IMG/VR virus record: IMGVR_UViG_2687453529_000007 | Length of the DNA: 19,211 nt | Reading direction: 5' to 3' (one strand) | Source: a virus | Lineage: Duplodnaviria; Heunggongvirae; Uroviricota; Caudoviricetes | Shown: positions 1 through 19,211 of the stretch, piece after piece | How positions within the stretch are numbered: the first letter of the stretch is position 1 | Layout: every line of letters begins with the position of its first letter | Made by a program: the position numbers and the translations under genes | Notes under the pieces: model-generated | What the model saw: only the letters and a program-made list of their open reading frames with translations | Database searches by the model: none | What the model was told of the DNA's origin: nothing

Positions 1-924
1 GTGGCAAAGCAAAAGTTCAAAATCACCAACTGGCCCACCTACAATAAAGCCCTCATCAACCGTGGCTCCATAACTTTCTGGCTGGATGATGAAGCTATTC
101 AGGCCTGGTATGAGTCAGCAACACCTTCTTCACGAGGCAGACCTCAGCGCTATTCTGACCTTGCCATCACGACTGTGCTGGTCATTAAACGCGTATTCAG
201 GCTGACCCTGCGCGCTGCGCAGGGCTTTATTGATTCCATTTTTTCTCTGATGAACGTTCCGCTACGCTGCCCGGATTACAGCTGTGTCAGCAGGCGGGCA
301 AAGTCGGTTAATATCAGTTTCAAAACGCCCACCCGGGGTGAAATCGCACACCTGGTAATTGATTCCACCGGGCTGAAGGTCTTCGGTGAAGGCGAGTGGA
401 AAGTCAAAAAGCATGGCCAGGAACGCCGTCGTATATGGCGTAAGCTGCATCTGGCAGTTGACAGTAAAACACATGAAATCATCTGCGCTGACCTGTCGCT
501 GAACAACGTTACGGACTCAGAGGCCTTCCCCGGGTTAATCCGGCAAACCCACCGGAAAATCAGGTCAGCCGCCGCCGATGGAGCTTACGATACCCGGCTC
601 TGTCACGATGAACTGCGGCGTAAGAAAATCAGCGCGCTTATCCCGCCCCGAAAAGGTGCGGGTTACTGGCCCGGTGAATATGCAGACCGTAACCGTGCAG
701 TGGCTAATCAGCGAATGACCGGGAGTAATGCGCGGTGGAAATGGACAACAGATTACAACCGTCGCTCGATAGCGGAAACGGCGATGTACCGGGTAAAACA
801 GCTGTTCGGGGGTTCACTGACGCTGCGTGACTACGATGGTCAGGTTGCGGAGGCTATGGCCCTGGTACGAGCGCTGAACAAAATGACGAAAGCAGGTATG
901 CCTGAAAGCGTGCGTATTGCCTGA
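1..924 (+). CDS. IS903/IS5-family DDE transposase (307 aa)
   Basis: Full-length ORF MAKQKFKITNW...MPESVRIA, near-identical along its length to the IS903/IS102 transposase as recalled from memory. Confidence 0.9.
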   Translation: MAKQKFKITNWPTYNKALINRGSITFWLDDEAIQAWYESATPSSRGRPQRYSDLAITTVLVIKRVFRLTLRAAQGFIDSIFSLMNVPLRCPDYSCVSRRAKSVNISFKTPTRGEIAHLVIDSTGLKVFGEGEWKVKKHGQERRRIWRKLHLAVDSKTHEIICADLSLNNVTDSEAFPGLIRQTHRKIRSAAADGAYDTRLCHDELRRKKISALIPPRKGAGYWPGEYADRNRAVANQRMTGSNARWKWTTDYNRRSIAETAMYRVKQLFGGSLTLRDYDGQVAEAMALVRALNKMTKAGMPESVRIA

Positions 925-962
925 AAACACAACCCGCTACGGGGGAGACTTACCCGAAATCT

Positions 963-980
963 GATTTATTCAACAAAGCC
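963..980. repeat. IS903 right terminal inverted repeat
   Basis: GATTTATTCAACAAAGCC, matching the canonical 18-bp IS903 end. Confidence 0.8.
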
Positions 981-1508
981 ACGCGCTGGACACACCACGA
1001 TGACAGCGGTTTTATCCCTTACGCCATCACCACCGGCCTTGATTACGAGGCGATGACCGAACAGCGCAAAGGCTATGAGAACTTTGTTTATCAGAACGGC
1101 GTTTACGATCTCGGCACCAAAGGTGATATGCGACGTAACGAACGTAACCTGATGTGGAACCTCGATCCCTACATTCAAACGCACTGGCAGCTCACCTCAG
1201 CCCTGGGGCTGGACGCCGGGGCGCGCTATAGCTCGGTATGGTTTGATTCCAACGATCGTTATGTTGTAGGTAAAAATGGTGATGATAGCGGCGAAGCGAG
1301 CTATCACAAGTGGCTTCCGGCGGCAGCGCTGAAGTATGCCATGACGCCGCAGTGGAACGTTTACCTCTCTGCCGGGAGGGGATTTGAAACGCCGACCATT
1401 AACGAGCTGTCCTATCGTCCCGATGGTCAGTCCGGGCTTAACTTTGCTCTGCAACCGGCCACTAACACCACCGTTGAAGCAGGCAGTAAATGGCAGGTGG
1501 GCACCGGG
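981..1508 (+). pseudogene. Internal fragment of a TonB-dependent receptor-like outer membrane beta-barrel gene (no start, no native stop)
   Basis: Frame open directly from the IS end; translation contains TBDR-like barrel motifs (RGFETPTINELSY resembling the GF-R-APS/T-x-x-EL-Y motif; NFALQPATNTTVEAGSKWQ). Reads straight into lysC sequence in a different frame. Specific family not identified. Confidence 0.5.
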
Positions 1509-2635
1509 TGGAACGTCTGCGTTACCCGAACGTTATCCGTGAAGAGATTGAACGTCTGCTGGAGAACATTACTGTTCTGGCAGAAGCGGCGGCGCTGGCA
1601 ACGTCTCCGGCGCTGACAGATGAACTGGTCAGCCACGGCGAGCTGATGTCGACCCTGCTGTTTGTCGAAATCCTGCGCGAACGCGATGTTCAGGCACAGT
1701 GGTTTGATGTACGTAAAGTGATGCGTACCAACGACCGATTTGGTCGTGCAGAGCCAGATGTAGCCGCGCTGGCGGAACTGGCCGCGCTGCAGCTGCTCCC
1801 ACGCCTCAATGAAGGCTTAGTGATCACCCAGGGATTTATCGGTAGCGAAAATAAAGGTCGTACAACGACGCTTGGCCGTGGAGGCAGCGATTATACGGCA
1901 GCCTTGCTGGCGGAGGCTTTACACGCAACTCGTGTTGATATCTGGACCGACGTCCCTGGCATCTACACCACCGATCCACGCGTGGTTTCCGCAGCAAAAC
2001 GCATTGATGAAATCGCGTTTGCCGAAGCGGCAGAGATGGCAACTTTTGGTGCAAAAGTACTGCATCCGGCAACGTTGCTACCCGCAGTACGCAGCGATAT
2101 CCCGGTCTTTGTCGGCTCCAGCAAAGACCCACGCGCAGGTGGTACGCTGGTGTGCAATAAAACTGAAAATCCGCCGCTGTTCCGCGCGCTGGCGCTTCGT
2201 CGCAATCAGACTCTGCTCACTTTGCACAGCCTGAATATGCTGCATTCTCGCGGTTTCCTCGCGGAAGTTTTCGGCATCCTCGCGCGGCATAATATTTCGG
2301 TAGACTTAATCACCACGTCAGAAGTGAGCGTGGCATTAACCCTTGATACCACCGGTTCAACCTCCACTGGCGATACGTTGCTGACGCAATCTCTGCTGAT
2401 GGAGCTGTCTGCACTATGCCGGGTAGAAGTGGAGGAAGGTCTGGCGCTGGTCGCGTTGATTGGCAATGACCTGTCAAAAGCCTGCGGCGTTGGCAAAGAG
2501 GTATTCGGCGTACTGGAACCGTTCAACATTCGCATGATTTGTTACGGCGCATCCAGCCATAACCTGTGCTTCCTGGTGCCCGGCGAAGATGCCGAGCAGG
2601 TGGTGCAGAAGCTGCATTTTAATTTATTTGAGTAA
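1509..2635 (+). pseudogene. lysC: lysC (lysine-sensitive aspartokinase III) 3' remnant, lacking about the first 80 codons
   Basis: Translation ERLRYPNVIREEIERLLENITVLAEAAALATSPALTDELVSHGELMSTLLF...QKLHFNLFE is collinear with and near-identical to E. coli LysC from about residue 84 to the C-terminus. No lysC N-terminus or promoter; upstream sequence is the receptor fragment. Stop TAA at 2633-2635. Confidence 0.85.
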
Positions 2636-2647
2636 ACGATCAGTAGA

Positions 2648-2677
2648 GGTGAATAGCGACCCACGACGCTATTCACC
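2648..2677. terminator. Perfect 11-bp stem hairpin between convergent lysC remnant and Mor-like gene (possible bidirectional terminator or element boundary)
   Basis: GGTGAATAGCG-ACCCACGA-CGCTATTCACC; no clear U-tract on either side, so terminator function is uncertain. Confidence 0.3.
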
Positions 2678-2689
2678 ATGCCGGTTCAA

Positions 2690-3037
2690 TTACGAATTAC
2701 TGCGGCGCTGTTGCTTTTCCGCATGTACGCGTTTCACAATCTTATAAATCCATTGCAGCGTCAGATTATATTTCTTCGCTAATTCGGCGTAGTTGCGCCC
2801 ATCGCACTCGCTATAGATTTGGTAGTCACGCTCCGATGCTCGTCCGGAGATCCCCTTAGGGAAATAGATGCTTTGTCCGCCCCAGTTACGCATCATTCGG
2901 TCGGCAATGGCAAAACCCACATTTTCTGCCGATGAACTGTCGAGATTGATGCTTTCAATCAGAACTTGCGATGCATGAAAAGCCAGGTCGTTAATGATCT
3001 CCGGTGTCCGGGCCATCTCTTTTGATTTTCGTATCAT
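2690..3037 (-). CDS. Mor/C-family (phage Mu middle/late operon regulator-like) transcriptional activator, 115 aa
   Basis: C-terminal region DGRNYAELAKKYNLTLQWIYKIVKR aligns with the Mu Mor helix-turn-helix region NGRNVSELTTRYGVTFNTVYKAIRR; GGAG RBS 7 nt upstream of the ATG; divergent from the lysis/tail genes. Confidence 0.75.
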   Translation of the reverse strand: MIRKSKEMARTPEIINDLAFHASQVLIESINLDSSSAENVGFAIADRMMRNWGGQSIYFPKGISGRASERDYQIYSECDGRNYAELAKKYNLTLQWIYKIVKRVHAEKQQRRSNS

Positions 3038-3258
3038 TTTTCATCTCCATATATCTTGCATCCTGAATAAGACCCGATGCGTGTAAAACCACGGATATAC
3101 GCTAAGCAGTTGTCATTACTGCTACTCAATACATTCAATAAACAAATAAACAATCACCAAAAATATAAACTTTTAATATTAATGAACGTCATAAATTCAC
3201 GAAATAAATATATTGTTTGGATTATGTTTCTTATCAACAGGAGTATCATTTTACACTA

Positions 3259-3278
3259 TACTGTATACATATACAGTA
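3259..3278. promoter_or_regulatory. LexA (SOS) operator, near-consensus
   Basis: TACTGTATACATATACAGTA versus consensus TACTGTATATATATACAGTA (CTGT-N8-ACAG core intact, one mismatch). Lies in the AT-rich divergent region between the Mor-like gene and the lysis genes, flanked by -10/-35-like hexamers on both strands. Confidence 0.75.
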
Positions 3279-3574
3279 TTATTTTTACCTGTAGAGTAAA
3301 AAGATCGTTTCCCTCACAGTCGCTGACTTTCTTAAACAAACTTTAAAAATCAAATAACTATCGACTATTCCTACGATCCACCATCATCTTTCCCCTGCAT
3401 AATGACGCGCTTATTAGCCTGGTCACCTTTTGCTCTTTAATTGCTGAGTCGATTTATTAGCGGGCTTGTTCATTTATAGAGAATCTATTTTTTAAACTTA
3501 TTTATTAAAGCTTTTTTCATTCTTCACTGGCGGGTTCTGACGACACTAAACGCTCACTTATCAGGAGATATCGT

Positions 3575-3862
3575 ATGAAAAAAGTCACTTTTCCCCGGCT
3601 TTCCGGCTGGCTAGTCGCTTCCGCCGCGCTGTTTGTCGTGATCGGCTGGACCTCTTCCGCACAGATCCCGGTCGTCATTTATAAACTAAGCCTGGTTTCG
3701 CTTTCCGCGGTGCTGGGATACTGGCTCGATCGCAGTTTGTTCCCCTGGGCACGGCCTGACTCTTTTAGCCCCTGGAAGGAACCTCGTTGCTGCGCGGCGG
3801 CAATGATTCGCCGCGCCATCATCGTTGCCGCCGTCTGTCTTTCCGTCGCCTTAGGGCTATAG
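3575..3862 (+). CDS. Small multi-pass membrane protein, putative holin (95 aa)
   Basis: AGGAG RBS 7 nt upstream; three hydrophobic segments; stop overlaps the start region of the downstream lytic transglycosylase (TAGTGATG). Function inferred from position. Confidence 0.45.
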   Translation: MKKVTFPRLSGWLVASAALFVVIGWTSSAQIPVVIYKLSLVSLSAVLGYWLDRSLFPWARPDSFSPWKEPRCCAAAMIRRAIIVAAVCLSVALGL

Positions 3863-3864
3863 TG

Positions 3865-4470
3865 ATGTGGCTGAAATATATCGCGTCTATGATTATTTTC
3901 GTTCTTTTCCCGCTTAACGCCTCTGAACCGCCGCGAGCCTCTCTGGCATGGCGAAACGAACTAATTCGTACAGCTCGAGAAGTCTGGGGGCTGAATGCTC
4001 CAGTGGCCGACTTTGCCGGGCAATTACACCAGGAGTCCGCCTGGCAGCCAATGGTACGTTCCCCCGTTGGCGCACAAGGTATGGCGCAATTTATGCCTGC
4101 TACAGCGACATGGATAAGCCAGTTGTATCCACAATTGCGTGAAAACAAACCGTATAACCCAACCTGGGCGATTCGCGCGCTGGTGCAATATGACCAGCAT
4201 TTGTGGAAAAACATCTCTGCGAAAAATGATTGTCAGCGTATGGCGTTTACCCTAAGCGCCTATAACGGCGGTCAGGGGTGGGTTAACCGGGATAAAAAAC
4301 TGGCTGCATCCAAAGGGTTAGATGCCACTAGCTGGTTTGGTCATGTTGAGCAAGTCAACGCCGGGCGCAGCGCCACGAACTGGCGAGAAAATCGTCGCTA
4401 TCCAAAGATGATCCTCTATCAACATGCCGCCCGCTATTTACTCTGGGGACAGGCAAGCTGTCTTCATTAA
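3865..4470 (+). CDS. Phage lytic transglycosylase (SLT domain) endolysin with N-terminal signal/SAR-like hydrophobic segment
   Basis: N-terminal MWLKYIASMIIFVLFPLNA hydrophobic stretch, then SLT motifs (LHQESAWQP with catalytic Glu, GMAQFMPATA, AYNGG). The track ORF 3787-4470 begins earlier with a non-ATG codon; ATG at 3865 sits directly after the holin stop. Confidence 0.8.
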   Translation: MWLKYIASMIIFVLFPLNASEPPRASLAWRNELIRTAREVWGLNAPVADFAGQLHQESAWQPMVRSPVGAQGMAQFMPATATWISQLYPQLRENKPYNPTWAIRALVQYDQHLWKNISAKNDCQRMAFTLSAYNGGQGWVNRDKKLAASKGLDATSWFGHVEQVNAGRSATNWRENRRYPKMILYQHAARYLLWGQASCLH

Positions 4471-4482
4471 TCAGAGGGGCCG

Positions 4483-4797
4483 ATGAAACTCAGTATCGAT
4501 TTTTGGGAAGTGATCTCCCTTATGCTTTCCTTCGTTGGATTAATGTTTGCTGCCGGAAAACTGCTGTTAGCACAAATTGAAAAACGACTTAATGAGCGTT
4601 TTGAGTCTCTGGAAAATGCCCGCAGGGAATCAGAAACAAGTTGGTCGAAACTGGAAAGAGAATTTCTCGAATTTCGTGCCGAGCTTCCGCTGCATTATGT
4701 CCGCAGAGAAGATTATCTTCGTGGGCAAGCAGTATTAGAAGCGAAGCTGGATGCCTTATATAGCAAAATCGAGCTGTTACAACGTGGCAGTTATTGA
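4483..4797 (+). CDS. Lysis accessory protein, Rz/i-spanin-like (N-terminal TM helix + coiled coil), 104 aa
   Basis: N-terminal TM segment EVISLMLSFVGLMFAAGKLLLA followed by charged coiled-coil-like sequence; position after the endolysin. No convincing embedded lipoprotein (o-spanin) ORF found by eye. Confidence 0.4.
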   Translation: MKLSIDFWEVISLMLSFVGLMFAAGKLLLAQIEKRLNERFESLENARRESETSWSKLEREFLEFRAELPLHYVRREDYLRGQAVLEAKLDALYSKIELLQRGSY

Positions 4798-4802
4798 AAA
4801 AT

Positions 4803-4834
4803 CCCCACCCTTATGTAAGGGTGGGGATTTTTTT
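4803..4834 (+). terminator. Rho-independent terminator closing the lysis cassette
   Basis: CCCCACCC-TTATGTAA-GGGTGGGG stem-loop followed by ATTTTTTT; an A-run upstream makes it potentially bidirectional. Confidence 0.85.
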
Positions 4835-4941
4835 AACCATTCAATTTTTTCTCTAAATCACATTAAAAGATTCTTCACCTTCGCTGCTTCAGAATACATT
4901 TCAACGATAACGAAGTGAGCGGTAATTAAGGTACAGCCTAT

Positions 4942-5397
4942 ATGGAAATTTTATCTGTAATGAATTCTGTTGTGACCAGATTACGTGAACACAACTCCGA
5001 AATGGATATATTTATTTCATCTAAGGATGCCCAGAAATATATTCCACAGACACAACGAGTTGCAGTGATTATTAATTATAGCGGTTCTGTCTTTGCTACG
5101 CCCGAAAGCAGTAATGCCATCGTGCAACAGCAAATACTCCGCTTAACCGCCACCGTTATTGTTGGCAAAAATTGTGATGCATTAAACGCACTTGATCACA
5201 TACGCAGCGCATTGGGTGGCCTTCCGCTTCCTGATTGTGATCGTCTGCTTTGGCTTGAAAAAGAAATTAATACGGGTGAGAGCGGCGGTTTCTGCCGCTA
5301 CATCCTGGAAATGGCGACCAGCTCGCTGTTTATCGCTGAACAGGAAAGCACGGATCTTCCCCTGCTTACGGAAGTTAACTACGAGGAAACTGAATGA
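4942..5397 (+). CDS. Putative tail completion / sheath-terminator-like protein (151 aa)
   Basis: First gene after the terminator, immediately upstream of a small ORF and the sheath gene, coupled to the next ORF. Family assignment is by position only. Confidence 0.35.
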   Translation: MEILSVMNSVVTRLREHNSEMDIFISSKDAQKYIPQTQRVAVIINYSGSVFATPESSNAIVQQQILRLTATVIVGKNCDALNALDHIRSALGGLPLPDCDRLLWLEKEINTGESGGFCRYILEMATSSLFIAEQESTDLPLLTEVNYEETE

Positions 5398-5591
5398 AAT
5401 ACATCTACAACGGCCCAGCAAGCGGCGTCACCCTTGCCGATGGACAAGAAATCTTATTGTGGCCGAACAGTGAAATTGATCTGCCAGAAGACAACGAGTG
5501 GGTCATGACCATGATTGCCCGCAATCATCTGACTCCTGTCATCACTCAGGAAGAACAAAATAACGTAGAGGAAATTGTACATGGCAGCTAA
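5394..5591 (+). CDS. Small conserved phage tail-module protein (65 aa) preceding the sheath gene
   Basis: GAGGAA RBS; ATG overlaps the upstream stop (ATGA); 3' end overlaps the sheath start by 11 nt. Function unknown. Confidence 0.4.
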   Translation: MKYIYNGPASGVTLADGQEILLWPNSEIDLPEDNEWVMTMIARNHLTPVITQEEQNNVEEIVHGS

Positions 5592-7005
5592 TTATCTGCA
5601 CGGTGTAGAAACTATTGAAATTGAAACCGGCCCGCGTCCGGTTAAAGCGGTAAAATCCGCCGTCATCGCTTTAATCGGTACATCCCCCTGCGGTCCGGTA
5701 AATAAACCAACATTATGCCTTTCTGAAAGCGATGCTGCGCAGTTTGGCTCGACTCAGGCTAACTTTACGATCCCACAGGCACTGAAGGCAATTTATGACC
5801 ACGGTGCCGGTACGGTGGTGGTGATTAACGTGCTGGATCCGGCAAAACATGGCTCCAACATCAGCAATGAGAGTATCACTTTTGATGCTAACAACCAGGC
5901 GAAGCTCGCTCACCGCAATGTGCGTAACGTGGTACTAAAGCCCTCTTCATCAAATTCATCAACCTTTAACACCGCAGCATTTAGCGTAGATGAACAAACA
6001 GGCATAATTACCCGTAAAGGAGCCGACATTCCTCCTGGTGCGAAAGTTTGTGCCTATTATTCCTGGTGCGACCCTACAAAGGTCACCGCAGCCGATATTA
6101 TCGGTACCGTAAATACCGCAGGCGACCGCACGGGGATGAAACTCCTTCAGGACACCTATAACCTGTACGGTTTCTACGCCAAAATCCTGCTTGCTCCTGT
6201 GTTTTGTACGCAAAAATCGGTGACTACTGAGCTGATTGCACAAGCGGAAAAACTCGGTGCGATTACCTACATTGATGCCCCGATTGGGACAACATTCCAG
6301 CAGGTATTGGCTGGACGCGGTTCGCAAGGGGCTATCAACTTCAATACCAGCTCTGATCGTGCGCGTTTATGTTACCCACATGTCAAAGTTTACGATGGCA
6401 TCACTAACCAGGAAATTCTTGAGCCTCTCTCTTCGCGTGCTGCCGGGCTGCGTGCCAAAGTAGACCTCGAAAAAGGTTTCTGGTGGAGCAACTCAAACCA
6501 GGAAATTCAGGGTATTACCGGTATTGAACGTTCGCTTTCCGCAATGATTGATGATCCACAAAGCGAAGTGAATCAGCTCAACGAAAACGGCATTACCACT
6601 ATTTTCAATAGTTACGGCTCTGGTCTGCGCTTGTGGGGTAACCGCACAGCGGCATGGCCTACCGTGACCCATATGCGTAACTTTGAAAACGTCCGCCGGA
6701 CAGGCGATGTAATCAATGAGTCAATCCGTTATTTCAGTCAGCAGTATATTGATATGCCGATTAATCAGGCACTTATTGACGCGCTGACCGAATCGGTAAA
6801 TACCTGGGGCCGAAAACTGATTGCCGACGGCGCACTGCTTGGCTTTGAGTGCTGGTACGATCCGGCACGAAATTCACCGGCTGAACTCAGCGCCGGGCAT
6901 TTATTGCTGAGCTATAAATTCACCCCGCCACCGCCGCTGGAACGTCTGACGTTTGAAACTGAAATTACTTCTGAATATTTAGTCTCTCTGGAGAGCAATA
7001 GCTAA
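5581..7005 (+). CDS. Contractile tail sheath protein (P2 gpFI-like)
   Basis: N-terminus MAANYLHGVETIEIETG resembles P2 FI (YHHGVQVLEINEG) and the C-terminus LLSYKFTPPPPLERLTFETEITSEYL resembles P2 FI ([26 protein letters not shown]). GAGG RBS 9 nt upstream of ATG 5581; the track ORF begins at TTG 5575. Confidence 0.9.
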   Translation: MAANYLHGVETIEIETGPRPVKAVKSAVIALIGTSPCGPVNKPTLCLSESDAAQFGSTQANFTIPQALKAIYDHGAGTVVVINVLDPAKHGSNISNESITFDANNQAKLAHRNVRNVVLKPSSSNSSTFNTAAFSVDEQTGIITRKGADIPPGAKVCAYYSWCDPTKVTAADIIGTVNTAGDRTGMKLLQDTYNLYGFYAKILLAPVFCTQKSVTTELIAQAEKLGAITYIDAPIGTTFQQVLAGRGSQGAINFNTSSDRARLCYPHVKVYDGITNQEILEPLSSRAAGLRAKVDLEKGFWWSNSNQEIQGITGIERSLSAMIDDPQSEVNQLNENGITTIFNSYGSGLRLWGNRTAAWPTVTHMRNFENVRRTGDVINESIRYFSQQYIDMPINQALIDALTESVNTWGRKLIADGALLGFECWYDPARNSPAELSAGHLLLSYKFTPPPPLERLTFETEITSEYLVSLESNS

Positions 7006-7529
7006 TGGCTGGAAAAATTCAAATTAACCGTATTACCAACGCCAATATTTATCTCGATGGTAATAACCTTTTAGGTCGTGCAACAGAAATTAAATTGCCG
7101 GATGTAAGTTTAATTATGCAGGAGCATAAAGCACTGGGCATGGTGGGTAAAATCGAACTCCCGGCAGGTTTCGATAAACTGGAGGGCGAAATTAAATGGA
7201 ACTCCTTCTATCAGGACGTAATGCGTAAAACGGCAAACCCGTGGCAGGCGGTTGCATTACAGTGCCGCTCCAGTATTGATTGCTATAACTCCCAGGGGAA
7301 AGCGAATCAATTAGCGCTAGTGACACATTTAACCGTGATGTTTAAAAAGAATCCACTGGGCACATTTAAACAGAATGAAAACCCGGAATTCAGCAGCGCC
7401 TTTGGTTGCACTTATATTAAACAAGTAGTTGATGGTGAAACGCTGCTTGAACTTGATTATATGGCCAATATTTTCCGGGTTAATGGTGTGGATCAATTAA
7501 GTACCTATCGCAATAACATCGGTGGCTAA
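7005..7529 (+). CDS. Tail tube protein (P2 gpFII-like)
   Basis: Start overlaps the sheath stop; C-terminus NGVDQLSTYRNNIGG matches the P2 FII end NGVDRLEQHRRNIGL. Confidence 0.85.
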   Translation: MAGKIQINRITNANIYLDGNNLLGRATEIKLPDVSLIMQEHKALGMVGKIELPAGFDKLEGEIKWNSFYQDVMRKTANPWQAVALQCRSSIDCYNSQGKANQLALVTHLTVMFKKNPLGTFKQNENPEFSSAFGCTYIKQVVDGETLLELDYMANIFRVNGVDQLSTYRNNIGG

Positions 7530-7579
7530 GTTATTCGGGGCTACGGCCCCGAACTTTGCAAAATAAATAAGGACACAAA

Positions 7580-7897
7580 ATGAAAGAACATTATATCTTG
7601 CAGTTTCCATTTACGTCGGCAGCAGGAAATAATATCGACACGCTGCAATTACGTCGCCTGAAAGTAAAAGATATGCGCAACGCCCGCCGGATCAGCGAAA
7701 AGCCAGAAGAGTGGGATGAACCGCTGATGGCGGCGATGACCGGACTGGTGCCAGAAGATTTAGCCGAAATGGATTTGCTGGATTACCAGGCATTGCAGAA
7801 ACGATTTCAATCCATGCTTACCGTGGTTACAGAATCCTCCCCTGCTATGGCAGGCAATGGCGCTACTGGCGAGATGGTTTCGCTTTCCGCCCAGTGA
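7580..7897 (+). CDS. Tail assembly chaperone (gpE/gpG-like), short product
   Basis: Small acidic protein between tube and tape measure genes, the position of frameshifting tail chaperones. Confidence 0.6.
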   Translation: MKEHYILQFPFTSAAGNNIDTLQLRRLKVKDMRNARRISEKPEEWDEPLMAAMTGLVPEDLAEMDLLDYQALQKRFQSMLTVVTESSPAMAGNGATGEMVSLSAQ

Positions 7898-7985
7898 GAT
7901 AGACGCCCTTACCGTCGATGACTTTAGCAACTGGCTGGATGAAGCCAGCGCCCAAATAAAAATCGAATATGACTCGCAGACCTGA
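7580..7985 (+). CDS. Frameshift-extended chaperone isoform (E+E'-like), requiring a +1 shift
   Basis: A +1-frame ORF is open from 7764 to the TGA at 7983-7985 and would append ...PPSEIDALTVDDFSNWLDEASAQIKIEYDSQT. The only candidate shift motif seen is CTT_TCC at 7883-7888. Site and mechanism are not proven. Confidence 0.4.
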
Positions 7986-8086
7986 TGTCTGCGAGTTTCC
8001 CAAGCCCGTCAGGTTTATTTCTTCCCTGCCCCTTTTTTTAGAAAAATAACCAGCGGGCCATTATCAATATTTAAAGAGAAACAATT

Positions 8087-8887
8087 TTGGCCAACGATAT
8101 TATTACCCAGCTTCAGGCGCGTAATGAGACGTTGACGCAGGCAATAGCCCGTTACGGCTCACTCAACGCCAGAACATTGTTAACTCTCTCTACTCAGCAG
8201 GCGACAGTTATCAAACTAACGCAGCAGCTTGCCGATTCCGCTCTCCGCCTGGAGGAAAATAGCCGCAGCCGCGCTAATCTGATGGAGAAAACCCAAACAT
8301 TTGCCGGGCAATTTAGCAAAGTATTCAATGTTGAAGCCCCCGACTGGAAGTTGCCGTATGAGTTTCAGGACAACATGGTCAATATGGCGACCAAAGGTGG
8401 GATGAATGCTACAACCCGCGAGACGCTCAGCCTTAATCTGCGCGACTGGAGCATGGATTTTAACCAGCAGCAGACCACCTTACAGAACGCAGCCCAAACG
8501 CTGATCGAAGGCAATTTGTCGTCGATGCAGGATCTCAACCGTTATATGCCGGAGATCGCCAAAGCTGCCACCGCCACGCGCGAAAGTGCTGAAACGTGGG
8601 CGAATGCCGCGCTCGCGACTCATGATCGACTGAATATTGCCCCGGAAAATTTCCACGCCGCGCAAAACATGATGTACGGCATTAGCAAAAGCGGTGGGCC
8701 TGCCATTGCTGAACAAACGCAGTGGATAGAGAAATTTGCAGGTAAAACCGGCGCTCAGGGTCTGGAAGGTATGGCTGAACTGACTGCCGCCATGCAGATC
8801 GCAATGAAAAATGGGGCCAGCGCCAGTGCGGCGGCGGAGAATTTTGAACCACTTTCTGCAAACCACCTTTTCGAAAAAAACCGATAG
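8087..8887 (+). CDS. Tail tape measure protein, N-terminal segment (frame A); TTG start
   Basis: Helical N-terminal region typical of tape measure proteins; ends at TAG 8885-8887 while a second frame continues. In-frame stop at 8072-8074 restricts the start to the TTG at 8087 (RBS AAGAG upstream). Confidence 0.6.
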   Translation: MANDIITQLQARNETLTQAIARYGSLNARTLLTLSTQQATVIKLTQQLADSALRLEENSRSRANLMEKTQTFAGQFSKVFNVEAPDWKLPYEFQDNMVNMATKGGMNATTRETLSLNLRDWSMDFNQQQTTLQNAAQTLIEGNLSSMQDLNRYMPEIAKAATATRESAETWANAALATHDRLNIAPENFHAAQNMMYGISKSGGPAIAEQTQWIEKFAGKTGAQGLEGMAELTAAMQIAMKNGASASAAAENFEPLSANHLFEKNR

Positions 8888-10463
8888 CTGGTTCGCCAGC
8901 CAGGGCGTCGATCTGCAAGGCTCTCTGCTTGAACATCAGCAAAACGGTATGGGTGTTAGCGAAGCCATGACTCATATCGTACAAATGCAGCTTGAGAAGA
9001 TGAACCCGGCGATCCTCGACACCTTCAAACGTACTATGCAGATTGAAGATTTATCTGCTCGCAGCAATGCGCTGCAATCGATGGTGTCGCAATTTAATCT
9101 GGGCGAAATGTTCGGCGATGTGCAAACGGTGGAATTCCTGGCACCTATGCTGGCGAATATGGAGGAATATCGCCAGTTAAAAGCCTCTGCCATGCAAGCC
9201 ACCAGCAAGAATCTGATTAACGCTGACTTTTCTGCGCAAATGGCCTCGCCCATTGAACAGACTAAAGCGTTACAGCTGGCATTAAATGATTTATGGCTCA
9301 GCATTGGTTTGCAGCTTATGCCGGCGATTGGCGAGCTGGCACAAAGCCTTACGACGGTTATTCGCCAGTTCAGCGCCTGGCTACGCGAACATCCGGCGCT
9401 GGTGCAAAACATTGCGAAAATCGTCGGGGCGGTTTGGCTGTTTAACGGCGCGCTGAATGTTTTAAAGCTGGGCGCGAACCTCATCACCTCGCCGTTTATT
9501 CGTCTGGTCGATATCTTCCTGAAAGTCAAGGCAAGTCTGGCGCTCACAGGCGGGGCAAGTAAGATGCTATCAGCGGTTAAGTCATTGGGTGGCGGCGCAA
9601 AATGGCTAATGCAACTGCTTGGTCGTGGCCTGATTGGCGCACTGAAACAGGTAGGTCAGACCGTCTTCTGGTTGGGTAGGGTTTTATTGATGAATCCCAT
9701 TGGTCTGGTCATCACTGCGATTGCGGGCGCTGCTTATCTGATTTGTCGCAACTGGGAGCCTATCTCCAGGTTCTTTTCGACCATCTGGCAACGTATCACC
9801 ACGGCCTTTGACGGCGGCATTGCAGGAATTTGTCGGTTGATTCTCGACTGGTCACCGCTGGAGTTGTTCTATAGCGCCTTTTCCAGTGTGATGAATTGGT
9901 TTGGTGTCGAGATGCCTGCAAGTTTTAGCGAGTTCGGCAGCAATCTTCTGGGCAGTCTGGTTGACGGCATAATGAATGCCTTCCCCGCTCTGAAAGGCAT
10001 TATTGATCAGGTAAAAAACGCCATCCCAGACTGGCTAAAAACCACGATGGGTATTAGTACAGAAGGATCGGCTACAGCTATTACAAGCACGACTAATACC
10101 GCATCCGTCTCCCCCGCGACCGTTGTTCCAGGCGTTGCCGGTGCGATTTTAACACCGCCGGTGGGCAAACAACTCGCGCCATCCGGCAAAACGGCTACGC
10201 CGTCATCGGCGCCAGCGGCAAAAAATACAGCCGCCAAACCCGTATCTGCCTCTTTACCTGGTAAATCCGTAACCAAACCGGCGACGCTACCCTCCCGTTC
10301 CTCAGGAAAAGTCCAGGTAAATTTTTCGCCACAAATTACCGTGCAGGGTAACGGACAAAACACCACTAAAGAGATTCAGAACGTGTTGACGATGAGTAAA
10401 CGCGAACTGGAAAGAATGATTAACGATGTAATGGCGCAGCAGCAGCGCCGGGGGTATGCCTGA
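8811..10463 (+). CDS. Tail tape measure protein, main/C-terminal segment (frame B, +1 relative to frame A)
   Basis: Frame B opens after the TGA at 8805-8807 and encodes typical tape-measure content (LQTTFSKKTDSWFASQGVDLQ motif region, long hydrophobic/Gly-Ala-rich middle, Ser/Thr/Pro-rich tail). Segments together total about 790 aa. Confidence 0.65.
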   Translation: MGPAPVRRRRILNHFLQTTFSKKTDSWFASQGVDLQGSLLEHQQNGMGVSEAMTHIVQMQLEKMNPAILDTFKRTMQIEDLSARSNALQSMVSQFNLGEMFGDVQTVEFLAPMLANMEEYRQLKASAMQATSKNLINADFSAQMASPIEQTKALQLALNDLWLSIGLQLMPAIGELAQSLTTVIRQFSAWLREHPALVQNIAKIVGAVWLFNGALNVLKLGANLITSPFIRLVDIFLKVKASLALTGGASKMLSAVKSLGGGAKWLMQLLGRGLIGALKQVGQTVFWLGRVLLMNPIGLVITAIAGAAYLICRNWEPISRFFSTIWQRITTAFDGGIAGICRLILDWSPLELFYSAFSSVMNWFGVEMPASFSEFGSNLLGSLVDGIMNAFPALKGIIDQVKNAIPDWLKTTMGISTEGSATAITSTTNTASVSPATVVPGVAGAILTPPVGKQLAPSGKTATPSSAPAAKNTAAKPVSASLPGKSVTKPATLPSRSSGKVQVNFSPQITVQGNGQNTTKEIQNVLTMSKRELERMINDVMAQQQRRGYA

Positions 10464-11416
10464 TGTATGCCGTTTTAGGAGAGATTGAATTTAAGGTTGT
10501 CACATTCTGGGACGGCTTTAAAAGCACAATGGGCGTGGATTACGCCACACATGCCCGTATAGAAGGCAAACCCGGCGTGCAGTTTATTGGCGATAAGCTG
10601 GATATGCTGGCGCTGGAATTTTCCCTGCACAGCCAGTTTTGCCAGCCCACAACAGAGCTGAACCGACTGCGTGAAGCCATGCTTGCTCACAAGGCGATGG
10701 CACTGGTATTTGGCAATGGCGATTATCGCGGCTGGTTTGTGATTACGGAGCTAACCGCCACCCACCAGCACACCGATCCCTGGGGCAATGTGATTGCCCA
10801 AAACGGAACGATGTCGCTCCAGGAGTACACCGGCGATCCTAAAAATCCACTTTTACCTCCGGCGATTACCACCCAGGAGCCCAACATCGAGGAAAAGGCG
10901 AGCGATTTTCCCGACAAGGTGGAGTCCTGGTTTGATCAGATATTAAACGCCATCGAAGAAGGTATGCGTAAGGCCAAAGAGATGCTGGATGAACTGACAC
11001 AAGCCATTGAAGATATTAAAAAAACGGTGGCAAAAGTGAAAGCAATGATTAAAGAGGCCAAAGCGTTAAAAGAAAAGTGTGAAAAGATAATTACGTCATT
11101 GAAAAAGACAATCGACGCCATCGAAACCCTGTTTAAACAGCCAATGGATCTGCAAACGCTGGCAGGACTCCCAAAAGCGTTGTCGGCGCAGATTAAAACT
11201 TTACTGGGTAACATGCCAGGTATCCGGGACTGCGCCAATGACGCCAGTACACTGGTTGACCATGCTCAGGCGCTTTTCGACGACATTACCAGCGACATCG
11301 CCGAAGCGACGTTTGATAAAGCCGCAACGTTGGTTGATCAGGCACGAACAACGGTACAACAAACCACTCCCACAGTGAGCCAGCTTGCTGCCGCGACCAT
11401 TACGAGGATCTGGTGA
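10463..11416 (+). CDS. gpU-like tail protein with long C-terminal coiled-coil extension (317 aa)
   Basis: Sits between tape measure and gpX/gpD as P2 gpU does; ATG overlaps the tape measure stop (TGATG). C-terminal ~190 aa are E/K/A-rich predicted coiled coil. Assigned by synteny and weak N-terminal resemblance. Confidence 0.5.
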   Translation: MYAVLGEIEFKVVTFWDGFKSTMGVDYATHARIEGKPGVQFIGDKLDMLALEFSLHSQFCQPTTELNRLREAMLAHKAMALVFGNGDYRGWFVITELTATHQHTDPWGNVIAQNGTMSLQEYTGDPKNPLLPPAITTQEPNIEEKASDFPDKVESWFDQILNAIEEGMRKAKEMLDELTQAIEDIKKTVAKVKAMIKEAKALKEKCEKIITSLKKTIDAIETLFKQPMDLQTLAGLPKALSAQIKTLLGNMPGIRDCANDASTLVDHAQALFDDITSDIAEATFDKAATLVDQARTTVQQTTPTVSQLAAATITRIW

Positions 11417-11625
11417 TGCGATACCTTGAACATATCACCACCGACGGCGAACGCTGGGATAATCTGGCATGGCATTACTACGGTGATGCGCTGGCTTATG
11501 AACGCATAATCGCCGCCAATCCACATGTAGCCATTTACCCGGTACTGCCTTCCGGTATTCAGCTCATTATTCCGGTCATTTCCGTCAATAAAACCTTATC
11601 GGAGATCCCACCATGGCTGAGATAA
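11416..11625 (+). CDS. gpX-like small tail protein (LysM-like fold)
   Basis: Pattern L-x-x-I-x-x-x-x-ERWD-x-L-A-W-x-YYGD...AANP...LPSG matches the P2 gpX family; ATG 11416 overlaps the upstream TGA (track start 11413 is a GTG). Confidence 0.6.
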   Translation: MRYLEHITTDGERWDNLAWHYYGDALAYERIIAANPHVAIYPVLPSGIQLIIPVISVNKTLSEIPPWLR

Positions 11626-12653
11626 GCGTAACTGGTGGCGTCTTTGCCACACTCACGCCCATTTTTACCCTCTGGTATGGGCATAAAGATATCACTTATG
11701 ACATCACACCCTATGTCACCAGCATCAGTTACCACGACAGCATCAAAAACGAGTCGGATACCATCGCAATTACACTGGATGACACAGATGGACGCTGGAT
11801 AAAAGAGTGGTATCCCGGCAAAGGCGATACGCTGGCGCTGCATATGGGTTATCAGGGAGAGAAGCTGCTCGATTGTGGTCAGTATATTATTGATAAAATT
11901 GATATTTCAGCGCCACCTTCTACGGTAAATATTGATGGCATCGCCACTTCCGTCAATCAGGCGCTGCGCACCCGTAACAGCCAGGGTTTTGAAGAAACGA
12001 CGCTTTCGGCTATCGCCAGCCGTATCGCACAAACTCACGGCCTAAAGCTGGTGGGCAAAATCGAGCCTCTGACAATTGACCGGGTGACACAGTACGGCGA
12101 AACCGATGTTGGATTTCTCAAACGTCTGGCCAGTGAATATGGTTATGCCGTAAAAGTGACGACGAAAGAGCTGATTTTTTCACATTTACCCACGCTGCGC
12201 TGCCTGGCACCTGTGAAAAAGATCGACCGCAAAGACGTTTCGCATTTCACCTTCAAAGATACCATTAACCGTATCTACAAAAACGCCACCGTACAGCATC
12301 AAAATAGTAAGAAAAAAGAACTGGTTATCTACACTCACAACAGCCAGCAAAAACCGTCTGCCCGTGGAGTCGGCACCAGTGCCGACACGCTAAAACTGAA
12401 CAGTCGGGCGACGGACGTTGGCGCAGCACAGGCAAAAGCCAACGCTGCACTCGACAGCCACAACGAATATCAGCAAACCGGAACGCTCACAATGATGGGC
12501 TGCCCGGAACTGACGGCGGGCAATAAAATCGAGCTAACCGATTTTGGCGTGCTTTCCGGTCAATGGCTAATTGATAAATCGACTCACAGTTTTGTGCGCA
12601 GCGGCTATACCACTGAAATCGACGTGTCGCGCGGGCCAGCGACCAGCCAGTAA
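11613..12653 (+). CDS. gpD-like tail protein (late control D family; baseplate hub)
   Basis: Collinear similarity to P2 gpD: TLSAIASRIAQ / DVGFLKRLASEYG / C-terminal DFGVLSGQWLIDKSTHSFVRSGYTTEIDV. GGAG RBS. Confidence 0.8.
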   Translation: MAEISVTGGVFATLTPIFTLWYGHKDITYDITPYVTSISYHDSIKNESDTIAITLDDTDGRWIKEWYPGKGDTLALHMGYQGEKLLDCGQYIIDKIDISAPPSTVNIDGIATSVNQALRTRNSQGFEETTLSAIASRIAQTHGLKLVGKIEPLTIDRVTQYGETDVGFLKRLASEYGYAVKVTTKELIFSHLPTLRCLAPVKKIDRKDVSHFTFKDTINRIYKNATVQHQNSKKKELVIYTHNSQQKPSARGVGTSADTLKLNSRATDVGAAQAKANAALDSHNEYQQTGTLTMMGCPELTAGNKIELTDFGVLSGQWLIDKSTHSFVRSGYTTEIDVSRGPATSQ

Positions 12654-12662
12654 GGAGGAAAT

Positions 12663-13364
12663 ATGAAAGGAGTAACCCGTCAAACGGGGATTATCAGCGA
12701 TATTGACGAAACCAGCGTTCGGGTGCGGGTCACGCTCCCGGAGTGTGACAATCTGAAGAGCAACTGGCTTGCGGTACTTCAACGCAATTCCCAGGACAAT
12801 AAAGACTACTGGCTACCGGATATGGGCGAGCAAGTGGAAGTTCTGCTGGACAATAACGGTGAAGATGGCGTGGTGCTGGGCGCAGTTTATTCTACGGTTG
12901 ACACCGCGCCTGTAGCCTCGCGCGACAAACGTTACGTCCAGTTTTCTGATGGCGCAGCGTTTGAATATGACCGCAGCACGCACCAGCTGACGATCAACGG
13001 CGGTATCGAGAAAATCGTGATTGAGGTTATCAACGGTACCTGCCTGACATCGCCCAACGTTGAGATTAAAGCCCAACAGGTCACCGTGACTTCCGATACC
13101 GTCGATGTTAAAGCGACCGATGTCAGCATCGACGCCACTAAGGTCGAGGTTAAAGCAGCAGCAGTGACGGTAGATGCGCCCATGAGCACCTTTACTGGCA
13201 ACGTCACGGTAATGAAAAAACTCACCTGGCTTGGCGGGATGGCAGGAAGTGGAGGCATCGGTAACGCAGCCACGATAACCGGCAATGTCAACGTGATCGG
13301 CAACGTTCAGGCCAGCGGCGCATTGCAGGACAGCGGTGGCAACTCCAACCACCATTCACACTGA
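12663..13364 (+). CDS. gpV-like baseplate spike protein
   Basis: Strong RBS TAAGGAGG; MGEQVEVLLDNNGEDGVVLGAVYS and VQFSDGAAFEYDRSTHQLTINGG match P2 gpV motifs; C-terminal His-rich tip NHHSH. Confidence 0.85.
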   Translation: MKGVTRQTGIISDIDETSVRVRVTLPECDNLKSNWLAVLQRNSQDNKDYWLPDMGEQVEVLLDNNGEDGVVLGAVYSTVDTAPVASRDKRYVQFSDGAAFEYDRSTHQLTINGGIEKIVIEVINGTCLTSPNVEIKAQQVTVTSDTVDVKATDVSIDATKVEVKAAAVTVDAPMSTFTGNVTVMKKLTWLGGMAGSGGIGNAATITGNVNVIGNVQASGALQDSGGNSNHHSH

Positions 13365-13369
13365 CGTTT

Positions 13370-13399
13370 AACCCGCCTGATGGCGGGTTTTCTCTTTTT
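13370..13399 (+). terminator. Intrinsic terminator inside the tail gene cluster (between gpV-like and gpW-like genes)
   Basis: AACCCGCC-TGAT-GGCGGGTT stem-loop followed by TTCTCTTTTT. Confidence 0.7.
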
Positions 13400-13462
13400 A
13401 ATCAATCAGTTTTCTAAATCGCTTTAATATCTCCACAGCCCGTTCAGGGCGAAAATACCCTC

Positions 13463-13822
13463 ATGAACACAAAAACACGCCCCTCAACGCTGCACTGGCA
13501 ACCGGCCTTGCTGCGGCCTGAAGAATACGTCTGCGGACTGGATGATATTCACCAGGCAATACACATCATTCTGCGTACACCGCGCGGCAGTGATCCCCAC
13601 AGACCGCTGTTTGGCAGCAACTTGTGGCACTACATCGATTACCCCATCGAGCGGGCTATCCCGCATGTGGTACGGGAGTCGGTGGAAGCCATCCGCCAGT
13701 GGGAACCGCGCTGTCGGTTGCTGAAGGTGACACCAGTAATCGACGGCGAACATCTGACGTTACGTGTGCAATGGCGCGCCGCTGACGGCGTTATCAACTC
13801 AACGGAGGTGTTATGGCGATAG
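13463..13822 (+). CDS. gpW-like baseplate protein (GPW/gp25 family)
   Basis: ILRTPRGSDPHRPLFGSNLWHYIDYP and WEPR match P2 gpW (ILRTPVGSRVMRRDYGSLL...IDQP, KWEPR). Confidence 0.85.
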   Translation: MNTKTRPSTLHWQPALLRPEEYVCGLDDIHQAIHIILRTPRGSDPHRPLFGSNLWHYIDYPIERAIPHVVRESVEAIRQWEPRCRLLKVTPVIDGEHLTLRVQWRAADGVINSTEVLWR

Positions 13823-14928
13823 CCGAACCCAATTTTATTGACCGCGATCCTGCGCAAATTACCAGTGAGATGATTGCGCAATACGAAGATGCCAGTGGTA
13901 AAAAACTCTATCCGGCACAGGCTGAGCGGTTGCTCATCGACCTGTTTGCCTATCGTGAAAACCTTGTACGCATCGCCATTCAGGAAGCGGCGAAACAAAA
14001 CCTGGTCGCGTATTCCCGCGCGCCAATGCTGGATTATTTAGGAGAGCTGGTGGGCGTTCACCGTTTGCCTGCGCAGCCAGCAAAAACGACGTTGCAGTTT
14101 TCGGTCGTCAGTGCGTATACCAGCAATATCCTGATTCCCCAGGGGACGCGGGCCAGTGCCTCTGATAGCGTGATGTTCGCCACCGATGAAGATGTTCTGC
14201 TTCCGGCCTGGAGTTTGCATATCGCCGTTCCTGCCACCAGCCTCGCAGCAGGTGAACAGGGTAACGGCTGGCAGCCTGCACAAATTAGCGCTCTGGTCGA
14301 CAGGATTGGTCATTATGACATCAACGTAACCAACCTGACTGCGTCAACGGGCGGCTGCGGTGAAGAGAGCGATGACGCATTGCGCCAGCGTATCCAACTG
14401 GCACCAGAAAGCTTTAGTAATGCGGGCAGCTATGGCGCATACCGCTTTCATACGCTTTCTGTTAGCCAGTCGATTATTGACGTTGCAGTACTGGGGCCGG
14501 ACGAGGGATTGCCAGAAGGCTGCGTGGAGATCTACCCGCTAACCCTGAATGGACTGCCAGGAATAGAACTGCTCGCGCAAATCGAACAGGAGGTTAGCAA
14601 GGAGAAAAAACGTCCGCTGACCGACAAAGTGAGTGCGAAATGCGCTCTTCGAGTGCCGTATGAGATCCGTGCGCAGCTAACGCTGTTTACCACCGCCGAT
14701 CAGGAGACAACGCTGGCTGCGGCGCGTAAAGCGATTAGCCTCTGGACGCAACAGCGGCAGAAACATCTGGGGCAAGACATTGTGCCAAACCAGATAATCA
14801 AAGTGTTACAGGTCGATGGCGTCTATGACGTTGCGCTGAACTTGCCTACAAAACGTATTTTGCAGGCGCATGAATGGGCGGAATGCACTGCAATAGACGT
14901 CACGATCGCCGGAGTTAGCGATGGATAA
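13813..14928 (+). CDS. gpJ-like baseplate wedge protein
   Basis: Size, position after gpW and overlapping start (GGAGG RBS) fit the P2 gpJ / Mu gp47 family. Confidence 0.8.
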   Translation: MAIAEPNFIDRDPAQITSEMIAQYEDASGKKLYPAQAERLLIDLFAYRENLVRIAIQEAAKQNLVAYSRAPMLDYLGELVGVHRLPAQPAKTTLQFSVVSAYTSNILIPQGTRASASDSVMFATDEDVLLPAWSLHIAVPATSLAAGEQGNGWQPAQISALVDRIGHYDINVTNLTASTGGCGEESDDALRQRIQLAPESFSNAGSYGAYRFHTLSVSQSIIDVAVLGPDEGLPEGCVEIYPLTLNGLPGIELLAQIEQEVSKEKKRPLTDKVSAKCALRVPYEIRAQLTLFTTADQETTLAAARKAISLWTQQRQKHLGQDIVPNQIIKVLQVDGVYDVALNLPTKRILQAHEWAECTAIDVTIAGVSDG

Positions 14929-15637
14929 ATTGCTACCACCGCCGCCGCTTGCCAGCGATGAGCGTTTTTCGATTCTGGCAAATATCGCCGCCGAGCGTTT
15001 TGCCCAACTCGATCTGACGGCGTTGATGGTTTATCTGGTCGACCTGGTTGATGCTTCGGCATTACCAGCCCTTGCAGAACAATTTCACGTTCAGGGGTTG
15101 GAAGGTTGGTTATTTACCACCGATGAGCGGGAGAAACGCGAGTTAATTAAACAAGCCATTGAACTGCATAAATATAAAGGAACAATTTGGGCGGTGCGGC
15201 GGGTGCTGGAAATACTCTCCTTACCCGGAACTATTTCAGAATGGTTTGAATATGGGGGAAGGGCTTACTTTTTTAAGGTTGATATTACACTAGAGAAAAA
15301 AGGATTAAATGAAGATGAATTCAATGCACTTATCACATTAATTCATGAATATAAAAATGTCCGTTCAAAGCTGGAAAGCATTGTTATTTGGCTTATTAAT
15401 CGAAGCCCAATACCAGTTATTGGCAGTGCCATGCAAGGAGGGGAAGTCATTACAGTATTGCCTCCTGTTGCAGAAAGCCTCAGCCAGTCATCTGGAATAT
15501 TTTTAGCGACAGGTTATTGTGTGGAGGAATATATTCAACTACTACCTTATCAACCCGATCGACTAACACAATCCCAACCGATGAAGGTCGGCACAGGATA
15601 CTGGAGCACCGAAATTATGTCTGTATATCCGGAGTAA
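14921..15637 (+). CDS. gpI-like baseplate/tail protein
   Basis: [15 protein letters not shown] matches P2 gpI HCHKGTIGAIRRVVE; overlaps the gpJ-like stop. Confidence 0.8.
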
Positions 15638-15639
15638 TA

Positions 15640-17250
15640 ATGGCAAGTGAATTTTTTACAATATTAACTGCTGCAGGCAAAGCCAAAATTGCCTCAGCAC
15701 TGGCCGAGCAAAAACAGATCCGTCTGCAAACTATGGTAGTTGGCGACGGTAATGGTAAATATATCGAACCGACAGAAAGTCAGACCAAAGTAGTCCATGA
15801 GGTCTGGCGTGGTCAGCTCAATACATTAAAAATTGCGCCAGATAATCCGGCCTGGGTTATCGCAGAAGCGATTATTCCCGAACAAGTCGGAGGCTGGTAT
15901 GTACGCGAAGTTGGGTTACTGGATACCGACGGCACGATGGTCGCTATTGGTAAATTCCCGGAAACCTATAAGCCACGATTACCTGCGGGGGCCAGTAAGC
16001 AAATCGTTATACGCGCGGTCATGGAAGTCACCAATGCAGATGCGGTGACGCTTTTGATCGACCCTTCAGTCGTTGTGGCAACCAGGGAATATGTCGATGA
16101 CGCGTTGAAAACACATCAGCAATCACGAAATCATCCTGATGCGACGCTGACACAAAAAGGTTTTACGCAGCTGAGTAATGCGACTAATAGCGATGATGAA
16201 ACCAAAGCGGCCACGCCAAAAGCGGTAAAAACGGCATATGACCTGGCAAATAGCAAAGCTGCCACCAGTCATAATCATGCCTGGAATCAGATTACTGGTA
16301 TCCCTGATGGTACACTGACGCAGAAAGGAGTCGTTAAGCTTAACAATACAACAAATAGCACCAGTACGACGGAAGCTGCAACACCAAGTGCGGTTAAGGC
16401 AGCGATGGATAAGGCTATTGCTGCGGCACCGTCCAGCCATACCCATGCCTGGGGGCAAATAACAGGTATCCCCGACGGTACGCTGACGCAAAAAGGGGTC
16501 GTGAAACTTAATAATGCGACCAACAGCACCAGTACGACGGAAGCTGCAACGCCGAACGCTGTTAAGGCAGCGATGGATAAGGCTATTGCTGCGGAAAGCT
16601 GTCCTGTTGGGATGCCTATTCCCTGGCCATCTGATTCTGTACCTTCAGGCTACGCTCTGATGACAGGTCAGACATTTAATAAAACCTCCTATCCCAAACT
16701 GGCAATTGCATATCCATCTGGTGTTATTCCTGATATGCGCGGATGGATAATTAAAGGAAAACCATCCAGTGGGCGCGCTATATTATCTACTGAACTGGAT
16801 GGAGTTAAATCACATAACCATACGGGCAGTATTTCGAGTACGGACTTAGGGACGAAATCTGTATCATCAATAGATCTAGGAACAAAGAACACTCAGTCAT
16901 TTAATCATGGGATAAAAACAACAAATACAGCAGGCGCGCATAGCCATGATAGTGGTTCTGGCGAAAGTAGTGAGGGGGGAAAACCTCGGTATGGTACTCG
17001 TGATAACACAACAAATAATTTTGGTTCTGGTGAATCAGATCATGACAATTACAAATTTAACACATCCACGGATGGAGAGCATGCACATTCAGTTAATGTT
17101 GGCTCACACTCTCACTCTGTTATTTTAGGGTCACATAATCATTCAATTGCCCTTGGTTCCCATAATCACTCCCTAACCATTAATAATACCGGCAACACCG
17201 AAAACACCGTCAAAAATATCGCATTCAACTATATTGTGAGGCTAGCATGA
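15640..17250 (+). CDS. Tail fiber protein (P2 gpH-like N-terminus, repeat-containing shaft, His-rich C-terminal receptor-binding region), 536 aa
   Basis: N-terminus [18 protein letters not shown]...HEVWRGQLN...[20 protein letters not shown]...[14 protein letters not shown] is collinear with P2 gpH. GGAG RBS 5 nt upstream of ATG 15640; the track ORF 15517 begins upstream inside the gpI-like gene. Confidence 0.85.
16267..16602 (+). repeat. Tandem 168-bp (56-codon) direct repeat, two copies, within the tail fiber gene
   Basis: Two near-identical units encoding SH(N/T)[47 protein letters not shown], with a degenerate third copy upstream; matches the phage tail fiber repeat class. Confidence 0.8.
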
Positions 17251-17954
17251 ATACTTTTACCTTTTCCGATGAAGCTCAAATACTAACTGTATATAATTTT
17301 TCACAAGACTCCCAAGAATATATCGGTGAGTCTGATGCATACATTGCACCTAATACAGGCTTGCCAAATTATTGCACATTAATTTCACCTCCCGAAAAGG
17401 TTCCTGGTTTTACTCCAGTGTGGGAGAATGAAACATGGAGACTTATTGAAGATCATCGAGGCCAAACTGTTTATAACAAAGTTGATGGTAGCCAGCTTAT
17501 TATTCAAGAATTGGGCCAATTACCTGAAAATGTAACAGTCATTTCCCCGACAGGTTCTTTTGAACGTTGGGATGGTGAAAAATGGCAACCATCTATAACC
17601 GATGCTAAAGAGGCGAAATACTCTGCAATCAAAAATCAACGCGATGCCATCACAACCGATTACATCATCATCAACAACCATCACTTCCACAGTGATACAA
17701 ATAGCCGTATCCAACAGCTTTCACTCACAAAAATGGGAGCGGAGAAAAAAATTCCGCCAGGTTTAATGTGGAAAACTAAAAATAATGGTCTGATTGAGTT
17801 AACCAACGAAATCGCTGCCCAGTTTGAATCGGTCACCATGGATCACGATATGCGCTTGTTCGCAAACGCCCAGCGTCATATCGCGGCGGTGGAAGCACTG
17901 GACGATATTCAGGCGGTGCTCGACTACGATTATTCAACAGGCTGGCAACCATGA
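17247..17954 (+). CDS. Tail fiber assembly chaperone (Tfa / gpG family)
   Basis: N-terminal half [44 protein letters not shown]...[34 protein letters not shown] closely parallels lambda Tfa; ATGA overlap with the fiber gene stop. Confidence 0.85.
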
Positions 17955-18406
17955 GTAAAACCACTGTCTGGCTCGCTTGTTATAAGGGCCGAACAGAGCA
18001 CCGTGGTATTGCCCGACTGGCTGACTGGCTTACCCGTAAAATCACACGCGGTCATTATTCCCACTGTGAATTAGCCGTTAAGCATGGTGAAAAGAGATAC
18101 CTTTGTTACTCTGCATCACTGCGCGATCGCGGTGTACGCGGAAAGATAATGCCATTGCCAGCGGATAAGTGGGATATGCTGCCGCTCCAGGCTAGCCTTC
18201 AGGATGTGGAAACTTTTTTCCGTAAACATGATGGCAAAAAATATGACTGGCGCGGAGCATTAGGAATTATTACCGGTAATAAAGAACAGCGCGATCGCCT
18301 GTTTTGCAGTGAATTTTGTGCTGAATTTCTGCAACTGAAGGAAAGCTGGCGCTATTCTCCAAACCACTTGTACGCTTTAGTCAGCAGCTGGCAATACCAG
18401 CAATAA
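17951..18406 (+). CDS. Hypothetical protein (151 aa) coupled to the tail fiber chaperone; possible His/Cys permuted-papain-like (LRAT/NlpC-P60 superfamily) enzyme
   Basis: ATGA overlap with the Tfa stop. Contains GHYSHCELAV and, about 75 residues later, RLFCSEFCAEFL, loosely resembling the His-then-Cys motif order of permuted papain-fold proteins. The fold assignment is tentative. Confidence 0.5.
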   Translation: MSKTTVWLACYKGRTEHRGIARLADWLTRKITRGHYSHCELAVKHGEKRYLCYSASLRDRGVRGKIMPLPADKWDMLPLQASLQDVETFFRKHDGKKYDWRGALGIITGNKEQRDRLFCSEFCAEFLQLKESWRYSPNHLYALVSSWQYQQ

Positions 18407-18419
18407 ATCACGCCGGGCT

Positions 18420-19211
18420 TTATGCCCGGCACATTACCGTTTGATACAGCAAATTATCTAGCTCCCGAACATCTCCATCTCGACTGTCCGGTAAAATCGG
18501 TGGAATTTCCCCGCGCGCCAGTTCCGCGCGAATAAACGCATGCAATAAAGGACGGCGCAGTCCATATTCCGCTTCACTCGCACGCTGTTTACGCTCCAGC
18601 AATTCATCTATTTCTGCGCGTAAGGCCGCATCCAACTCACTTCCCGCCAGTAACTCGGCAAAGCGCATTGGCGGCACGCCTTTTCCCGCTTCAACCCAGC
18701 GTACGGCCAGCAGCGGGCGCAGCACGTAAAAGTATTTTTTCAGTCGAACTTCGTCGCCCTGTAAATAACCGCGAAAGTTTTTCTGCGCCATCGAATAGTA
18801 ATGCCAACGCGCGCGCAACGAAGAAAACCACATTGGGACCATTGCCTTAAGCGCCGTTATCGTTTCTTCATCTTGTTGATAGACCACCGGAGAATCCAGC
18901 CATTCTATCAGCGTCGGATTCGCGCCTTTCAATAATCCCAGCGCCTTACGCCACTCCCAACCGGAAACATCTAACTCGTCGTCGATAGGCAGTTCGATAA
19001 CATCGCGCGGTGACTCTACACGCAGATACCATTCTAGCGGATGGACATACAAAAACCGTACATCGTAGTCGCTATCGGGCGAGGCAAATCCCCAGCCGCG
19101 GCTGCCTGATTCACAGGCGTACAGCACTTTCACGCCATAGCGACGTTCTATTTCTTTTAACTGCTGCGATACCCGTTCGCGCATCGCAGCACTGACTCCA
19201 TTTAATGGCAT
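18420..19211 (-). CDS. Pol-beta-superfamily nucleotidyltransferase-like protein (263 aa), convergent with the tail operon
   Basis: N-terminal motif ESGSRGWGFASPDSDYDVRF matches the G[SG]-x9-13-D-x-D nucleotidyltransferase signature, followed by a helical C-terminal domain; start codon is at the window edge (19209-19211). Confidence 0.55.
   Translation of the reverse strand: MPLNGVSAAMRERVSQQLKEIERRYGVKVLYACESGSRGWGFASPDSDYDVRFLYVHPLEWYLRVESPRDVIELPIDDELDVSGWEWRKALGLLKGANPTLIEWLDSPVVYQQDEETITALKAMVPMWFSSLRARWHYYSMAQKNFRGYLQGDEVRLKKYFYVLRPLLAVRWVEAGKGVPPMRFAELLAGSELDAALRAEIDELLERKQRASEAEYGLRRPLLHAFIRAELARGEIPPILPDSRDGDVRELDNLLYQTVMCRA

What the first reader, a model, noticed from the sequence alone, without database searches (positions are those of the whole stretch)
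1..2635. Composite rearrangement scar: IS903 end / receptor fragment / truncated lysC
The IS903-group element ends cleanly at 980 and directly abuts an internal piece of a TonB-dependent-receptor-like gene. That fragment is fused at about 1508 to lysC lacking roughly its first 80 codons, with no IS end, duplication or promoter at the junction. So lysC is a pseudogene here and at least two rearrangements occurred next to the tail locus. A chimeric assembly is also possible.
Basis: partly seen in the sequence, partly recalled or inferred. Interest (0 to 1): 0.45.

Follow-up and report, generated by a model that had tools for sequence, protein, structure and literature searches.

The report
ISEcp1 resistance-gene unit inserted in lysC
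The "scar" is the right-hand end of a well-known mobile unit (ISEcp1–blaCTX-M–IS903B–receptor fragment) that jumped from a plasmid into the E. coli chromosomal gene lysC and split it in two; this is an ordinary, well-understood way for cephalosporin resistance to reach the chromosome.

Summary
IS903B ends at 980. An internal TonB-receptor fragment fills 981-1508. lysC resumes at 1509, which is its nucleotide 224.

Window 1-1508 is 100% identical to the tail of the widespread unit ISEcp1–blaCTX-M-14/65–IS903B–"ΔiroN". That unit occurs in 231 complete-genome E. coli records and about 1000 plasmids. ISEcp1 moves such units from its left end to an imperfect substitute right end and duplicates 5 bp of target.

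Here the unit stops at 1508. Its last 14 nt (AGGTGGGCACCGGG) match the ISEcp1 right repeat at 7 of 14 positions, including the terminal GG. The join has no microhomology.

I predicted the unseen left junction as lysC nt 1-228 followed by the ISEcp1 left end, with TGGAA duplicated. The resulting 105-aa chimeric ORF exists exactly in GenBank (ALV67075.1, FH07_02360). It lies on the same 5.06-Mb E. coli chromosome that carries the window's own junction ORF (ALV67071.1, FH07_02335) and its private tail-protein variant.

So lysC is split, not deleted, by one transposition event. The IS903B/receptor junction arrived ready-made, and a mis-assembly is unlikely. This is a new instance of a known kind and of low interest.

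One loose end remains. The junction ORF occurs a second time in that chromosome (FH07_03260). This probably reflects a secondary transposition that carried lysC DNA along.

The parts
1..980 (+). IS903B (IS5 family). The window holds bases 78-1057 of the 1057-bp element. The transposase CDS is 1-924 and the right inverted repeat is 963-980. It is cargo inside the ISEcp1 unit, not the agent of this insertion.
   Evidence: PGAP calls it an IS903B transposase in the hit records. It matches NCBIfam NF033579 and Pfam DDE_Tnp_1. The repeats match at 17 of 18 positions, and there is no 9-bp duplication (flanks GCTGTAACT and ACGCGCTGG).
981..1508 (+). Internal 528-bp fragment (176 codons) of a foreign TonB-dependent receptor. 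The literature calls it 'iroN' or 'delta-iroN', but it belongs to the PqqU/YncD family. It is the distal cargo of the unit.
   Evidence: It is 100% identical to L001, L002, L007 and L008, where it follows blaCTX-M-14/65 and IS903B. It matches NCBIfam PqqU positions 312-487 of 676, E = 2e-92. The nearest chromosomal homologues are only 82-83% identical at the nucleotide level (Pseudocitrobacter faecalis and Enterobacteriaceae bacterium G50).
1495..1508 (+). Substitute right end (IRR') of the ISEcp1 transposition unit: AGGTGGGCACCGGG.
   Evidence: It matches the ISEcp1 IRR ACGTGGAATTTAGG (read in L001) at 7 of 14 positions, including the terminal GG. Only 11 of 1306 positions in the long form of this DNA do as well. 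Published IRR' sequences match at 5-8 of 14 (PMC7864471).
1509..1513 (+). Right-hand copy of the 5-bp target duplication TGGAA (lysC nt 224-228).
   Evidence: lysC identity starts exactly at 1509. The left-junction ORF, predicted as lysC nt 1-228 plus the ISEcp1 IRL, exists exactly as ALV67075.1.
1509..2635 (+). 3' part of lysC (nt 224-1350, codons 76-449 plus 2 nt of codon 75), an inactive remnant.
   Evidence: It is 100% identical to lysC in many E. coli genomes. It matches NCBIfam NF006570 positions 78-450 of 452. Pfam AA_kinase is matched only from profile position 74 of 234.
1053..1616 (+). Chance chimeric ORF across the junction: 152 receptor codons followed by 35 out-of-frame lysC codons. 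It serves as a fingerprint of this junction.
   Evidence: It is an exact match to ALV67071.1 (FH07_02335) and ALV67240.1 (FH07_03260), both on one 5,056,598-bp E. coli contig.

Best explanation
Window 1-1508 is the distal part of an ISEcp1 transposition unit: ISEcp1, a blaCTX-M-9-group gene (most likely CTX-M-14), IS903B, and 528 bp of a foreign PqqU-type receptor gene. The predicted length is 4,161 bp.

The unit was assembled elsewhere and is common on plasmids. ISEcp1 transposase recognised its own left repeat together with an imperfect IRR-like sequence inside the receptor fragment (ending at 1508). It used this instead of the usual end 637 bp further on. The unit then inserted into chromosomal lysC between nt 228 and 229 and duplicated TGGAA.

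lysC is therefore split. Nucleotides 1-228, with the promoter and lysine riboswitch, lie upstream of ISEcp1, outside the window. Nucleotides 224-1350 lie at 1509-2635.

Shown: the identity of the cargo, the exact flush boundary, the IRR-like end, and both reciprocal junctions in one genome.

Inferred: that the three proteins between the junctions are the IS903B transposase, CTX-M and the ISEcp1 transposase, and that the donor was a plasmid.

Consequence: a chromosomal ESBL gene and loss of aspartokinase III. That loss is tolerated because ThrA and MetL also supply aspartokinase activity (textbook knowledge).
For: Cargo identity. Window 1-1508 is 100% identical to loci where ISEcp1 and blaCTX-M-14/65 lie directly upstream.

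How the same unit behaves elsewhere:
- L001: long form of 4,798 bp, flanked by AGGAA on both sides.
- L008: the same long form, flanked by TAACA on both sides.
- L006 (E. coli E09 chromosome): a short form ending 14 bp before ours, flanked by TATAA on both sides.

The junction. It is flush with no microhomology. The last 14 nt match the IRR at 7 of 14 positions, including the terminal GG.

Prediction test. The ORF built from lysC nt 1-228 plus the ISEcp1 left end gives 105 aa. It is present exactly as ALV67075.1, FH07_02360.

Link to the window's source genome.
- The window's junction ORF is ALV67071.1, FH07_02335, on the same 5,056,598-bp contig.
- The window's private tail protein I variant (E126K) is ALV67055.1, found only on that contig.
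- The offset from 67055 to 67071 is 16. That equals the number of intact CDS between the two in the window.
- Exactly three proteins (ALV67072-74) separate the two junction ORFs.

Literature. ISEcp1 uses alternative right ends, makes units of variable size and leaves 5-bp duplications, often in chromosomes (PMC10100714; PMC7864471). The blaCTX-M-14–IS903B–'iroN' arrangement is published (PMC7385254).
Against: I never saw the DNA upstream of the window. ISEcp1 and blaCTX-M at this locus are inferred from the read-through of 87 nt of the ISEcp1 left end in ALV67075.1 and from counting accession numbers.

There are four locus tags but only three proteins between the junction ORFs, so one feature there is unidentified.

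The IRR-like match is modest. A score of 7 or more of 14 has p about 0.04 for a random 14-mer, and I chose the 'terminal GG' criterion after looking.

The junction ORF occurs twice in the genome, so I have not fully reconstructed the history of the locus.
Confidence: 0.93

Rival explanations
1. Local two-step scar. IS903 inserted into a receptor gene near lysC, and a later deletion fused the receptor remnant to lysC, removing the 5' end of lysC.
For: Within the window there is no canonical IS end at 1508 and no repeat of the flanking bases. IS903B also lacks its own 9-bp duplication.
Against: The receptor fragment is not a native E. coli gene. Only 217 of 5426 genomes carry it, always with IS903B and blaCTX-M, and mostly on plasmids. 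The 5' end of lysC is not deleted: nt 1-228 abut the ISEcp1 left end in the same genome, overlapping the right junction by exactly 5 bp. A deletion would not leave a 5-bp direct duplication.
Confidence: 0.02
2. Assembly chimera: plasmid-derived and chromosomal reads were mis-joined at 1508.
For: IS903B and the CTX-M unit are repeats that often break or confuse assemblies. The junction ORF appears twice in the assembled chromosome. The same region carries a 1-bp frameshift in the tape measure gene, which could be a sign of imperfect consensus quality.
Against: Mis-joins occur inside shared sequence, but here the two partners share 0 bp at the join. The reciprocal junction exists with a 5-bp overlap (TGGAA), exactly as transposition predicts. 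An independent genome (E09, L006) shows the same type of short unit with a verified duplication.
Confidence: 0.03
3. The long 4,798-bp unit inserted first, and a later internal deletion removed the last 637 bp of the unit.
For: The long form is by far the commonest. 228 of 231 records run through this point.
Against: Such a deletion would have to end exactly at the unit/target boundary while preserving the 5-bp duplication. The breakpoint lies at an IRR-like sequence ending in GG. A second, independent short form exists with its own duplication (L006).
Confidence: 0.02

Closest known systems
ISEcp1–blaCTX-M-14–IS903B–'iroN' transposition unit, long form of 4,798 bp (for example E. coli 2452 chromosome NZ_CP031833 = L001, and Kluyvera sichuanensis contig = L008)
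   Same: The content is identical base for base up to window position 1508. The mechanism is the same: ISEcp1 IRL plus a substitute right end, with a 5-bp duplication.
   Different: Our unit ends 637 bp earlier, inside the receptor fragment, at a different IRR-like sequence. Its target is lysC and its duplication is TGGAA, against AGGAA in L001 and TAACA in L008.
Short chromosomal unit in E. coli E09 (NZ_CM143881 = L006), 4,147 bp, inserted in a gene between betA and ykgG
   Same: It has the same cargo order, ends inside the same receptor fragment, splits a chromosomal gene, and has a verified 5-bp duplication, TATAA.
   Different: Its right end lies 14 bp upstream of ours (window-equivalent 1494) and its target gene is different.
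Published chromosomal ISEcp1–blaCTX-M units (PMC10100714: 55 units of 2,841-18,201 bp at 18 chromosomal positions, all with 5-bp duplications)
   Same: The behaviour is the same, including units that pick up DNA next to a previous insertion site.
   Different: lysC is not among the sites named in that paper's text or in its held supplement. No paper in the library links lysC with ISEcp1.

Membership tests
ISEcp1 (IS1380 family) transposition unit | The left boundary is the ISEcp1 left inverted repeat (CCTAGATTCTACGT), directly abutting target DNA. | tested here: met
   The IRL was read in L001. The ORF built from lysC nt 1-228 plus the IRL and 73 further ISEcp1 bases exists exactly as ALV67075.1 in the window's source genome. 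The boundary itself lies outside the window.
ISEcp1 (IS1380 family) transposition unit | The right boundary is an imperfect IRR-like sequence instead of the true IRR. | tested here: met
   1495-1508 (AGGTGGGCACCGGG) matches the IRR at 7 of 14 positions, including the terminal GG. It is among the best 11 of 1306 positions. Published IRR' sequences score 5-8 of 14. The statistical weight is modest.
ISEcp1 (IS1380 family) transposition unit | A 5-bp direct duplication of the target flanks the unit. | tested here: met
   On the right, lysC resumes at nt 224 (TGGAA at 1509-1513). On the left, lysC runs through nt 228. The overlap is exactly 5 bp.
ISEcp1 (IS1380 family) transposition unit | An ISEcp1 transposase gene and a blaCTX-M gene lie inside the unit. 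| not testable with these tools
   Both would lie upstream of window position 1. They are inferred from 100% identity of 1-1508 to units that carry them and from the three protein accessions between the two junction ORFs. The source record could not be fetched.
IS903B (IS5 family) as a simple insertion | A 1057-bp element with 18-bp inverted repeats and a DDE transposase. | tested here: met
IS903B (IS5 family) as a simple insertion | A 9-bp target duplication on both sides. | tested here: not met
   The flanks are GCTGTAACT and ACGCGCTGG. The two sides of IS903B are therefore not one interrupted sequence. This is an old feature of the unit and not a local event.
lysC (lysine-sensitive aspartokinase III) | A full-length match to the equivalog model, with the N-terminal kinase motif and the upstream lysine riboswitch. 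| tested here: not met
   Only model positions 78-450 of 452 are present. No riboswitch was found in the window, whereas it lies upstream of intact lysC in L005. This is a gene fragment.
IroN (salmochelin receptor), the name used in the literature for the fragment | The best match should be to a catecholate or siderophore receptor model. | tested here: not met
   The fragment and its full-length homologue match the PqqU equivalog best. The homologue scores 1251.8 bits against a cut-off of 1200. Siderophore-receptor models fall far below their cut-offs.

The most novel reading that the evidence does not exclude
The ISEcp1 copy sitting in lysC fired again. It skipped both the true IRR and the 1508 end and moved a longer unit, which includes at least 108 nt of lysC, to a second chromosomal site (FH07_03260). 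That would give two chromosomal blaCTX-M copies and an in-genome record of serial read-through transposition that is gradually capturing chromosomal DNA.
Probability: 0.55. Interest if true: 0.3.

Novelty: new member of a known kind. Interest (0 to 1): 0.15.

Why it matters
The value is mainly practical. The window sits immediately next to a chromosomally fixed ESBL gene, which no longer depends on plasmid maintenance. The locus also shows, base by base, how ISEcp1 trims or extends its cargo by choosing different right ends.

For genome annotation, it shows that an unexplained fusion of two gene fragments beside IS903B is really the boundary of an ISEcp1 unit. It also shows that the 'iroN' label in CTX-M-14/65 contexts is a misnomer for a PqqU-type receptor. 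Nothing here challenges current understanding.

Tried and rejected
Searches for the junction:
- No complete E. coli genome, plasmid or JGI metagenome contig contains it.

Fetching the source DNA:
- The look-up of encoding contigs found nothing for the 381-aa, 375-aa and 187-aa junction ORFs or for P0001.
- The 329-aa lysC ORF led only to unrelated frameshifted lysC contigs, L003 and L004.
- My guess that the accession was CP008697 was wrong.

Literature:
- No paper links lysC with ISEcp1, and the one lysC + blaCTX-M-14 hit was not opened. The locus-tag prefix FH07 gave nothing useful.
- The supplement of PMC10100714 lists no lysC site and no 4,160-bp unit.

Parental gene of the receptor fragment:
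- The only 100% matches in species-representative genomes are themselves IS903B-linked copies of the unit (L007, L008).
- The best native genes are 90% identical at the protein level (Pseudocitrobacter faecalis and Enterobacteriaceae bacterium G50).
- The true donor species therefore remains unidentified.

Ideas considered and rejected:
- IS903B as the agent. The junction is 528 bp from its end, and it has no 9-bp duplication.
- IS26. No IS26 end is present.
- Illegitimate recombination. There is no microhomology, and a 5-bp duplication is present.

Full report
**What is in the window.** ORF listing and direct reading show three abutting segments.

- 1-980 is IS903B. The IS5-family DDE transposase is at 1-924 and the right inverted repeat is at 963-980. 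Comparison with a full copy (L001) gives a 1057-bp element with repeats matching at 17 of 18 positions. The window starts 77 bp inside the element, exactly at the annotated transposase start.
- 981-1508 is 176 in-frame codons from the middle of a TonB-dependent receptor barrel. They correspond to residues about 351-526 of the 715-aa homologue in Pseudocitrobacter faecalis.
- 1509-2635 is lysC from nucleotide 224 to the stop codon. It is 100% identical to intact lysC of several E. coli strains.

**The junction in detail.** Three sequences were aligned at the join: the window, the long form of the receptor fragment (L001), and intact lysC (L005). The join is exactly 1508|1509 with no shared base on either side. 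The 3-bp overlap suggested by megablast was a gapped extension. The + strand near the junction has no promoter-like site, and the window has no lysine riboswitch. In intact loci the riboswitch lies upstream of the lysC start.

**Where segments 1 and 2 come from.** Window 1-1508 is 100% identical to a block found in 231 records of complete E. coli genomes and about 1000 plasmids. The plasmids are mostly from Klebsiella, Escherichia and Salmonella. In every example I opened, the block is preceded by blaCTX-M-14 or blaCTX-M-65 and by ISEcp1, either whole or truncated. The literature describes it as blaCTX-M-14–IS903B–iroN (PMC7385254).

The IS903B/receptor junction is thus old and pre-formed. IS903B has no 9-bp duplication around it, but that is a property of the unit everywhere and not of this locus. 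Only 217 of 5426 E. coli genomes carry the fragment, so it is not a native neighbour of lysC.

**How the unit moves.** ISEcp1 mobilises adjacent DNA by pairing its left repeat with imperfect substitutes for its right repeat. This gives units of variable length flanked by 5-bp duplications (PMC10100714; PMC7864471). I read the two canonical repeats in L001: CCTAGATTCTACGT and ACGTGGAATTTAGG. I then verified the behaviour for this very cargo:

| Locus | Unit length | Right end (window-equivalent) | 5-bp duplication |
|---|---|---|---|
| L001 | 4,798 bp | 2145 | AGGAA on both sides |
| L008 | 4,798 bp | 2145 | TAACA on both sides |
| L006 (E. coli E09 chromosome) | 4,147 bp | 1494 | TATAA on both sides; splits a chromosomal gene |

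In our window the unit stops at 1508. Its last 14 nt, AGGTGGGCACCGGG, match the IRR at 7 of 14 positions, including the terminal GG. Only 11 of 1306 positions in this DNA do as well. Published substitute ends score 5-8 of 14.

**A prediction and its test.** If 1508 is the right end of an ISEcp1 unit, then TGGAA (1509-1513, lysC nt 224-228) is one copy of the target duplication. The other side of the unit must then read lysC nt 1-228 followed directly by the ISEcp1 left repeat.

I built that sequence from L005 and L001. It encodes a 105-aa ORF: LysC residues 1-76 followed by PRFYVSTSKSIIKALINMHSFEIQLSPIG. An exact-sequence look-up found precisely this protein. It is ALV67075.1, 'hypothetical protein FH07_02360 [Escherichia coli]', on a single contig of 5,056,598 bp.

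**Tying the window to that genome.** The chance ORF spanning the right junction (window 1053-1616, 187 aa) is also present exactly, as ALV67071.1 (FH07_02335), on the same contig. The window's tail protein I carries a private substitution (E126K relative to CFSAN061771). It matches only ALV67055.1 on that contig.

The accession offset from 67055 to 67071 is 16. That equals the number of intact genes between the two in the window, once the frameshifted tape measure gene and the lysC remnant are treated as pseudogenes. Exactly three proteins (ALV67072-74) lie between the right and left junction ORFs, as expected for the IS903B transposase, CTX-M and the ISEcp1 transposase. That last step rests on counting, because I could not fetch the DNA.

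**Conclusion on mechanism.** One ISEcp1-mediated transposition of a unit of about 4,161 bp split lysC at nt 228/229. lysC is inactivated but not deleted.

The 3' remnant lacks the promoter, the riboswitch, the ribosome-binding site and the first 74 codons. Pfam AA_kinase is matched only from profile position 74 of 234. Loss of LysC is tolerated in E. coli because ThrA and MetL provide aspartokinase activity (textbook knowledge).

A mis-assembly is unlikely for two reasons. The partners share no sequence at the join, and the two junctions are reciprocal with a 5-bp overlap.

**Comparison with what is known.** This is a textbook ISEcp1 transposition unit. What is particular to it is the right end at 1508 and the lysC target. 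I found neither in any complete E. coli genome, plasmid or metagenome contig, nor in the searched literature.

The receptor fragment is conventionally labelled 'iroN'. However, both it and its full-length homologue fit the PqqU (YncD) equivalog model best: 1251.8 bits against a cut-off of 1200.

**Loose end.** The 187-aa junction ORF has a second accession in the same chromosome, ALV67240.1 (FH07_03260), about 169 proteins away. So at least window 1053-1616, including 108 nt of lysC, exists twice. Tail protein I has only one accession, so the second copy does not reach that far.

The simplest reading is a second ISEcp1 event that read through the 1508 end and carried lysC DNA to a new site. 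Such pick-up of adjacent DNA is documented. A segmental duplication or an assembly artefact cannot be excluded.

**Verdict.** The finding is a new instance of a well-known mobile resistance unit. Interest is low.

Noticed in passing
window 1053-1616, and a second site in the source genome (FH07_03260): The chimeric junction ORF is encoded twice in the same 5.06-Mb chromosome (ALV67071.1 and ALV67240.1). The receptor/lysC junction plus at least 108 nt of lysC is therefore duplicated about 169 genes away. This is probably a secondary ISEcp1 transposition of a longer unit.
   Followed up: partly
window 8847 (ORFs 8087-8887 and 8811-10463): A 1-bp insertion (A, in GAACC against GACC) splits the tail tape measure gene, which is a single 2376-nt CDS in E. 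coli CFSAN061771. It is the only indel in 17.7 kb of 99.98% identity. It could be a real inactivating mutation or a consensus error.
   Followed up: partly
window 2690-19211: Right of lysC lies an island of about 17 kb with no head genes. It holds a Mor-type activator, a holin, an SLT lysozyme and a complete contractile tail (sheath, tube, tape measure, baseplate, fibre, fibre assembly). A nucleotidyltransferase gene ends the window. In CFSAN061771 a slipin gene follows it before yjbD. The layout resembles a tailocin or a defective Mu/P2-like prophage. 196 of 5426 complete E. coli genomes have it next to lysC.
   Followed up: partly
window 981-1508; L010 4951-7098: The receptor fragment that the CTX-M-14/65 literature calls 'iroN' belongs to the PqqU/YncD family (NCBIfam NF041535) and is not a salmochelin receptor. 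Its donor species is not among the GTDB representatives. The best native match is 90% identical at the protein level, in Pseudocitrobacter faecalis and Enterobacteriaceae bacterium G50.
   Followed up: yes
L015 (Kitasatospora arboriphila, 1748-bp contig) and L016 (Streptomyces axinellae, 835-bp contig): Tiny contigs in two actinomycete reference assemblies carry IS903B plus the receptor fragment at 98-100% identity to the enterobacterial unit. This is almost certainly contamination of those assemblies.
   Followed up: no
window 16265-16426 and 16433-16594: The tail fibre gene contains two adjacent 162-bp segments that are about 84% identical to each other. This is an internal repeat of the fibre shaft.
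   Followed up: no
window 15296 (codon 126 of ORF 14921-15637): Tail protein I carries E126K relative to CFSAN061771. In a collection of 15 billion proteins, this exact protein occurs on only one contig, which made it a useful fingerprint of the source genome.
   Followed up: yes

Follow-up and report, generated by a model that had tools for sequence, protein, structure and literature searches.

What does a set of contractile-tail genes do on a bacterial chromosome when it is not accompanied by a phage head? The locus that raises this question occupies positions 2690-18406 of the window, the 19,211-nucleotide stretch of DNA that was analyzed, on the chromosome of Escherichia coli ST648. Neither the window nor the 15 kb to each side of it contains a capsid, portal, terminase, transposase or integrase gene, in line with the original prediction of a head-less locus. 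With a probability of roughly 0.7, comparison of genes and regulatory sites points to a domesticated Bcepmuvirus tail module, that is, an SOS-induced R-type tailocin locus of the carotovoricin lineage.

Searches with Pfam and PHROG profiles recovered the complete set of contractile-tail genes, from gp37 through the fiber chaperone, all on the + strand and with the overlapping stop and start codons that had been described:

4942..5397, + strand: tail terminator protein, Gp37 family, 151 aa (Pfam Gp37 E=4e-32)
5394..5591, + strand: conserved 65-aa protein, BcepMu gp38 homolog (PHROG 895 E=3.5e-35; 47% identity to gp38)
5581..7005, + strand: tail sheath, 474 aa (Pfam Phage_sheath_1, Phage_sheath_1C)
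7005..7529, + strand: tail tube, 174 aa (Pfam Phage_tube E=4e-56)
7580-7897, + strand: tail assembly chaperone, gpE/gp41 type (Pfam Phage_TAC_7)
7857-7985, + strand: unannotated overlapping +1-frame ORF, BcepMu gp42 homolog
8087..10463, + strand: tape measure protein (PHROG 28 and 5690; intact form 791 aa)
10463-11416, + strand: gpU-like protein (Pfam Phage_P2_GpU)
11416-11625, + strand: gpX (Pfam Phage_tail_X)
11613-12653, + strand: gpD hub (Pfam Phage_GPD)
12663-13364, + strand: gpV spike (Pfam Phage_base_V)
13463-13822, + strand: gpW baseplate protein (Pfam GPW_gp25)
13813-14928, + strand: gpJ baseplate protein (Pfam Baseplate_J)
14921-15637, + strand: gpI baseplate protein (Pfam Tail_P2_I)
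15640-17250, + strand: tail fiber, 536 aa
17247-17954, + strand: fiber assembly chaperone

The Gp37 protein matches PDB 2GJV (STM4215; E=3.5e-54), a hexameric ring listed among tail terminator proteins. The sheath is 71% identical to BcepMu gp39 and 76% identical to that of Pectobacterium ctv, and its best match among solved structures is the R2 pyocin sheath PA0622 (E=4e-45). Over 33 aa, the +1-frame ORF is 39% identical to gp42 (E=3e-6), and it is also conserved in Salmonella. The frame break noticed earlier in the tape measure gene is real in this assembly but is not a property of the locus: it consists of a single extra A at 8847, private to this assembly, and the near-identical copies L001-L004, L089 and L090 encode the intact 791-aa protein. 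If the extra base is real, this particular strain may be a non-producer.

Upstream of the tail genes lie the activator, control elements and lysis cassette:

2690..3037, - strand: Mor/C-family late transcription activator, 115 aa, BcepMu gp01 homolog
3250..3278, + strand: SOS control element, a LexA box overlapping a sigma-70-like promoter
3331..3348, + strand: late-promoter motif CTTAAACAAACTTTAAAA, candidate Mor-dependent lysis promoter
3487..3511, + strand: block ATTTTTTAAA.TTATTTATTAAA with the dyad TTTAA-N9-TTAAA, ~65-90 bp upstream of the holin start
3575..3862, + strand: holin, 95 aa, BcepMu gp21 homolog (Pfam Holin_2-3 E=1e-26; 63% identity to gp21)
3865..4470, + strand: lytic transglycosylase endolysin, 201 aa, BcepMu gp22 homolog (Pfam SLT E=1e-14; 55% identity to gp22)
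4483..4797, + strand: membrane-anchored coiled-coil protein, 104 aa, BcepMu gp25 homolog
4796..4835, + strand: intrinsic terminator ending the lysis operon, a 17-bp stem followed by a T run
4853..4868, + strand: late-promoter motif CTAAATCACATTAAAA, candidate Mor-dependent tail-operon promoter

The predicted activator (Pfam Mor E=7e-38; PHROG 532, late transcriptional activator), holin and SLT transglycosylase were all borne out by these profiles, and so was the SOS operator. The best solved structure for the activator is Mu Mor (1RR7), and its identity to BcepMu gp01 is 49%. The LexA box, TACTGTATACATATACAGTA at 3259-3278, agrees with the consensus at 19 of 20 bases and is unchanged across five genera while its flanks diverge; in an alignment of E. 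coli, Salmonella, two Superficieibacter genomes and Phytobacter, the block CATTTTACAC.ATACTGTAT..ATATACAGT does not vary. The box overlaps the best sigma-70-like promoter (TTTACA at 3250-3255, a 16-bp spacer and TACAGT at 3272-3277), which would be directed rightward. That this promoter faces away from mor is a point against reading the locus as an SOS-induced tailocin. An overlapping leftward promoter to mor is possible, with TAAAAT, the reverse complement of 3248-3253, as its -10 element.

The late-promoter motif, CT(T)AAA-N3-6-[AT]TTAAAA, has just two copies in the window, one ahead of the holin and one ahead of gp37, where 0.07 would be expected. The holin copy has a counterpart at the equivalent position in Pectobacterium ctv, Samsonia and BcepMu; the other is found before gp37 in Salmonella, Pectobacterium ctv and Samsonia as well, and the motif recurs in two phage spacers, G-I of PhiKM and gp31-gp32 of BcepMu. 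Judged by these positions, the motif at 4853..4868 is homologous to the phage late promoter upstream of the head protease gene. The block at 3487..3511, likewise invariant across five genera in the alignment mentioned above, may represent another site for the activator. The predicted gap of about 145 bp between the lysis and tail genes was recovered as a 145-bp interval (4798-4941) with a terminator hairpin (-26.9 kcal/mol, z=-5.5), whose stem is maintained through compensatory changes in five genera.

Within the lysis cassette, the transglycosylase starts with a hydrophobic export or anchor segment, MWLKYIASMIIFVLFPLNA. The ORF at 4483-4797, earlier taken for Rz-like, was ruled out as a spanin: it matches BcepMu gp25 (46% identity, E=2e-35) rather than Rz gp23 (E=0.44) and has no similarity to Mu gp25/DUF2730. 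No Rz/Rz1 or other recognizable spanin was found at the locus, and particle release may therefore be inefficient.

The original prediction saw a P2-like tail mixed with a Mu-type activator, but rather than a chimera this is the usual layout of the BcepMu-type phages, the closest to the locus (sheath identity, 71-74%). Burkholderia phage BcepMu and the enterobacterial Bcepmuviruses PhiKM and KP12 share with the island the late-promoter motif and, in identical order, the Mor/C activator, holin, SLT, gp25, gp37, gp38 and tail module, whereas their transposase A/B, repressor, Rz/Rz1, terminase, portal, protease and capsid genes are absent from it. Relative to the BcepMu and PhiKM gene maps, the missing blocks are gp02-gp20 (early, transposition, repressor) and gp23/24 (spanins) and, relative to BcepMu, gp26 and the whole packaging and head block gp27-gp36; what remains is Mor, the holin, the exported transglycosylase, the gp25-like membrane protein and all tail genes from the terminator to the fiber and its chaperone. 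On this comparison, the locus is a BcepMu-type transposable prophage minus its early region, spanins and whole head module, in which the late promoter formerly ahead of the head protease gene is now joined directly to gp37.

A second head-less cluster from a BcepMu-type tail is carotovoricin Er (Ctv), an R-type tailocin of Pectobacterium. Its gene order is identical (identities: sheath and tube 76%, holin 56%, transglycosylase 61%, gp25-like protein 66%, gpD 60%, gpJ 56%), the late motif precedes the holin and gp37, and the promoter-to-gp37 junction matches. The differences are that Ctv lies at tolC_2-ybiB and the E. coli island at lysC-yjbD; that Ctv retains Rz and gp26, both lost from the island; that the tape measures are only 27% identical; and that no mor gene or LexA box adjoins the Ctv cluster within the 10 kb examined. 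RecA controls Ctv via RdgA/RdgB, whose genes lie elsewhere. The Pectobacterium loci examined carry a tolC-like boundary gene, as reported for carotovoricin (PMC13195805). Fiber loci are diverse in Ctv (PMC13195805), likewise in the lysC island; going by the title of one paper, Ctv switches its fiber by DNA inversion, unlike the E. coli island, at which no invertase was found. Carotovoricin-type clusters produce real particles (PMC11974492).

The R-type pyocins of Pseudomonas aeruginosa are likewise chromosomal head-less contractile tails with their own lysis genes, fiber-defined subtypes and DNA-damage control through an activator (predicted for the E. coli island), but they are of P2-like ancestry. 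Their baseplate genes precede the sheath gene, unlike in the lysC island, and they are controlled by the PrtR repressor and PrtN activator rather than by a host LexA box and Mor. Contractile-tail genes of E. coli ST131, described as a “tailocin”, have also been compared with pyocin R2. They form the tail region of a prophage conserved in ST131, and their alignment to R2, in the gene order of R2, gave 24-47% identity; lysC is not mentioned in that paper (Tantoso et al. 2022, PMC9205054). Identity with the lysC island was rejected, as locus and lineage differ.

Comparison of related genomes identified orthologous head-less, Mor-bearing islands adjoining lysC in Salmonella (STM4198-4219), Superficieibacter and Phytobacter. 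These islands have in common the deletion junction (terminator, promoter motif, gp37), the LexA box and the late-promoter motifs. A head-less state with one junction spans at least four genera, between which the proteins are 60-96% identical. In Salmonella Typhimurium LT2, STM4198-STM4219, annotated as phage tail genes or a remnant, occupies the identical lysC site, with common deletions, LexA box, promoters and terminator and proteins 61-96% identical; it differs in that an insert with the O-antigen glucosylation operon gtrABC separates gpV from gpW and in that the right-end cargo is another one, without RlaP or slipin. Every one of the 20 ORFs of the island is intact in E. coli as well as in Salmonella, dN/dS ranges from 0.04 to 0.24 for the genes where dS was estimable, and island dS (0.5-2.7) is of the same order as that of flanking core genes (0.7-2.2). 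With dS saturated in several genes, the case for selection after head loss is built on the common junction; together, these data support an old head-less state under purifying selection.

Could the island nonetheless be an inert, decaying remnant of a BcepMu-like prophage that makes nothing useful and awaits deletion by chance? It is seemingly widespread in Salmonella, but of 5426 complete E. coli genomes only 188-201 (~3.5%) carry it, always on the chromosome; single copies are damaged (IS1 in the chaperone gene of L002, an ISKox3 insertion, truncations and the frameshift in this assembly); spanin genes are missing; and years of annotation as phage tail genes have passed without any phenotype. 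Decay is nevertheless unlikely in view of the intact, constrained ORFs and the junction shared by at least four genera, the invariance of regulatory motifs amid diverged non-coding DNA, the restriction of diversification to the receptor-binding module and the functionality of the homologous carotovoricin cluster. Furthermore, the Salmonella sheath STM4213 is expressed: proteomics identified the protein, and indole induces its mRNA.

The borders of the island were defined relative to K-12, and three further features are located there:

2648..2677: inverted repeat GGTGAATAGCG-N8-CGCTATTCACC, read from the sequence, between the lysC stop (2635) and the mor stop (2690)
17951..18406, + strand: conserved 151-aa protein (orf151), STM4198 homolog
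18420..19211, - strand: RlaP-family nucleotidyltransferase (Pfam RlaP E=4e-96)

K-12 homology ends right after the lysC stop codon, placing the left edge at the inverted repeat, which probably serves as a shared terminator. The predicted lysC remnant is indeed a split gene, but the cause is an unrelated ISEcp1-blaCTX-M-14-IS903B unit confined to this strain; other carriers have an intact lysC. The inserted segment extends farther than first delineated, beyond the end of the window to ~20410 (window numbering), and includes the RlaP gene, also present with the island in L089 and L090, and, just outside the window, a slipin gene. RlaP is cargo and not a tail component; it had no PADLOC match. 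In orf151, H38/C39/E40 and C119/S120 are invariant among 34 homologs, and the sole meaningful Foldseek match of its AlphaFold model (pLDDT 78) is the cysteine peptidase 3KW0 (probability 1.00, TM 0.54), which suggests that it is probably a permuted NlpC/P60-type cysteine hydrolase.

The fiber and its chaperone contain Phage_tail_fib, Phage_fiber_2, Collar, Caudo_TAP and DUF4376 Pfam domains, the fiber having P2 H-type collar and repeat domains. Fiber alleles of 536, 526 and 608 aa with unrelated C-termini coexist in E. coli with sheaths that are 99% identical, and allele differences are almost confined to the fiber C-terminus and the chaperone N-terminus. From this pattern, fiber and chaperone are a specificity module exchanged between E. 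coli alleles. The particles might still serve ends other than killing kin, by supplying tails to capsid-only satellites or defective phages, by controlled altruistic lysis or by eCIS-like action on eukaryotic cells. The particle target is not fixed by sequence, and the unexplained accessory genes (NlpC/P60-like orf151, RlaP nucleotidyltransferase, slipin) and the O-antigen-modifying gtr operon within the Salmonella cluster would suit such roles. They are rather improbable all the same: there is no toxin cargo, AAA+ ATPase or Afp/PVC-type gene, the sheath and baseplate are of phage and pyocin type, the P2 H-type fiber alleles are swapped like bacteriocin specificity types, and the closest characterized relative is a bacteriocin. 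Finally, a complete prophage with head and replication genes just outside the window is hardly conceivable, given that the flanks, over 15 kb in each direction, contain nothing but core chromosomal genes, ordered as in K-12 (mal, psiE, yjbEFGH, pgi and lysC on one side; yjbD, rluF, sor, pepE, yjbB and metH on the other), likewise in other carriers, and that tblastn with the BcepMu terminase, portal, capsid and transposase proteins yielded no match.

The candidate R-type tailocin of the original prediction is thus upheld by head-free flanks, carotovoricin homology, an old head-less state under purifying selection and swapped fibers. In the proposed mechanism, DNA damage would activate RecA, LexA would cleave itself, and the promoter under the LexA box in the mor-holin control region would be derepressed. 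Mor would then drive the two CT(T)AAA-N-TTAAAA late promoters, one before the lysis genes and the other after the terminator and before the tail operon. Tails of ~120 nm would assemble on the 791-aa tape measure and be released when the holin and transglycosylase lyse the producer cell. The fiber would bind a surface receptor, probably LPS, on related strains, and sheath contraction would puncture the membrane and kill the target cell, with fiber/chaperone swapping giving rise to specificity types.

The original prediction that no system is well characterized in this lineage holds within the open-access literature for E. coli and Salmonella but overlooks carotovoricin. In that literature, neither experiments on this locus in E. 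coli or Salmonella nor a description of STM4198-STM4219 as a tailocin were found; a cited title indicates that the kinship of carotovoricin to a Salmonella prophage was published in 2006. The lysC island of E. coli and Salmonella is a close, apparently overlooked relative of a tailocin from plant pathogens whose ability to kill bacteria is established.

The window is identical to positions 304907-324117 of the E. coli strain ST648 chromosome (NZ_CP008697.1), and the RefSeq annotation of 15 kb on each side places the head-less contractile-tail locus at 2690-18406 (hereafter, the island) among core genes. The left flank carries malEFG, psiE, yjbEFGH, pgi, a lysine riboswitch and the initial 276 bp of lysC, and an ISEcp1-blaCTX-M-14-IS903B unit, which includes a TonB-receptor gene fragment, separates these from the rest of the gene. 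Beyond lysC come mor, the lysis and tail genes, and genes for an RlaP nucleotidyltransferase and a slipin, and the right flank continues through yjbD, rluF and the sor operon to pepE, yjbB and metH. The original prediction described the left flank as a lysC remnant. lysC does adjoin the island, but the gene is whole in other E. coli carriers (loci L089 and L090) and the insert is annotated, so that the remnant is the product of a strain-specific resistance-gene insertion. This transposition unit (1-1508 in the window; 12120-16508 in L006, the ST648 locus with flanks) brings in a chromosomal ESBL gene, was found only in ST648 and one near-identical genome (H2), and has probably knocked out lysC.

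No head, packaging, transposase or integrase genes are annotated in the window or in the 15 kb on either side, and BcepMu head and transposase proteins had no tblastn match in the island locus. The reported lack of capsid, portal, terminase, integrase and replication genes was thus borne out with both flanks included, and a complete prophage whose head genes lie just outside the window is ruled out by the annotated flanks. Border tRNAs or att repeats were likewise discarded as candidates, given that no tRNA or Rfam family was found in the window and that the left border directly abuts the stop codon of lysC. Approximately 290 bp between the slipin gene and yjbD (L006 35434-35721) have no counterpart in K-12, and approximately 80 bp of the K-12 lysC-yjbD spacer are missing from island carriers.

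Pfam and PHROG scans confirmed the holin and transglycosylase, the Mor-family activator and the full myovirus tail gene set that had been read from the DNA. The features on which the argument turns are as follows.

Features of the island and of the right end of the inserted segment (window numbering unless L006 is named).
2690-3037, minus strand: Mor-family late activator gene (mor)
3259-3278: LexA box, TACTGTATACATATACAGTA
3575-3862: holin gene
3865-4470: exported SLT transglycosylase gene
4483-4797: gp25-like ORF
4942-5397: Gp37-family protein gene (gp37)
7857-7985, +1 frame, overlapping the end of the chaperone gene: unannotated 42-codon ORF homologous to BcepMu gp42
17951-18406: orf151
18420-19211, strand opposite to the tail genes: RlaP-family nucleotidyltransferase gene, right end of the inserted segment
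L006 34217-35344, strand opposite to the tail genes: slipin (Band 7) gene, right end of the inserted segment

The same scans identified the sheath, tube, E-type chaperone, gpU, gpX, gpD, gpV, gpW, gpJ and gpI, as well as a tape measure split over two frames and a collar-type fibre with its chaperone. The contractile-tail set is therefore complete, from the terminator, sheath and tube through the chaperone, tape measure, hub and spike to the baseplate wedge and the fibre with its own chaperone. Pfam found no domain of a recombinase or invertase in any window ORF. The 42-codon ORF, which is conserved in Salmonella, could encode a small chaperone of its own or be an extension reached by frameshifting. 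The Gp37 protein matches PDB entry 2GJV (E = 3.5e-54). This S. Typhimurium protein forms a hexameric ring and is counted among the tail terminator proteins, which puts the deletion cut exactly between head-side and tail-side functions. PHROG 209 tags the same family as “portal protein,” a misleading label given the terminator treatment of the Salmonella orthologue in 2GJV.

The island has its own lysis genes, the holin and the exported transglycosylase, but the “Rz-like” member originally assigned to the cassette had to be dropped: ORF 4483-4797 is a homologue of BcepMu gp25 (46% identity, E = 2e-35, versus E = 0.44 to Rz). ORF 4751-4918 was rejected as Rz1 because it reads through the terminator and lacks a lipobox context, and protein comparisons that included BcepMu Rz recognised no spanin genes in the island. 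The gp25-like protein was also considered as a homologue of the Mu gp25 “releasin” and rejected, as the two share no sequence similarity and belong to different Pfam families; only their position and architecture are alike.

The tape-measure frame break is present in this assembly but confined to it. An alignment shows an extra A at 8847 (TTTTGAACC here versus TTTTGACC in a near-identical copy), the island match is 15716 nt long in other ST648 genomes versus 15717 nt here, and the intact copies of other carriers encode 791 aa; carriers with an intact copy include STLIN_13 (NZ_CP058748) and S10 (NZ_CP010229). A single-base assembly error is plausible because yjbH and rluF (L006 5765-7863 and 36146-37017) are also flagged as frameshifted within 50 kb of the same record; a real private mutation is a possible alternative.

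The ancestry of the island can be traced to a particular type of transposable phage. In tblastn searches against phage genomes, the closest sheaths were BcepMu-type, with 71% identity to BcepMu gp39 and 74% to those of E. coli phage PhiKM and Klebsiella phage KP12. The BcepMu map opens at the left end with a Mor/C-type activator (gp01, minus strand), followed by early and transposition genes and a repressor. Next come the holin (gp21), SLT endolysin (gp22), Rz/Rz1 (gp23/24), gp25 and gp26, and then the terminase, portal, protease and capsid genes (gp27-gp36), gp37, gp38, the sheath gene gp39 and a P2-like tail module with the same gene order as in the window. Relative to this map, gp02-gp20, gp23/24 and gp26-gp36 are missing from the island; the transposase A/B, repressor, terminase, portal, protease and capsid genes of a complete Bcepmuvirus prophage are all absent. 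The combination of P2-like structural proteins with a Mu-type activator, at first noted as a mix, is the normal make-up of this genus, since the BcepMu map carries both, and a P2/Mu chimera is ruled out on the same ground.

Within the window, CTGT-N8-ACAG is matched exactly by the LexA box alone, which departs from the E. coli consensus at a single position. An alignment of the mor-holin region from five genera contains two invariant blocks: CATTTTACAC.ATACTGTAT..ATATACAGT, consisting of the LexA box and a TTTACA just upstream, and ATTTTTTAAA.TTATTTATTAAA, located ∼65 to 90 bp upstream of the holin start. This near-consensus box, conserved in the five genera and next to the Mor gene, is a candidate SOS operator that would place the locus under LexA. 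The best sigma-70 match at the box points rightward (TTTACA, 16-bp spacer, TACAGT; 9/12 positions), and the opposite strand of the first block reads TAAAAT, a good -10 element leftward towards mor with a poor matching -35. No clear mor promoter emerged, as the candidates in E. coli have no conserved counterpart in Salmonella. A small protein or RNA downstream of the box was rejected in the absence of an ORF conserved across the five genera or an Rfam match, as was ORF 3077-3346 (89 aa), which contains the LexA box, has no family match and is not conserved. Just downstream of the box, Salmonella has three closely spaced GATC sites (about 7770-7810 in L007, the Salmonella island locus; columns 330-395 of five-genus alignment A3), Phytobacter two and E. 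coli one. These sites recall the Dam/OxyR-type phase-variable control of Mu mom and gtr operons.

The gap after the lysis genes measures 145 bp and holds a terminator with a 17-bp stem (-26.9 kcal/mol, z = -5.5), in agreement with the original description. The motif CT(T)AAA-N3-6-[AT]TTAAAA occurs twice in the window, before the holin gene (3331) and before gp37 (4853), versus 0.07 occurrences expected. It recurs at the same two places in the carotovoricin (ctv) clusters of Pectobacterium and in Samsonia; in BcepMu it precedes the holin gene, and in PhiKM the head protease gene. We infer, by analogy with the Mu proteins Mor and C, that these motifs mark putative Mor-dependent late promoters. 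In an alignment, the tailocin tail promoter is homologous to the phage spacer that separates the G-like and protease genes, which indicates that the deletion removed gp32-gp36 precisely between a late promoter and gp37.

Among known systems, the closest is carotovoricin. The island structural genes are orthologous to ctv and in the same order, with E. coli versus Pectobacterium values of 76% for the sheath, 76% for the tube, 66% for the gp25-like protein, 61% for the SLT transglycosylase, 60% for gpD, 56% for the holin and 56% for gpJ; in both, the head module is deleted and the phage late promoter abuts gp37. Imaging and mass spectrometry have linked clusters of the carotovoricin type to particles (PMC11974492). 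The two differ in location and in how the fibre varies. A TolC-like outer-membrane gene lies directly upstream of the holin gene in the Pectobacterium loci and is the carotovoricin boundary in all Pectobacterium species (PMC13195805); ctv sits between tolC_2 and ybiB (PMC13195805; also seen in the Pectobacterium locus L015), whereas the island sits between lysC and yjbD. Furthermore, ctv has an invertible fibre segment with a DNA invertase, whereas the island fibre varies by allele replacement. Control of ctv lies with the repressor RdgA and the activator RdgB, and a homologue search with Mor, meant to reach RdgB, returned only close relatives. RdgB was reportedly described as Mor-like by Liu et al. 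in 1994, and, going by the title of a 2006 paper by Yamada, carotovoricin and a Salmonella Typhi prophage are said to share an ancestor. The hallmarks of extracellular contractile injection systems of the Afp/PVC type, namely an AAA+ ATPase, sheath and tube paralogues of that type and genes for toxin cargo, are absent among the window ORFs, and Afp3 and Pvc2 are distant sheath matches only (E about 3e-4). The published ST131 “tailocin” is a different locus, the tail of a different prophage.

To examine the distribution of the island, one genome per species was scanned, and the relatives were sorted by tblastn with the window and BcepMu proteins.

Relatives of the island.
Group 1, head-less, next to lysC and with a Mor gene: E. 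coli, Salmonella, two Superficieibacter genomes and Phytobacter massiliensis
Group 2, head-less, with Rz and gp26 kept: six Pectobacterium species and Samsonia
Group 3, head-less, with transposase genes kept: Brenneria (also with a repressor homologue) and Lonsdalea
Group 4, full prophages: many genera

In the clusters of Brenneria (L014, L016) and Lonsdalea (L028-L030), which have no head module, transposase A/B genes of the BcepMu type precede the lysis genes, in Brenneria together with a Mor gene and the repressor homologue; the clusters of both genera look like an intermediate stage of domestication. In Chromobacterium (L043-L052), gp37, gp38 and the sheath gene are immediately preceded by a Mor-family gene, and the flanks that were available showed no holin, SLT or head gene; Chromobacterium may thus have additional head-less tail clusters.

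The island is present in 188 to 201 of 5426 complete E. coli genomes, always on the chromosome, in identity classes of about 100, 97.5, 96.4 and 94.8%. Salmonella carries the orthologous island STM4198-STM4219 at the same lysC site, which is common to four genera. Throughout this lysC group, the gp25-gp37 spacer is homologous, with the terminator stem kept by compensatory changes and with a conserved promoter block and gp37 ribosome-binding site, and this homology implies that the head deletion occurred once, before the copies diverged. Between E. coli and Salmonella, all 20 of the 20 island ORFs compared are intact, with dS of 0.5 to 2.7 and dN/dS of 0.04 to 0.24 where dS was estimable; the dS of flanking genes is of the same order (lysC, 1.2; pgi, 0.7; yjbG, 2.2). 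These values fit long residence at lysC under purifying selection in the head-less state, although transfer of the island by recombination in the flanks is a possible alternative.

Against this background of a fixed chromosomal site and selection, diversification was found in the receptor-binding module only. Three E. coli alleles, which share 99% sheath identity, encode fibres of 536, 526 and 608 aa. Between ST648 and S10, the fibres can be aligned over the N-terminal 318 residues (62% identity) and nowhere beyond, and the N-terminal half of the chaperone is likewise exchanged between E. coli alleles. The N-terminal 267 residues of the S10 fibre (L090 18849-20675) are 86% identical to the Salmonella fibre (L007 23319-24779), compared with just 62% for the other E. 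coli alleles, which suggests that fibre modules have been exchanged between genera. Pyocin subtypes follow the same pattern of receptor-module exchange. It has also been reported for carotovoricin (PMC13195805). The ST648 fibre gene additionally contains a tandem 162-bp internal duplication (16265-16426 and 16433-16594, 84% identical) within a repeat region.

Several genes accompany the tail module. In Salmonella, the O-antigen glucosylation operon gtrABC (STM4204-4206; L007 18227-21062) is located between gpV and gpW; speculatively, it might shield the producer from its own particles through receptor modification. The RlaP and slipin genes lie inside the segment inserted relative to K-12 and accompany the island in E. 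coli but are absent from the Salmonella island; they may be cargo or a defence pair. Neither they nor orf151 matched a known defence system in PADLOC. The orf151 gene has conserved counterparts in Salmonella and across many Enterobacteriaceae and Pasteurellaceae; its family, filed as a moron in PHROG 1128, often bears the label “enoyl-CoA hydratase.” Invariant His-Cys-Glu and Cys-Ser positions and a structural model (pLDDT, 78) whose sole meaningful fold match is the cysteine peptidase 3KW0 suggest a predicted permuted NlpC/P60-type hydrolase, and the hydratase label is probably wrong.

Taken together, the complete tail genes, the head-less flanks and the homology to carotovoricin support the candidate R-type tailocin, and the locus is best explained as a predicted SOS-linked, Mor-activated R-type tailocin of the BcepMu/carotovoricin lineage. 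This predicted tailocin locus is an old one: several enterobacterial genera conserve it at lysC, and it has diversified in the fibre alone. The statement that no such system is well characterised in this lineage holds in part: searches of open-access papers found none treating the lysC locus as a tailocin, and a 2023 review of named R-tailocins includes none from either, but the related carotovoricin is published. From the Salmonella island, the fibre gene STM4200 has been used as a Typhimurium PCR marker, and the sheath protein STM4213 has been detected by proteomics, with its mRNA up about 6-fold with indole. This expression gives indirect support to the predicted particles.

In its fullest form, to which we would give roughly even odds (about 0.5), this reading holds that E. 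coli, Salmonella, Superficieibacter and Phytobacter share an ancient R-type tailocin, fixed at lysC and still active, that is wired to the host LexA rather than to a phage-type repressor, occurs in fibre-defined types recombining even between genera and, in Salmonella, perhaps uses the O-antigen glucosylation operon in the cluster for self-protection. If true, this would give the two best-studied enteric bacteria their first native R-type tailocin, so far hidden as the “phage remnant” STM4198-4219. R-type tailocins shape strain competition and are under development as precision antibacterials; to our knowledge, applications in E. coli have so far used retargeted Pseudomonas pyocins. A native, fibre-variable tailocin would offer a natural scaffold with ready receptor-binding modules from ExPEC lineages such as ST648 and from Salmonella serovars, could help explain strain replacement in the gut, and would give a function to the Salmonella island containing the PCR-marker gene STM4200. 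The comparative series, from full prophage through the head-less clusters with transposase genes (Brenneria, Lonsdalea) and carotovoricin to the minimal E. coli form, shows the stepwise reduction of a transposable phage to a weapon with the late-promoter and activator circuit kept.

Follow-up and report, generated by a model that had tools for sequence, protein, structure and literature searches.

The locus analyzed here raises the question of whether a single LexA box, lying between the gene for a Mor-like transcription activator and a run of lysis and contractile tail genes, places these genes under the SOS response of the host and, if so, through which promoter it would act. We use "the window" for the whole 19,211-nt stretch of DNA that was analyzed, and coordinates given without a locus label are positions within it. 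To our knowledge, R-type tailocins have been little studied in E. coli.

RESULTS

A BcepMu-like tail and lysis cluster beside lysC

The window is E. coli chromosomal DNA. The 1.3 kb surrounding the box is 100% identical in many complete genomes, and the intergenic region was found in 197 of 5,426 complete E. coli genomes (about 3.6%), the multidrug-resistant ST648 lineage among them. The genes are arranged as follows.

1490-2635, plus strand: lysC, 3' part
2690-3037, minus strand: mor, Mor-family late transcription activator, homologue of BcepMu gp01 (PF08765, phrog_532)
3038-3574: gap of 537 bp that contains the box
3575-4797, plus strand: lysis cassette, comprising holin (3575-3862), SLT-type endolysin (3865-4470) and lipoprotein (4483-4797) genes
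4942-18406, plus strand: contractile tail genes in BcepMu order
18420-19211, minus strand, and onward at L001 33820-35744: nucleotidyltransferase-domain and slipin genes

The mor product matches PF08765 over 103 of 107 profile positions (E=7e-38), falls into phrog_532 ('late transcriptional activator') and is 49% identical to BcepMu gp01; its homologues in phages phiE255 and KP12 are annotated 'RdgB'. The neighbors of mor are lysC and the holin gene, in agreement with an earlier note on this DNA, which had placed the box between a Mor-like gene and lysis and tail genes. The tail genes run from gp37-like and gp38-like genes through sheath, tube, chaperone and tape measure to the gpU/X/D/V/W/J/I homologues, fiber, fiber assembly and one extra ORF. 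Overall the gene order is that of BcepMu minus genes 2-20 (early, transposition, repressor) and 25-36 (head), and no capsid, terminase, integrase, transposase or repressor gene is annotated in the CFSAN061771 island, which spans lysC to yjbD/rluF. Its genes give the cluster the content of an R-type tailocin: a full contractile tail and a lysis cassette are encoded, whereas genes for a head, for replication or for integration are absent from the annotation. This gene content suggests a domesticated, head-less BcepMu-like prophage of tailocin type that settled beside lysC and would presumably still encode particle production. In BcepMu, gp01 is the last gene of a leftward early operon that starts near the cI-like repressor gp17. 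Because gp01 closes this ancestral early operon, which is now gone, the LexA box lies at the scar of the lost phage immunity and early region.

Two genes, one with a nucleotidyltransferase domain and one of the slipin (SPFH) family, separate the tail cluster from yjbD on the right side of the island; PADLOC returned no match for either.

The cluster carries a lesion in the present strain. Compared with CFSAN061771, in which the tape-measure gene is intact, a 1-bp insertion (an extra A) at 8847 splits this gene (8087-10463) into ORFs at 8087-8887 and 8811-10463, such that not all structural genes of the tail are intact in the window. The insertion at 8847 may leave this strain with a defective tail machine or may be a sequencing error; since the tape-measure gene is frameshifted, any switch described below may here control a dead machine. 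The left flank also departs from the usual arrangement: homology to normal lysC ends at 1509, and the place of the 5' 223 bp of lysC and of its lysine riboswitch is taken by a TonB-dependent-receptor fragment (1053-1616) and a DDE (IS) transposase gene (1-924), which probably leaves the strain with a truncated lysC.

A near-consensus LexA box in the mor-holin gap

The gap contains one predicted LexA operator.

3259-3278, no strand: predicted LexA operator (SOS box), TACTGTATACATATACAGTA

This sequence equals the consensus TACTGTATATATATACAGTA at 19 of 20 bases, the sole change being C for T at position 10, and both of its half-sites are the consensus CTGTAT. It is contained in a perfect 10+10 inverted repeat (3258-3279). 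The CTGT-N8-ACAG core occurs once in the 19.2-kb window, at the box, with 0.17 occurrences expected from shuffles. The earlier note had called the site a near-perfect LexA box with this core, which holds up, and had proposed to score it by heterology index. With a matrix that we compiled from 28 E. coli LexA operators of the literature and symmetrised, not one from a curated file, we obtained an index of 1.64 for the box, better than every one of the 28 operators themselves (best 2.22, range 2.2-12.9). The runner-up among all 20-mers of the window, located within a tail gene, has an index of 11.25. When the AT-rich intergenic region was shuffled 20,000 times, the index never fell to 1.64, and its minimum was 5.99. 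Functional LexA sites are said to lie roughly below a heterology index of 12-13 (attributed to Lewis 1994).

Measured from the box, the mor start codon is 222 nt and the holin start 297 nt away, more than 200 nt in both cases. The box overlaps predicted promoters on both strands, which bears out the promoter-like hexamers remarked on previously. The annotation of the lysC-yjbD island contains no cI- or PrtR-type repressor, and host LexA acting directly is therefore the natural reading. Taken together with the conservation described below, we consider it very probable that the box is a functional LexA operator that would give the cluster SOS control.

The sequence of the operator also permits a prediction of its kinetics. 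TA at operator positions 14-15 has been associated with slow LexA dissociation, a higher threshold of UV or other damage and a later peak of expression (PMC5999292), and the box at 3259-3278 carries TA at these positions. Slow release of LexA is likewise predicted because both half-sites are consensus, and with slow release induction would be expected to come late and at a high dose of damage, which fits a suicidal function.

The arms of the box are conserved across genera

The lysC-adjacent element is also present in Phytobacter massiliensis, two Superficieibacter species, Enterobacter hormaechei and several assemblies from sequencing runs or metagenomes. Between genera the gap is mostly unalignable apart from a few conserved islands. 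One of these is the block CATTTTACAC (3248-3257), identical in the alignments of every box-bearing ortholog, which is followed by two variable bases and then the box. This arrangement recurs in four E. coli alleles, in Phytobacter massiliensis, in the two Superficieibacter species and in three further assemblies. The box itself reads as follows.

E. coli, this window: TACTGTATACATATACAGTA
Other E. coli alleles, central 8 bp: ATGCACAT, ATACACAT or ATGTACAT
Phytobacter massiliensis: TACTGTATGCATATACAGTA
L029: TACTGTATGCATATACAGTT
L030: TACTGTATGTATATACAGTT
L031: CACTGTGTTTATATACAGCA
Superficieibacter: TACTGTATGCATATACAGTC

CTGT and ACAG are invariant in the nine box variants, which come from at least three genera, whereas the central 4-6 bp and the outermost bases differ. 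Judged from these alignments, fixed arms around a free center are the pattern expected from LexA contacts, and the conservation of the arms across genera points to a function of the box. Published reporter constructs have used a LexA operator with exactly the sequence of the E. coli allele TACTGTATGTACATACAGTA (PMC3834807).

The box is not universal. Enterobacter hormaechei (L009) and L032 keep mor and the tail genes and have unrelated sequence at the box position (L009 intergenic region 3496-4000; L032 intergenic region 921-1500), which suggests that their operator was swapped for that of another regulator. Given these two lineages, LexA control would be common but not obligatory. In L032 a different perfect palindrome, GCTTTTATAAAAGC, stands in place of CATTTTACAC and the box.

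Among relatives of the element, we found no LexA box in intact BcepMu (NC_005882) or Klebsiella phage KP12, where the best scores (13.2-13.3) fall inside annotated genes; as these phages lack one, the box appears to be a feature of the head-less element. A profile search of genome contigs with the Mor alignment returned nine loci, six of them from Pasteurellaceae (44-45% identity) and without a LexA box. Salmonella enterica (L005/L006) has an 89% identical mor beside lysC, with a hexapeptide-repeat transferase gene adjoining it. Neither holin or tail genes nor a LexA box were found beside this Salmonella mor, which has the appearance of an orphaned remnant of the element.

To the right of the box a second conserved island was identified.

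3332-3353: conserved element TTAAACAAACTTTAAAAATCAA, an inverted copy of the holin-upstream element at 3488-3511 (repeat I4)

This element, 55-75 bp right of the box, recurs in nearly every ortholog, box-less loci included, and is weaker in Superficieibacter. A shorter conserved block, AAGATCG, lies between the box and TTAAACAAACTTTAAAAATCAA. A GATC (Dam) site is found right of the box at window 3300-3308 (AAAGATCGT), with the equivalent CGATCAAAAAAGATCG in L016, L029, L030 and L031; it is kept in the box-bearing enterobacterial loci, Superficieibacter excepted, and in Phytobacter-like loci it forms a small GATC-A6-GATC palindrome. The mom promoter of phage Mu is regulated by Dam.

ISL3-family elements insert into LexA boxes

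In all 11 E. coli genomes in which the gap is split, IAI39 and CE10 included, an ISL3-family element sits exactly in the box. The elements are ISKox3 or ISEc53, the latter with a ClbS/DfsB passenger gene, and the 8 bp duplicated at the target correspond to the N8 between CTGT and ACAG. We read three of the tailocin-gap junctions, representing two element types and three box alleles, and the junctions of three complete copies located elsewhere.

L002 1685-3000, L003 1110-2994 and L004 1116-3000: IS copies in tailocin boxes (equivalent to window 3265-3272)
L033 2527-3842: IS copy in the sbmC promoter, rebuilt target TACTGT ATATAAAA ACAGTG
L034 2001-3316: IS copy in the tisB region, rebuilt target TACTGT ATAAATAA ACAGTA
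L035 2001-3316: IS copy on a 51-kb plasmid, upstream of an S24-peptidase (umuD-like) gene, rebuilt target TACTGT ATATGCAT ACAGCT

All six complete copies with junctions read thus lie inside a LexA box; two more sampled ISKox3 copies (Nissle 1917 and ST131) are truncated and yielded no junctions. This small sample points to an insertion sequence that takes the SOS box as its target. Because each side of the element retains only one CTGT/ACAG arm, the insertion should abolish LexA control. The IS end sequence is present in 1,239 of 5,426 E. coli genomes, and our literature search turned up no paper linking ISKox3 or ISEc53 to LexA boxes.

Predicted promoters at the box face both ways

Promoters were scored with a simple sigma-70 matrix that, like the LexA matrix, did not come from a curated file. 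Two candidates at the box were retained.

3250-3277, plus strand: candidate rightward promoter, TTTACA (3250-3255), 16 nt, TACAGT (3272-3277), start near 3284
3273-3300, minus strand: candidate leftward, mor-directed promoter, TTTACT, 16 nt, TACTGT, the -10 being the right half of the box

The rightward promoter is the only predicted one conserved in both position and sequence, in six of the six box-bearing gaps scored. Because its -10 lies inside the box, its -35 alone counts as separate evidence. The -35 of the leftward promoter reads TTTACA in other E. coli alleles and has no sequence conservation beyond E. coli; in Superficieibacter a different minus-strand promoter, TTCAGA or TCGATA with TACAGT, is predicted to overlap the box. 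CATTTTACAC holds both the plus-strand -35-like TTTACA (3250-3255) and a minus-strand -10-like TAAAAT (3254 to 3249). By position, LexA bound to the box would occlude both directions. It had been stated earlier that the occluded promoter cannot be told by eye, and this is still the case; the candidates face both ways, and sequence alone is insufficient to choose between them.

Other candidates in the gap were discarded. The minus-strand candidate ATGATA-17-CATAAT, predicted in an initial scan, lacks conservation even among E. coli alleles; downstream of the box, Rfam found no regulatory RNA, and the small ORFs there are not conserved between genera, which removed a small protein from consideration. 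Closer to mor, conserved blocks lie about 65-105 nt upstream of the gene, in box-less loci as well. No convincing -35/-10 pair was found in these blocks, which hint at a second, proximal mor promoter outside LexA cover.

Candidate activator-dependent late promoters

Three further candidate promoters precede the lysis and tail genes.

3488-3547, plus strand: candidate Mor-dependent lysis promoter, AT-rich TTTTTTAAACTTATTTATTAAAGC (3488-3511), 30 nt, weak -10 GACACT (3542-3547)
4803-4900, plus strand: terminator-like hairpin with T run (4803-4832), then second candidate late promoter upstream of the gp37-like gene
13372-13460, plus strand: terminator-like hairpin (about 13372-13395, after the gpV-like gene), then putative third late promoter before the gpW-like baseplate gene

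The first lies about 70 nt upstream of the holin gene, and its AT-rich block and -10 are conserved across genera, as is the AT-rich element upstream of the gp37-like gene. All three have AT-rich upstream elements and weak -10 hexamers in common, a likeness that is looser and judged by eye for the second and third, as a strict pattern search for the lysis-promoter element returned a single copy. On the face of its sequence, an AT-rich element with a weak -10 is the usual look of activator-dependent phage late promoters, and Mor is the obvious candidate for the activator on which they would depend. Mor may also bind the inverted copy of the lysis-promoter element at 3332-3353 and act from there on a leftward promoter, which would permit positive autoregulation of mor.

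DISCUSSION

How the box may control the cluster

We favor, with some confidence, a reading in which the LexA box is the master off-switch of the tailocin-type cluster, such that SOS induction would switch on mor, mor the three late promoters, and these in turn the tails and lysis. LexA is predicted to bind 3259-3278 with very high affinity; its dimer there would hide the rightward promoter from spacer to -10 and, at the same time, the -10 or -35 of the mor-facing leftward promoters. With LexA intact, both directions would be shut and mor would be off. Following heavy DNA damage, RecA-stimulated self-cleavage of LexA would free the gap and allow mor to be transcribed. Mor would then activate the late promoters for lysis, for gp37 to spike and for baseplate to fiber, upon which tail particles would be built and holin and endolysin would lyse the cell. 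The architecture looks more like such a two-step cascade, with LexA in the place of the repressor, followed by an activator and then late promoters. Some observations run against it: the best-conserved predicted promoter over the box faces the lysis genes and not mor; the box is 222 nt from the mor start, where the conserved leader blocks hint at a possible proximal mor promoter beyond LexA cover; and Enterobacter hormaechei and L032 keep the cluster without the box. That the main SOS route runs through mor is, in our estimate, slightly better than an even bet. A role of the rightward LexA-controlled transcript into the lysis genes, in addition or instead, is the less likely but still serious possibility.

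The strongest competing explanation takes this last point to its end and treats the rightward promoter as the sole real LexA-controlled one, with about 290 nt of read-through into holin, endolysin and lipoprotein genes as in colicin operons and with Mor acting separately or as a booster. We regard it as rather unlikely, although several features agree with it. The rightward promoter has the top plus-strand score, recurs with the same position and sequence in all six box-bearing gaps scored and takes its -35 from the invariant CATTTTACAC. In the sbmC promoter, too, a -35-like hexamer stands 2 nt ahead of TACTGT, and no terminator is predicted between the rightward promoter and the holin gene. 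The -10 of the latter promoter, however, belongs to the box and would be conserved anyway, and the lysis genes have a conserved candidate promoter of the activator type of their own, 70 nt upstream. A terminator closes the lysis cassette, so that the rightward transcript alone would lyse the cell without making tails. The explanation also leaves the retention of a late activator gene unaccounted for and has to accommodate a 290-nt leader without a conserved ORF or Rfam RNA.

A second alternative keeps Mor at the center and makes the box a roadblock. Here Mor bound at 3332-3353 would drive a leftward start near 3285-3290, LexA on the box, at about +6 to +30, would block elongation, and loss of LexA together with Mor feedback would produce an all-or-none response. 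The site at 3332-3353 does match the upstream element of the lysis promoter, inverted, in every ortholog, box-less ones included, and in E. coli a minus-strand -10-like TACTCT/TACACT follows about 40 nt downstream, as compared with 42 nt at the lysis promoter. The spacing is nevertheless 2 nt off that of the lysis promoter, and the hexamer is missing in Phytobacter, L030 and L031, which have GATC-containing sequence there. Mor binding at 3332-3353 is itself putative, and a basal source of Mor would still be needed. With no matching -10 conserved beyond E. coli, we place this explanation among the rivals and consider it improbable. Least credible by a wide margin is an inert box, an AT-rich palindrome kept for another protein, for recombination or as an IS target, or else a decaying relic: two lineages do without the box, its exact sequence is the target of ISL3-family elements and the cluster is frameshifted in the present strain, but the LexA-contact-like pattern of fixed CTGT/ACAG and free center persists across genera where the flanks are beyond alignment, the score is far beyond chance, and the IS also enters bona fide LexA boxes at sbmC and tisB, so that these insertions mark the sequences as equivalent and are no sign of inertness.

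Returning to control through mor, we tentatively combine the observations, in a joint reading whose chances as a whole we put somewhat below even, as follows. A tailocin derived from a BcepMu-like phage would have settled at lysC in several genera of Enterobacteriaceae and lost its immunity system; LexA would have been wired onto Mor, possibly with positive feedback by Mor, to form an SOS-gated, all-or-none suicide switch; and this switch would have been disabled repeatedly by ISKox3 and ISEc53, whose target is apparently the LexA box itself.

If the box works as predicted, strains that carry it should respond to quinolones and other SOS inducers by making tails and lysing. Such a response would matter for how strains compete in the gut, for the lysis and DNA release that antibiotics induce, and for use of the cluster as an engineerable killing particle. 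The locus would also represent a prophage remnant domesticated by the exchange of a phage repressor for a host regulator. The IS targeting, if general, would mean that a common element of clinical Enterobacterales rewires SOS genes (sbmC, tisB, a plasmid umuD-like gene and the tailocin) by splitting their operators.

Comparison with known systems

A literature search with the box sequences and for tailocins at lysC and BcepMu-type tailocins returned no description of the present locus. Two papers came close and were set aside: the LexA-controlled ExPEC endolysins of PMC9621596 belong to another locus with different, weak boxes, and the ST131 'tailocin' of PMC9205054 is a P2-like prophage situated elsewhere. 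For the Dickeya P2D1 tailocin (Enterobacterales), the regulators are stated to be unknown (PMC12297226).

In the R- and F-pyocins of P. aeruginosa, SOS triggers the suicidal release of tail particles (PMC12066065, PMC12297226). The likeness to the present cluster lies in the logic, in which a RecA-sensitive repressor (PrtR) is set over a small activator gene (prtN) and the activator drives lysis and tail genes from several promoters, the P-box promoters in that system. The present cluster differs in having no dedicated cleavable repressor gene, the place of which host LexA apparently takes, in an activator of the Mor family rather than PrtN, and in a predicted tail that derives from a BcepMu-like transposable phage.

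RdgB is a Mor-like activator, and RdgA is a separate cI-like repressor that is processed via RecA. In Pectobacterium the pair controls carotovoricin and pectin lyase (Liu, Chatterjee & Chatterjee 1994, as cited in PMC3349551). Both that system and the present cluster use a Mor-like activator, the former being induced by DNA damage and the latter so by prediction, whereas the present cluster has no RdgA-type gene and a consensus LexA box in that place. As no dedicated RecA-cleavable repressor gene is annotated in the island, the arrangement is not a pair of the PrtR/PrtN or RdgA/RdgB type.

The earlier note had proposed direct SOS control like that of colicin operons rather than by a phage repressor. 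Its first half has gained from the absence of an annotated cI- or PrtR-type repressor and from the conservation of the arms across genera, and the likeness does extend to direct use of host LexA with no element-encoded repressor, to a tight operator and to a product lethal to the producer. Colicin promoters usually have two overlapping LexA boxes just past the -10, near the toxin gene. The present gap has a single box, 222 and 297 nt from the flanking genes, with another conserved promoter between the box and the holin start; mor is retained, and the lysis and tail genes have activator-type late promoters of their own behind terminators. In these respects the comparison with colicins fails. 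At uvrA-ssb, a single LexA box between divergent genes governs divergent promoters, although those are repair genes with short leaders, whereas here the leaders are long and the promoters predicted.

The closest relative in gene content is BcepMu, with which the cluster shares order and homology from mor (gp01) through holin, SLT endolysin, gp37/38, sheath and tube to fiber. The phage has transposition, repressor and head genes and is without a LexA box, whereas the element described here is fixed beside lysC and has gained one. Overall, what appears to be new at this locus is a tailocin of BcepMu-like ancestry that is predicted to be SOS-induced with host LexA itself as the repressor tier.

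Follow-up and report, generated by a model that had tools for sequence, protein, structure and literature searches.

A lysis module without spanin genes heads a headless phage-tail cluster beside lysC in Escherichia coli

The segment from 3575 to 4836 of the DNA analysed here, a stretch of 19,211 nucleotides (IMG/VR record IMGVR_UViG_2687453529_000007; hereafter the window), is a genuine lysis module that heads a headless phage-tail cluster beside lysC in E. coli. Three tightly packed open reading frames were called on the plus strand, at positions 3575-3862 (ORF1), 3865-4470 (ORF2) and 4483-4797 (ORF3), and the same three genes are shown in the RefSeq annotation of identical E. coli loci. The first two genes encode a holin and a transglycosylase endolysin homologous to gp21 and gp22 of phage BcepMu. 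We consider that the segment is probably the lysis module of a domesticated, headless prophage of the Mu-like BcepMu type, which forms an R-tailocin cluster of the carotovoricin type and for which a mechanism is proposed below. An earlier note, made from the letters alone, had described a compact lysis unit with a small membrane protein, a transglycosylase and an Rz-like protein; its observation is confirmed in part, and its interpretation is partly supported.

The small membrane protein of that note is ORF1 (95 amino acids), which was matched to the holin families Holin_2-3 in Pfam (PF13272; E 1e-26, 93.6 bits with a cutoff of 27) and PHROG 1528 ("holin"; E 6e-34). Its hydropathy profile contains three hydrophobic segments, and alignment with the homologues from BcepMu, Yersinia and Pectobacterium identifies it as the orthologue of BcepMu gp21. 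The score, the small size, the three segments (two to three transmembrane segments are expected) and the adjacent endolysin gene all agree with membership of PF13272, a family for which the holin activity is itself predicted. The holin gene is co-oriented with the transglycosylase gene and its stop lies only 2 nt before the start of the latter, which bears out the compact unit that had been described.

ORF2 (201 amino acids) is an SLT lytic transglycosylase endolysin with matches to the Pfam SLT family (PF01464; E 9e-15, 54.7 bits with a cutoff of 21.3), to PHROG 669 ("endolysin"; E 2e-61) and to the catalytic domain of Slt70 (1qsa; E 9e-8). The E-S, GMAQ and AYNGG motifs are intact, and the catalytic residues E57-S58, residues Q75-P78 of the G-M-A-Q-F-M-P motif and residues Y133-G136 of the A-Y-N-G-G motif are invariant in the alignment of homologues. 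The domain score, the catalytic Glu-Ser pair and the downstream motifs are those of an SLT endolysin, and the protein is assigned from its sequence as the orthologue of BcepMu gp22.

The hydrophobic N-terminal segment noted earlier in the transglycosylase agrees with the hydropathy profile, but the suggestion that it makes the protein a SAR endolysin is unlikely to hold. The N-terminus has only 16 uncharged residues with 25% G/A/S/T and ends in L-N-A, followed by S. By comparison, the segments of the SAR references P1 Lyz and R21 have 24 uncharged residues and 50-62% G/A/S/T. A SAR domain would have some 20 or more uncharged residues with abundant Gly, Ala, Ser and Thr, and no such stretch was found at the N-terminus. 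Among about 60 SLT homologues, the hydrophobic core is free to vary, whereas an A-x-A-type site is kept and the mature N-terminus that follows it is conserved, a pattern characteristic of a Sec signal peptide that is cleaved off. Hydropathy and homologue comparison thus favour a cleavable Sec signal peptide over a SAR anchor, and the N-terminus is probably of the former kind, with residues 1-20 (3865-3924, plus strand) predicted as the signal peptide and cleavage placed between MWLKYIASMIIFVLFPLNA and SEPP.

ORF3 (104 amino acids), which had been called Rz-like, was matched to BcepMu gp25 (46% identity, E 2e-35) and to PHROG 462 (E 6e-34), but not to BcepMu Rz (E 0.44); no Pfam or NCBIfam family was matched. 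These comparisons identify it as the orthologue of BcepMu gp25 and not as an Rz-type i-spanin. The protein consists of an N-terminal transmembrane helix and a coiled coil with long helices, which carries the near-invariant motif PLxYVRREDYxRGQxVIEAKLDA. The AF2 model is all helix (pLDDT 77); the model has no match in BFVD, and the sequence has none in the PDB. The gp25-like family is large, with 995 clusters at 50% identity, and is kept wherever the holin and the SLT endolysin are kept. PHROG 462 is labelled "lipoprotein", and a lipoprotein identity was ruled out for ORF3, which has neither a lipobox nor a conserved Cys.

[quoted passage not shown] Such a combination would fit the i-spanin-like gross shape of ORF3 and the hydrophobic N-terminus of the transglycosylase, and SAR transglycosylases do occur in Pseudomonas Mu-like phages (PMC9239132). 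It is nevertheless highly improbable, given that a SAR domain would be longer and less hydrophobic than the N-terminus of the transglycosylase and that the gp25 homologue of complete relatives is located downstream of a genuine Rz/Rz1 pair, in about 70 loci altogether. The net charges also point the other way, with an N-out/C-in bias in 19 of 19 gp25-like members and an N-in bias for lambda Rz, although this rule is weak and a plain K/R count mis-assigns lambda Rz.

The absence of an o-spanin-like lipoprotein gene, which had also been noted, is upheld. No lipoprotein ORF was identified by a lipobox scan of the cassette, including ORFs embedded in 4483-4797, or anywhere on the plus strand of the window, and the scan of the Salmonella cassette was likewise empty. 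As positive controls, Rz1 was recovered by the same scan in BcepMu, Pectobacterium, Yersinia and Mu. Only two lipobox matches were found in the window, both antisense within tail genes, and the rest of the window likewise yielded no hidden o-spanin or u-spanin. Searches of the window by tblastn with three protein queries each for Rz, Rz1 and gp26 yielded nothing (all E > 0.4), and the Rz queries, from BcepMu, Pectobacterium and Yersinia, gave E > 1. The cassette thus contains neither an Rz-family i-spanin homologue nor a lipobox o-spanin ORF, the two components of a two-component spanin.

We surveyed the corresponding region in 80 species-representative loci. The gap between the SLT gene and the ORF3 homologue was 16-28 nt only in the genera with the island at lysC and in Lelliottia, and Rz, Rz1, gp26 and TerS were all absent from these short-gap loci; the two genes are separated by 12 nt in the window. 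All other loci in which the SLT gene was located have a gap of 510-1047 nt, nearly always occupied by an Rz homologue and/or a lipobox ORF, and outside the island genera and Lelliottia the gp25 homologue is always followed by gp26. The clusters of Pectobacterium, Samsonia and Lonsdalea are headless and yet have retained Rz/Rz1. The comparison indicates that Rz/Rz1 and gp26 were cleanly deleted in the island lineage, which left it with neither an i-spanin nor an o-spanin. Since ORF3 follows a genuine Rz/Rz1 pair in the related loci, the cassette lacks the whole spanin and not merely its lipoprotein half. Lambda requires spanins under non-shearing conditions, and a spanin-less cassette may for this reason lyse poorly.

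ORF3 is probably an accessory lysis factor. It shares several features with the Mu gp25 "releasin" (DUF2730, PF10805), namely a length of about 100 amino acids, a transmembrane helix at the N-terminus and a C-terminal part that is helical. Both proteins are predicted to be N-out/C-in from their charge bias, and both are encoded a few genes after the endolysin, past the spanin genes, in the late regions of transposable phages. ORF3 agrees in predicted topology and in position (at most five genes after the endolysin) with the description of releasins (PMC9239132). However, no sequence relationship was detectable: BLAST, Pfam searches with 19 and 74 members and profile-profile comparison were all negative, neither ORF3, BcepMu gp25 nor any of the 74 family members matched PF10805, and hhalign gave probabilities of 0.5% and 4.4%. 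Membership of the releasin family was therefore rejected. More tentatively, the gp25-like family could be a class of lysis regulators not described before, tethered to the membrane and partnering a holin and a Sec-exported SLT endolysin, as a sequence-unrelated analogue of the Mu releasin. If so, its retention after the spanin loss, approximately since the split of Escherichia and Salmonella, would mean that the gp25-like factor is indispensable for lysis, and that enteric bacteria can release tailocins without spanins.

Alternatively, the gp25-like protein might replace the spanin or otherwise disrupt the outer membrane, which would explain how Rz/Rz1 could be lost and gp25 retained. It is the only gene of the cassette without an assigned step, it is kept under strong constraint in every headless and spanin-less cluster, and a spanin-independent precedent is given by the phiKT "disruptin", as cited in a preprint (bioRxiv 10.1101/2024.01.23.576932). 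However, the gp25-like protein coexists with Rz/Rz1 in nearly all relatives and is therefore not an alternative to them. Moreover, its predicted topology places the conserved domain in the cytoplasm, and it is neither cationic nor amphipathic in the manner of the disruptin. A substitute for the spanin is thus very unlikely, and we prefer the accessory role.

The lysis genes are part of an island that consists of a gene for a Mor activator, the lysis genes and the tail genes, and that is fixed between lysC and yjbD/rluF. Besides Escherichia, the island is located at lysC in Salmonella (STM4198-4219), Enterobacter, Superficieibacter, Phytobacter and Dryocola. In Salmonella, Enterobacter and Superficieibacter the genes are again arranged as pgi-lysC-Mor-holin-SLT-ORF3-Gp37-sheath, and the gene order is identical in Phytobacter and Dryocola, where lysC and Mor immediately precede it. 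The tail operon begins with a gene for a Gp37-family protein (4942-5397, plus strand; PF09646, E 4e-32), which is followed by genes for the sheath, tube, chaperone, tape measure, baseplate and fibre up to about position 18406. The sheath and tube proteins gave strong family matches and the TAC protein was also matched, in agreement with the RefSeq annotation, and the annotation of the intact reference locus includes no head, integrase or transposase genes. In gene content the island is what would be expected of a tailocin cluster, since it combines a full contractile-tail set and lysis genes but is devoid of genes for the head, packaging or replication. The location of the lysis genes before the tail genes, which had been thought unusual, is the ancestral lysis-head-tail order of Mu and BcepMu collapsed by the loss of the head genes, and the carotovoricin cluster is arranged alike.

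The lysis genes could instead be functionless relics of a decaying prophage, in which the spanin loss was the first step of erosion. Head, integrase and transposase genes are absent, Rz/Rz1 and gp26 are gone, about 96% of the complete E. coli genomes are without the island, and IS elements and resistance insertions have struck it repeatedly. In the strain of the window, the tape-measure gene has a frameshifting 1-nt insertion and lysC is truncated by IS903B, for which reasons the particle may not be made there. Against such decay, the three ORFs are intact and under strong purifying selection, with dN/dS values relative to Salmonella of 0.08 for the holin, 0.085 for the SLT endolysin and 0.05 for ORF3 (0.05-0.09 for all three across genera), and with dS values of about 1.05-1.9 that resemble the 1.15 of the neighbouring core gene lysC. 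In addition, conservation extends to the LexA box and the promoter motifs and partially to the terminator, the tail gene set is intact in reference strains, and the homologous carotovoricin cluster is a working tailocin. The cassette was identified in 196 of 5426 complete E. coli genomes, and in the sampled entries it is single-copy, chromosomal and annotated as intact. Strains CFSAN061771 and MS6198 are examples with an intact island, whereas E. coli K-12 has none. We therefore regard a mere remnant as unlikely and retain the domesticated tailocin cluster as the preferred explanation.

The sole regulator gene in the island encodes a Mor/C-family transcription activator (2690-3037, minus strand; PF08765, E 7e-38) and is divergent from the lysis genes. 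It was also matched to PHROG 532, "late transcriptional activator", and is located beside lysC in six genera. A near-consensus LexA (SOS) box, TACTGTATACATATACAGTA, was predicted at 3259-3278 on the plus strand with one mismatch to the 20-nt consensus, and none of 200 shuffles gave a match at three or fewer mismatches. The box overlaps the spacer and the -10 element of a predicted sigma-70-like promoter (TTTACA-16-TACAGT, 3250-3277, plus strand) identified in a promoter scan, which faces the holin gene and lies about 290 nt upstream of its start. The LexA box and the -35 element are conserved in Salmonella, two Superficieibacter species, Phytobacter and Dryocola, and the box is missing in Enterobacter cancerogenus. 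The candidate hexamers of a minus-strand mor promoter near the box are not conserved in Salmonella.

Closer to the holin gene, a comparison of E. coli, Salmonella and Superficieibacter revealed an AT-rich block (TTTTTTAAAnTTATTTATTAAAGC..TTTTCnTTCTTC; 3492-3530, plus strand), located about 50-80 nt before the holin start and conserved while its flanks diverge. The block is a candidate for an activator-dependent late promoter. A second conserved motif, CTAAATCACATTAAAAG (YTAAW-N4-WTTARAAG; 4853-4869, plus strand), lies about 75 nt before the first tail gene and is kept in E. coli, Salmonella, Enterobacter, Superficieibacter, Phytobacter, Dryocola, Lelliottia, Pectobacterium and Samsonia. At two or fewer mismatches it has two matches in the window, as compared to 0.66 expected by chance, and the only other match is on the minus strand at 2616-2632 with two mismatches; no second good copy of the full motif was found in the window. 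It is a candidate promoter of the tail operon or activator site. A motif common to the upstream regions of the holin and gp37 genes is tentative at most: ATTAAA(A)G is present in both, but the spacing differs. No Rfam family was identified in the window at the gathering score. A lysine riboswitch is missing from the window.

The strong hairpin terminator that had been noted at the end of the unit was confirmed at about 4800-4836 on the plus strand, with the stems AATCCCCACCCTT and AAGGGTGGGGATT forming 13 bp around a 4-nt loop, followed by a run of seven T residues. The predicted fold has an energy of -28.3 kcal/mol (z = -6.9), which was not reached by any of 200 shuffles, and the terminator is potentially bidirectional because of an upstream A-run. 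In Salmonella and two Superficieibacter species the corresponding position is taken by a hairpin whose stem bases differ. No such hairpin was found in Enterobacter, Dryocola and Lelliottia, that is, in three of the eight spanin-less relatives examined. The proposed insulation of the lysis genes from the tail genes is thus not a fixed feature.

These elements suggest the following course of events. DNA damage would remove LexA from the box at 3259-3278 and thereby open the rightward promoter, and the Mor-family activator would presumably drive late promoters before the holin and gp37 genes. The SLT endolysin, as judged from its sequence, would be exported via Sec by the cleavable signal peptide and build up in the periplasm, while the three-segment holin would build up in the inner membrane until triggering collapses the membrane potential. 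By analogy with exported endolysins, this collapse would license the degradation of the cell wall. The gp25-like protein, membrane-tethered and helical with its C-terminus probably in the cytoplasm, would modulate the holin or the endolysin step. With the ancestral Rz/Rz1 and gp26 deleted there would be no spanin step, and the outer membrane would then fail passively or by some other route.

We also compared the island to known systems. In BcepMu, the order is gp21 (holin), gp22 (SLT), gp23 (Rz), gp24 (Rz1), gp25, gp26 and TerS, and the holin (57% identity), the SLT endolysin (53%) and the gp25-like protein (46%) of the island are orthologous and arranged in the same order, followed in both by a Gp37-family protein and a contractile-tail gene set. 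The two differ in that the embedded Rz/Rz1 pair and gp26 of BcepMu are deleted in the island, in that the island has no head genes, packaging genes or transposition module, and in the Mor gene and LexA box directly upstream of the island genes. Unlike the island, with its holin and a transglycosylase probably exported by a signal peptide, Mu has no holin and uses the SAR muramidase gp22.

Carotovoricin (Ctv) of Pectobacterium is described as a Mu-type tailocin with a lysis cassette and SOS/LexA control but without a repressor of its own (PMC13566846; PMC6813493). Its cluster is likewise headless, with the order holin, SLT, gp25 homologue, Gp37, sheath and tube, and the motif upstream of gp37 is common to both. 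In contrast to the island, Ctv retains gp26 and a 224-residue Rz in which Rz1 is embedded, is not flanked by a Mor gene, shows no LexA box within the flank searched, and occupies another chromosomal site, where it carries a ferredoxin gene. The ferredoxin gene named in the carotovoricin literature was found in locus L006. The R-pyocin and other Pseudomonas tailocins resemble the island in having lysis genes beside tail genes in a chromosomal, SOS-responsive cluster, and some Pseudomonas clusters also lack an rz/rz1 pair (PMC4684702). They differ in their unrelated holin, endolysin and regulator families and in their P2/phiCTX-type rather than Mu/BcepMu-type ancestry.

The results identify a candidate tailocin island of the carotovoricin type, with a predicted LexA (SOS) operator, that is shared by E. 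coli, Salmonella and Enterobacter; among the carriers are clinical lineages that have resistance transposons inserted within the island or next to it. They also correct a likely mis-annotation, in that a protein with a transmembrane segment and a coiled coil beside an endolysin is not automatically Rz, and that the "lipoprotein" label of PHROG 462 has no lipobox behind it in the gp25-like family. The island amounts to a natural experiment, in which one lineage lost its spanins but retained, under strong constraint, the holin, the endolysin and the gp25-like protein, in contrast to the sister tailocins of Pectobacterium that retained their spanins. Both the need for spanins in tailocin release and the role of the gp25-like family are thereby made testable in a genetically easy host.

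A literature search on an E. coli or Salmonella tailocin at lysC and on the Salmonella locus tags returned no paper describing the island. Incidental expression of its genes has been published, with STM4217 upregulated in a dps mutant and STM4213 upregulated with indole.

The three plus-strand genes ORF1, ORF2 and ORF3, together with the hairpin terminator behind them, constitute a genuine lysis module, which is a new variant of the BcepMu/carotovoricin cassette that has no spanins, i.e., neither the Rz-type i-spanin nor the Rz1-type lipoprotein (o-spanin) of the outer-membrane step. ORF1 (3575-3862) matches the Pfam family Holin_2-3 (E 1e-26) and PHROG 1528 (“holin”), and hydropathy analysis places three hydrophobic segments in it. 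ORF2 (3865-4470) matches the SLT transglycosylase family (E 9e-15), PHROG 669 (“endolysin”, E 2e-61) and the Slt70 catalytic domain, and its Glu-Ser catalytic motif and other SLT motifs are invariant across homologs. These holin and endolysin matches bear out the lysis function proposed in the earlier note. ORF3 (4483-4797) completes a unit of three real, tightly packed genes, and the strong terminator noted at its end was recovered at 4800-4836 (plus strand, -28.3 kcal/mol, z = -6.9, T7 tail). The gene-level description in that note was largely right, except for the terms “Rz-like,” “SAR” and “unusual layout.”

The window derives from an E. coli chromosome, with positions 1509-19211 being 99.98% identical to strain CFSAN061771. 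In that strain, the left end consists of pgi, a lysine riboswitch, lysC and an opposite-strand Mor-family gene, followed by lysis genes labeled “putative holin,” “transglycosylase SLT” and “membrane protein,” and then by genes for Gp37, tail sheath, tube, chaperone, tape measure, baseplate, tail fiber and fiber chaperones; a nucleotidyltransferase gene, a slipin gene, yjbD and rluF make up the right end. Since no head, packaging, integrase, transposase or replication genes are annotated in the CFSAN061771 island, the cassette heads a headless contractile-tail cluster. The island appears to be previously uncharacterized: no paper on it was found, and STM4213 and STM4217 turned up in incidental expression data only. 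In the window itself, positions 1-1511 hold an IS903B transposase gene (1-924) and a TonB-dependent receptor gene fragment, a unit common on E. coli plasmids and chromosomes, in place of pgi, the riboswitch and the start of lysC. The junction with lysC lies at ~1509, the first ~223 nt of lysC and the lysine riboswitch are missing, and no Rfam riboswitch match was obtained anywhere in the window.

The third gene had been taken for Rz-like, but it is 46% identical to gp25 of BcepMu (E 2e-35) and unrelated to the BcepMu Rz protein, gp23 (E 0.44). The gene order in BcepMu is gp21 (holin), gp22 (SLT endolysin), gp23 (Rz), gp24 (Rz1, embedded), gp25, gp26 and TerS. Searches by tblastn with Rz, Rz1 and gp26 from BcepMu, Pectobacterium and a Mu-like prophage of Yersinia gave no match in the window, where the gap between the SLT stop codon and the ORF3 start is just 12 nt. 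A lipobox scan of the window yielded no plausible lipoprotein gene, the only two matches being antisense within tail genes, and none was found in the Salmonella cassette. Because the same scan recovered Rz1 in BcepMu, Pectobacterium, Yersinia and Mu, the earlier statement that an o-spanin is lacking was correct, and these searches indicate that the i-spanin is missing as well.

To place the cassette among its relatives, one locus was taken from each of 80 species encoding an ORF3 relative, and the loci were classified into three classes. Class 1 comprises complete BcepMu-like phages of many Beta- and Gammaproteobacteria with holin, SLT, gap, gp25 homolog, gp26 and TerS, the SLT-to-gp25 gap (510-1047 nt) nearly always containing an Rz homolog and/or a lipobox ORF. 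Class 2, which occurs in 11 Pectobacterium species, Samsonia and Lonsdalea, is headless and retains Rz/Rz1 and gp26 ahead of the Gp37 and sheath genes. In Pectobacterium, this is the cluster for carotovoricin, a tailocin described as Mu-type and as having a lysis cassette (PMC6813493, PMC13566846), and it contains the ferredoxin gene named for carotovoricin (PMC6813493). In class 3, also headless and without gp26, the SLT gene is joined directly to the gp25 homolog (16-28 nt). Its members in E. coli, Salmonella (STM4198-4219), Enterobacter, two Superficieibacter species, Phytobacter and Dryocola have Mor and lysC just upstream, and Lelliottia carries it at another site. By this classification, the loss of spanins is a derived trait of one enterobacterial lineage. 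In Lelliottia wanjuensis (L013/L018), the spanin-less holin, SLT, gp25-like, Gp37 and sheath genes adjoin a Mu-type early region with an HTH repressor and an rve transposase in place of Mor and lysC, an arrangement that may represent an intermediate or mobile form of the headless element.

The cassette genes are under clear constraint. Between E. coli and Salmonella, the dN/dS ratios of holin, SLT and ORF3 were 0.079, 0.085 and 0.051, respectively, values that are approximate since dS is near saturation, and similar ratios were obtained for tail sheath and tube. The dS values of the cassette genes (1.05-1.9), compared to 1.15 for the adjacent core gene lysC, are compatible with long residence at this site. 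The cassette is present as one chromosomal copy in 196 of 5426 complete E. coli genomes (97.8-100% identity), annotated in the sampled rows as three intact genes. A prophage-derived lysis cassette is in itself ordinary; of interest are its long-term upkeep without spanins and the conserved, unexplained gp25-like factor.

Throughout the survey, loci that retain holin and SLT also retain the gp25-like gene, with or without heads or spanins, which argues for a functional place in the lysis module and against one in head assembly or the spanin. The family (995 clusters at 50% identity, E up to 1e-3) has no Pfam or NCBIfam entry and shares a near-invariant C-terminal motif, PLxYVRREDYxRGQxVIEAKLDA. 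An AF2 model of ORF3 (pLDDT 77) consists of a single N-terminal transmembrane helix running into a long helix, and then a second helix. In all 19 members inspected, the residues preceding the helix carry a net charge of 0 to +1, and those following it include 3-4 Lys/Arg. Topology is only weakly predicted in this way, as a plain Lys/Arg count mis-assigns lambda Rz, which net charge assigns correctly. The PHROG label “lipoprotein” is unsupported, there being no lipobox. In size, N-terminal transmembrane helix, charge bias and gene position the protein resembles the Mu gp25 releasin (DUF2730; PMC9239132), but all sequence tests of a relationship failed; it perhaps works like a releasin without being a member of that family.

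The suggestion that ORF2 is a SAR endolysin was not upheld by its sequence features. Its N-terminus, MWLKYIASMIIFVLFPLNA/SEPPRA, has an uncharged stretch of 16 residues with 25% Gly/Ala/Ser/Thr, as compared to 24 residues with 50-62% in the SAR domains of P1 Lyz and R21. Among five close relatives, and then ~60 homologs, the hydrophobic core is freely variable, and an A-x-A-type site directly precedes the conserved mature N-terminus (ANA/AEPP, VCA/DTIP, AHA/AQPP, ALA/DE, VAA/QVP). This combination points to a cleaved Sec signal peptide.

Upstream of the cassette, a predicted LexA box, TACTGTATACATATACAGTA (3259-3278), has one mismatch to the consensus (0/200 shuffles match at up to 3 mismatches) and overlaps the spacer and -10 element of a rightward promoter, TTTACA-16-TACAGT. 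The box and the -35 element are kept in Salmonella, both Superficieibacter species, Phytobacter and Dryocola, and not in Enterobacter cancerogenus. The prediction would fit carotovoricin, which is reported to lack its own repressor and to be controlled by SOS/LexA (PMC13566846). Between this promoter and the holin start, a non-coding stretch of ~290 nt (3285-3574) includes two blocks, 3299-3325 and 3492-3530, that are shared with Salmonella; it gave no Rfam match, and no ORF of at least 25 aa starts in it.

The claimed insulation from the tail genes is plausible for E. coli, where the terminator is present, and varies between lineages: Salmonella and both Superficieibacter species retain a terminator with other stem bases, that of Phytobacter is weak, and Enterobacter, Dryocola and Lelliottia have none. 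Downstream of it, ~75 nt before gp37, the motif YTAAW-N4-WTTARAAG shows conservation across at least nine genera, Pectobacterium among them, which suggests that the tail operon is served by a promoter or activator site of its own. Terminator and motif together make two transcription units plausible in E. coli. The layout itself is not unusual, being the lysis-first order inherited in common with Mu and BcepMu.

Several further features of the island were observed. The tape-measure gene (8087-10463) has a 1-nt insertion at ~8848 relative to CFSAN061771, which splits it into two frames (8087-8887 and 8811-10463) and reflects either an error in sequencing or a true frameshift that inactivates the gene. 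In E. coli FDAARGOS_497 (L001 24447-38427), the same gene is interrupted by a resistance region with ISEcp1-blaCTX-M-15, Tn3, IS26, aac(3)-IIe, blaOXA-1, aac(6')-Ib-cr and tetR(A); resistance transposons seem to land in the island repeatedly. In the Salmonella version (Infantis, L004 29053-31888; LT2, STM4204-4206), the baseplate V and W genes are separated by an inserted gtrA/gtrB/gtrC-like operon for O-antigen glucosylation, which the E. coli island lacks. Directly after the fiber chaperones, an RlaP-family nucleotidyltransferase (18420-19211, minus strand; PF10127, E 4e-96) is followed in the reference strain by the opposite-strand slipin-family gene, and the two may be a cargo or defense pair at the right end. 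Adjoining 162-nt segments of the tail-fiber gene (16265-16426 and 16433-16594), 84% identical to each other, represent an internal tandem duplication of a fiber repeat. Finally, a 65-aa acidic ORF between the Gp37 and sheath genes (5394-5591, plus strand), without a Pfam or NCBIfam family, is kept in all related clusters and has a match in PHROG 895 (function unknown, E 3.5e-35).

What the first reader, a model, noticed from the sequence alone, without database searches (positions are those of the whole stretch)
7764..7985. Tail chaperone appears to need a +1 (not the canonical -1) frameshift
The chaperone ORF ends at 7897, and the only overlapping open frame that extends past it is the +1 frame (open 7764-7985). 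The -1 frame hits TAG within a few codons. The one plausible shift motif is CTT_TCC at 7883-7888, analogous to the CUU_U slip in prfB. Tail chaperone frameshifts are conserved but nearly always -1.
Basis: seen in the sequence. Interest (0 to 1): 0.6.

Follow-up and report, generated by a model that had tools for sequence, protein, structure and literature searches.

The report
Tail chaperone +1 frameshift, different site

Summary
The chaperone ORF (7580-7897) stops at TGA 7895. The +1 frame is open 7764-7985 and the -1 frame stops at TAG 7900. The +1-frame peptide is a homologue of P2 gpE', so it is real coding sequence. The window is a Mu/BcepMu-like tail gene cluster in the E. coli chromosome.

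I compared 213 related loci. In 165 the extension lies in the +1 frame (Enterobacterales, Burkholderia, Pseudomonas, most Neisseria). In 48 it lies in the -1 frame, and those carry classical -1 slippery sites, mostly the lambda-type G_GGA_AAG.

The proposed CTT_TCC site (7883-7888) is not supported:
- It is not conserved.
- In several relatives it lies beyond the frame-0 stop.
- It sits inside the conserved E' domain.

The only element shared by all 165 +1 loci is a Phe codon UUU followed by C. In the window this is TTT 7805-7807 and C 7808, in the context CGA_UUU_CAA. None of the 48 -1 loci has it. Amino-acid conservation switches from frame 0 to frame +1 at this codon.

The best model is a P-site slip of tRNA-Phe from UUU to UUC. 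That would give a 134-aa long form alongside the 105-aa short form. UUU_Y +1 slippage and +1/-2 tail-chaperone frameshifts are both already documented, so this is a new, unannotated member of a known kind. Nothing has been tested experimentally.

The parts
7580..7897 (+). Short form of the tail assembly chaperone (105 aa, P2 gpE / Mu gp41-like), read in frame 0
   Evidence: Pfam PF10109 Phage_TAC_7, 69.9 bits against a cutoff of 25. PHROG 166 'tail protein'. RefSeq annotates it as 'phage tail assembly protein'. It lies between the tail tube gene and the tape measure gene.
7802..7810 (+). Proposed recoding cassette CGA_UUU_CAA. The +1 slip would occur on UUU (7805-7807) onto UUC (7806-7808).
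   Evidence: TTT_C is found at this aligned Phe codon in 165 of 165 loci with a +1-frame extension and in 0 of 48 loci with a -1-frame extension. Synonymous sites are frozen: CGA in all enteric contexts listed except CGG in L012, and TTT is invariant. Frame conservation crosses over here.
7809..7985 (+). +1-frame extension: 58 codons (NPCLPWLQNPPLLWQAMALLARWFRFPPSEIDAL...DSQT) plus the TGA stop. Joined to residues 1-76 it gives a predicted 134-aa long form.
   Evidence: The frame is open. It contains an invariant +1-frame Trp codon, TGG 7824-7826. The predicted fusion is collinear with P2 E+E' and with the fusions of the -1 group.
7857..7958 (+). gpE'-like domain within the +1-frame extension
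   Evidence: Pfam PF06528, 17.7 bits, below the gathering score of 23. 12 of 16 family fusions match it at E<=0.01. PHROG 8286, E=1e-20. BLASTP against P2 E' gives E=7e-4. Some genomes annotate it as a 42-aa 'GpE family phage tail protein'.
7883..7888 (+).
   Evidence: It is not conserved. In seven relatives it lies downstream of the frame-0 stop. It sits inside the conserved E' domain.
7005..7529 (+). Tail tube gene (context: upstream neighbour)
   Evidence: Pfam PF04985, 189.9 bits.
8087..10463 (+). Tape measure gene (context: downstream neighbour). In this window a 1-nt insertion near 8847 splits it into two ORFs.
   Evidence: Pfam PF10145. NZ_CP042896.1 has a single ORF at 8087-10462. The indel was located.

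Best explanation
This is the tail assembly chaperone pair of a Mu/BcepMu-like contractile tail gene cluster. It is homologous to P2 gpE and gpE+E' and analogous to lambda gpG and gpGT.

Most ribosomes read frame 0 to TGA 7895 and make the 105-aa short form. A minority, with peptidyl-tRNA-Phe (anticodon GAA) on UUU 7805-7807 in the P site, re-pair one base downstream on UUC 7806-7808. They then continue in the +1 frame from AAU 7809 to TGA 7983. The product is a 134-aa long form: residues 1-76 (...ALQKRF) fused to NPCLPWLQNPPLLWQAMALLARWFRFPPSEIDALTVDDFSNWLDEASAQIKIEYDSQT.

By analogy with lambda and P2, both forms would bind the tape measure protein through the shared N-terminal domain. The E' domain of the rare long form would recruit the tube protein.

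Shown here: the gene order, the homology of both parts, conservation of the +1-frame extension, the invariant UUU_C, and the point where conservation changes frame. Inferred, not shown: that a shift happens at all, that it is a +1 slip of tRNA-Phe, its efficiency, and the function of the two products.
For: 1. Anatomy. The ORF sits between the tube and tape measure genes, and its N-terminal part is Phage_TAC_7.

2. The extension is real coding sequence. It matches the GpE family, PHROG 8286 and P2 E'.

3. In 165 loci from Enterobacterales, Burkholderia, Pseudomonas and Neisseria the extension is in the +1 frame. Every one has TTT followed by C at the codon aligned with F76. The 48 loci with a -1-frame extension never have it. 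They carry in-phase G_GGA_AAG (44), A_AAG_GGG (3), or a T7 run at that same Phe position (L050).

4. If the site is homologous across loci, stops bound it to a 26-nt window. In L049 and L161 the +1 frame opens only 8 nt upstream of TTT. In L176 the frame-0 stop begins 18 nt after the first T.

5. In 81 distinct enteric sequences, frame 0 is the better conserved frame upstream of TTT (mean BLOSUM 3.85 against 2.23). The +1 frame is better conserved from two codons downstream onwards (for example 3.31 against 1.96, and later 4.99 against 2.79). The wobble-position pattern agrees.

6. Synonymous sites are frozen. TTT is invariant. R75 is CGA in all enteric contexts listed except CGG in L012, while other conserved Arg codons in the gene are CGT or CGC. 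In loci with at least 60% GC, TTT makes up about 21% of Phe codons in long ORFs, yet the site is always TTT.

7. The predicted fusion is collinear, without indels, with P2 E+E' and with the fusions of the -1 group.

8. Precedent. [quoted passage not shown] Influenza PA-X shifts +1 on UCC_UUU_CGU (PMC3498833). BcepMu has TCC_TTT_CGC at the aligned site.
Against: There is no experimental evidence for either product.

UUU_C is a weak and common signal. It occurs 10 times in frame in the other genes of this window.

No stimulator was found. There is no Shine-Dalgarno-like sequence upstream. The A-site codon is an ordinary CAA or CAG, not a stop or a rare codon. No conserved downstream RNA structure was detected (z=-1.15; consensus energy -3.8 kcal/mol).

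F76 is also a conserved residue of the chaperone domain in these clades. Its presence is therefore partly explained by protein function. Only the synonymous choice TTT and the following C are specific to the model.

The 165 loci are phylogenetically related, so the count overstates the number of independent observations.

The 16 codons just after TTT are poorly conserved in both frames. The crossover is therefore located only to within a few codons.

In this window an ATG at 7857 could in principle start the E' part on its own.
Confidence: 0.68

Rival explanations
1. The +1 shift happens at CTT_TCC (7883-7888). It would resemble prfB and give the junction ...EMVSL-PPSEIDAL.
For: CTT_T is present in frame 0, lies inside the overlap, and is close to the frame-0 stop. 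CUU_U is the most efficient +1 shift site known in E. coli (PMC5009743).
Against: The motif is absent from PhiKM (GTT TCA), Xenorhabdus and Photorhabdus (GTT TCA, GTT CCA) and all Burkholderia, Pseudomonas and Neisseria members. In L025, L026, L030 and L034-L037, frame 0 has already stopped upstream of that position. A shift there would remove ALLARWFRF, which has the strongest +1-frame conservation in the region and a +1-frame wobble pattern and forms Pfam GpE positions 1-10. There is no A-site stop codon and no upstream Shine-Dalgarno-like element.
Confidence: 0.04
2. The ribosome makes a -2 shift, as shown for phage Mu gp41, rather than a +1 shift. The product would carry one extra residue.
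For: Mu is a relative in tail gene organisation. It reaches a +1-frame extension by a -2 shift (Xu et al. 2004, as cited in PMC5009743). The Mu sequence has CGG_GGG_CGA at the end of gp41.
Against: A -2 slip needs re-pairing two bases upstream. At the only conserved element, the -2 codon is GAU (enterics), CCU (BcepMu), UAU or UGU (Pseudomonas), or GGU or CCU (Neisseria). None of these pairs with tRNA-Phe. No G or other homopolymer run like that of Mu is conserved in the overlap.
Confidence: 0.06
3. There is no recoding. The E' part is made as a separate 42-aa protein from ATG 7857, as PGAP annotates it in some genomes ('GpE family phage tail protein').
For: An ATG opens the last 42 codons of the +1 frame in the Escherichia/Salmonella clade. 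Databases hold such 42-aa entries (P0002 and P0003).
Against: The ATG is confined to that clade. Pectobacterium, PhiKM-like, Xenorhabdus, Burkholderia, Pseudomonas and Neisseria loci have no start codon at a conserved position, and most candidate starts lack a Shine-Dalgarno sequence, including the one at 7857. +1-frame conservation and the invariant Trp codon (TGG 7824-7826) lie upstream of the ATG. In the -1-frame relatives and in P2 the same domain is joined to the chaperone by a canonical slippery heptamer (PMC3091744).
Confidence: 0.1
4. The frame change happens at the RNA level, by RNA polymerase slippage, or the overlap is a decaying pseudogene with no function.
For: The tape measure gene of this window is itself broken by a 1-nt insertion, so this copy of the cluster may be decaying. 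One relative (L038) and one database protein (P0001) carry indel or deletion fusions.
Against: Transcriptional slippage needs long A or T runs, and the site has only three T. The arrangement is identical in intact clusters and in phages deposited as isolates (BcepMu, phiE255, PhiKM). It is conserved across four bacterial orders with purifying selection on the +1 frame.
Confidence: 0.03

Closest known systems
Phage P2 gpE / gpE+E' (tail chaperone pair; -1 frameshift at T_TTT_TTG)
   Same: Both halves are homologous (Phage_TAC_7 and the GpE domain). The gene sits in the same place, between tube and tape measure. The fusion has a similar length and is collinear. The shift point lies at the end of the chaperone domain, on a Phe/U-rich codon within about 3 codons of the window's F76 (PMC3091744).
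   Different: In P2 the extension is in the -1 frame and is reached by a tandem slip on a heptamer. Here it is in the +1 frame, there is no heptamer, and only UUU_C is present.
Phage Mu gp41 and its frameshift extension (-2 frameshift)
   Same: Both belong to Mu-like contractile tail modules. The window cluster has a Mor activator and a gp37-family gene. In both, the extension lies in the +1 frame relative to the chaperone (PMC5009743).
   Different: Mu has a G-run (CGG_GGG_CGA) that allows re-pairing at -2. The window family has no such run. I did not test whether the Mu extension carries a GpE domain.
Lambda gpG / gpGT (-1 at G_GGA_AAG)
   Same: The logic is the same: an abundant short form and a rare long form that share an N-terminus. 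The Pasteurellaceae and Moraxella members of this very family use the identical heptamer G_GGA_AAG. Lambda's ratio is about 30:1 (PMC5009743).
   Different: I found no sequence homology to lambda G or T. The direction of the shift differs.
UUU_Y +1 frameshift sites (bacterial UUU_Ynn; the proposed site for Yersinia YopN-TyeA; influenza PA-X UCC_UUU_CGU)
   Same: The proposed event is the same: P-site tRNA-Phe moves from UUU to UUC. BcepMu has TCC_TTT_CGC and Neisseria has TGG_TTT_CGT (PMC3498833).
   Different: In the window the following codon is CAA, not CGN, and the preceding codon is a conserved CGA. No known stimulator is present. I know of no previous assignment of this site type to the P2 E / BcepMu chaperone family.
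Forward (+1) tail assembly chaperone frameshifts annotated in actinobacteriophages (SEA-PHAGES) and proposed for haloarchaeal HSTV-2
   Same: The gene class and the direction of the shift are the same. PMC10274946 counts 350 forward cases. HSTV-2 is mentioned in PMC5009743.
   Different: These are unrelated protein families in different hosts. Most of those sites rest on annotation rather than experiment.

Membership tests
Tail assembly chaperone with programmed frameshift (lambda G/GT, P2 E/E+E' type) | The gene lies between the major tail/tube gene and the tape measure gene | tested here: met
   Tube gene 7005-7529, chaperone 7580-7897, tape measure gene from 8087.
Tail assembly chaperone with programmed frameshift (lambda G/GT, P2 E/E+E' type) | A second ORF overlaps the 3' end in another frame, has no conserved start of its own, and extends towards the tape measure gene | tested here: met
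   The +1 frame is open 7764-7985. No start codon or Shine-Dalgarno sequence is conserved across clades.
Tail assembly chaperone with programmed frameshift (lambda G/GT, P2 E/E+E' type) | A conserved slippery sequence lies within the overlap | tested here: met
   TTT_C is present in 165 of 165 +1 loci. The canonical heptamer G_GGA_AAG is present in 44 of 48 -1 loci of the same family, and three more have A_AAG_GGG.
Tail assembly chaperone with programmed frameshift (lambda G/GT, P2 E/E+E' type) | Two proteins that share an N-terminus are made in a fixed ratio, and both are needed for tail assembly | not testable with these tools
   This needs protein detection and genetics.
P2 gpE / gpE+E' protein family | The N-terminal part belongs to Pfam PF10109 (Phage_TAC_7) | tested here: met
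   69.9 bits against a cutoff of 25. 16 of 16 family fusions match.
P2 gpE / gpE+E' protein family | The C-terminal extension belongs to Pfam PF06528 (Phage_P2_GpE) | tested here: inconclusive
   The window extension scores 17.7 bits, below the gathering score of 23. Supporting evidence: 12 of 16 relatives match at E<=0.01, best 1e-21; BLASTP against P2 E' gives E=7e-4; PGAP names the 42-aa ORF 'GpE family'.
P2 gpE / gpE+E' protein family | -1 frameshift at T_TTT_TTG | tested here: not met
   The extension is in the +1 frame and there is no heptamer in the overlap.
UUU_Y-type +1 ribosomal frameshift site | A zero-frame UUU is followed by a pyrimidine, so that tRNA-Phe can re-pair at +1 | tested here: met
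   TTT 7805-7807 and C 7808. Invariant in the +1 group.
UUU_Y-type +1 ribosomal frameshift site | A slow A-site codon (stop or rare codon) or an upstream Shine-Dalgarno-like stimulator | tested here: not met
   The A-site codon is CAA or CAG (enterics) or CGC, CGG or CGT (the other clades). I saw no conserved Shine-Dalgarno-like sequence in the aligned upstream contexts. No conserved structure was found.
UUU_Y-type +1 ribosomal frameshift site | A shifted product with junction Phe followed by the +1-frame residue | not testable with these tools
   This needs mass spectrometry. The predicted tryptic peptide is FNPCLPWLQNPPLLWQAMALLAR.
prfB-type +1 site (CUU_UGA with a Shine-Dalgarno sequence) | CUU_U with an in-frame stop codon in the A site and a Shine-Dalgarno sequence 3 nt upstream | tested here: not met
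   At 7883 the A-site codon is UCC. There is no Shine-Dalgarno sequence. The motif is not conserved.
Mu-type -2 frameshift | A homopolymer or repeat that allows re-pairing two bases upstream | tested here: not met
   No such run is conserved in the overlap. Mu has GGGGG.

The most novel reading that the evidence does not exclude
The UUU_C site may be a genuine programmed +1 signal that works without a stop codon, a hungry codon, a Shine-Dalgarno sequence or RNA structure. In Enterobacterales it might be assisted by the strictly conserved, otherwise rare CGA codon immediately 5' of it. CGA forms an I:A wobble pair, so it could act as a weak E-site codon or a distorting P-site codon. The same U-rich Phe position also appears to toggle between -1 and +1 recoding through single-nucleotide indels: T_TTT_TTG in P2, a T7 run in Neisseria L050, TTT_TTT_C in L176, and TTT_C here. 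That would make this family a natural series for studying how the direction and efficiency of frameshifting are set.
Probability: 0.3. Interest if true: 0.6.

Novelty: new member of a known kind. Interest (0 to 1): 0.42.

Why it matters
First, annotation. RefSeq annotates only the 105-aa ORF in the E. coli genomes I inspected. PGAP sometimes calls a free-standing 42-aa 'GpE family' ORF. The BcepMu GenBank record assigns the slippage product to a different ORF. A correct join at UUU_C would fix the annotation of the long chaperone form in the related E. coli, Salmonella, Pectobacterium, Xenorhabdus, Burkholderia, Pseudomonas and Neisseria prophages and tail clusters sampled here.

Second, mechanism. 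One protein family uses a -1 heptamer, a -1 U-run and a +1 UUU_C at nearly the same codon. That gives a natural comparative set for asking what fixes the ratio of short to long chaperone. It also offers a simple test of how efficient an unstimulated UUU_C site is in vivo.

The finding does not change the general picture of tail chaperone recoding.

Tried and rejected
- CTT_TCC as the shift site: rejected. It is not conserved, it lies beyond the frame-0 stop in seven loci, and it sits inside the conserved domain.
- The conserved frame-0 'GCA GGC' (7850-7855) that I noticed early: dropped. It reflects the +1-frame residues Q-A and is absent in Pectobacterium (GAA AGC).
- Downstream RNA stimulator: none found. 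Single-sequence z=-1.15. A nine-sequence RNAalifold run gave -3.8 kcal/mol, with only one pair showing a compensatory change.
- Upstream Shine-Dalgarno-like stimulator: none seen in the aligned contexts.
- A slip on AAA 7799-7801: rejected, because that codon varies (AAA, CAA, ACC, GAC, AAG).
- Independent initiation of E': no conserved start codon.
- NCBIfam has no model for either part.
- L038 (Apirhabdus) has an in-frame fusion caused by a 1-nt deletion two to three codons upstream of GATTTC. It is a single case and may be decay or a sequencing error, so I did not use it as evidence.
- P0001 is an internal-deletion allele and is not informative.
- The codon table selected sequences with a regex that contained CG[AG]TTTCA, so it is biased for those two codons. 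The unbiased selection gives the same result, and that is the one I rely on.
- The first heptamer scan had a phase bug. One search replaces it.
- The Phe codon background uses all long forward ORFs, which may include some spurious ones in GC-rich DNA. The 21% figure is approximate.
- Xu et al. 2004 and Christie et al. 2002 could not be read. I cite them only through papers that describe them.
- Structure prediction was not attempted.

Full report
**1. What the window is.** The finding lies in a block of contractile-tail genes: sheath (5575-7005), tube (7005-7529), a 105-aa ORF (7580-7897), tape measure (from 8087), then baseplate and fibre genes. The same DNA occurs in the chromosome of 199 of 5,426 complete E. 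coli genomes. There it sits next to pgi and lysC and is preceded by a Mor-family activator, a holin, a transglycosylase and a Gp37-family gene. RefSeq calls the 105-aa ORF 'phage tail assembly protein' and annotates nothing in the +1 frame. Related phages are classified as Bcepmuvirus: PhiKM and BcepMu.

**2. Check of the observation.** A three-frame translation confirms every coordinate. Frame 0 ends at TGA 7895-7897. The +1 frame is open 7764-7985. The -1 frame ends at TAG 7900-7902. CTT_TCC is at 7883-7888. The frame-0 protein is Pfam Phage_TAC_7, the family of P2 gpE, Mu gp41 and others (69.9 bits). The +1-frame peptide matches Phage_P2_GpE from the codon at 7857 onwards (MALLARWFRFPPSEIDAL...). 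That match scores 17.7 bits, below the gathering score of 23. It is backed by BLASTP against P2 E' (E=7e-4), by PHROG 8286 (E=1e-20), and by PGAP's own name for the 42-aa ORF in other genomes, 'GpE family phage tail protein'.

**3. Comparative data.** I collected 58 loci from one genome per species and 160 loci from viral contigs, and added PhiKM, BcepMu, a Salmonella locus, Mu and P2. In each locus I fixed frame 0 from the conserved chaperone motif and searched the other two frames for the E' motif. The extension is in the +1 frame in 165 loci: Enterobacterales, Burkholderia, Pseudomonas and most Neisseria. It is in the -1 frame in 48 loci: Pasteurellaceae, Moraxella and one Neisseria. The -1 group has textbook slippery sites in the correct phase: G_GGA_AAG, the lambda G/GT heptamer, in 44; A_AAG_GGG in 3; and a T7 run in Neisseria L050. 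L057, which that scan did not classify, has T_TTT_TTC, and P2 has T_TTT_TTG (PMC3091744). The extension peptides of both groups align with each other and with P2 E'.

**4. Why CTT_TCC is not the site.**
- The motif is missing in many +1 loci. PhiKM has CCG GTT TCA and Xenorhabdus has TCG GTT TCA. Burkholderia, Pseudomonas and Neisseria have nothing similar.
- In L025, L026, L030 and L034-L037, frame 0 stops immediately after ..GEVV, upstream of the equivalent position. A shift there is impossible in those loci.
- The nine codons before it in the +1 frame (ALLARWFRF) form the start of the GpE domain. They vary almost only at +1-frame third positions. They give the highest +1-frame conservation in the region, mean BLOSUM about 5-6 against about 3 for frame 0. 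They are therefore translated in the +1 frame, and the shift must occur upstream of 7857.

**5. Where the shift most likely is.**
- The only element common to all 165 +1 loci is a Phe codon TTT followed by C, at the codon aligned with F76 of the window protein (TTT 7805-7807, C 7808).
- The contexts are CGA_TTT_CAR in enterics, TCC/GCC_TTT_CGC in Burkholderia, GTA/GTG_TTT_CGG/C in Pseudomonas, and TGG/ACC/ACT/TTT_TTT_CGY in Neisseria.
- None of the 48 -1 loci has TTT_C there. Those with Phe at that position have TTT_A, or TTT_T in the T7 run of L050. L057 has TTC_A.
- If the site is homologous across loci, stop codons bound it tightly. In L049 and L161 the +1 frame opens only 8 nt before TTT. 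In L176 frame 0 stops 18 nt after the first T.
- In 81 distinct enteric sequences with no indels, frame 0 is the better conserved frame up to TTT (3.85 against 2.23). The +1 frame overtakes it from two codons after TTT. A +1-frame Trp codon (TGG 7824-7826) is invariant, while the overlapping frame-0 codon is Leu, Met or Val.
- Synonymous sites around the site are frozen. TTT is invariant. The preceding Arg is CGA in every enteric context listed except CGG in L012, although other conserved Arg codons of the gene are CGT or CGC.
- In the GC-rich hosts TTT is the minority Phe codon, about 21% in long ORFs of the same loci, yet it is always used here.

**6. [quoted passage not shown] It is the proposed site for the Yersinia YopN-TyeA fusion (PMC5009743). 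The influenza PA-X site is UCC_UUU_CGU (PMC3498833), which is almost the BcepMu sequence TCC_TTT_CGC. The simplest model is that peptidyl-tRNA-Phe, whose GAA anticodon pairs by a G:U wobble on UUU and by G:C on UUC, re-pairs one base downstream. An equivalent model with the same product is that Phe-tRNA binds UUC out of frame while the CGA-decoding tRNA occupies the P site.

The predicted long form has 134 residues: 1-76 plus 58 +1-frame codons. It aligns without indels to the fusions of the G_GGA_AAG group and to P2 E+E'. In P2, 19 residues separate the shift point from the residue where the BLASTP match to E' begins. Here the figure is 17.

A -2 shift, as in Mu, is unlikely, because no codon two bases upstream of the conserved site can pair with tRNA-Phe and no Mu-like G-run exists. 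I found no stimulator: no conserved RNA structure, no Shine-Dalgarno-like element, and an ordinary A-site codon. The conserved CGA in enterics may matter, but that is speculation. The efficiency is unknown. For lambda, the ratio of short to long form is given as about 30:1 (PMC5009743), so a weak site would be enough.

**7. Rival explanations.** Independent initiation at ATG 7857 is possible for this clade only. The ATG has no Shine-Dalgarno sequence and is not conserved in other clades, and +1-frame conservation extends upstream of it. Transcriptional slippage is implausible on three T. Pseudogene decay does not fit the conservation across four orders, or the identical arrangement in intact clusters and isolated phages.

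**8. Comparison with what is known.** The system works like lambda G/GT and P2 E/E+E', and by homology it belongs to the P2 E family. It fails one P2-specific feature, the -1 shift at T_TTT_TTG. Frameshifts other than -1 in tail chaperones are established. Mu uses -2, and -1, -2 or +1 are used in different tailed phages (PMC5009743). PRFect extracted 350 forward cases against 2,368 backward cases from SEA-PHAGES annotations (PMC10274946).

I did not find this particular site assigned to this family anywhere. RefSeq E. coli records lack it. PHROGs lists the extension as 'unknown function'. The BcepMu record labels the +1 ORF gp42 and places the slippage product in 'gp43', a stretch that reads better as a small membrane protein gene on the opposite strand. 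The literature searches returned no paper describing it. The two key primary papers could not be read, so prior description cannot be excluded.

**9. An evolutionary point.** Within Neisseria, L176 has GAA_TTT_TTT_CGT with a +1-frame extension. L050 has GAC_TTT_TTT_TCA with a -1-frame extension. One extra T at this spot moves the extension from the +1 frame to the -1 frame and at the same time creates a -1-slippery U7 run. P2's T_TTT_TTG lies within three codons of the same position. The family therefore appears to switch the direction of recoding by single-base indels in one U-rich patch. This is an inference from a few sequences.

**10. Verdict.** The feature is a conserved, unannotated, probably weak +1 programmed frameshift of a known type in a known gene class. 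It is interesting mainly for annotation and as a comparative series. Interest 0.42. Confidence in the UUU_C model 0.68.

Noticed in passing
window 8840-8850 (tape measure gene 8087-10463): The window has one extra A (TTTTGAACCAC, against TTTTGACCAC in NZ_CP042896.1). This splits the tape measure gene into ORFs 8087-8887 and 8811-10463. The comparison genome has a single 2,376-nt ORF. The tail cluster of this strain is therefore either inactivated or carries a sequencing error.
   Followed up: yes
window 1-1508: The first 1.5 kb does not match the comparison genome. ORF 1-924 is an IS5-family transposase (NCBIfam NF033579, 357 bits). The insertion replaces the lysine riboswitch and the first roughly 220 nt of lysC, which in NZ_CP042896.1 starts at the equivalent of 1286.
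   Followed up: partly
window 2690-18406: The cluster contains a Mor-family activator, a lysis cassette and a full set of tail, baseplate and fibre genes, but no head, portal, terminase or integrase genes. It lies between lysC and a nucleotidyltransferase gene. This is the layout of a tail-only element (an R-type tailocin or a prophage remnant). Many of the related loci come from viral contigs of only 14-17 kb.
   Followed up: no
window 7971-7997: An 11-bp hairpin (GACUCGCAGAC-CUGAU-GUCUGCGAGUU; -17.7 kcal/mol; z=-4.3) holds the stop codon of the +1-frame extension in its loop. The Salmonella locus keeps it through paired changes (CGCAGGC...GCCUGCG). PhiKM has a different hairpin just after its stop, and Pectobacterium has none. 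It has no U-tract, so it is not a classical terminator. It may be a transcript 3'-end or attenuation element between the chaperone and the tape measure gene.
   Followed up: partly
L003 (BcepMu NC_005882) 1885-2271: The annotated 'gp43, alternative gene42 C-terminus produced by ribosomal slippage' overlaps what reads, by eye, as a small hydrophobic ORF on the opposite strand (MNIQSIAEGITYTVIAIAGVVLAVWLF...). The lambda-T equivalent in BcepMu appears to be gp42 joined to gp41 at TCC_TTT_CGC, not gp43.
   Followed up: partly
L038 (Apirhabdus apintestini CP138906) about 1690-1900; protein P0001: There are two natural alleles in which the chaperone N-terminus is fused in frame to the E' part. L038 has a 1-nt deletion two to three codons upstream of GATTTC. 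P0001 has an internal deletion joining residue 41 to ..NPQQLWQAMALLARWF. Each may be decay, a sequencing error or a 'long form only' variant.
   Followed up: partly
window 7802-7804 and the aligned codon in all enteric loci: Arg75 is encoded by CGA, a rare codon in E. coli, in every distinct enteric context listed except one (CGG in L012). Other conserved Arg codons of the same gene are CGT or CGC. Amino-acid coding in frame 0 does not explain this. It might reflect a context requirement of the shift site, or the +1-frame Asp codon GAT.
   Followed up: partly

Follow-up and report, generated by a model that had tools for sequence, protein, structure and literature searches.

Tape measure proteins such as lambda gpH and P2 gpT are required for nucleation of the tail tube and determine how long it becomes. 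The lambda tail chaperone G/GT is made by a -1 programmed frameshift. The tail chaperone of phage Mu uses a -2 shift instead (PMC5009743). Low-level compensatory frameshifting at 'savior' indels is also documented, for example at the G7 run of the herpesvirus thymidine kinase (PMC5009743). Efficient transcriptional slippage in bacteria is reported for runs of about 9 A/T (PMC5009743).

The nearest relatives of the gene considered here are the Escherichia coli alleles encoding WP_022646414.1 (strains CFSAN061771, MS6198 and ECONIH1), from which the gene in the window (the whole 19,211-nt stretch that was analysed) differs by one inserted base only, and the Salmonella homologue EHB39190.1. Both are single uninterrupted ORFs, unlike the gene in the window. 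The homologous tail-gene segment in Salmonella comprises tube, chaperone, tape measure and GpU genes, and the record links the neighbours of the EHB39190.1 gene to LT2 STM4212 (tail tube) and STM4210 (GpU). A search of the literature on the E. coli and Salmonella tail cluster found no paper describing the E. coli element.

The divided tape measure gene

The gene in the window is carried on the + strand by two overlapping ORFs. The first, ORF1, runs from 8087 to 8887 and encodes 266 aa, with a TTG start, the one that RefSeq assigns to the identical gene, and a TAG stop at 8885-8887. The second, ORF2, lies in the +1 frame relative to ORF1; its frame is open from 8808, directly after a TGA at 8805-8807, and from its first ATG at 8811 to its end at 10463 it encodes 550 aa. 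The overlap is 77 nt. The original prediction of a tape measure gene in two frames, ORF1 at 8087-8887 and an ORF open from 8808 to 10463, with an A7 run at 8874-8880 and a CTT_TCT motif (in the ORF1 frame) at 8852-8857 within the 77-nt overlap, was therefore accurate as to coordinates and motifs.

It had also been proposed that both ORFs are parts of one tape measure protein of ~790 aa, and this is borne out by blastx and by the abutment of the matches to phrog_28. A blastx comparison with the Salmonella homologue gave two HSPs (both E = 0.0) meeting at residues 253/254: window 8087-8848 aligned with aa 1-254 of the Salmonella tape measure protein, and window 8844-10460, in the next frame, with aa 253-788. 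Identity was 67-71% in both fragments, the overall range given for this homologue being 67-76% at the aa level. With phrog_28 ('tail length tape measure protein'), residues 4-253 of ORF1 corresponded to profile positions 193-445 and residues 12-549 of ORF2 to 445-769, so that both fragments meet at one profile position; the repaired protein matched the same profile with E = 5e-127. PF10145 (PhageMin_Tail) matched residues 120-254 of ORF1, equivalent to profile positions 2-139 of 201, and in the repaired protein the match reached residue 305, at profile position 187, with the score rising from 40.3 to 43.6 bits (cut-off 33.2). ORF2 matched TIGR01760 at 35.9 bits (cut-off 28.8). Membership of the tape measure family is thus indicated by profile matches to PF10145, TIGR01760 and phrog_28, and the position of the gene after sheath, tube and a frameshift-extended chaperone and before baseplate genes, as shown by the ORFs of the window and by RefSeq for the identical locus, is the one expected of such a gene. 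On these comparisons ORF1 and ORF2 are, well beyond chance, two parts of a single 791-aa protein.

The limits of the two parts can be drawn closely. The 5' part in its native frame occupies 8087-8845 on the + strand (codons 1-253 after the TTG start, up to Phe254) and equals codons 1-254 of WP_022646414.1. The 3' part, from His256 to the stop and now in the +1 frame, occupies 8850-10463 on the same strand; it is identical to the intact E. coli allele and is matched by phrog_5690 as well. Between them lie two stretches without homology. ORF1 continues out of frame from 8846 to 8887 as EPLSANHLFEKNR before the TAG, and profile matches to it stop at residues 253-256; ORF2 begins with the out-of-frame head MGPAPVRRRRIL at 8811-8846 (+ strand), and profile matches to it begin at residue 12. 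Nothing matches the C-terminal 13 residues of ORF1 or the N-terminal 11 of ORF2, which represent out-of-frame read-through; the head of ORF2 is open by chance and is no real N-terminus.

Nothing beyond the ORF layout speaks for two genuinely separate genes, that is, for a naturally split tape measure. There is next to no prospect that this is correct, since the break at residue 254 falls within a single PhageMin_Tail domain (residues 120-305 of the intact protein), the two ORFs fill contiguous positions of the phrog_28 profile and the gene is a single one of 2,376 nt in the relatives examined, bar a few broken alleles. One continuous ORF for the whole ruler is found in those relatives, whereas in the window it is split at codon 255. 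The tape measure gene of the window is a disrupted member of the family and in effect a pseudogene.

The tail cluster, its chaperone gene and its flanks

The tape measure gene belongs to a 15.8-kb cluster located between lysC and a nucleotidyltransferase gene in the E. coli chromosome. This corresponds to window 2690-18406, and the cluster adjoins lysC in the three genomes whose flanks were read. RefSeq annotates Mor, then genes for a holin, for a protein with an SLT domain and for a membrane protein, followed by Gp37, sheath, tube, chaperone and tape measure; after these come a GpU-like protein, X, D, V, W, J and I, then the fibre gene and another two genes. Head, capsid, terminase, integrase and replication genes are absent from the RefSeq annotations. 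By annotation, the cluster thus has a Mor activator, a lysis cassette and a complete contractile-tail and baseplate-fibre module, which is a tailocin-like layout. The tail fibre gene (15517-17250) contains two adjacent 162-nt segments, 16265-16426 and 16433-16594, which off-diagonal BLAST found to be ~84% identical, and these represent a fibre module duplicated in tandem within the gene.

Directly upstream of the tape measure gene, in the same operon, lies the counterpart of the lambda- and Mu-type chaperone shift. The tail assembly chaperone gene occupies 7580-7897 on the + strand (Pfam Phage_TAC_7, E = 1.9e-19; 'phage tail assembly protein' in RefSeq), and it is overlapped by an ORF at 7800-7985, also on the + strand, that resembles a T/E' extension, reaches beyond the chaperone and occupies the +1/-2 rather than the -1 frame. 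This ORF is conserved with Salmonella at both the protein and the nucleotide level, GGTTTCGCTTTCCGCCCAGTGA being identical in both. Its match to PF06528 (Phage_P2_GpE) is weak (E = 0.0011) and below the curated cut-off, and RefSeq carries no annotation of a fused chaperone product. The arrangement of the extension is consistent with the -2 shift of phage Mu. The chaperone gene has a true programmed shift, which is a separate and known feature. The two-frame layout of the chaperone is kept in Salmonella, whereas the split of the tape measure gene was found in no relative and cuts through a domain rather than adding one.

At the left end of the window, positions 1-1508 comprise IS903B and a truncated TonB-dependent receptor gene, and are identical to the segment found directly downstream of ISEcp1-blaCTX-M-14 in other records. 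A chromosomal CTX-M-14 unit probably lies just upstream of the window. The IS903B unit is inserted 223 nt into lysC, with the junction at 1508/1509, and the 5' end of lysC and its riboswitch leader have consequently been lost here. An exact-product look-up of the resulting chimeric lysC ORF returned no record. An apparent second indel at window 1509 (1511-vs-1512 spans) was rejected as an alignment-end effect at the junction between the IS903B unit and lysC.

The site and distribution of the extra base

Alignments place the lesion at 8847-8848 on the + strand, where a 1-nt insertion gives AA and every relative has a single A. In alignment with the intact alleles the codon for Asp255 is changed from GAC to GAAC at 8846-8849 (gene nt 761/762), and a direct alignment reads GAATTTTG-ACCAC in relatives and GAATTTTGAACCAC in the window. 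The frame switch in the coordinates of both the Salmonella blastx and the PHROG and Pfam profile matches falls exactly at 8847/8848, and the lesion lies in an N-F-D-H-F-L motif that is conserved between Salmonella and E. coli. The sequence context, TTTTG-A-ACC, is not a homopolymer, and the extra A lies 26 nt upstream of the A7 run.

The original prediction had taken the A7 run as the break, with one A fewer fusing the frames, and this proved mistaken. Removal of one A from the run does restore a 791-aa ORF, but 10/11 of the intervening residues are then altered and no relative reads in this way. Related genomes had been expected to show one uninterrupted ORF through an A6 tract if the split was an assembly error; they do have the uninterrupted ORF, but it is provided by the single A at 8847 and not by an A6 tract. 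The run itself (8874-8880, + strand) is not the lesion. Intact alleles read it in frame, as TCG AAA AAA ACC (S-K-K-T), and it is kept in 5/5 E. coli alleles read base by base (CFSAN061771, CE10, S10, MRY15-117 and the window), a set of intact or near-intact alleles in which the four other than the window are divergent. The Salmonella homologue does not have the tract and reads TCG AAA GAG ACG at this point. When the 161-nt segment of the window was compared with 60 evenly sampled genomes, the segment was 160 nt in all 60, with no variation in length.

The CTTTCT hexamer (8852-8857, + strand) had been likened to the chaperone shift site, but it has no special status. The + strand of the window has five copies of CTTTCT and 19 of CTTTC, and intact alleles read CAC TTT CTG here, that is, in another frame. 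As a chaperone-like shift site it was rejected as a chance hexamer.

The coincidence of the A7 run with CUU_U motifs in the overlap, next to a chaperone gene with a true programmed shift, could point to evolved programmed recoding or to a phase-variable contingency tract controlling expression of the tape measure gene. What would mark either is a two-frame layout conserved in relatives or polymorphism in tract length. The A7 run and the CUU_U motifs of the overlap fall in another frame in intact alleles, where the run is read within S-K-K-T. No two-frame layout at the 8847 site was seen in any relative examined, and with five more distant homologues (Salmonella, two phage fragments, Escherichia phage PhiKM and a Pseudomonas phage) the alignment runs unbroken across the junction. 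The tract did not vary in length between strains and the indel does not lie inside it. Control of either kind is thus extremely improbable. Of the four explanations first offered, phase variation is rejected on the position of the lesion outside the A7 run, the constant segment length and the lack of the tract in Salmonella; programmed recoding is rejected on the single frame at this site in every relative examined, the different breakpoint of the only other frameshifted allele found and the one-piece alignment of the more distant homologues. Sequencing error and inactivating mutation survive.

The extra base is also rare to the point of being unique. The locus was found in 194/5,426 complete E. 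coli genomes and the insertion in 0/194. Each of the 30 matches listed for a 2,501-nt query spans 2,500 nt, and a 161-nt query across the site gave 194 records with a best identity of 99.4%, so that none is identical to the window segment. A 34-mer carrying the insertion in two allelic backgrounds (TTTTGAACC and TTTCGAACC) had 0 matches in the 5,426 complete E. coli genomes, in which the intact 33-mer control had 81. The corresponding insertion 31-mer had 0 matches in the species-representative genomes (genome_contigs) and 0 in metagenome_contigs, where the intact form had 3. It was absent from viral_contigs too, but this negative is uninformative because the intact allele is also absent there. 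Exact-product look-ups with ORF1, and with ORF2 read from ATG 8811 or from TTG 8844, found no record. The product read from ATG 8949 was found on five contigs, of which none (0/5) has the insertion, two having different stop mutations and three being contig ends. The insertion allele is therefore private to the window, as far as these collections extend. The three contigs, which come from different sequencing runs, all start 1-2 nt before ATG 8949, at about window 8947, and this shared start suggests a common assembly breakpoint, as might arise from a repeat, an inserted mobile element or a branch point of the assembly graph.

In other strains this gene has been broken independently by different lesions. 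In CE10 a nonsense codon interrupts it at codon 75, and Q284* is found in a Logan assembly (SRR29743667). A tet(A)/TnAs1 region cuts the FDAARGOS_497 gene at ~nt 956, and the match in DSM 101139 shows the same truncation, beginning at gene nt 957. The closest parallel to the window is FDAARGOS_1285 (I6K15_RS14975, flagged 'frameshifted' in RefSeq), in which a single-base insertion likewise splits the 791-aa ORF of the same gene in the same element. There, however, a C was added to a C5 run at gene nt 256, whereas in the window an A was added at gene nt 761/762 outside any homopolymer, and the two insertions are independent events. Further differences were seen in CH4796, which has a 24-nt in-frame deletion, and in ECONIH1, in which the baseplate J gene is 138 nt shorter. 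Since different strains have different lesions, the pattern is one of sporadic gene decay and not of a conserved two-frame arrangement. As the extra A was found in no other available genome, the split in the window is an ordinary private 1-nt insertion in a known kind of gene, a frameshift that is neither programmed nor phase-variable.

Mutation or artefact, and the consequences for the tail

It was considered from the outset that the split might be a sequencing error or an inactivating mutation, and both still stand. A sequencing or assembly artefact would mean that the gene is intact (GAC) and that the extra A arose in base calling or consensus polishing. Over-calling of one base as two is a known type of error on flow-based and single-molecule platforms. 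The allele has been seen exactly once and is unique among all sequences searched, in a 2.5-kb region that is otherwise identical to at least 30 other genomes, and the IS903B/lysC junction at 1508/1509 is spanned by no complete RefSeq E. coli genome; all of this speaks for an artefact. Against it, the assembly appears clean in this region. Over the 17.7 kb of window 1509-19211, the nearest genome (MS6198) differs by the extra A and by a G-to-A at 15296 only, so that the extra A is the only indel, and 82/82 homopolymers of >=5 nt, the usual sites of error, are at the reference length. Window 1-1508 is identical to the IS903B unit, and there is no other indel in 19.2 kb. The non-homopolymer context of the extra A and the frequency of real lesions in the tape measure genes of other strains argue in the same direction. 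An artefact accordingly keeps an appreciable, though less than even, chance of being the answer.

The substitution at 15296 is itself private: it changes GAA to AAA and thereby gives E126K in tail protein I, 0/194 genomes match the 401-nt segment around it at 100%, and the exact variant protein has no record. The presence of a second private change in a tail gene also leans towards a real mutation. It is slightly more likely that the mutation is real and inactivating than that the assembly is in error, and we infer that the extra base is present in the DNA of the organism and not just in the assembly. The preferred reading, to which a probability of about 0.55 can be given, is therefore a genuine, recent and private loss-of-function mutation in which one A was added to codon 255 of an otherwise intact 791-aa gene.

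If so, translation from TTG 8087 would run out of frame after Phe254 and stop at the TAG at 8885-8887, and the product would be a 266-aa fragment ending inside the PhageMin_Tail domain. The remaining 536 codons would have no convincing start site of their own; ATG 8811 has no Shine-Dalgarno-like sequence upstream, and the next ATG is at 8949. The cluster of this strain should then make no functional tails, an expectation that follows from the role of the tape measure protein known from lambda gpH and P2 gpT, which is taken to apply here.

A real insertion might also be partly compensated, either by slippage at the A7 run, with one A lost by RNA polymerase, or by a ribosomal +1 shift at CUU_U (8852-8855 or 8867-8870), so that a little 791-aa protein is made. 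The restoration of the full ORF by the loss of one A from the run is what makes such rescue conceivable. The run is of 7, however, as against about 9 A/T for efficient bacterial slippage, and neither a stimulatory element nor conservation is apparent, the latter because the relatives do not need a shift. The product would moreover carry an 11-residue patch, EPLSANHLFEK for DHFLQTTFSKK, in which 10 residues differ and which replaces the NFDHFL motif conserved from Salmonella to E. coli. The herpesvirus thymidine kinase 'savior' indel shares with the window a 1-nt indel close to a 7-nt homopolymer, but the indel in the window lies outside the run and has no selective rationale, and the parallel is purely hypothetical. 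Rescue of this kind is very unlikely; were it to occur, the locus would be a natural 'leaky' knock-down of a tailocin-like particle.

For annotation, the two ORFs should be entered as a single tape measure pseudogene with a frameshift, unless the extra base proves to be an error, in which case a correction is due; the A7 run should be given neither as a recoding site nor as a site of phase variation. Beyond annotation the split matters little. If the private mutation is real, the strain would be unable to build the contractile tail particles encoded beside lysC, and it would be a further instance of the sporadic decay that the element shows in other strains of E. coli.

Follow-up and report, generated by a model that had tools for sequence, protein, structure and literature searches.

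A double-length gpU as a probable tube initiator with a helical bundle in a head-less contractile tail cluster of Escherichia coli

Gene organization of the locus

The window analysed here, that is the whole stretch of 19,211 nucleotides of the viral record IMGVR_UViG_2687453529_000007, harbors a long form of the tail gene gpU at 10463..11416 on the plus strand. According to the list of open reading frames and its translation, this gene starts with an ATG and codes for 317 amino acids plus a stop codon; the RefSeq entry for the identical gene is WP_022646413.1, named simply 'phage tail protein'. It adjoins the tape measure gene on its upstream side (8087..10463, plus strand, PF10145). Downstream on the same strand lie gpX (11416..11625; PF05489, Phage_tail_X, E = 1.7e-23) and then the baseplate hub gene gpD (11613..12653; PF05954, Phage_GPD, E = 1.9e-11), in agreement with the position between tape measure and gpX/gpD assigned in the preliminary description. 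The stop codon of the tape measure gene and the start codon of gpU share one base in the sequence TGATG at 10461-10465, and the same one-base overlap links the gpU stop to the gpX start at 11414-11418, so that the long gpU gene is translationally coupled to both neighbors. The wedge genes gpW (13463-13822), gpJ (13813-14928) and gpI (14921-15637) are also on the plus strand, and a Pfam search of these genes returned PF04965, PF04865 and PF09684.

Of 5426 complete E. coli genomes, 194 contain the region with an identity of at least 90%, so that the long gpU gene is real and no chance open reading frame. Head genes are absent from the cluster. In the window, the tape measure gene is split over two frames by one additional A near position 8847; it is a single coding sequence of 2376 nt in CFSAN061771, an E. 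coli strain whose cluster is intact, and none of the 194 complete E. coli genomes with the cluster shows the extra A. The s1-ST131 region of the ST131 'tailocin' paper was considered as the same cluster, an identity that we could not establish (PMC9205054).

Family membership and length

The long gpU is indeed about twice as long as a canonical gpU (P2 gpU has 159 amino acids), and this extra length had initially been read as a possible fusion with a second domain of the tail tip. The protein does have two domains, the second of which is most plausibly a baseplate domain, but as a whole it is a standard member of a known longer family: residues 1-316 match positions 1-296 of the 297 positions of phrog_788 ('tail protein') end to end, with an E-value of 7.6e-131. 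Full-length homologues of 288-327 amino acids are present across the Enterobacterales, in many genera, as well as in Burkholderia phage phiE255, with the same gene order. Among the best 150 GpU representatives, 71 have 275-330 amino acids and 50 have 150-215. With about half of the nearest representatives being long, double length is ordinary, and the additional sequence is a normal trait of the whole family and no new fusion. The double-length gpU is an ordinary member of a widespread class of long tube initiators.

Homologues are called 'chemotaxis protein' or 'methyl-accepting chemotaxis protein' in some sources, and databases contain open reading frames limited to the C-terminal part (phrog_18424; P0389-P0395). 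These observations could suggest that the long frame is an artefact, with two genes joined by a frameshift or by an annotation error, or that it codes for a chemotaxis-type protein, readings to which we give almost no credence. The unbroken frame of 288-327 amino acids is kept in many genera and in isolated phages, and the frameshifts that can be seen lie in short forms, not in long ones. Moreover, the similarity to methyl-accepting chemotaxis proteins (MCPs) stays under the Pfam thresholds and is limited to helical low-complexity sequence, and the corresponding database names were rejected as compositional. The few 'short' close relatives (182-250 amino acids) are frameshifted or truncated gene calls; we rejected the idea that they represent a short ancestral form, their tails being either the long form out of frame or deletions into gpD.

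Domain architecture of the long gpU

Residues 1-127 (10463..10843, plus strand) constitute a GpU tube-like domain, as assigned from PF06995 and from the profile alignment with P2 gpU. PF06995 (Phage_P2_GpU) is found at residues 6-123 with 116.7 bits for a cut-off of 27.5 (E = 6e-34), and the alignment spans positions 1-119 of the 120 of the profile. In addition, when the broad family profile A4 is compared with P2 gpU by hhalign, residues 4-122 align to residues 4-123 of the P2 protein (probability 96%, E = 3.8e-9), which points to a homologous tube domain. This domain is 63-84% identical among orthologues, and its pLDDT is low when modelled as a monomer. P2 gpU is a tube initiator of which six copies sit upon the gpD trimer (preprint 10.64898/2026.09.14.750843), and by homology the GpU domain of the long form is predicted to form a hexameric ring between the gpD hub and the tail tube.

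The tube domain is followed by a proline-rich linker, residues 128-150 (10844..10912, plus strand), which opens with a conserved NPLxPPA in which P129, L130, P132, P133 and A134 are invariant or almost so. Five of the 27 residues from 128 to 154 are prolines, and pLDDT falls under 50 across residues 124-153 in the AF2 model.

The helical bundle delimited from the AF2 models, residues 151-299 (10913..11359, plus strand), is the most variable part of the long gpU, with only 13-62% identity among orthologues, and it tolerates in-frame indels (a loss of 28 and a gain of 22 amino acids). Residues ~151-316 are confidently predicted as a bundle with five main helices (pLDDT 80-96 in the full-length model; mean pLDDT 83 and pTM 0.77 when modelled alone), consisting of long helices at 151-188, 192-225, 238-273 and 277-299, a short turn at 230-234 and a terminal helix at 302-316. 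The long gpU thus unites in one polypeptide a tube domain and a helical bundle longer than 100 residues. The extension had been described from the sequence as an E/K/A-rich helical, coiled-coil region. Its helical nature stands, but its composition is only moderately biased (E, K and A make up 31% of residues 128-317, where A, T, K, L and I are most frequent), and the models show an up-and-down bundle instead of a single long coiled coil.

No Pfam family matches the bundle above cut-off, and a search with the C-terminal 168 amino acids retrieved only the protein's own family and its fragments, with no different architecture. Against the PDB, Foldseek with the helical domain alone gave generic bundles, mostly de novo designs, and the helical domains of Mu, Milano and pyocin are absent from its top 50 matches; for this reason we dropped the proposal that they are structurally the same domain. 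As the helical domain by itself has no specific structural match, its role is read by analogy.

The helical part also shows weak PHROG matches to tape measure families (E from 1e-3 to 1e-2). Taken together with the adjacent, translationally coupled tape measure gene, these matches could favor the early suggestion of a capping domain, with the extension capping, or otherwise binding, the tape measure within the tail tip. However, they are compositional, since designed coiled coils, SMC proteins and MCPs are matched by the same region as well. The structure of the Mu baseplate shows a channel sealed jointly by the hub, the spike and the tape measure, with the helical domain of the initiator outside the tube, by the wedges (PMC11915804). 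Furthermore, the P2 authors saw no supported similarity between Ripcord and the tape measure (preprint 10.64898/2026.09.14.750843). We consider such a capping function very improbable and retain nothing in favor of a domain of this kind.

The terminal helix, residues 302-316 (11366..11410, plus strand), carries the conserved tip SQLAAATITR with S306, A310 and R315. All of 52 sequences share S306 and R315, and nearly all share A310, in C-terminal halves that are otherwise about 16% identical. A hydrophobic-x-x-R pattern in the last 10 residues is present in 65% of the long representatives versus 5% of control windows. The P2 protein, which has no helical bundle, has about 30 residues after its tube domain versus about 190 in the long gpU, and its C-terminal end reads ...SMATRF.... 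In P2, the C-terminal helix of gpU, which bears a Thr-Arg motif, contacts the wedge triplex, and the modelled contact helix ends at T150 of the ATR motif (preprint 10.64898/2026.09.14.750843). The extension looks like an insertion ahead of a conserved C-terminal Thr/Val-Arg tip, a detail that is new. A conserved tube domain, a variable bundle and an invariant tip fit a fixed anchor combined with a fast-evolving interface.

Comparison with related and solved tube initiators

Phage phiE255 has the closest known gene context, with the genes in an identical order from Gp37 and the sheath to the fibre. Its gp19 (296 amino acids) aligns over 99% of the query with 34% identity, and its PF06995 match spans residues 6-123. 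The same full-length architecture is shared by phiE255 gp19, BcepMu gp45 and the homologues in Enterobacterales prophages (phrog_788), although the helical half has diverged strongly and drops to 13-22% identity beyond the closest genera. These phages have heads and Mu-like replication genes, both of which the E. coli cluster lacks. We found no solved structure or tested function for proteins of the phiE255 gp19/BcepMu gp45 type.

Solved tube initiators with a helical domain are the Ripcord PA0626 of pyocin R2, Mu gp43 and gp25 of the Agrobacterium phage Milano, in which this domain is placed between the hub and the wedges (PMC10811340, PMC11915804). According to PMC10811340, the helical bundles of Milano gp25 and PA0626 are a 'glue' that joins the wedges and is extruded on contraction, the pyocin domain departing with the tube. 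Mu gp43 combines a tube-like domain with a helix-rich domain that embeds the helix bundles of the wedges (PMC11915804).

PA0626 (PDB 6u5b) also harbors PF06995 (E = 2.4e-32), has nearly the same length (290 amino acids) and is encoded at the equivalent position of a head-less tail cluster with the same order of tape measure, gpU, gpX and gpD. Residues 16-125 of the long gpU align by hhalign to its residues 168-286. The domain order is however reversed in PA0626, with helices at the N-terminus (~1-120) and the GpU domain at 158-285. This detail is new, and differs from PMC10811340, where one sentence has the pyocin bundle following the tube domain on its C-terminal side. The two helical domains show no significant similarity to each other (domain E-value 30), and they may be independent acquisitions or the result of a permutation. 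Among the profiles, only the broad A4 retrieved PA0626 (whole-sequence E = 3.7e-4). No relative was found among the sequences of solved structures in the PDB with the single sequence or with a narrow N-terminal profile, and the results of profiles extending into the helical half were dominated by designed coiled coils, viral fusion proteins and MCPs.

The top PDB match of the full-length model by Foldseek is the phage Mu baseplate chain 9ki1_0 (probability 0.98, 328 aligned columns), followed by the baseplate of phage 7-7-1 and then by the pyocin R2 baseplate chain 6u5b_g, all with low TM-scores (~0.2) and large rmsd; Mu gp43 (protein N, PDB 9ki1), Milano gp25 and the 7-7-1 centrepiece are the best structural matches. 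In these centrepieces the tube domain is N-terminal and the helical domain follows, as here. They are longer (400-500 amino acids), with eight helices in the helical domain and a LysM fused to it; the long gpU has five main helices, and gpX is encoded separately. Their tube domain belongs to PF07157 and that of the long gpU to PF06995, with no significant sequence similarity: PF07157 is absent from the long gpU at E-values up to 0.01, whereas Mu gp43 matches it at 5.8e-26, and hhalign against the single sequence of Mu gp43 gave nothing significant (probability <1%).

The LysM is the C-terminal domain of the centrepiece in Milano and Mu (PMC10811340, PMC11915804), and gpX is a small 'glue' protein, LysM-type in the literature. 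gpX, encoded directly after gpU in our cluster, is the collinear counterpart of the LysM module at the C-terminus of Mu gp43, of Milano gp25 and of the 7-7-1 centrepiece. The database also contains rare fusions of 364 amino acids (P0079, P0083, P0101) that carry both PF06995 and PF05489. In P2, the gpX gene lies elsewhere in the genome (preprint 10.64898/2026.09.14.750843).

The resemblance to Mu raises another reading, compatible with a structural role, in which the helical domain acts after ejection like Mu N (gp43), entering the target cell with the tube tip. It might there hold and protect the injected DNA ends in the transposable BcepMu-like phages from which the cluster descends, or have the inner membrane as its target. 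For Mu gp43, two functions have been reported, tube initiation and DNA circularisation (PMC11915804). Besides the Mu chain, the top viral structural match of the full-length model is a 407-amino-acid 'DNA circulation, N-terminal' protein, the long gpU is shared by the Mu-like phages phiE255 and BcepMu, and weak matches to the helical pore-forming toxins NheC, XaxA and Hbl-B were obtained. We regard this reading as unlikely. The toxin matches are far under any threshold and typical for helical proteins, neither PF07157 nor a significant hhalign match to Mu gp43 is present, and the LysM is not fused at the C-terminus but supplied by the separate downstream gpX. Pyocin R2 carries no DNA, and Milano is not reported to be transposable; as both have such helical domains, a structural role suffices. 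The cluster studied here, without head genes, has no DNA to protect.

Proposed role of the long gpU

We propose that the long gpU is probably the tube initiator, or baseplate centrepiece, of a contractile tail of the BcepMu/phiE255 type, whose bundle would lock the wedges and be released with the tube. This reading is based on the PF06995 domain, the tape measure-gpU-gpX-gpD order common to pyocin R2 and phiE255, the phrog_788 membership, the predicted bundle and the solved analogues. Against it, PA0626, the sole solved protein with PF06995 and a helical bundle, has the opposite domain order, and the results with the helical domain alone, the low TM-scores of the full model and the modelling as monomers also weigh on this side.

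By homology to the solved proteins, six N-terminal GpU domains would form a ring on the trimeric gpD hub and start the tail tube. Through the proline-rich linker, the bundle would extend outward and downward into the gap that separates the hub from the six gpW-gpJ2-gpI wedges. It would there cooperate with the separate gpX to keep the wedges locked in the extended state that precedes firing, the last conserved helix with its Thr-Arg tip serving as the putative anchor onto the wedge. On a signal from the fibres, the wedges would splay and free the lock, and the long gpU would depart from the baseplate with the moving tube, as later papers describe for the pyocin Ripcord. By analogy to the Mu, Milano and pyocin structures, the helical domain presumably binds the wedge proteins gpW, gpJ and gpI, and it most likely helps to keep the baseplate together.

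Possible origin of the helical bundle and significance

A more speculative idea, which we hold to be quite unlikely, is that a wedge-locking bundle was gained more than once, or permuted, among GpU initiators, and that the BcepMu-like bundle may possibly have the role of Mu N as well. The bundle is N-terminal in Ripcord, and in the long gpU it would be an insertion that separates the tube domain from an ancient Thr-Arg anchor at the C-terminus. In BcepMu-like phages, this inserted bundle would enter the cell with the tube tip and hold the DNA ends, and the head-less cluster of E. coli and Salmonella would retain it for its baseplate role alone.

The tube initiator assignment gives a likely role to a protein whose annotation stops at 'phage tail protein' or is, in some cases, the erroneous 'chemotaxis protein', although its importance on its own is small, and a double-length gpU is no reason for flagging the gene as odd. 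For contractile tails and tailocin engineering, it indicates that a helical 'lock' domain can either precede or follow the GpU ring domain. As this domain tolerates large changes in sequence and in-frame changes in length while its last helix is fixed, it also suggests which parts may be altered and which may not.

Family-wide length of the gpU-position protein

The gene located between the tape measure and gpX/gpD genes (10463..11416, + strand) has an ATG start and encodes a protein of 317 aa; an identical gene is present in E. coli CFSAN061771 (RefSeq WP_022646413.1, “phage tail protein”). It is overlapped at both ends by a TGATG motif, sharing one base of its start with the tape measure stop (10461-10465) and one base of its stop with the start of the next gene (11414-11418). 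On its 5' side lie the sheath and tube genes, with those for an E-type tail assembly chaperone and the tape measure; on its 3' side, Phage_tail_X and Phage_GPD come first, then gpV, gpW, gpJ and gpI, and finally the fibre and fibre assembly genes. As P2 gpU is 159 aa long, the “double length” reported in the preliminary description is accurate, and the observation as a whole is confirmed.

This length was previously read as a possible unusual fusion, whereas profile searches identify the protein as a standard member of a longer family. PHROG family 788 (“tail protein”) covers it end to end (E 7.6e-131), and in a search of ~5.8 billion proteins, homologues spanning the full length (288-327 aa) were retrieved from Salmonella, Enterobacter, Klebsiella, Yersinia, Pectobacterium, Erwinia, Serratia, Xenorhabdus, Photorhabdus and other genera. 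Among phage genomes, tblastn showed this long protein to be present in phage phiE255 of Burkholderia (gp19, 296 aa, 99% coverage), which shares the gene order of the window cluster from Gp37 through the fibre, and in related phages. When the N-terminal 137 aa were used in an exhaustive HMMER search, 984 representative proteins were obtained at E <= 0.001; the best 150 of these have a bimodal length distribution, 50 being 150-215 aa long and 71 being 275-330 aa long. The extra length is thus a feature of the whole family: the earlier reading of two domains, the second most probably a baseplate element, stands, but not their treatment as unusual. Close relatives of 182-250 aa are few, and these are artefacts rather than genuine short forms, their tails being either the long form read out-of-frame or the result of a deletion into gpD. 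The possibility that the long ORF is itself an artefactual fusion, or a chemotaxis protein, is ruled out by an intact frame conserved across genera and in isolated phages.

Domain organization and conservation

Residues 6-123 match the Pfam family Phage_P2_GpU (E 6e-34, 116.7 bits for a cut-off of 27.5 bits), while the C-terminal half matches no Pfam family at cut-off; PF07157 is not matched by the protein either. The two halves are joined by a proline-rich linker (~128-150) of low model confidence. The C-terminal extension is 31% E+K+A in composition, and AlphaFold2 models, all of monomers, predict helices at 151-188, 192-225, 238-273, 277-299 and 302-316 with a short turn at 230-234, at a pLDDT of 80-96 in the full-length model and with a mean pLDDT of 83 (pTM 0.77) when this domain is modelled alone. 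The extension is therefore predicted to be a folded helical bundle rather than a single long coiled coil.

Conservation along the family is very uneven. Identity among orthologues is 63-84% in the tube domain and 13-62% in the bundle, which shows an in-frame loss of 28 aa and a gain of 22 aa. The last helix has two invariant residues, S306 and R315, in 52 sequences, and 65% of the long representatives have a hydrophobic-x-x-Arg motif within their last ten residues, compared with 5% of control windows. Moreover, most proteins of both forms end in Thr/Val-Arg, the Arg lying 1-3 residues from the terminus. Most short-form gpU proteins (150-215 aa; database representatives P0136-P0266) have a tail of 40-80 residues beyond the tube domain, usually of low complexity and in many cases Pro/Ala/Lys-rich, with a common end motif such as ...IVRQ, the same Val/Thr-Arg tip as in the long forms. 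P2 gpU harbors the same ATR, exactly where its modelled triplex-contact helix stands. This uneven conservation and the shared tip suggest that the bundle was inserted after the tube domain, ahead of an old C-terminal anchor.

Comparison with tube initiators

Over the tube domain, P2 gpU can be aligned with the family profile (probability 96%, E 3.8e-9). In the P2 virion, gpU is the tube initiator, the gpD hub trimer carries six copies of it, and its C-terminal helix, modelled up to T150, touches the wedge triplex (preprint 10.64898/2026.09.14.750843). [quoted passage not shown] The order tube, then helical is that of the window protein, but LysM is fused in Mu gp43 and Milano gp25, whereas in the window it is encoded by gpX, a gene of its own that is translationally coupled to the gpU gene. 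Since the two reading frames overlap in TGATG, a single-base change could be enough to fuse gpU and gpX. Candidate fusions of 364 aa carrying PF06995 and PF05489, which reproduce the Tube-Helical-LysM order, were identified (database proteins P0079, P0083 and P0101); they are rare, and sequencing errors are possible.

The best PDB match of the full-length model is a Mu baseplate chain (9ki1_0, probability 0.98, 328 aligned columns), followed by the baseplates of phage 7-7-1 and pyocin R2, and among predicted viral structures a 407-aa protein named “DNA circulation, N-terminal” ranks first. The window protein has no significant alignment with Mu gp43, and a structure search with the helical domain alone retrieves nothing but generic bundles among its top 50 matches, most of them designed de novo, and none of the solved centrepiece helical domains.

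The pyocin R2 protein Ripcord PA0626, translated from the P. aeruginosa record (L004, 5284-6156), where it is mislabelled “XRE family transcriptional regulator”, has a tube domain, length, gene position and helical bundle in common with the window protein. However, in this 290-aa protein the helical part comes first and the GpU domain follows at residues 158-285 (E 2.4e-32), so the two proteins have opposite domain orders. The PDB sequence “Ripcord PA0626” and a profile-profile comparison give the same alignment pattern, in disagreement with one sentence in PMC10811340. The sequence similarity between the helical half and the PA0626 helices is not significant. The pyocin bundle reportedly acts as a wedge-joining “glue” and is extruded along with the tube during contraction (PMC10811340).

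Given these generic matches and the lack of significant similarity to Mu gp43 and PA0626, it is by position, architecture and analogy that the bundle is proposed as a putative wedge lock. A tape-measure-capping domain, as suggested in the preliminary description, is not supported: the matches of the helical part to tape measures are weak and compositional, and in Mu the channel is sealed by hub, spike and tape measure while the helical domain of the initiator abuts the wedges on the outside. The parent phages of the cluster are Mu-like, and the domain may have had a post-ejection role in them, like Mu N; such a role is not needed, since pyocin R2 has such a domain though DNA-free, and the window cluster has no head genes.

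The head-less tail cluster and its locus

The window corresponds to the lysC locus of the E. coli chromosome, and the tail cluster (2690-18406; 14691-30406 in the reference, L001) is flanked by lysC and yjbD/rluF. It comprises genes for a Mor activator, a holin, an SLT transglycosylase, a membrane protein, a Gp37-family protein and a 65-aa ORF, then a complete set of contractile tail and baseplate genes. Genes for a head (capsid), packaging (terminase), an integrase, a transposase or replication are missing, and the arrangement is that of a putative R-type tailocin originating from a BcepMu-like phage. No paper describing the lysC-yjbD/rluF cluster as an R-type tailocin was found in the literature, and a link with the “s1-ST131” region of PMC9205054 was looked for and not established. 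Two direct repeats of 162 nt lie next to each other in the tail fibre gene (16265-16594, ~84% identical) and correspond to Phage_fiber_2 repeats at the protein level. A 151-aa ORF without family match (17951-18406) lies 3' of the fibre assembly gene, followed on the opposite strand by an RlaP-family nucleotidyltransferase gene (18420-19211, E 4e-96), after which a slipin-family gene is present in the reference genome.

In the window, one extra A near 8847 (TTTTGAACC vs TTTTGACC) splits the tape measure gene (8087-10463) into two frames (ORFs 8087-8887 and 8811-10463); it is absent in 194/194 complete E. coli genomes carrying the cluster and must be a sequencing error or else a strain-specific mutation that inactivates the gene. 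In addition, the left end (~1-1511) is made up of IS903B (transposase ORF 1-924, 307 aa) and a TonB-dependent receptor gene fragment, where CFSAN061771 has pgi, the lysine riboswitch and an intact lysC. This segment replaces the lysC 5' end, joining the gene at its ~nucleotide 224, so that lysC appears 5'-truncated in the window source.

The cluster is carried by 194 of 5426 complete E. coli genomes, and the same head-less cluster occurs at the same pgi-lysC position in two Salmonella enterica contigs (L006 and L007), with a long gpU 72% identical to the window protein; in L006, gpV and gpW are separated by the insertion of a gtr-like operon of three genes (GtrA, a family 2 glycosyltransferase and a GT_STM0557 protein). 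This conservation of the locus across genera suggests a long-term retention of the cluster.

Follow-up and report, generated by a model that had tools for sequence, protein, structure and literature searches.

A probable operon boundary, with a terminator and a candidate Mor/C-type promoter, between the baseplate genes V and W of a headless tail cluster in Escherichia coli

The spacer between the gpV-like spike gene and the gpW-like wedge gene of a headless contractile-tail cluster is probably the boundary of two late transcription units, at which a terminator is followed by a Mor/C-type promoter and from which a leaderless W mRNA would start. I hold this reading with reasonable, though by no means complete, confidence, as it rests on the comparison of the DNA with that of its relatives. 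The first-pass annotation of this DNA (the window, by which I mean the whole stretch of 19,211 nucleotides that was analysed, IMG/VR record IMGVR_UViG_2687453529_000007) had already proposed that the tail genes are split into two units here, and the comparison supports such a division, with one putative unit running from the gp37-like gene through the sheath to the spike, and the other from the wedge to the fibre. The boundary is an ordinary kind of feature in an unstudied element, and it is plausible that it sets the stoichiometry of the tail proteins, as had also been suggested. Together with the other signals described below, it provides a testable transcription map, with three predicted Mor-type promoters and two terminators, for a widespread and unstudied headless tail cluster of the Enterobacteriaceae.

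Results

The window is a headless BcepMu-like contractile-tail cluster beside lysC in the E. coli chromosome, and its positions 1509-19211 are 99.98% identical to the lysC-yjbD region of E. coli CFSAN061771. The cluster opens with the minus-strand gene of a Mor-family activator and with genes for a holin, an SLT-type endolysin and a membrane protein, after which come the tail genes (gp37-like, sheath, tube, chaperone, tape measure, U, X, D, V, W, J, I and fibre); two fibre-associated genes complete the contractile-tail set. Pfam confirms Mor, Gp37, GpU, GPD, Phage_base_V, GPW_gp25 and Baseplate_J in the window, and the annotation of the whole island contains no head, terminase or transposase genes. 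The segment 12600-14000 is present in 194 of the 5426 complete E. coli genomes, with one copy each and on the chromosome in every case, and the headless cluster is found in the identical chromosomal context in Salmonella (STM4196-4219), Superficieibacter, Phytobacter and Dryocola. Judged by the W protein, the nearest actual phages belong to Bcepmuvirus, namely Klebsiella KP12 and Escherichia PhiKM (67-68%), followed by BcepMu and phiE255 (~60%). Scanning genome contigs with V yielded few enterobacterial species, and a scan of IMG/VR with W was a much richer source of relatives. The headless cluster is a candidate tailocin; a search of the literature on Salmonella STM4203-4219, on a tailocin at this locus and on late promoters of BcepMu returned nothing useful.

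Some peculiarities concern this strain or the ends of the cluster. The first 1508 positions of the window consist of an IS903B transposase and a fragment of a TonB-dependent receptor gene instead of the DNA upstream of lysC, which is truncated at 1509; the same combination occurs on many plasmids and chromosomes, which suggests that this left end is a transposition unit that entered lysC in this strain. Relative to NZ_CP042896, the tape-measure gene (8087-10463) has one additional A at 8847, by which it is divided into two open reading frames, 8087-8887 and 8811-10463. This is either a pseudogene in this strain or a sequencing error, and as the gene is frameshifted here, the cluster may be inactive in this strain. 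Within the tail-fibre gene, two adjacent segments of ~162 nt (16265-16426 and 16433-16594) share 84% identity and form an internal tandem duplication. After the tail cluster lies a gene for an RlaP-family nucleotidyltransferase (18420-19211, minus strand), separated from the last tail gene by a bidirectional-looking hairpin (18409-18433). The RlaP-family gene is also present in three of the related loci (L004, L005 and L007). Both in the matching genome and in other genera, the gene after it encodes a slipin-family protein, and the two genes may therefore be part of the island.

Table 1. Positions of the genes and predicted signals in the window (A1, alignment of 18 distinct enterobacterial V-W gaps)
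Feature	Positions	Strand	Remarks
Mor/C-family activator gene, sole regulator of the cluster	2690..3037	-	PF08765 Mor, E = 7e-38; RefSeq agrees
Probable third promoter, before the holin gene: TAAAG, 31 nt, GACACT	3506..3547	+	second half-site degenerate
Second intrinsic terminator, after the lysis cassette	4798..4834	+	-24.3 kcal/mol
Second copy of the promoter pattern, TAAAT-CACA-TTAAAA ... CAGAAT	4854..4895	+	before the gp37-like gene, the first tail gene
gpV-like spike gene, last of the putative upstream unit	12663..13364	+	PF04717 Phage_base_V, E = 4.8e-8; 'phage baseplate assembly protein V' in RefSeq
Terminator hairpin AACCCGCC-tgat-GGCGGGTT	13370..13389	+	8-bp stem with 6 G-C pairs, 4-nt loop, -14.8 kcal/mol
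Terminator T-tract TTCTCTTTTT	13390..13399	+	T-rich run kept in A1; the stem itself ends in TT
TAATCAA block, about -64 to -58 of the predicted promoter	13399..13405	+	(nearly) invariant in A1
A/T-rich near-dyad TAAAT-CGCT-TTAATA, predicted site of the Mor-family activator	13415..13429	+	-48 to -34 if +1 is 13463
Spacer of variable sequence and constant length	13430..13450	+	free variation in A1
Inverted repeat around the hexamer, AGGG (13446-13449) / CCCT (13458-13461)	13446..13461	+	covaries in relatives
-10-like hexamer GAAAAT	13451..13456	+	nAnnAT in all relatives; always 31 nt past TAAAK
gpW/gp25-like wedge gene, first of the putative downstream unit	13463..13822	+	PF04965 GPW_gp25

The terminator after V

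V ends with a TGA at 13362-13364 and W starts with the ATG at 13463, which leaves 98 nt (13365-13462) between them, and a hairpin followed by a T-tract begins 5 nt past the V stop codon (Table 1). The canonical stem-loop plus T-tract and the 98-bp gap that the first-pass annotation had placed here are thus indeed present at the positions given, and the signal is conserved, as the CCCGCC/GGCGGG core stem and the T-run are invariant in alignment A1, with a variable loop. The 121-nt region folds more stably than its shuffled versions (z = -2.6). With a threshold of at least 8 pairs, at least 6 of them G-C, and a T-run, the whole window contains three terminator-like sites this good on its two strands, versus 0.27 +/- 0.54 in 60 dinucleotide shuffles; since so few are expected by chance, and since this one follows a stop codon by 5 nt within a spacer of 98 nt, the terminator is not a product of chance. 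On the minus strand the hairpin is not followed by a T-run, and the signal is therefore one-directional. The site thus has the sequence features of an intrinsic terminator: a G+C-rich stem-loop, a U-tract on the V strand, a non-coding site past a stop codon, and maintenance in relatives. An Rfam scan of 13200-13650 at permissive E-values gave a best score of 18.5 bits against a threshold of 56.4, for a match that covers the terminator hairpin only.

The terminator is absent from BcepMu and PhiKM, and within Salmonella REP elements are found in its place. As BcepMu and PhiKM do have the promoter-like module described below, the terminator appears to be a lineage-specific addition that lies outside the core design.

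The gap had been singled out on the grounds that all other tail genes overlap or are tightly coupled. This is roughly correct, except that tube and chaperone genes are 50 nt apart, chaperone and tape-measure genes 189 nt, and that a second, stronger terminator and gap (4798-4941) precede the first tail gene. The 189-nt stretch is the usual frameshift-extension region. The second terminator is composed of TCCCCACCC-ttatgtaa-GGGTGGGGA and a T7 run, after which 107 nt of non-coding DNA follow. Directly past the tube gene lies a further hairpin, GGGGC-tacg-GCCCC (7537-7551), which has no T-run; the tube gene of BcepMu is followed, at the corresponding position, by a canonical terminator, GGCCCGC-ttcg-GCGGGCC with T6 (L075, ~24515-24540).

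A promoter-like module before W

I right-aligned 33 distinct sequences upstream of W, taken from loci in which W is between 100% and ~60% identical to the query, and a fixed layout without any indels is observed: an A/T-rich near-dyad, a spacer of ~20 nt, the hexamer nAnnAT, exactly 6 nt, and the ATG of W. The near-dyad is kept down to phages at 60% W identity and is a perfect 14-bp palindrome in Salmonella (TTAAAGCGCTTTAA), and BcepMu and PhiKM carry the entire module inside V-W gaps of just 53-54 nt. The TAATCAA block farther upstream is possibly an UP-like element or an upstream contact of the activator; a sequence that resembles it, TAACCATTCAA, precedes the second copy of the promoter near 4836. 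For comparison, a partial UP element is documented for Pm of phage Mu (PMC4390567).

The module was also written as an explicit pattern, TAAAK-N4-TTAAWA-N21-NANNAT, with up to one mismatch. The window contains exactly two matches, 13415-13456 before W and 4854-4895 before the gp37-like gene (0.04 expected), and BcepMu also contains exactly two, before the holin gene gp21 and before gp32, the equivalent of Mu gene I (0.00 expected). As the pattern was derived from these same sequences, the two BcepMu matches are only a semi-independent test. Over the 76 fetched loci all matches are on the + strand, and the positions that were checked lie ~48 nt before the start of W or before the gp37-like gene, with the exception of the two in BcepMu and one in L058. 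The copy before the gp37-like gene is conserved in six genera and many loci. A third promoter is probable before the holin gene, where enterobacterial clusters have TAAAG and, after 31 nt, (G/C)A(T/C)ACT, with a degenerate second half-site.

When an HMM of the sites upstream of W was run with nhmmer, the other two sites of the window were aligned in register, though not significantly (E = 1.8 for the holin site, and 5.6); the case consequently rests on the explicit pattern, the constant geometry and the cross-genus footprints. A scan with the sigma-70 consensus did not find a -35/-10 pair in the V-W gap, as is expected for an activator-dependent promoter. A check for an internal promoter in 13400-13462 had been recommended, and the segment 13415-13456 is a strong candidate, of a type that is common to other operon starts of the family. 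The consensus TAAAG-N4-TTAAA-N21-nAnnAT could be used to annotate late promoters of BcepMu-like prophages.

Two of the individual matches deserve separate mention. The one in L058, a distant prophage, is additional to those before W and the gp37-like gene and lies ~5.5 kb downstream of W (6305-6346); it could be a further late promoter, like Pmom of Mu. In BcepMu (L075, 18813-18854), the predicted -10 before gp32, GATGAT, overlaps the annotated start codon of gp32 (18850), which suggests that this start may have been annotated too far upstream.

Mor/C promoters have a -10 hexamer, no -35, and an imperfect 16-bp dyad centred at -43.5 (PMC2582627; PMC4390567; bioRxiv 10.1101/2025.05.02.651988). 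If +1 is placed at the W ATG, a position that is itself predicted, the centre of the dyad is at -42.5 in E. coli and Salmonella and at -43.5 in BcepMu; the dyad here is 12-14 bp long and imperfect in E. coli, versus 16 bp (5+6+5) in Mu. With an activator of this family encoded in the element, a -10 without a usable -35, and the same element repeated before other late operons, the module upstream of W is probably a Mor/C-type late promoter, and transcription from it would depend on the Mor-family protein.

The start of W

About 30 distinct sequences, with W identities as low as 60%, all have the same 6 nt between the hexamer and the ATG. Of the 19 genes in the cluster, W pairs most weakly with the anti-Shine-Dalgarno sequence (-2.4 kcal/mol, the others ranging from -2.9 to -12.1); V has a strong Shine-Dalgarno sequence (AAGGAGG) and J has a GGAGG of its own. 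The start codon of W is ATG in all relatives, so that the gene begins, as leaderless genes do, with an AUG that lacks a Shine-Dalgarno sequence. Its first codons differ between E. coli and Salmonella almost only synonymously, which argues that the ATG at 13463 is the real start. From the invariant distance and the lack of a Shine-Dalgarno sequence I predict that the W-J-I-fibre mRNA is leaderless, with its 5' end at the A of this ATG. If confirmed, this would be a conserved, family-wide leaderless mRNA for a structural gene in Gammaproteobacteria and Betaproteobacteria.

Taken together, these features suggest how the boundary could work. A BcepMu-like tail module would have lost its head and transposition genes. 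The transcript begun before the gp37-like gene, which would cover sheath, tube, tape measure, hub and spike, would be ended or attenuated by the Rho-independent terminator just past the V stop codon. Directly past this terminator, the proposed sigma-70 promoter of the Mor/C type would have its dyad ~43 bp upstream of the start, no -35, and the weak -10 GAAAAT; the Mor-family protein of the cluster would bind the dyad and recruit RNA polymerase, and transcription would start at the A of the W ATG, to give the leaderless W-J-I-fibre mRNA. The terminator would keep polymerases that arrive from upstream from running over the W promoter. The stretch between terminator and promoter would have no function of its own, and in relatives extra DNA appears to have landed there repeatedly.

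A covarying hairpin around the hexamer

The hexamer is enclosed by an inverted repeat, whose 3' arm ends 0-1 nt before the W ATG and which takes the form of 26 distinct stems in 35 distinct sequences. These stems include AGGC/GCCT, GAGGC/GCCTC, GGGAC/GTCCC and GGGGT/ACCCC, and further GGGGGG/CCCCCC, GCGGC/GCCGC, GCGAC/GTCGC and GGGGGCA/TGCCCCC. The mean stem is 4.37 bp long and fell to 3.26 +/- 0.15 bp when arms were swapped between sequences; 0 of 2000 permutations reached the observed value, a result that is uncorrected for relatedness. On the sense strand several stems include G-U pairs, and this suggests an RNA structure, spanning -17 to -1, in transcripts that read in from upstream. The repeat would thus imply that transcripts which include -17 to -1 are produced and are of functional importance, and a leaderless start alone does not account for the hairpin. 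It is missing from three loci (L027, L068 and L071), and the other copies of the promoter do not have a hairpin around their hexamer.

One way to accommodate both would be two modes of transcript for W, an idea that I consider speculative and rather improbable. Only transcripts from the Mor promoter, with their 5'-terminal AUG, would be translated, and the hairpin would silence W in read-through RNA from upstream, be it the long late transcript or that of cargo such as gtrABC expressed in the uninduced cell. If this were true, the same 17 bases would hold both a -10 element and an RNA insulator, and the arrangement would explain why the V|W junction serves as a safe store of foreign genes in BcepMu-like elements.

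The covariation and the G-U pairs also fit an explanation that dispenses with the internal promoter, which I regard as unlikely. Here W to fibre would be expressed by read-through of a leaky attenuator, and the block before W would be a translational operator at the RNA level, the hairpin presenting a conserved loop beside the AUG to a protein or to the ribosome in a long mRNA. Read-through RNA certainly exists in BcepMu and PhiKM, which lack the terminator. However, the hexamer is also found at 31 nt from TAAAK before the gp37-like gene, the BcepMu holin gene and gp32, sites that lack a hairpin and lie 28-60 nt from the start codon, and the A/T dyad is unable to fold alone and, with +1 at the W ATG, would have the position of Mor/C sites. 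Moreover, W has no Shine-Dalgarno sequence to unmask, and the genes from W to fibre of Salmonella are intact although they lie behind 3.3 kb of foreign DNA.

Alternatively, the promoter could be real with its -10 at TTTAAT/TAATAT (13424-13430) and its start near 13437, the dyad being an overlapping operator. TAATAT is a reasonable -10, and the covarying hairpin would fall within the transcript, as it would make up almost the whole of a 26-nt leader. I nevertheless consider this very doubtful, as it leaves neither a -35 nor a conserved upstream site for an activator, and conservation in distant relatives starts only at the dyad. The constant 6 nt between hexamer and ATG and the conserved A-11, A-8 and T-7 would be left unaccounted for as well, and the other copies of the pattern retain the downstream hexamer. 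The promoter with its -10 at GAAAAT and its start at the W ATG is therefore the reading that I prefer.

Insertions in the 5' half of the gap

The 5' half of the V-W gap is a local hot spot of insertion and replacement. In Salmonella, REP-like elements replace the terminator and the 3.3-kb gtrABC operon (STM4204-4206) lies between V and the promoter module, and the genes from W to fibre are conserved downstream of it. Phage-derived regions are a known location of gtr operons in Salmonella (PMC3688519), and the proposed boundary would explain how Salmonella can carry this O-antigen modification operon amid its baseplate genes without breaking the series. In Salmonella Infantis (L002, 11738-15062, corresponding to LT2 STM4204-4206), gtrABC is flanked by direct repeats of ~45 bp (gtgcat.aacac.ggcccggtaagcgcagaagcgccaccgggcaaa), which contain a REP-like hairpin. 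The locus L041 represents the empty site, with a single copy of the repeat; its flanks are 94-100% identical to those of L047, and the sole difference is the presence of REP versus terminator in the 5' half of the gap.

Other genera show other inserts: a REP-like one in the terminator loop of Phytobacter, which extends the gap to 176 nt, and an ERIC-like one in Dryocola, with a gap of 258 nt. The gap of complete BcepMu-like prophages can hold a gene, either a CV_2116-like/DUF6566 gene of 81-93 aa on the + strand (L060, L062, L063, L069 and L070) or a DUF4145 gene of 217-232 aa on the minus strand (L064, L065, L066 and L068). The promoter module beside W is untouched in every insertion case. 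In the window, the 98-nt gap has no open reading frame that could represent a moron, and extra genes occur only in the relatives. In Binataceae and other Deltaproteobacteria, which are distant relatives, V and W are 0-1 nt apart.

These insertions could be taken to mean that the terminator is what remains of a lost moron, or else a neutral hairpin, and has no part in the regulation of the tail cluster itself, the more so as complete BcepMu-type phages do without it and the Salmonella lineage exchanged it for REP elements with nothing else changed. I find this hard to reconcile with a stem and T-run that are invariant across at least five genera, at 20-25% divergence of the flanks and with a drifting loop, with a terminator that always lies 3-8 nt past the V stop codon, and with the same order of terminator and then promoter at 4798-4895 in the cluster, and I give it slightly less credit still than the alternative -10. 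A terminator that forms part of the operon boundary agrees better with these observations.

Least credible of all is the possibility, also raised in the first-pass annotation, that the gap marks a mosaic joint between sheath-to-spike and wedge-to-fibre modules of different ancestry, which is rejected by identity profiles, distance-matrix correlation and breakpoint scans: although megablast similarity to Salmonella starts at 13401 and the Salmonella counterparts are 96% identical in W versus 80% in V, the same step is present against every genus (identities of 75-82% for D and V, and of 85-93% for W and the beginning of J), which indicates constraint on W and not ancestry, the pairwise distances of D+V and of W+J are correlated across the gap (Mantel r = 0.84, 0 of 2000 permutations), and the visible breakpoints lie inside J (~+700) and I (~+1900), with none at the gap.

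Comparison with known systems

The late promoters of phage Mu are four in number and serve the lysis, head-tail, baseplate-fibre and mom genes (PMC2582627; PMC4390567; bioRxiv 10.1101/2025.05.02.651988). The resemblance of the candidate promoters described here to Plys, PI, PP, Pmom and Pm of Mu consists of an encoded activator of the Mor/C family, a -10 without a -35, and a dyad that would be centred near -43, as well as of several copies that head the operons for lysis, morphogenesis and baseplate/fibre. Pm of Mu even has a terminator hairpin directly upstream of its Mor-type promoter, as in the V-W gap. The half-sites, however, differ in sequence and spacing (5+6+5 in Mu, TAAAG-N4-TTAAA in this family); the published Mor site of Pm I did not locate by eye on the Mu sequence. 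Mu uses a cascade of Mor and then C, whereas the element in the window has one Mor/C protein. Furthermore, the V-like gp45 and the W-like gp46 of Mu overlap without a gap, unlike V and W in the window, which suggests that a promoter at V|W is specific to the BcepMu lineage. The baseplate promoter PP of Mu is presumably two genes earlier than this pair; according to the Mu annotation table, in which PP is not marked, gp43 and gp44 overlap there, and PP would fall in coding sequence. Late transcripts of Mu are not known to be leaderless.

BcepMu, with its gp48-gp49 junction, is the closer parallel. It shares the gene order U, X, D, V | W, J, I, H, it has a 53-nt gap at V|W while all neighbouring genes overlap, and it has the same module of dyad, hexamer, 6 nt and ATG, including the hairpin around the hexamer. 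It differs in that its gap contains no terminator, and in being a complete transposable phage, whereas the cluster in the window is headless, chromosomal and fixed beside lysC.

In P2, the genes VWJIHG form a separate late operon for baseplate and fibre under the promoter PV, in likeness to the proposed downstream unit. The operon starts at V and is activated by the zinc-finger protein Ogr, with a dyad near -55, and its first gene is reportedly translated from a leaderless transcript (Christie and Calendar 1985, relayed in reviews on leaderless mRNAs). The differences thus are the activator and the first gene of the operon, as the downstream unit here would start with W.

Gene 25 of T4, which belongs to the same gp25/W family of wedge genes, likewise has a hairpin immediately upstream of its start codon, and this hairpin reportedly brings a distant Shine-Dalgarno sequence close to the AUG (Nivinskas et al. 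1999). Upstream of the hairpin of W there is no Shine-Dalgarno sequence. Finally, the spacer resembles the sites of moron and gtrABC cassettes, as its Salmonella counterpart holds the foreign gtrABC between two late genes; the gap in the window differs in that it contains no gene, but only the terminator and the predicted promoter.

Follow-up and report, generated by a model that had tools for sequence, protein, structure and literature searches.

A mosaic tail fibre with a repeat shaft between a P2-type base and a T4 gp37-type tip in a probable R-type tailocin cluster between lysC and yjbD

Overall structure of the fibre

The window, a stretch of 19,211 nucleotides from a virus record (IMGVR_UViG_2687453529_000007), encodes a tail fibre at positions 15640–17250. 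This fibre is likely to be a trimer that binds the receptor for a headless contractile-tail cluster, in Mu order, of the E. coli chromosome; the cluster is itself a probable R-type tailocin. Judged by homology, the fibre is a chimera of known modules, with a repeat shaft between a P2-type base and a T4-type tip predicted to bind metal. In the Pfam scan of the fibre, PF12571, three PF03406 repeats and PF07484 each scored above the curated cut-off. The ORF list and translation gave a protein of 536 aa plus stop (ATG at 15640, stop codon at 17248–17250) with the MASEFF start common to fibre homologues, and DNA 100 % identical to the gene carries the RefSeq name 'phage tail protein' (WP_022646408.1). 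The features discussed below are as follows.

2690–15637, no single strand: headless tail cluster in Mu order (Pfam and PHROG scans, RefSeq annotation of the related locus L001, Mu gene order)
14921–15637, plus strand: gpI-type baseplate protein (PF09684)
15640–17250, plus strand: tail fibre gene (phrog_295 tail fibre, 747 bits; ORF list and translation)
15640–16098, plus strand: P2 gpH-type baseplate-attachment domain, aa 1–153 (PF12571 at aa 1–149, 200 bits)
16099–16266, plus strand: shaft unit 1, aa 154–209, diverged, with RNHPD in place of HxH (PF03406)
16267–16434, plus strand: shaft unit 2, aa 210–265, starting with SHNHAW (aa 210–215; HxH codons at 16270–16278)
16435–16602, plus strand: shaft unit 3, aa 266–321, starting with SHTHAW (aa 266–271; HxH codons at 16438–16446)
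16591–16860, plus strand: first part of the gp37 D10 'collar/knob', aa 318–407 (PF07484; alignment to T4 gp37, 2XGF)
16861–17160, plus strand: needle stem and distal tip, equivalent to gp37 D11, aa 408–507 (alignment)
16951–17070, plus strand: hypervariable distal segment, aa 438–477, predicted receptor-contact region (tip alignment)
17161–17247, plus strand: C-terminal return strand of D10, aa 508–536 (last HxH at 17161–17169)
17247–17954, plus strand: tail fibre assembly chaperone, 235 aa (PF02413, 30.9 bits against a cut-off of 22.1; PF14301, 54.5 bits)

The tail cluster and its probable function

The cluster was described from the window and from L001, a RefSeq-annotated locus 99.98 % identical to the window cluster. 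It contains a Mor regulator on the minus strand (PF08765), a holin (PF13272), an SLT lysin (PF01464), a membrane protein and a Gp37-family protein, followed by sheath, tube, chaperone, tape measure, gpU-like, X, D, V, W, J and I genes; between the lysis genes and the sheath gene, the window ORFs comprise only the Gp37-family protein and a 65-aa ORF. In L001 the order is lysC, the cluster, a nucleotidyltransferase, slipin, yjbD and rluF. No capsid, portal, terminase, integrase or replication genes were found in the cluster, and its flanks are the host core genes lysC and yjbD. All genes of a contractile tail are present (sheath, tube, tape measure, hub, baseplate wedge, fibre and chaperone), with the tape-measure gene intact in L001 and truncated in the window by a 1-nt insertion at 8848. 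If this insertion does not merely reflect a sequencing error, the truncation may have left the window copy non-functional.

The initial annotation had made the role of the fibre in a killing spectrum conditional on the locus being a tailocin. The lysis cassette, the full tail set in Mu order, the headless gene content and the core-gene flanks suggest that it is one, and the lysC–yjbD cluster is thus a probable R-type tailocin with predicted bactericidal activity. It was present in 195 of 5426 complete Escherichia coli genomes (3.6 %), and a syntenic cluster lies at the same site in Salmonella. A functional tailocin at this site could be common to Escherichia and Salmonella and be retargeted by swaps of the T4-type needle with the chaperone kept.

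An unlikely alternative is that the locus is a decaying prophage remnant, in which case the fibre would be a passenger without present function and its mosaicism would stem from recombination among phages in the past and not from any selection on a killing spectrum. The frameshift in the window tape-measure gene fits such decay, but apart from this the 16-kb gene set is intact, with 99.98 % identity from one independent strain to another, and the cluster has kept its own regulator and lysis cassette. The presence of the cluster in so few of the complete E. coli genomes also points this way, whereas occupation of the identical site in both genera does not. In the RefSeq annotation of strain AR_0013, gpI is flagged as frameshifted and the fibre is split into fragments marked incomplete; against this stand several intact fibre alleles on one conserved backbone, a pattern shared with carotovoricin (PMC13195805), and the codon differences between shaft units 2 and 3, which suggest purifying selection because 17 are synonymous and 7 are non-synonymous. 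A search of the literature for tailocins at lysC in E. coli or Salmonella gave nothing specific and no publication on activity at this locus, which is in line with a remnant.

Two published loci were considered as possible counterparts. The 'ST131 tailocin' paper (PMC9205054) describes two elements, s2-ST131 as an intact P2-like prophage and s1-ST131 as an incomplete remnant; these were not equated with the lysC–yjbD locus because the paper places neither at lysC. The Salmonella LT2 gene STM4200, a serovar marker (PMC6201931) that bears the name 'putative phage tail fiber', is plausibly the orthologous fibre given the gtr genes STM4204/4205 in the same cluster, although the two are not equated here. 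An invertase-driven fibre switch in the style of Mu or carotovoricin was rejected, as neither an invertase nor an inverted alternative fibre was found in the window or L001.

N-terminal domain and shaft repeats

The N-terminus, initially annotated as P2 gpH-like, is confirmed as such: in addition to the PF12571 match, aa 24–264 aligned to P2 gpH at 48 % identity (BLASTP, E 1e-68). Assignment to the P2 gpH type is further supported by PF03406 (173 bits in three stretches) and by the gpI gene upstream. Searches of the N-terminal 160 aa against PDB sequences gave no significant match. In the allele alignment, the C-terminal part of gpI (from about aa 120, the C-terminal third) was found to co-vary with the N-terminal type of the fibre. 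The AlphaFold2 monomer model of the full fibre, built from a 25-sequence alignment, was unusable (mean pLDDT 38, pTM 0.24); intertwined trimers call for multimer prediction.

The shaft region 16267–16602 had been described as an exact 168-bp tandem duplication. Its tandem arrangement, 168-nt period and position stand, but the copies are not exact. They form two in-frame 56-aa units identical at 136 of 168 nt (81 %) and 49 of 56 aa (88 %), with identities of 83 % by TRF and 84 % over 162 nt by repeat search, and they share no exact run longer than 34 nt. A third, diverged unit lies immediately upstream and had been missed; 26 of its 56 aa are identical to units 2 and 3, and it matches Mu gpS residues 101–158 in PDB 5YVQ. 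Pfam likewise detected three Phage_fiber_2 (PF03406) repeats in the shaft. By sequence comparison, the shaft is an array of three 56-aa Phage_fiber_2 repeats, of which the duplication is the younger part.

Every shaft unit except the first opens with the motif [S/N]HxHxWxQ(I/V)T, which the initial annotation had also overlooked and which is missing from P2 gpH and Mu S. Against the PDB, the repeat region matched a single Mu S unit only, and the HxHxW-bearing unit has no solved structure there. The motif could make the shaft a metal-stapled rod with its length quantised in 56-aa, one-metal steps. We put forward only tentatively the joint proposal that the shaft HxHxW motifs are extra His6 metal sites and that the lysC–yjbD cluster works as a Mu-type tailocin not characterised before.

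Among the 120 closest homologues the shaft repeat number ranged from 2 to 6, which agrees with the earlier suggestion that the repeat could allow length variation. One two-unit allele, P0009, differs from a three-unit E. coli allele by the loss of exactly 56 aa; its remaining unit is chimeric, and within the crossover interval lies a stretch of 26 nt over which window units 2 and 3 are identical. About 95 complete genomes carry the fibre at an identity of at least 99 % and with three units, and because they share this form the length change is attributed to evolutionary recombination rather than to rapid slippage.

It is accordingly very improbable that the array is a contingency locus, at which replication slippage between the 168-bp copies would rapidly vary fibre length in a population. 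The array is indeed head-to-tail and in frame and homologues do differ in copy number, but slippage would call for near-identical copies and for copy-number differences among otherwise identical strains, whereas these copies are only 81–84 % identical with no longer exact run than that given above, and the genomes sharing the three-unit fibre come from unrelated hosts. Moreover, the sole inferred deletion event bears the signature of a single homologous crossover.

The gp37-type tip and the downstream chaperone

The C-terminal region was compared with the solved tip of T4 gp37, which it had initially been said to resemble. The relationship proved closer: aa 317–536 aligned to chain residues 25–242 of PDB 2XGF (phmmer E 3.1e-66; 62 % identity by MAFFT), and on this alignment the C-terminal 220 aa is a true homologue of the gp37 receptor-binding tip. 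The Collar domain PF07484 was detected at aa 324–370 with 41.6 bits against a cut-off of 24. The GSH(S/N)HS motifs first noted in this region were found at aa 488–514 (28 protein letters not shown).

Six of the seven T4 iron-binding HxH motifs are kept in the tip, at aa 392, 434, 481, 490, 499 and 508, compared with 0.8 HxH expected by shuffling (P about 1e-5). Five are invariant across 15 aligned tips while the loops between them vary. The equivalent of T4 H929/H931, the iron site nearest the tip and essential in T4, is absent from the window tip in the alignment. Such motifs are established as octahedral Fe sites in gp37 (PMC6957217) and in R-pyocin fibres (PMC6116203).

Following the D10 domain limits of PMC6957217, the first part of D10 is highly conserved (0.83–0.98) and contains the first tip HxH (aa 392–394, nt 16813–16821). 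The D11 equivalent holds the four at aa 434, 481, 490 and 499 (nt 16939–16947, 17080–17088, 17107–17115 and 17134–17142). The return strand shows the same conservation of 0.83–0.98, with a near-invariant segment (18 protein letters not shown) identical to the T4 gp37 C-terminus. Between these conserved parts, aa 438–477 have an identity to the window of only 0.15–0.25 across the 15 aligned tips; this segment is the counterpart of the T4 tip subdomain at about residues 932–959, in which mutagenesis places receptor binding (PMC6957217).

The remaining rival sees in the C-terminus no gp37-type metal-stapled needle but a generic tail, His-rich or of low complexity, or a region of chaperone interaction. 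It may draw on the simple composition (Gly, Ser, His, Thr) and the one missing T4 motif, but is almost certainly wrong, being effectively refuted by the full-length 2XGF alignment (E 3e-66) with its conserved collar and C-terminal strand, and being further opposed by the invariant HxH set among variable loops and by the shuffle test.

The gp37-type tip is spread across many proteins: 242 representatives of 50 %-identity clusters matched at E<=1e-30, and among the best 150 of these 242 nearly all matches were C-terminal, in proteins of 214–1599 aa. From this distribution, the tip is a widespread graftable module. GC content is 42 % in the tip and Tfa gene compared with 50 % in the tail genes.

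The N-terminal ~135 aa of the downstream chaperone are gp38/Tfa-like (25 % identity to T4 gp38, BLASTP E 2e-12), and its C-terminal DUF4376 part is kept in all alleles. A Tfa-type gene also adjoins gp37-type tips in lambdoid, P2-like and T4-like phages.

Proposed assembly and exchange of fibre modules

The above features suggest a model of fibre assembly in which the P2 gpH-type N-terminal domain would dock onto the gpI/gpJ baseplate wedge and the three Phage_fiber_2 units would set the reach of the fibre, with the gp37/gp12-type collar coming after the shaft. In the needle, each HxH would contribute two histidines from each of three chains, giving six predicted octahedral Fe(II) sites that staple the trimer, and the distal loops at aa 438–477 would contact the receptor on the target cell. 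Folding and trimerisation probably require the gp38/Tfa-like chaperone encoded just downstream.

The initial annotation had proposed comparing C-termini and repeat number across strains, and this comparison revealed tips swapped as cassettes and shafts of 2–6 units; neither an invariant copy number nor a generic chaperone-interaction C-terminus without HxH was seen, the HxH motifs being conserved. Variation among the E. coli cluster alleles was concentrated in the fibre tip or in the whole fibre cassette. Specificity may evolve by homologous recombination at conserved module borders; the candidate borders are the gpI N-part, the shaft repeats, the collar, the final ~30 aa and the DUF4376 half of Tfa. 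The exchanged piece would be either the distal needle alone or the whole gpI-C/fibre/Tfa-N cassette, and unequal crossing-over between units would change shaft length in 56-aa steps.

If the cluster is active, it is this fibre that sets the range of strains killed by an E. coli tailocin. The allele series would then be ready-made material for retargeting experiments or engineered tailocins, since it offers distal-needle swaps on a constant backbone and chaperone, whole-cassette swaps and shafts of 2 to 6 units. The fibre is also a clean natural example of modular evolution, in which a repeat shaft joins a P2 base to a T4 tip on a Mu-ordered tail. Little is new in concept, as fibre mosaicism, HxH needles of the gp37 type and the exchange of tailocin fibres are already established.

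Comparison with known systems

The closest counterpart of the tip is T4 gp37 (2XGF): the whole solved tip is aligned, the D10 collar is conserved, 6/7 HxH are shared, the final 23 residues are near-identical, the last 18 of them fully so, and a gp38/Tfa-like gene lies downstream. The two differ in that the window tip sits on a 316-aa P2-type body rather than on the 800-aa gp37 shaft, lacks the H929/H931 site and is followed by a chaperone with a DUF4376 domain additional to gp38. The distal loop (aa 438–477) is unrelated in sequence to that of T4, and therefore the receptor need not be OmpC or LPS.

P2 gpH shares the N-terminal domain and the Phage_fiber_2 repeats (48 % identity, E 1e-68), and in P2 the fibre gene likewise comes after the gpI homologue and before an assembly gene. 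However, P2 gpH has two repeats ~44 aa apart without the 12-aa HxHxW-QIT insert of the window and its C-terminal receptor domain is unrelated, while the tail genes around the window fibre follow Mu order rather than P2 order. With Mu S/U, the similarity extends to the Phage_fiber_2 unit matching Mu S residues 101–158 (PDB 5YVQ) and to the cluster gene order, which equals that of Mu from gp37 through U; Mu S has a different N-terminus and C-terminus, and Mu uses an invertible G segment.

The same tip–Tfa pair occurs adjacent in lambdoid (Stf/Tfa), P2-like and T4-like phages at 60–75 % identity. Such sharing among phages illustrates the classical horizontal exchange of fibre cassettes. The fibres with this pair belong to complete phages, in contrast to the window fibre in its headless chromosomal cluster.

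In the R-type pyocin (PA0620) and Pectobacterium carotovoricin tailocins, a headless contractile tail has its spectrum fixed by the fibre, as is predicted for the window fibre. HxH is a further point of likeness, forming an Fe(II) site in the shaft of the pyocin fibre (PMC6116203). The receptor domains differ, that of the R-type pyocin fibre having a lectin fold. Carotovoricin differs in its invertase-driven fibre switch, but its fibres are also exchanged by homologous recombination on a conserved backbone (PMC13195805), and the E. coli alleles appear to have been exchanged in the same manner.

Fibre gene and proposed architecture

The 15640–17250 interval that the initial annotation assigned to a tail fibre corresponds exactly to one ORF, with its ATG at 15640 and its stop at 17248–17250. 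The ATG lies two bases past the gpI stop, and the fibre stop overlaps the start of the next gene, a gp38/Tfa-like chaperone gene (Tfa), as ATGA. The features of the window used below are as follows.

1–924, IS903B-type DDE transposase
1053–1616, TonB-dependent receptor fragment
8087–10463, 791-aa tape-measure gene, present as ORFs 8087–8887 and 8811–10463
14921–15637, gpI
15640–17250, plus strand, 536-aa tail fibre
16099–16266, 16267–16434 and 16435–16602, shaft units 1, 2 and 3 (56 aa each)
17247–17954, Tfa chaperone gene
17951–18406, 151-aa ORF
18420–19211, minus strand, RlaP-family nucleotidyltransferase

Three Pfam families scored above their curated cut-offs in the fibre: the tail-collar fibre N-terminal domain PF12571 (aa 1–149, 200 bits), Phage_fiber_2 PF03406 (three stretches, 173 bits) and Collar PF07484 (aa 324–370, 41.6 bits). 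The whole protein falls in tail-fibre families in PHROGs (phrog_295, 747 bits), and a ten-residue N-terminal start is common to the fibre and its homologues. Alignment of aa 24–264 with P2 gpH at 48% identity (E 1e-68) confirmed the P2 gpH-like N-terminus proposed from the sequence alone.

The best-supported model, which we consider probable given the observed homology, module borders and allele patterns, is a trimeric fibre with a P2-type base, a repeat shaft and a gp37-type needle. The N-terminal domain would dock on gpI/gpJ and the shaft would set the reach of the fibre, while the needle would fold with Tfa, be stapled by about six Fe sites and contact an outer-membrane receptor through its variable distal loops. 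Specificity would evolve through cassette recombination and fibre length through unequal crossover. Metal binding, assembly, receptor recognition and killing are predicted properties of such a fibre.

Genomic context and distribution of the cluster

Positions 1509–19211 of the window were 99.98% identical to the cluster copy of E. coli CFSAN061771 (L001). The gene order in L001 is lysC, Mor (minus strand), holin, SLT lysin, membrane protein, Gp37-family protein, 65-aa protein, sheath, tube, chaperone, tape measure, gpU-like protein, X, D, V, W, J, I, fibre, DUF4376-Tfa, 151-aa protein, nucleotidyltransferase and slipin (both minus strand), yjbD and rluF. Since no head, integrase or replication genes were found in the lysC–yjbD region of L001, the cluster has, on its gene content, a tailocin architecture. 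The sheath gene was present in 195 of 5426 complete E. coli genomes, chromosomal in every case, and Salmonella carries a syntenic cluster with the same core genes downstream. A literature search found no paper characterising particles from the lysC–yjbD cluster.

The cluster could instead be a functionless remnant. Relative to L001, an extra A at 8848 splits the tape-measure gene of the window, reflecting either a defective cluster copy or a sequencing error, and gpI is frameshifted in one strain. Such frameshifts would fit a remnant, but the backbone is conserved, the cluster is syntenic across genera and divergence of the repeats is mostly synonymous. The remnant reading was therefore considered unlikely.

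In E. coli FDAARGOS_497 (NZ_CP033850.1, 1819644–1848035), the sheath and fibre genes, both 100% identical, are separated by ~25 kb rather than ~8.6 kb, which implies an insertion of ~17 kb inside the tail cluster. In the Salmonella enterica cluster (L009), the baseplate genes V and W are separated by an inserted gtrABC operon for O-antigen glucosylation (4909–7744). At the other end of the window, positions 1–1508 are not homologous to the usual pgi–lysC region; the receptor fragment abuts lysC, which is thereby missing the first ~223 nt as well as the lysine riboswitch. The IS903B-plus-receptor-fragment unit was found on many plasmids and chromosomes, and its junction with lysC was seen in no complete E. 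coli genome.

The 151-aa ORF, which has no Pfam match and whose phrog_1128 annotation looks unreliable, is conserved downstream of Tfa in Salmonella and across every E. coli allele. In E. coli it is the nucleotidyltransferase and then a slipin (SPFH) gene that lie between the tail cluster and yjbD (22781–24705 in L001); these may be a defence-type gene pair, absent at the corresponding position in L009.

Shaft repeats

The 168-bp tandem duplication reported at 16267–16602 exists, lies where stated and keeps the reading frame, though the claim that it is exact does not hold. Units 2 and 3 are identical at 136 of 168 nt (81%) and 49 of 56 aa, with a longest exact run of 34 nt and codon differences that are synonymous in 17 cases and non-synonymous in seven. 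Tandem Repeats Finder gave a period-168 array at 16265–16594 (2.0 copies, 83% matches), and a second repeat search gave 84% over 162 nt with a weaker three-copy family extending back to 16135; the third, diverged unit upstream (unit 1) is identical at 26 of 56 aa. Units after the first open with [S/N]HxHxWxQ(I/V)T in every homologue examined, whatever the tip type. The corresponding motifs in the window, SHNHAW at aa 210 and SHTHAW at aa 266, had been overlooked, and a PDB sequence search with the repeat region found no HxHxW-bearing unit variant among solved structures.

The suggested variation in repeat number was borne out among the 120 best homologues, which have 2, 3, 4, 5 or 6 units (2, 3 or 4 in the gp37-tipped members). 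One two-unit homologue (P0009, 470 aa) corresponds to the three-unit E. coli allele in L003 (526 aa) shortened by exactly 56 aa, with 16 substitutions besides. In its second unit, the sequence up to NNTT resembles unit 2 and that from TPN on resembles unit 3; the crossover interval includes a 26-nt run identical between the window units (16357–16382, 16525–16550), which is the footprint of unequal homologous crossing-over. Neighbouring units of the six-unit E. albertii alleles differ by 1–2 residues, suggesting recent expansion. On short timescales the array is stable, since ~95 complete E. coli genomes, taken from a range of hosts, share the window fibre at at least 99% identity. This stability, together with copies that are just 81% identical, makes a slippage-driven contingency repeat very improbable.

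The gp37-type tip

Fibre aa 317–536 matched the solved T4 gp37 receptor-binding tip (2XGF) at 62% identity (E 3e-66), which establishes the previously noted resemblance as homology and leaves practically no room for a generic His-rich tail. The reported GSH(S/N)HS motifs are present, and the tip contains six HxH motifs (aa 392, 434, 481, 490, 499 and 508) versus 0.8 from shuffling (P about 1e-5). Those of T4 gp37 lie at 883, 915, 929, 966, 980, 989 and 998. In T4, the D10 collar comprises residues 811–881 plus 1010–1026 and D11 (stem plus tip) residues 882–1009; the HxH histidines coordinate seven irons, and receptor contacts are located in the distal tip subdomain (PMC6957217). The same HxH-to-octahedral-Fe(II) site occurs in R-type pyocin fibres and phage spikes (PMC6116203).

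In an alignment of 15 gp37-type tips, which took in T4 and one E. coli allele along with the window and 12 database homologues, conservation relative to the window was 83–98% in the collar (aa 318–407) and the last 29 residues. Five HxH motifs were invariant, the motif at 434 was present in 60%, and aa 438–477, which corresponds to the T4 tip subdomain, was just 15–25% conserved. The needle thus combines a conserved scaffold, predicted to be metal-stapled, with a distal end that varies, the layout expected of a receptor-binding module. Inside the hypervariable segment, the two copies of a 20-nt direct repeat (16946–16965 and 17015–17034, 80% identical) code for DSGSGES and NFGSGES, spaced by 23 aa, a possible trace of the needle's up-and-down symmetry.

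A whole-library HMMER scan matched the tip to 242 representatives of 50%-identity clusters (E<=1e-30); the match was C-terminal in nearly all of the best 150 of these, in proteins of 214–1599 aa. The tip is a common module, joined to many fibre bodies, and it adjoins a Tfa gene in lambdoid, P2-like and T4-like phages. The window Tfa has PF02413 (Caudo_TAP, 30.9 bits) and PF14301 (DUF4376, 54.5 bits) domains, and its N-terminal 135 aa are 25% identical to T4 gp38 (E 2e-12). GC content was 42.2% in the tip and 41.8% in Tfa versus 50.2% in the tail genes, consistent with a foreign origin of both.

Fibre alleles on a shared backbone

At least three E. coli fibre classes were found on the cluster backbone.

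Fibre classes of the E. coli cluster
Class A: window type; ~95 genomes
Class B (L003, L004): identical to the window up to nt 1218 (aa 406) and once more close to the C-terminus; stem and tip differ, with 5 HxH
Class C (L005, L006): N-terminal type MDNEFY, 4 units, Gly-rich C-terminal domain, different Tfa N-terminal part

The class B and window Tfa proteins differ by one residue. In protein alignments, the swap between classes A and C takes in gpI from about aa 120 to its C-terminus, the fibre in full and the first ~135 aa of Tfa. Among the E. coli alleles, gpI hardly changes before about aa 120, and conservation is about 100% in the DUF4376 half of Tfa; these conserved parts likely mark recombination borders. 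Other Escherichia species have fibres with a small 77-aa C-terminal domain and 4–6 units. In strain AR_0013 (L004, 3501–5078) RefSeq gives the fibre as two partial pseudogene fragments; frame 0 gives an intact 526-aa class B fibre, and the split looks like an annotation artefact.

Comparison with known systems

It has long been established that P2, Mu, lambda and T4 fibre segments are exchanged horizontally. There is little new in the fibre, an uncharacterised member of a known fibre kind, because its modules are all from curated families, its tip has a solved homologue and RefSeq already has it annotated as WP_022646408.1. The HxHxW-bearing 56-aa shaft unit is mildly new, as is the finding that Escherichia and Salmonella have a conserved headless, Mu-ordered tail cluster bearing T4-type tips. 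P2 gpH lacks the 12-aa HxHxW insert, and its two repeats lie ~44 aa apart. Relative to T4 gp37, the window fibre lacks a counterpart of H929/H931. Phage Mu S has a single repeat unit in common with the fibre and nothing more, and the cluster follows the Mu gene order from gp37 to U. The E. coli allele pattern mirrors the recombination-mediated fibre exchange of carotovoricin (PMC13195805).

Follow-up and report, generated by a model that had tools for sequence, protein, structure and literature searches.

What does the small gene directly behind a tail-fibre chaperone encode, and why does it lie there? In the window, by which we mean the whole 19,211-nucleotide stretch of viral DNA analysed here (IMG/VR record IMGVR_UViG_2687453529_000007), a tail fibre gene and the chaperone gene tfa are followed by a 151-residue open reading frame whose start overlaps the tfa stop codon, as an earlier note on this DNA had observed (Table 1; the sequence of the junction is GGCAACCATGAGTAAA). 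Tfa also matches PHROG 1807/105, tail fibre assembly, and the start of the fibre gene is the one annotated by RefSeq in the identical locus. The overlap suggests that translation of the third gene is coupled to that of Tfa, and the GC-rich hairpin directly 3' of its stop codon, flagged as terminator-like on the - strand, probably closes the tail operon. An Rfam scan of positions 17000-19211 returned nothing near any gathering score, and there is no notable antisense ORF.

Table 1. Coordinates of the fibre, chaperone and enzyme genes of the window and of the features within and beside them.
Feature	Position	Strand	Remarks
Tail fibre gene, first in the fibre-chaperone-enzyme cassette	15640..17250	+	Pfam Phage_tail_fib (2.1e-59), Phage_fiber_2 repeats, Collar
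tfa, tail-fibre assembly chaperone, 235 aa	17247..17954	+	Pfam DUF4376 residues 119-227 (E=1.9e-14), Caudo_TAP 71-134 (E=3.3e-07)
ATGA start/stop overlap, tfa to enzyme gene	17951..17954	+	Read from the sequence; ATG 17951-17953, tfa TGA stop 17952-17954
Enzyme gene	17951..18406	+	151 aa, ATG start; putative soluble permuted NlpC/P60 (YiiX-like) cysteine enzyme, 17.8 kDa, pI 9.5
Codons of His38-Cys39-Glu40 (SHCE motif)	18062..18070	+	His38 and Glu40 44/44, Cys39 43/44 in the family alignment
Codon of Tyr98, predicted oxyanion/P1-carbonyl tyrosine	18242..18244	+	Conserved 44/44; GKKYDW aligned to YiiX GKPYDF
Codon of Cys119, predicted catalytic nucleophile (FCSEF)	18305..18307	+	Conserved 44/44; aligned to ICSEF of 3kw0 (Cys154)
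GC-rich hairpin between convergent genes, probable tail-operon terminator	18412..18430	.	-17 kcal/mol, z = -3.2 vs shuffles

The frame is a real gene under constraint: dN/dS is 0.10 relative to another E. coli allele (over seven substitutions only), and relative to Salmonella dN is 0.17 with dS saturated. Close homologues number 89, in Enterobacteriaceae, Pasteurellaceae, Moraxella and others, and a profile search extends the family to 1,941 clusters (50% identity) at E<=1e-10, nearly all of them stand-alone proteins of 135-170 residues. Among longer members, the five that were inspected gave no convincing chaperone-enzyme domain fusion, their extensions resembling mis-called starts or unrelated tails. 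Pfam and NCBIfam scans of the 151-residue protein returned no match, chaperone profiles included; with a papain-like fold as well (see below), membership in the tail-fibre chaperone families Caudo_TAP and DUF4376 was rejected. The strongest profile match is misleading: PHROG 1128 (E=2.7e-58) is named "enoyl-CoA hydratase/carnithine racemase-like", a name that several GenBank records share and that goes back to an old similarity note in phage SuMu, and we rejected this identity because the protein has no crotonase (ECH) domain.

A different identity emerges from the family profile, which in a PDB profile search matches the Bacillus cereus permuted NlpC/P60 enzyme 3kw0 (BcPPNE) with E=2.8e-5 and E. 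coli YiiX (2if6) marginally; searching PDB with the single sequence gave marginal hits only (E=1.9). The AF2 model of the protein (pLDDT 84, pTM 0.80) has a papain-like fold, and the core is permuted: the predicted catalytic His lies on an N-terminal strand, and a C-terminal helix begins with the predicted catalytic Cys. The loose likeness to permuted papain-fold enzymes that had been noticed in the motifs HYSHCE (residues 35-40) and LFCSEFC (residues 117-123) is therefore supported by both profile and model. When 44 diverse members are aligned, 16 positions never vary (A9, Y36, S37, H38, E40, S56, D59, G61, V62, R63, K65, W74, Y98, C119, S120 and P137), and the His/Cys pair is among them. Four motifs can be paired between the family and its structural homologues, namely SH with SH, DGGVR with DDGVR, GKKYDW with GKPYDF, and FCSEF with ICSEF. 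His38 lines up with the catalytic His49 in both 3kw0 and YiiX, Cys119 corresponds to Cys154 of BcPPNE and Cys128 of YiiX, and Tyr98 corresponds to YiiX Tyr115 (numbering of PMC3142127), the equivalent of papain Gln19. Ser37 and Asp59, each present in all 44 members, map onto Ser48 and Asp68 of BcPPNE, which help bind lysine in the S1' site of that enzyme (Xu et al., 2011, PMC3142127). His38, Tyr98 and Cys119 are also kept in remote relatives encoded behind chaperones, wherever those regions could be aligned.

At the third residue of the canonical triad the family departs from its structural homologues. Glu64 of YiiX and 3kw0 aligns to Tyr53 in the YiiX alignment or to Ala55 in the 3kw0 alignment, the latter a position that is Ser in 33 of the 44 members, and is not conserved as a polar residue. 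Glu40, which is invariant in the subfamily and lies two residues past His38 on the same strand, is a plausible candidate for a residue orienting His38, and more broadly the invariant Glu40, Ser56 or Asp59 could substitute for Glu64. Mutagenesis of LRAT indicates that a third catalytic residue is apparently dispensable there (PMC3142127). Judging from these conserved residues, the protein very probably belongs to the YiiX-like permuted papain group as an active thiol enzyme that uses Cys119, His38 and Tyr98. We found no signal peptide or membrane segment in it, and a lipoprotein signal at Cys10 was ruled out, as this residue is Phe or Leu in 39 of 44 members and no hydrophobic leader precedes it.

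Comparison with characterised enzymes places the protein more precisely. YaeF/YiiX-like enzymes (YiiX 2if6; BcPPNE 3kw0; PF05708) are 180-214 residues long, against 151 here; the window protein also scores below the Pfam gathering threshold, has Tyr or Ala at the equivalent of Glu64, and carries the invariant SHCE motif, which is specific to its own family. Unlike many YaeF/YiiX proteins, it is predicted to be soluble, with neither a signal peptide nor a lipoprotein signal, and it is encoded in phage-tail modules. In the LRAT/PLAAT/H-box-NC family, the catalytic Cys lies in an NCEHF-type motif and the C terminus forms a membrane anchor. The window protein, by contrast with LRAT, the H-RAS-like suppressors (PLAAT) and picornavirus 2A, has FCSEF, lacks a C-terminal membrane anchor and is of bacterial or phage origin, and its structural scores to the LRAT/PLAAT family are far below those to YiiX; membership in that family was rejected on the motif and the missing anchor. 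The type VI secretion effectors Tox-Act1 and TseH and the S. aureus protein LnsA act in the periplasm or at the membrane and are found with immunity partners or in secretion contexts, whereas the window protein is predicted to be cytoplasmic, has no immunity-like neighbour and lies in a tail operon. Tox-Act1 is a phospholipase that is toxic only in the periplasm (PMC12994826), LnsA is part of a lipoprotein N-acylation system (PMC7387801), and the structure of YiiX contains a bound fatty acid (PMC3142127).

The family is, by its motifs, a subfamily outside Pfam coverage, distinguished by SHCE and by the lack of the canonical acidic triad residue, within a fold class that is itself already known. 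The gathering threshold of Pfam PF05708 (Peptidase_C92; 27 bits) is not reached by the window protein, which has no match to it at E<=1, and only 2 of the 44 relatives match the profile at all (best E=0.0053). Some downstream genes in the same genomic slot, which belong to a sister branch, do pass it (31-45 bits).

We then considered the genomic setting. The DNA of the window is identical to a chromosomal segment present in many E. coli genomes, in which a headless tail gene cluster is inserted between lysC and yjbD. The cluster runs from a Mor activator, holin, SLT transglycosylase, small membrane protein and Gp37 through sheath, tube, tape measure and baseplate genes to the fibre gene, tfa and the enzyme gene, which is followed by a convergent gene for an RlaP-type nucleotidyltransferase and then by a slipin gene. 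Since no capsid, terminase, integrase or replication genes are found in the annotated tail cluster, its make-up resembles that of an R-type tailocin or of a defective prophage; we found no literature that connects the lysC site with tailocins. In Salmonella LT2 the corresponding region is "Def4" (STM4196-4218), where the enzyme gene is STM4198, and the enzyme is 77-78% identical to its Salmonella homologues. The published mentions of STM4198 that we found all come from hybridisation and typing work, which treats it as belonging to 'Def4'.

The enzyme gene is a stable component of this cluster. Among 5,426 complete E. coli genomes we counted 194 with baseplate J, 195 with tfa and 195 with the enzyme gene, always as a single copy and always on the chromosome, and the enzyme gene is thus kept in essentially every copy of the cluster. 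Tfa itself is a mosaic, with a variable N-terminal half and a conserved C-terminal DUF4376 domain: in 47 of the 195 genomes only nucleotides 381-704 of tfa (the C-terminal DUF4376 half) are conserved and the N-terminal half has no detectable similarity. The enzyme gene retains at least 90% nucleotide identity in all 195 genomes, these 47 included, and in strain A10, the one of the 47 that we examined, the enzyme differs at 2 residues and the tail-fibre gene is longer. Conservation of the enzyme where the N-terminal half of the chaperone (and, in A10, the fibre gene) differs argues against a receptor-specific role, and a receptor-specific masking function was rejected on this basis.

The same cassette extends well beyond the lysC cluster. 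Relatives of the enzyme are encoded on at least 537 IMG/VR stretches, and nearly all of 79 viral loci seeded with the enzyme have an upstream ORF of 200-270 residues ending within a few bases of the enzyme start, with a 4-nt start/stop overlap in most of them. DUF4376 was detected in 22 of 39 representative upstream proteins and Caudo_TAP in 7. The pairing also holds when searched for from the other side: all 15 phage records that match the C-terminal half of the chaperone carry a permuted papain-like gene directly downstream, and in a scan of viral contigs seeded with a narrow chaperone alignment, the enzyme was found by HMM in 68 of 78 informative loci and in very divergent form in 3 more (~71/78, ~91%). 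The tail fibre, a DUF4376-type chaperone and the enzyme form a conserved cassette that is found in hundreds of phages and phage-tail clusters. Chaperone loci without the enzyme exist (L130, L171, L146 and L153), and a few have a com/methyltransferase pair or a DUF7338 protein in the enzyme slot. Adjacency alone can be the product of shared recombination flanks.

Individual phages illustrate the arrangement. A fibre gene, a small chaperone-like gene and a homologue of the enzyme follow one another in the Mu-like Haemophilus phage SuMu, in the Pasteurella phages Pm86, Pmp12 and AFS-2018a, in Acidovorax AP1 and in Pseudomonas pAN. The same order occurs in Moraxella Mcat phages (one locus, that of Mcat25, was examined) and in an uncultured myovirus, where the homologue is annotated "permuted papain-like amidase enzyme". 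The order fibre, DUF4376 chaperone, enzyme is identical for V22 gp28, UOF76987 of MW202455, SuMu gp51 and LT2 STM4198, all homologues of the window enzyme; in SuMu, com and a putative adenine-methylase gene (in the mom position) come after the enzyme gene. Three distant members, checked singly, lie behind a large fibre-like gene and a gene of 112-171 residues, one of them in a P2-like baseplate-fibre-sheath arrangement. Two Ralstonia jumbo phages also carry a homologue, which in FLC1-1B, the one examined, lies outside any tail context. Neither the SuMu genome and proteome paper nor the AP1 papers deal with the enzyme gene (gp51 in SuMu), and a limited literature search found no account of a systematic pairing of the enzyme with DUF4376 chaperones.

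The fibre and chaperone of one such phage have been studied experimentally. The lytic Alteromonas myovirus V22 has the triad gp26 (fibre), gp27 (DUF4376 chaperone) and gp28 ("permuted papain-like amidase"), and gp28 is homologous to the window enzyme (hhalign probability 96%, E=1.5e-9) and keeps the His38/Cys119 dyad, although, unlike the window enzyme, it belongs to a sister branch nearer to Peptidase_C92 (19.8 bits). The module is shared by the V22-related phage A5; gp28 is not among the shared proteins listed. When GFP-tagged V22 fibre was co-expressed in E. coli with the chaperone and without gp28, it bound host cells, and the chaperone separates from the fibre by itself (PMC7289586). Because fibre and chaperone suffice in V22, the enzyme is not needed for folding, receptor binding or chaperone release. 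As the V22 fibre needs only its chaperone for cell binding, the enzyme is not a folding factor.

Mu-type fibre chaperones are described as ending in a conserved domain, DUF4376, and as binding the fibre through a variable N-terminal part (PMC7882524), in agreement with the mosaic joint in E. coli tfa. The chaperones of Mu and Campylobacter CJIE1, called DUF4376-type, do their work with no enzyme of this kind (PMC7882524). The alignment of Mu U with the enzyme-paired chaperones is poor; most of the latter, among those aligned, share a C-terminal YD[YF]SxGW motif (the exceptions are V22 gp27 and the non-DUF4376 protein of pAN).

As the third member of the cassette, the enzyme most likely has a role tied to the fibre/chaperone module, and we give about an even chance to the full reading, in which it acts late and in the cytoplasm as an accessory enzyme that belongs functionally to this module. 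In the proposed chemistry, His38 would activate Cys119 to attack an amide- or ester-type acyl bond, probably of a hydrophobic group akin to a fatty acyl, and so form a thioester intermediate; Tyr98 would stabilise the carbonyl. The acyl group would then pass either to water, in a hydrolase or amidase, or to an amine or hydroxyl acceptor, in an acyltransferase, and the acceptor or leaving group may be held by a polar pocket to which Ser37 and Asp59 contribute. Produced probably only with the late tail genes, through translational coupling to the chaperone, the enzyme would act while phage or tailocin-like particles are being made, for example in covalent modification or trimming of the fibre-chaperone complex; candidate targets are this complex itself or a lipid-like acyl substrate. 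The analysis establishes the gene, its fold, the conservation of its residues and its synteny, whereas enzyme activity, an acyl-type substrate and a link to the fibre are what we infer. The most specific form of the idea, that the enzyme covalently modifies the receptor-binding apparatus, for example by putting a fatty acyl group on, or taking it off, a lysine or the N-terminal amine of the fibre or the DUF4376 chaperone, seems quite unlikely; if true, a phage or tailocin fibre would undergo lipid modification by an enzyme after translation, and the stability of the particle, its engagement with membranes or the capping by the chaperone would be tuned in this way.

The main alternative, itself somewhat unlikely, is that the enzyme works late on the host envelope or its lipids (a lipid, lipoprotein or cell-wall precursor), aiding lysis and release or lessening the trapping of progeny on debris, and that its place after tfa reflects only the end of the late operon. 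The characterised permuted NlpC/P60 enzymes named above (Tox-Act1, LnsA, and YiiX with its fatty acid) are lipid- or lipoprotein-directed, the V22 fibre works without gp28, and the gene lies directly before lysis genes in AP1 (holin and endolysin), in Pseudomonas pAN and in one metagenomic locus, where the lysis assignment is a faint Glyco_hydro_108 match. However, the constant neighbour is the chaperone and not a lysis cassette: the holin and SLT genes of the window lie ~14 kb upstream, and in SuMu the com and methylase-like genes follow instead. Further points against an envelope target are the absence of a signal peptide or membrane segment, the toxicity of Tox-Act1 only in the periplasm, and the tight ATGA coupling to Tfa seen in most loci, which would not be required for such a role.

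The end of the tail operon after tfa is a known site for morons. The earlier note had read the gene as possible cargo at this site; the moron reading is weak, and a classical moron that serves lysogenic conversion, exclusion, defence or an effector function, to the benefit of the host and unrelated to particles, appears very unlikely. Besides its position at the end of the tail operon, this explanation can draw on the filing of PHROG 1128 under 'moron, auxiliary metabolic gene and host takeover', on the few related loci with other genes in the slot and on the FLC1-1B homologue outside tail genes. Against it, a promoter scan (a consensus test only) found no promoter-like site on the + strand inside tfa, the start overlaps the tfa stop and the hairpin comes right after the stop codon. 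The GC content of the gene (47%) lies within the 42-54% of neighbouring cluster genes, and its distribution is not patchy, whether judged in the E. coli genomes (195 against 194), the 15 phages or the chaperone-seeded loci. The gene is also present in the strictly lytic V22, and a PADLOC scan of the 151-residue protein gave no defence match. Cargo for lysogenic conversion is accordingly less likely than a role in the fibre/chaperone module. Finally, a non-catalytic protein in which the papain-like fold is merely kept, be it a pseudoenzyme or a partner that assists the DUF4376 domain structurally or as a co-chaperone, would suit the translational coupling, as expected of a stoichiometric partner, and the loss of the canonical acidic residue at the aligned position, but this is scarcely credible when His38, Cys119 and Tyr98 are invariant even into very remote relatives, residues that pseudoenzymes normally lose, when Glu40 could supply the third residue, and when LRAT hints that such a residue can be spared (PMC3142127).

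Retargeting of phages and tailocins works by exchange of tail fibres and their chaperones, and one large class of these chaperones is accompanied by a third gene, for a probable enzyme. Action on the fibre or chaperone would be a maturation step new for phage fibres and could affect engineered particles; action on host lipids would add a new type to the functions of late phage genes. The cassette would also offer a tractable handle on the biological roles of the YaeF/YiiX enzyme group, and the pairing with DUF4376 chaperones opens the function to direct tests in E. coli, Salmonella LT2 or V22, with a small gene, easy genetics and clear catalytic residues. The enzyme gene has so far been ignored or mis-named ("enoyl-CoA hydratase") in hundreds of phages, in the E. 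coli and Salmonella tail clusters and in at least one well-studied lytic phage. We also note that a few relatives are already labelled "permuted papain-like amidase", while the other names in use range from 'hypothetical' to 'enoyl-CoA hydratase/carnithine racemase-like'.

A mosaic joint lies within the chaperone gene (tfa), at about position 17627 of the window (nucleotide 381 of tfa). Of the 195 complete E. coli genomes with a tfa match, 47 have conservation limited to the C-terminal DUF4376 half of tfa together with the enzyme gene, and the N-terminal half of tfa has no detectable similarity there. In A10, one strain with such a divergent tfa, the fibre gene beside it also differs in length. 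We also note that the fibre itself ends in repeated HxH / GSHxHS motifs, encoded in the C-terminal part of its gene (window position about 17050-17200); motifs of this type bind metal in other phage fibres. Separately, in E. coli strain IMT16316 (NZ_CP023815.1, genome match H54), an IS1 transposase divides the chaperone-gene match into two pieces (window equivalent 17247-17950), and the enzyme gene downstream is intact.

The position after tfa is not always filled by the enzyme. A minority of related chaperone loci instead carry there either a DUF7338 protein or a Mu-like com/methyltransferase pair; these enzyme-less viral loci are L146 and L153 (2884-3288), L130 (3006-3776) and L171. On the viral IMG/VR contig 3300008717_000135 (loci L080 and L083) the enzyme gene occurs twice, at a spacing of about 7 kb and each time behind a chaperone-sized ORF, which suggests one phage with two fibre cassettes. 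The name 'enoyl-CoA hydratase/carnithine racemase-like' given to the enzyme family (PHROG 1128; GenBank SuMu_51 and Pm86 ORF70) was rejected as a propagated misannotation, as there is neither a crotonase domain nor a crotonase fold.

Features of the tail cluster and its 3' flank
Feature	Position	Strand	Remark
lysC 3' end	1-924		
Mor	2690-3037	-	
Holin	3575-3862		
SLT	3865-4470		
104-aa ORF	4483-4797		after SLT lysis gene
Gp37	4942-5397		
Sheath	5575-7005		
Tube	7005-7529		
Stable GC-rich hairpin	18412-18430		-17 kcal/mol, z = -3.2
RlaP-type nucleotidyltransferase	18420-19211	-	convergent
SPFH/slipin protein gene	L001 7267-8394		next gene, outside window

The hairpin downstream of the enzyme gene, only a few bases past the stop codon, overlaps the 3' terminus of the convergent nucleotidyltransferase gene and is probably a bidirectional terminator. 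The RlaP-type nucleotidyltransferase and SPFH/slipin genes separate the tail cluster from yjbD; neither is matched by the PADLOC defence models, and together they are possibly island cargo.

Taken as a whole, the window (1-19211) represents a headless tail cluster of Mu/P2-like type that sits as an insertion between lysC and yjbD. Capsid, terminase and integrase genes are all absent, and the cluster has the look of an R-type tailocin or a defective prophage. About 3.6% of complete E. coli genomes carry it, and its Salmonella LT2 counterpart is 'Def4' (STM4196-4218); no published account of activity for the lysC-yjbD tail cluster was found in the literature. No spanin is recognisable anywhere in the cluster. 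The 104-aa ORF that follows the SLT gene has no Pfam match and could be an unrecognised outer-membrane lysis factor.
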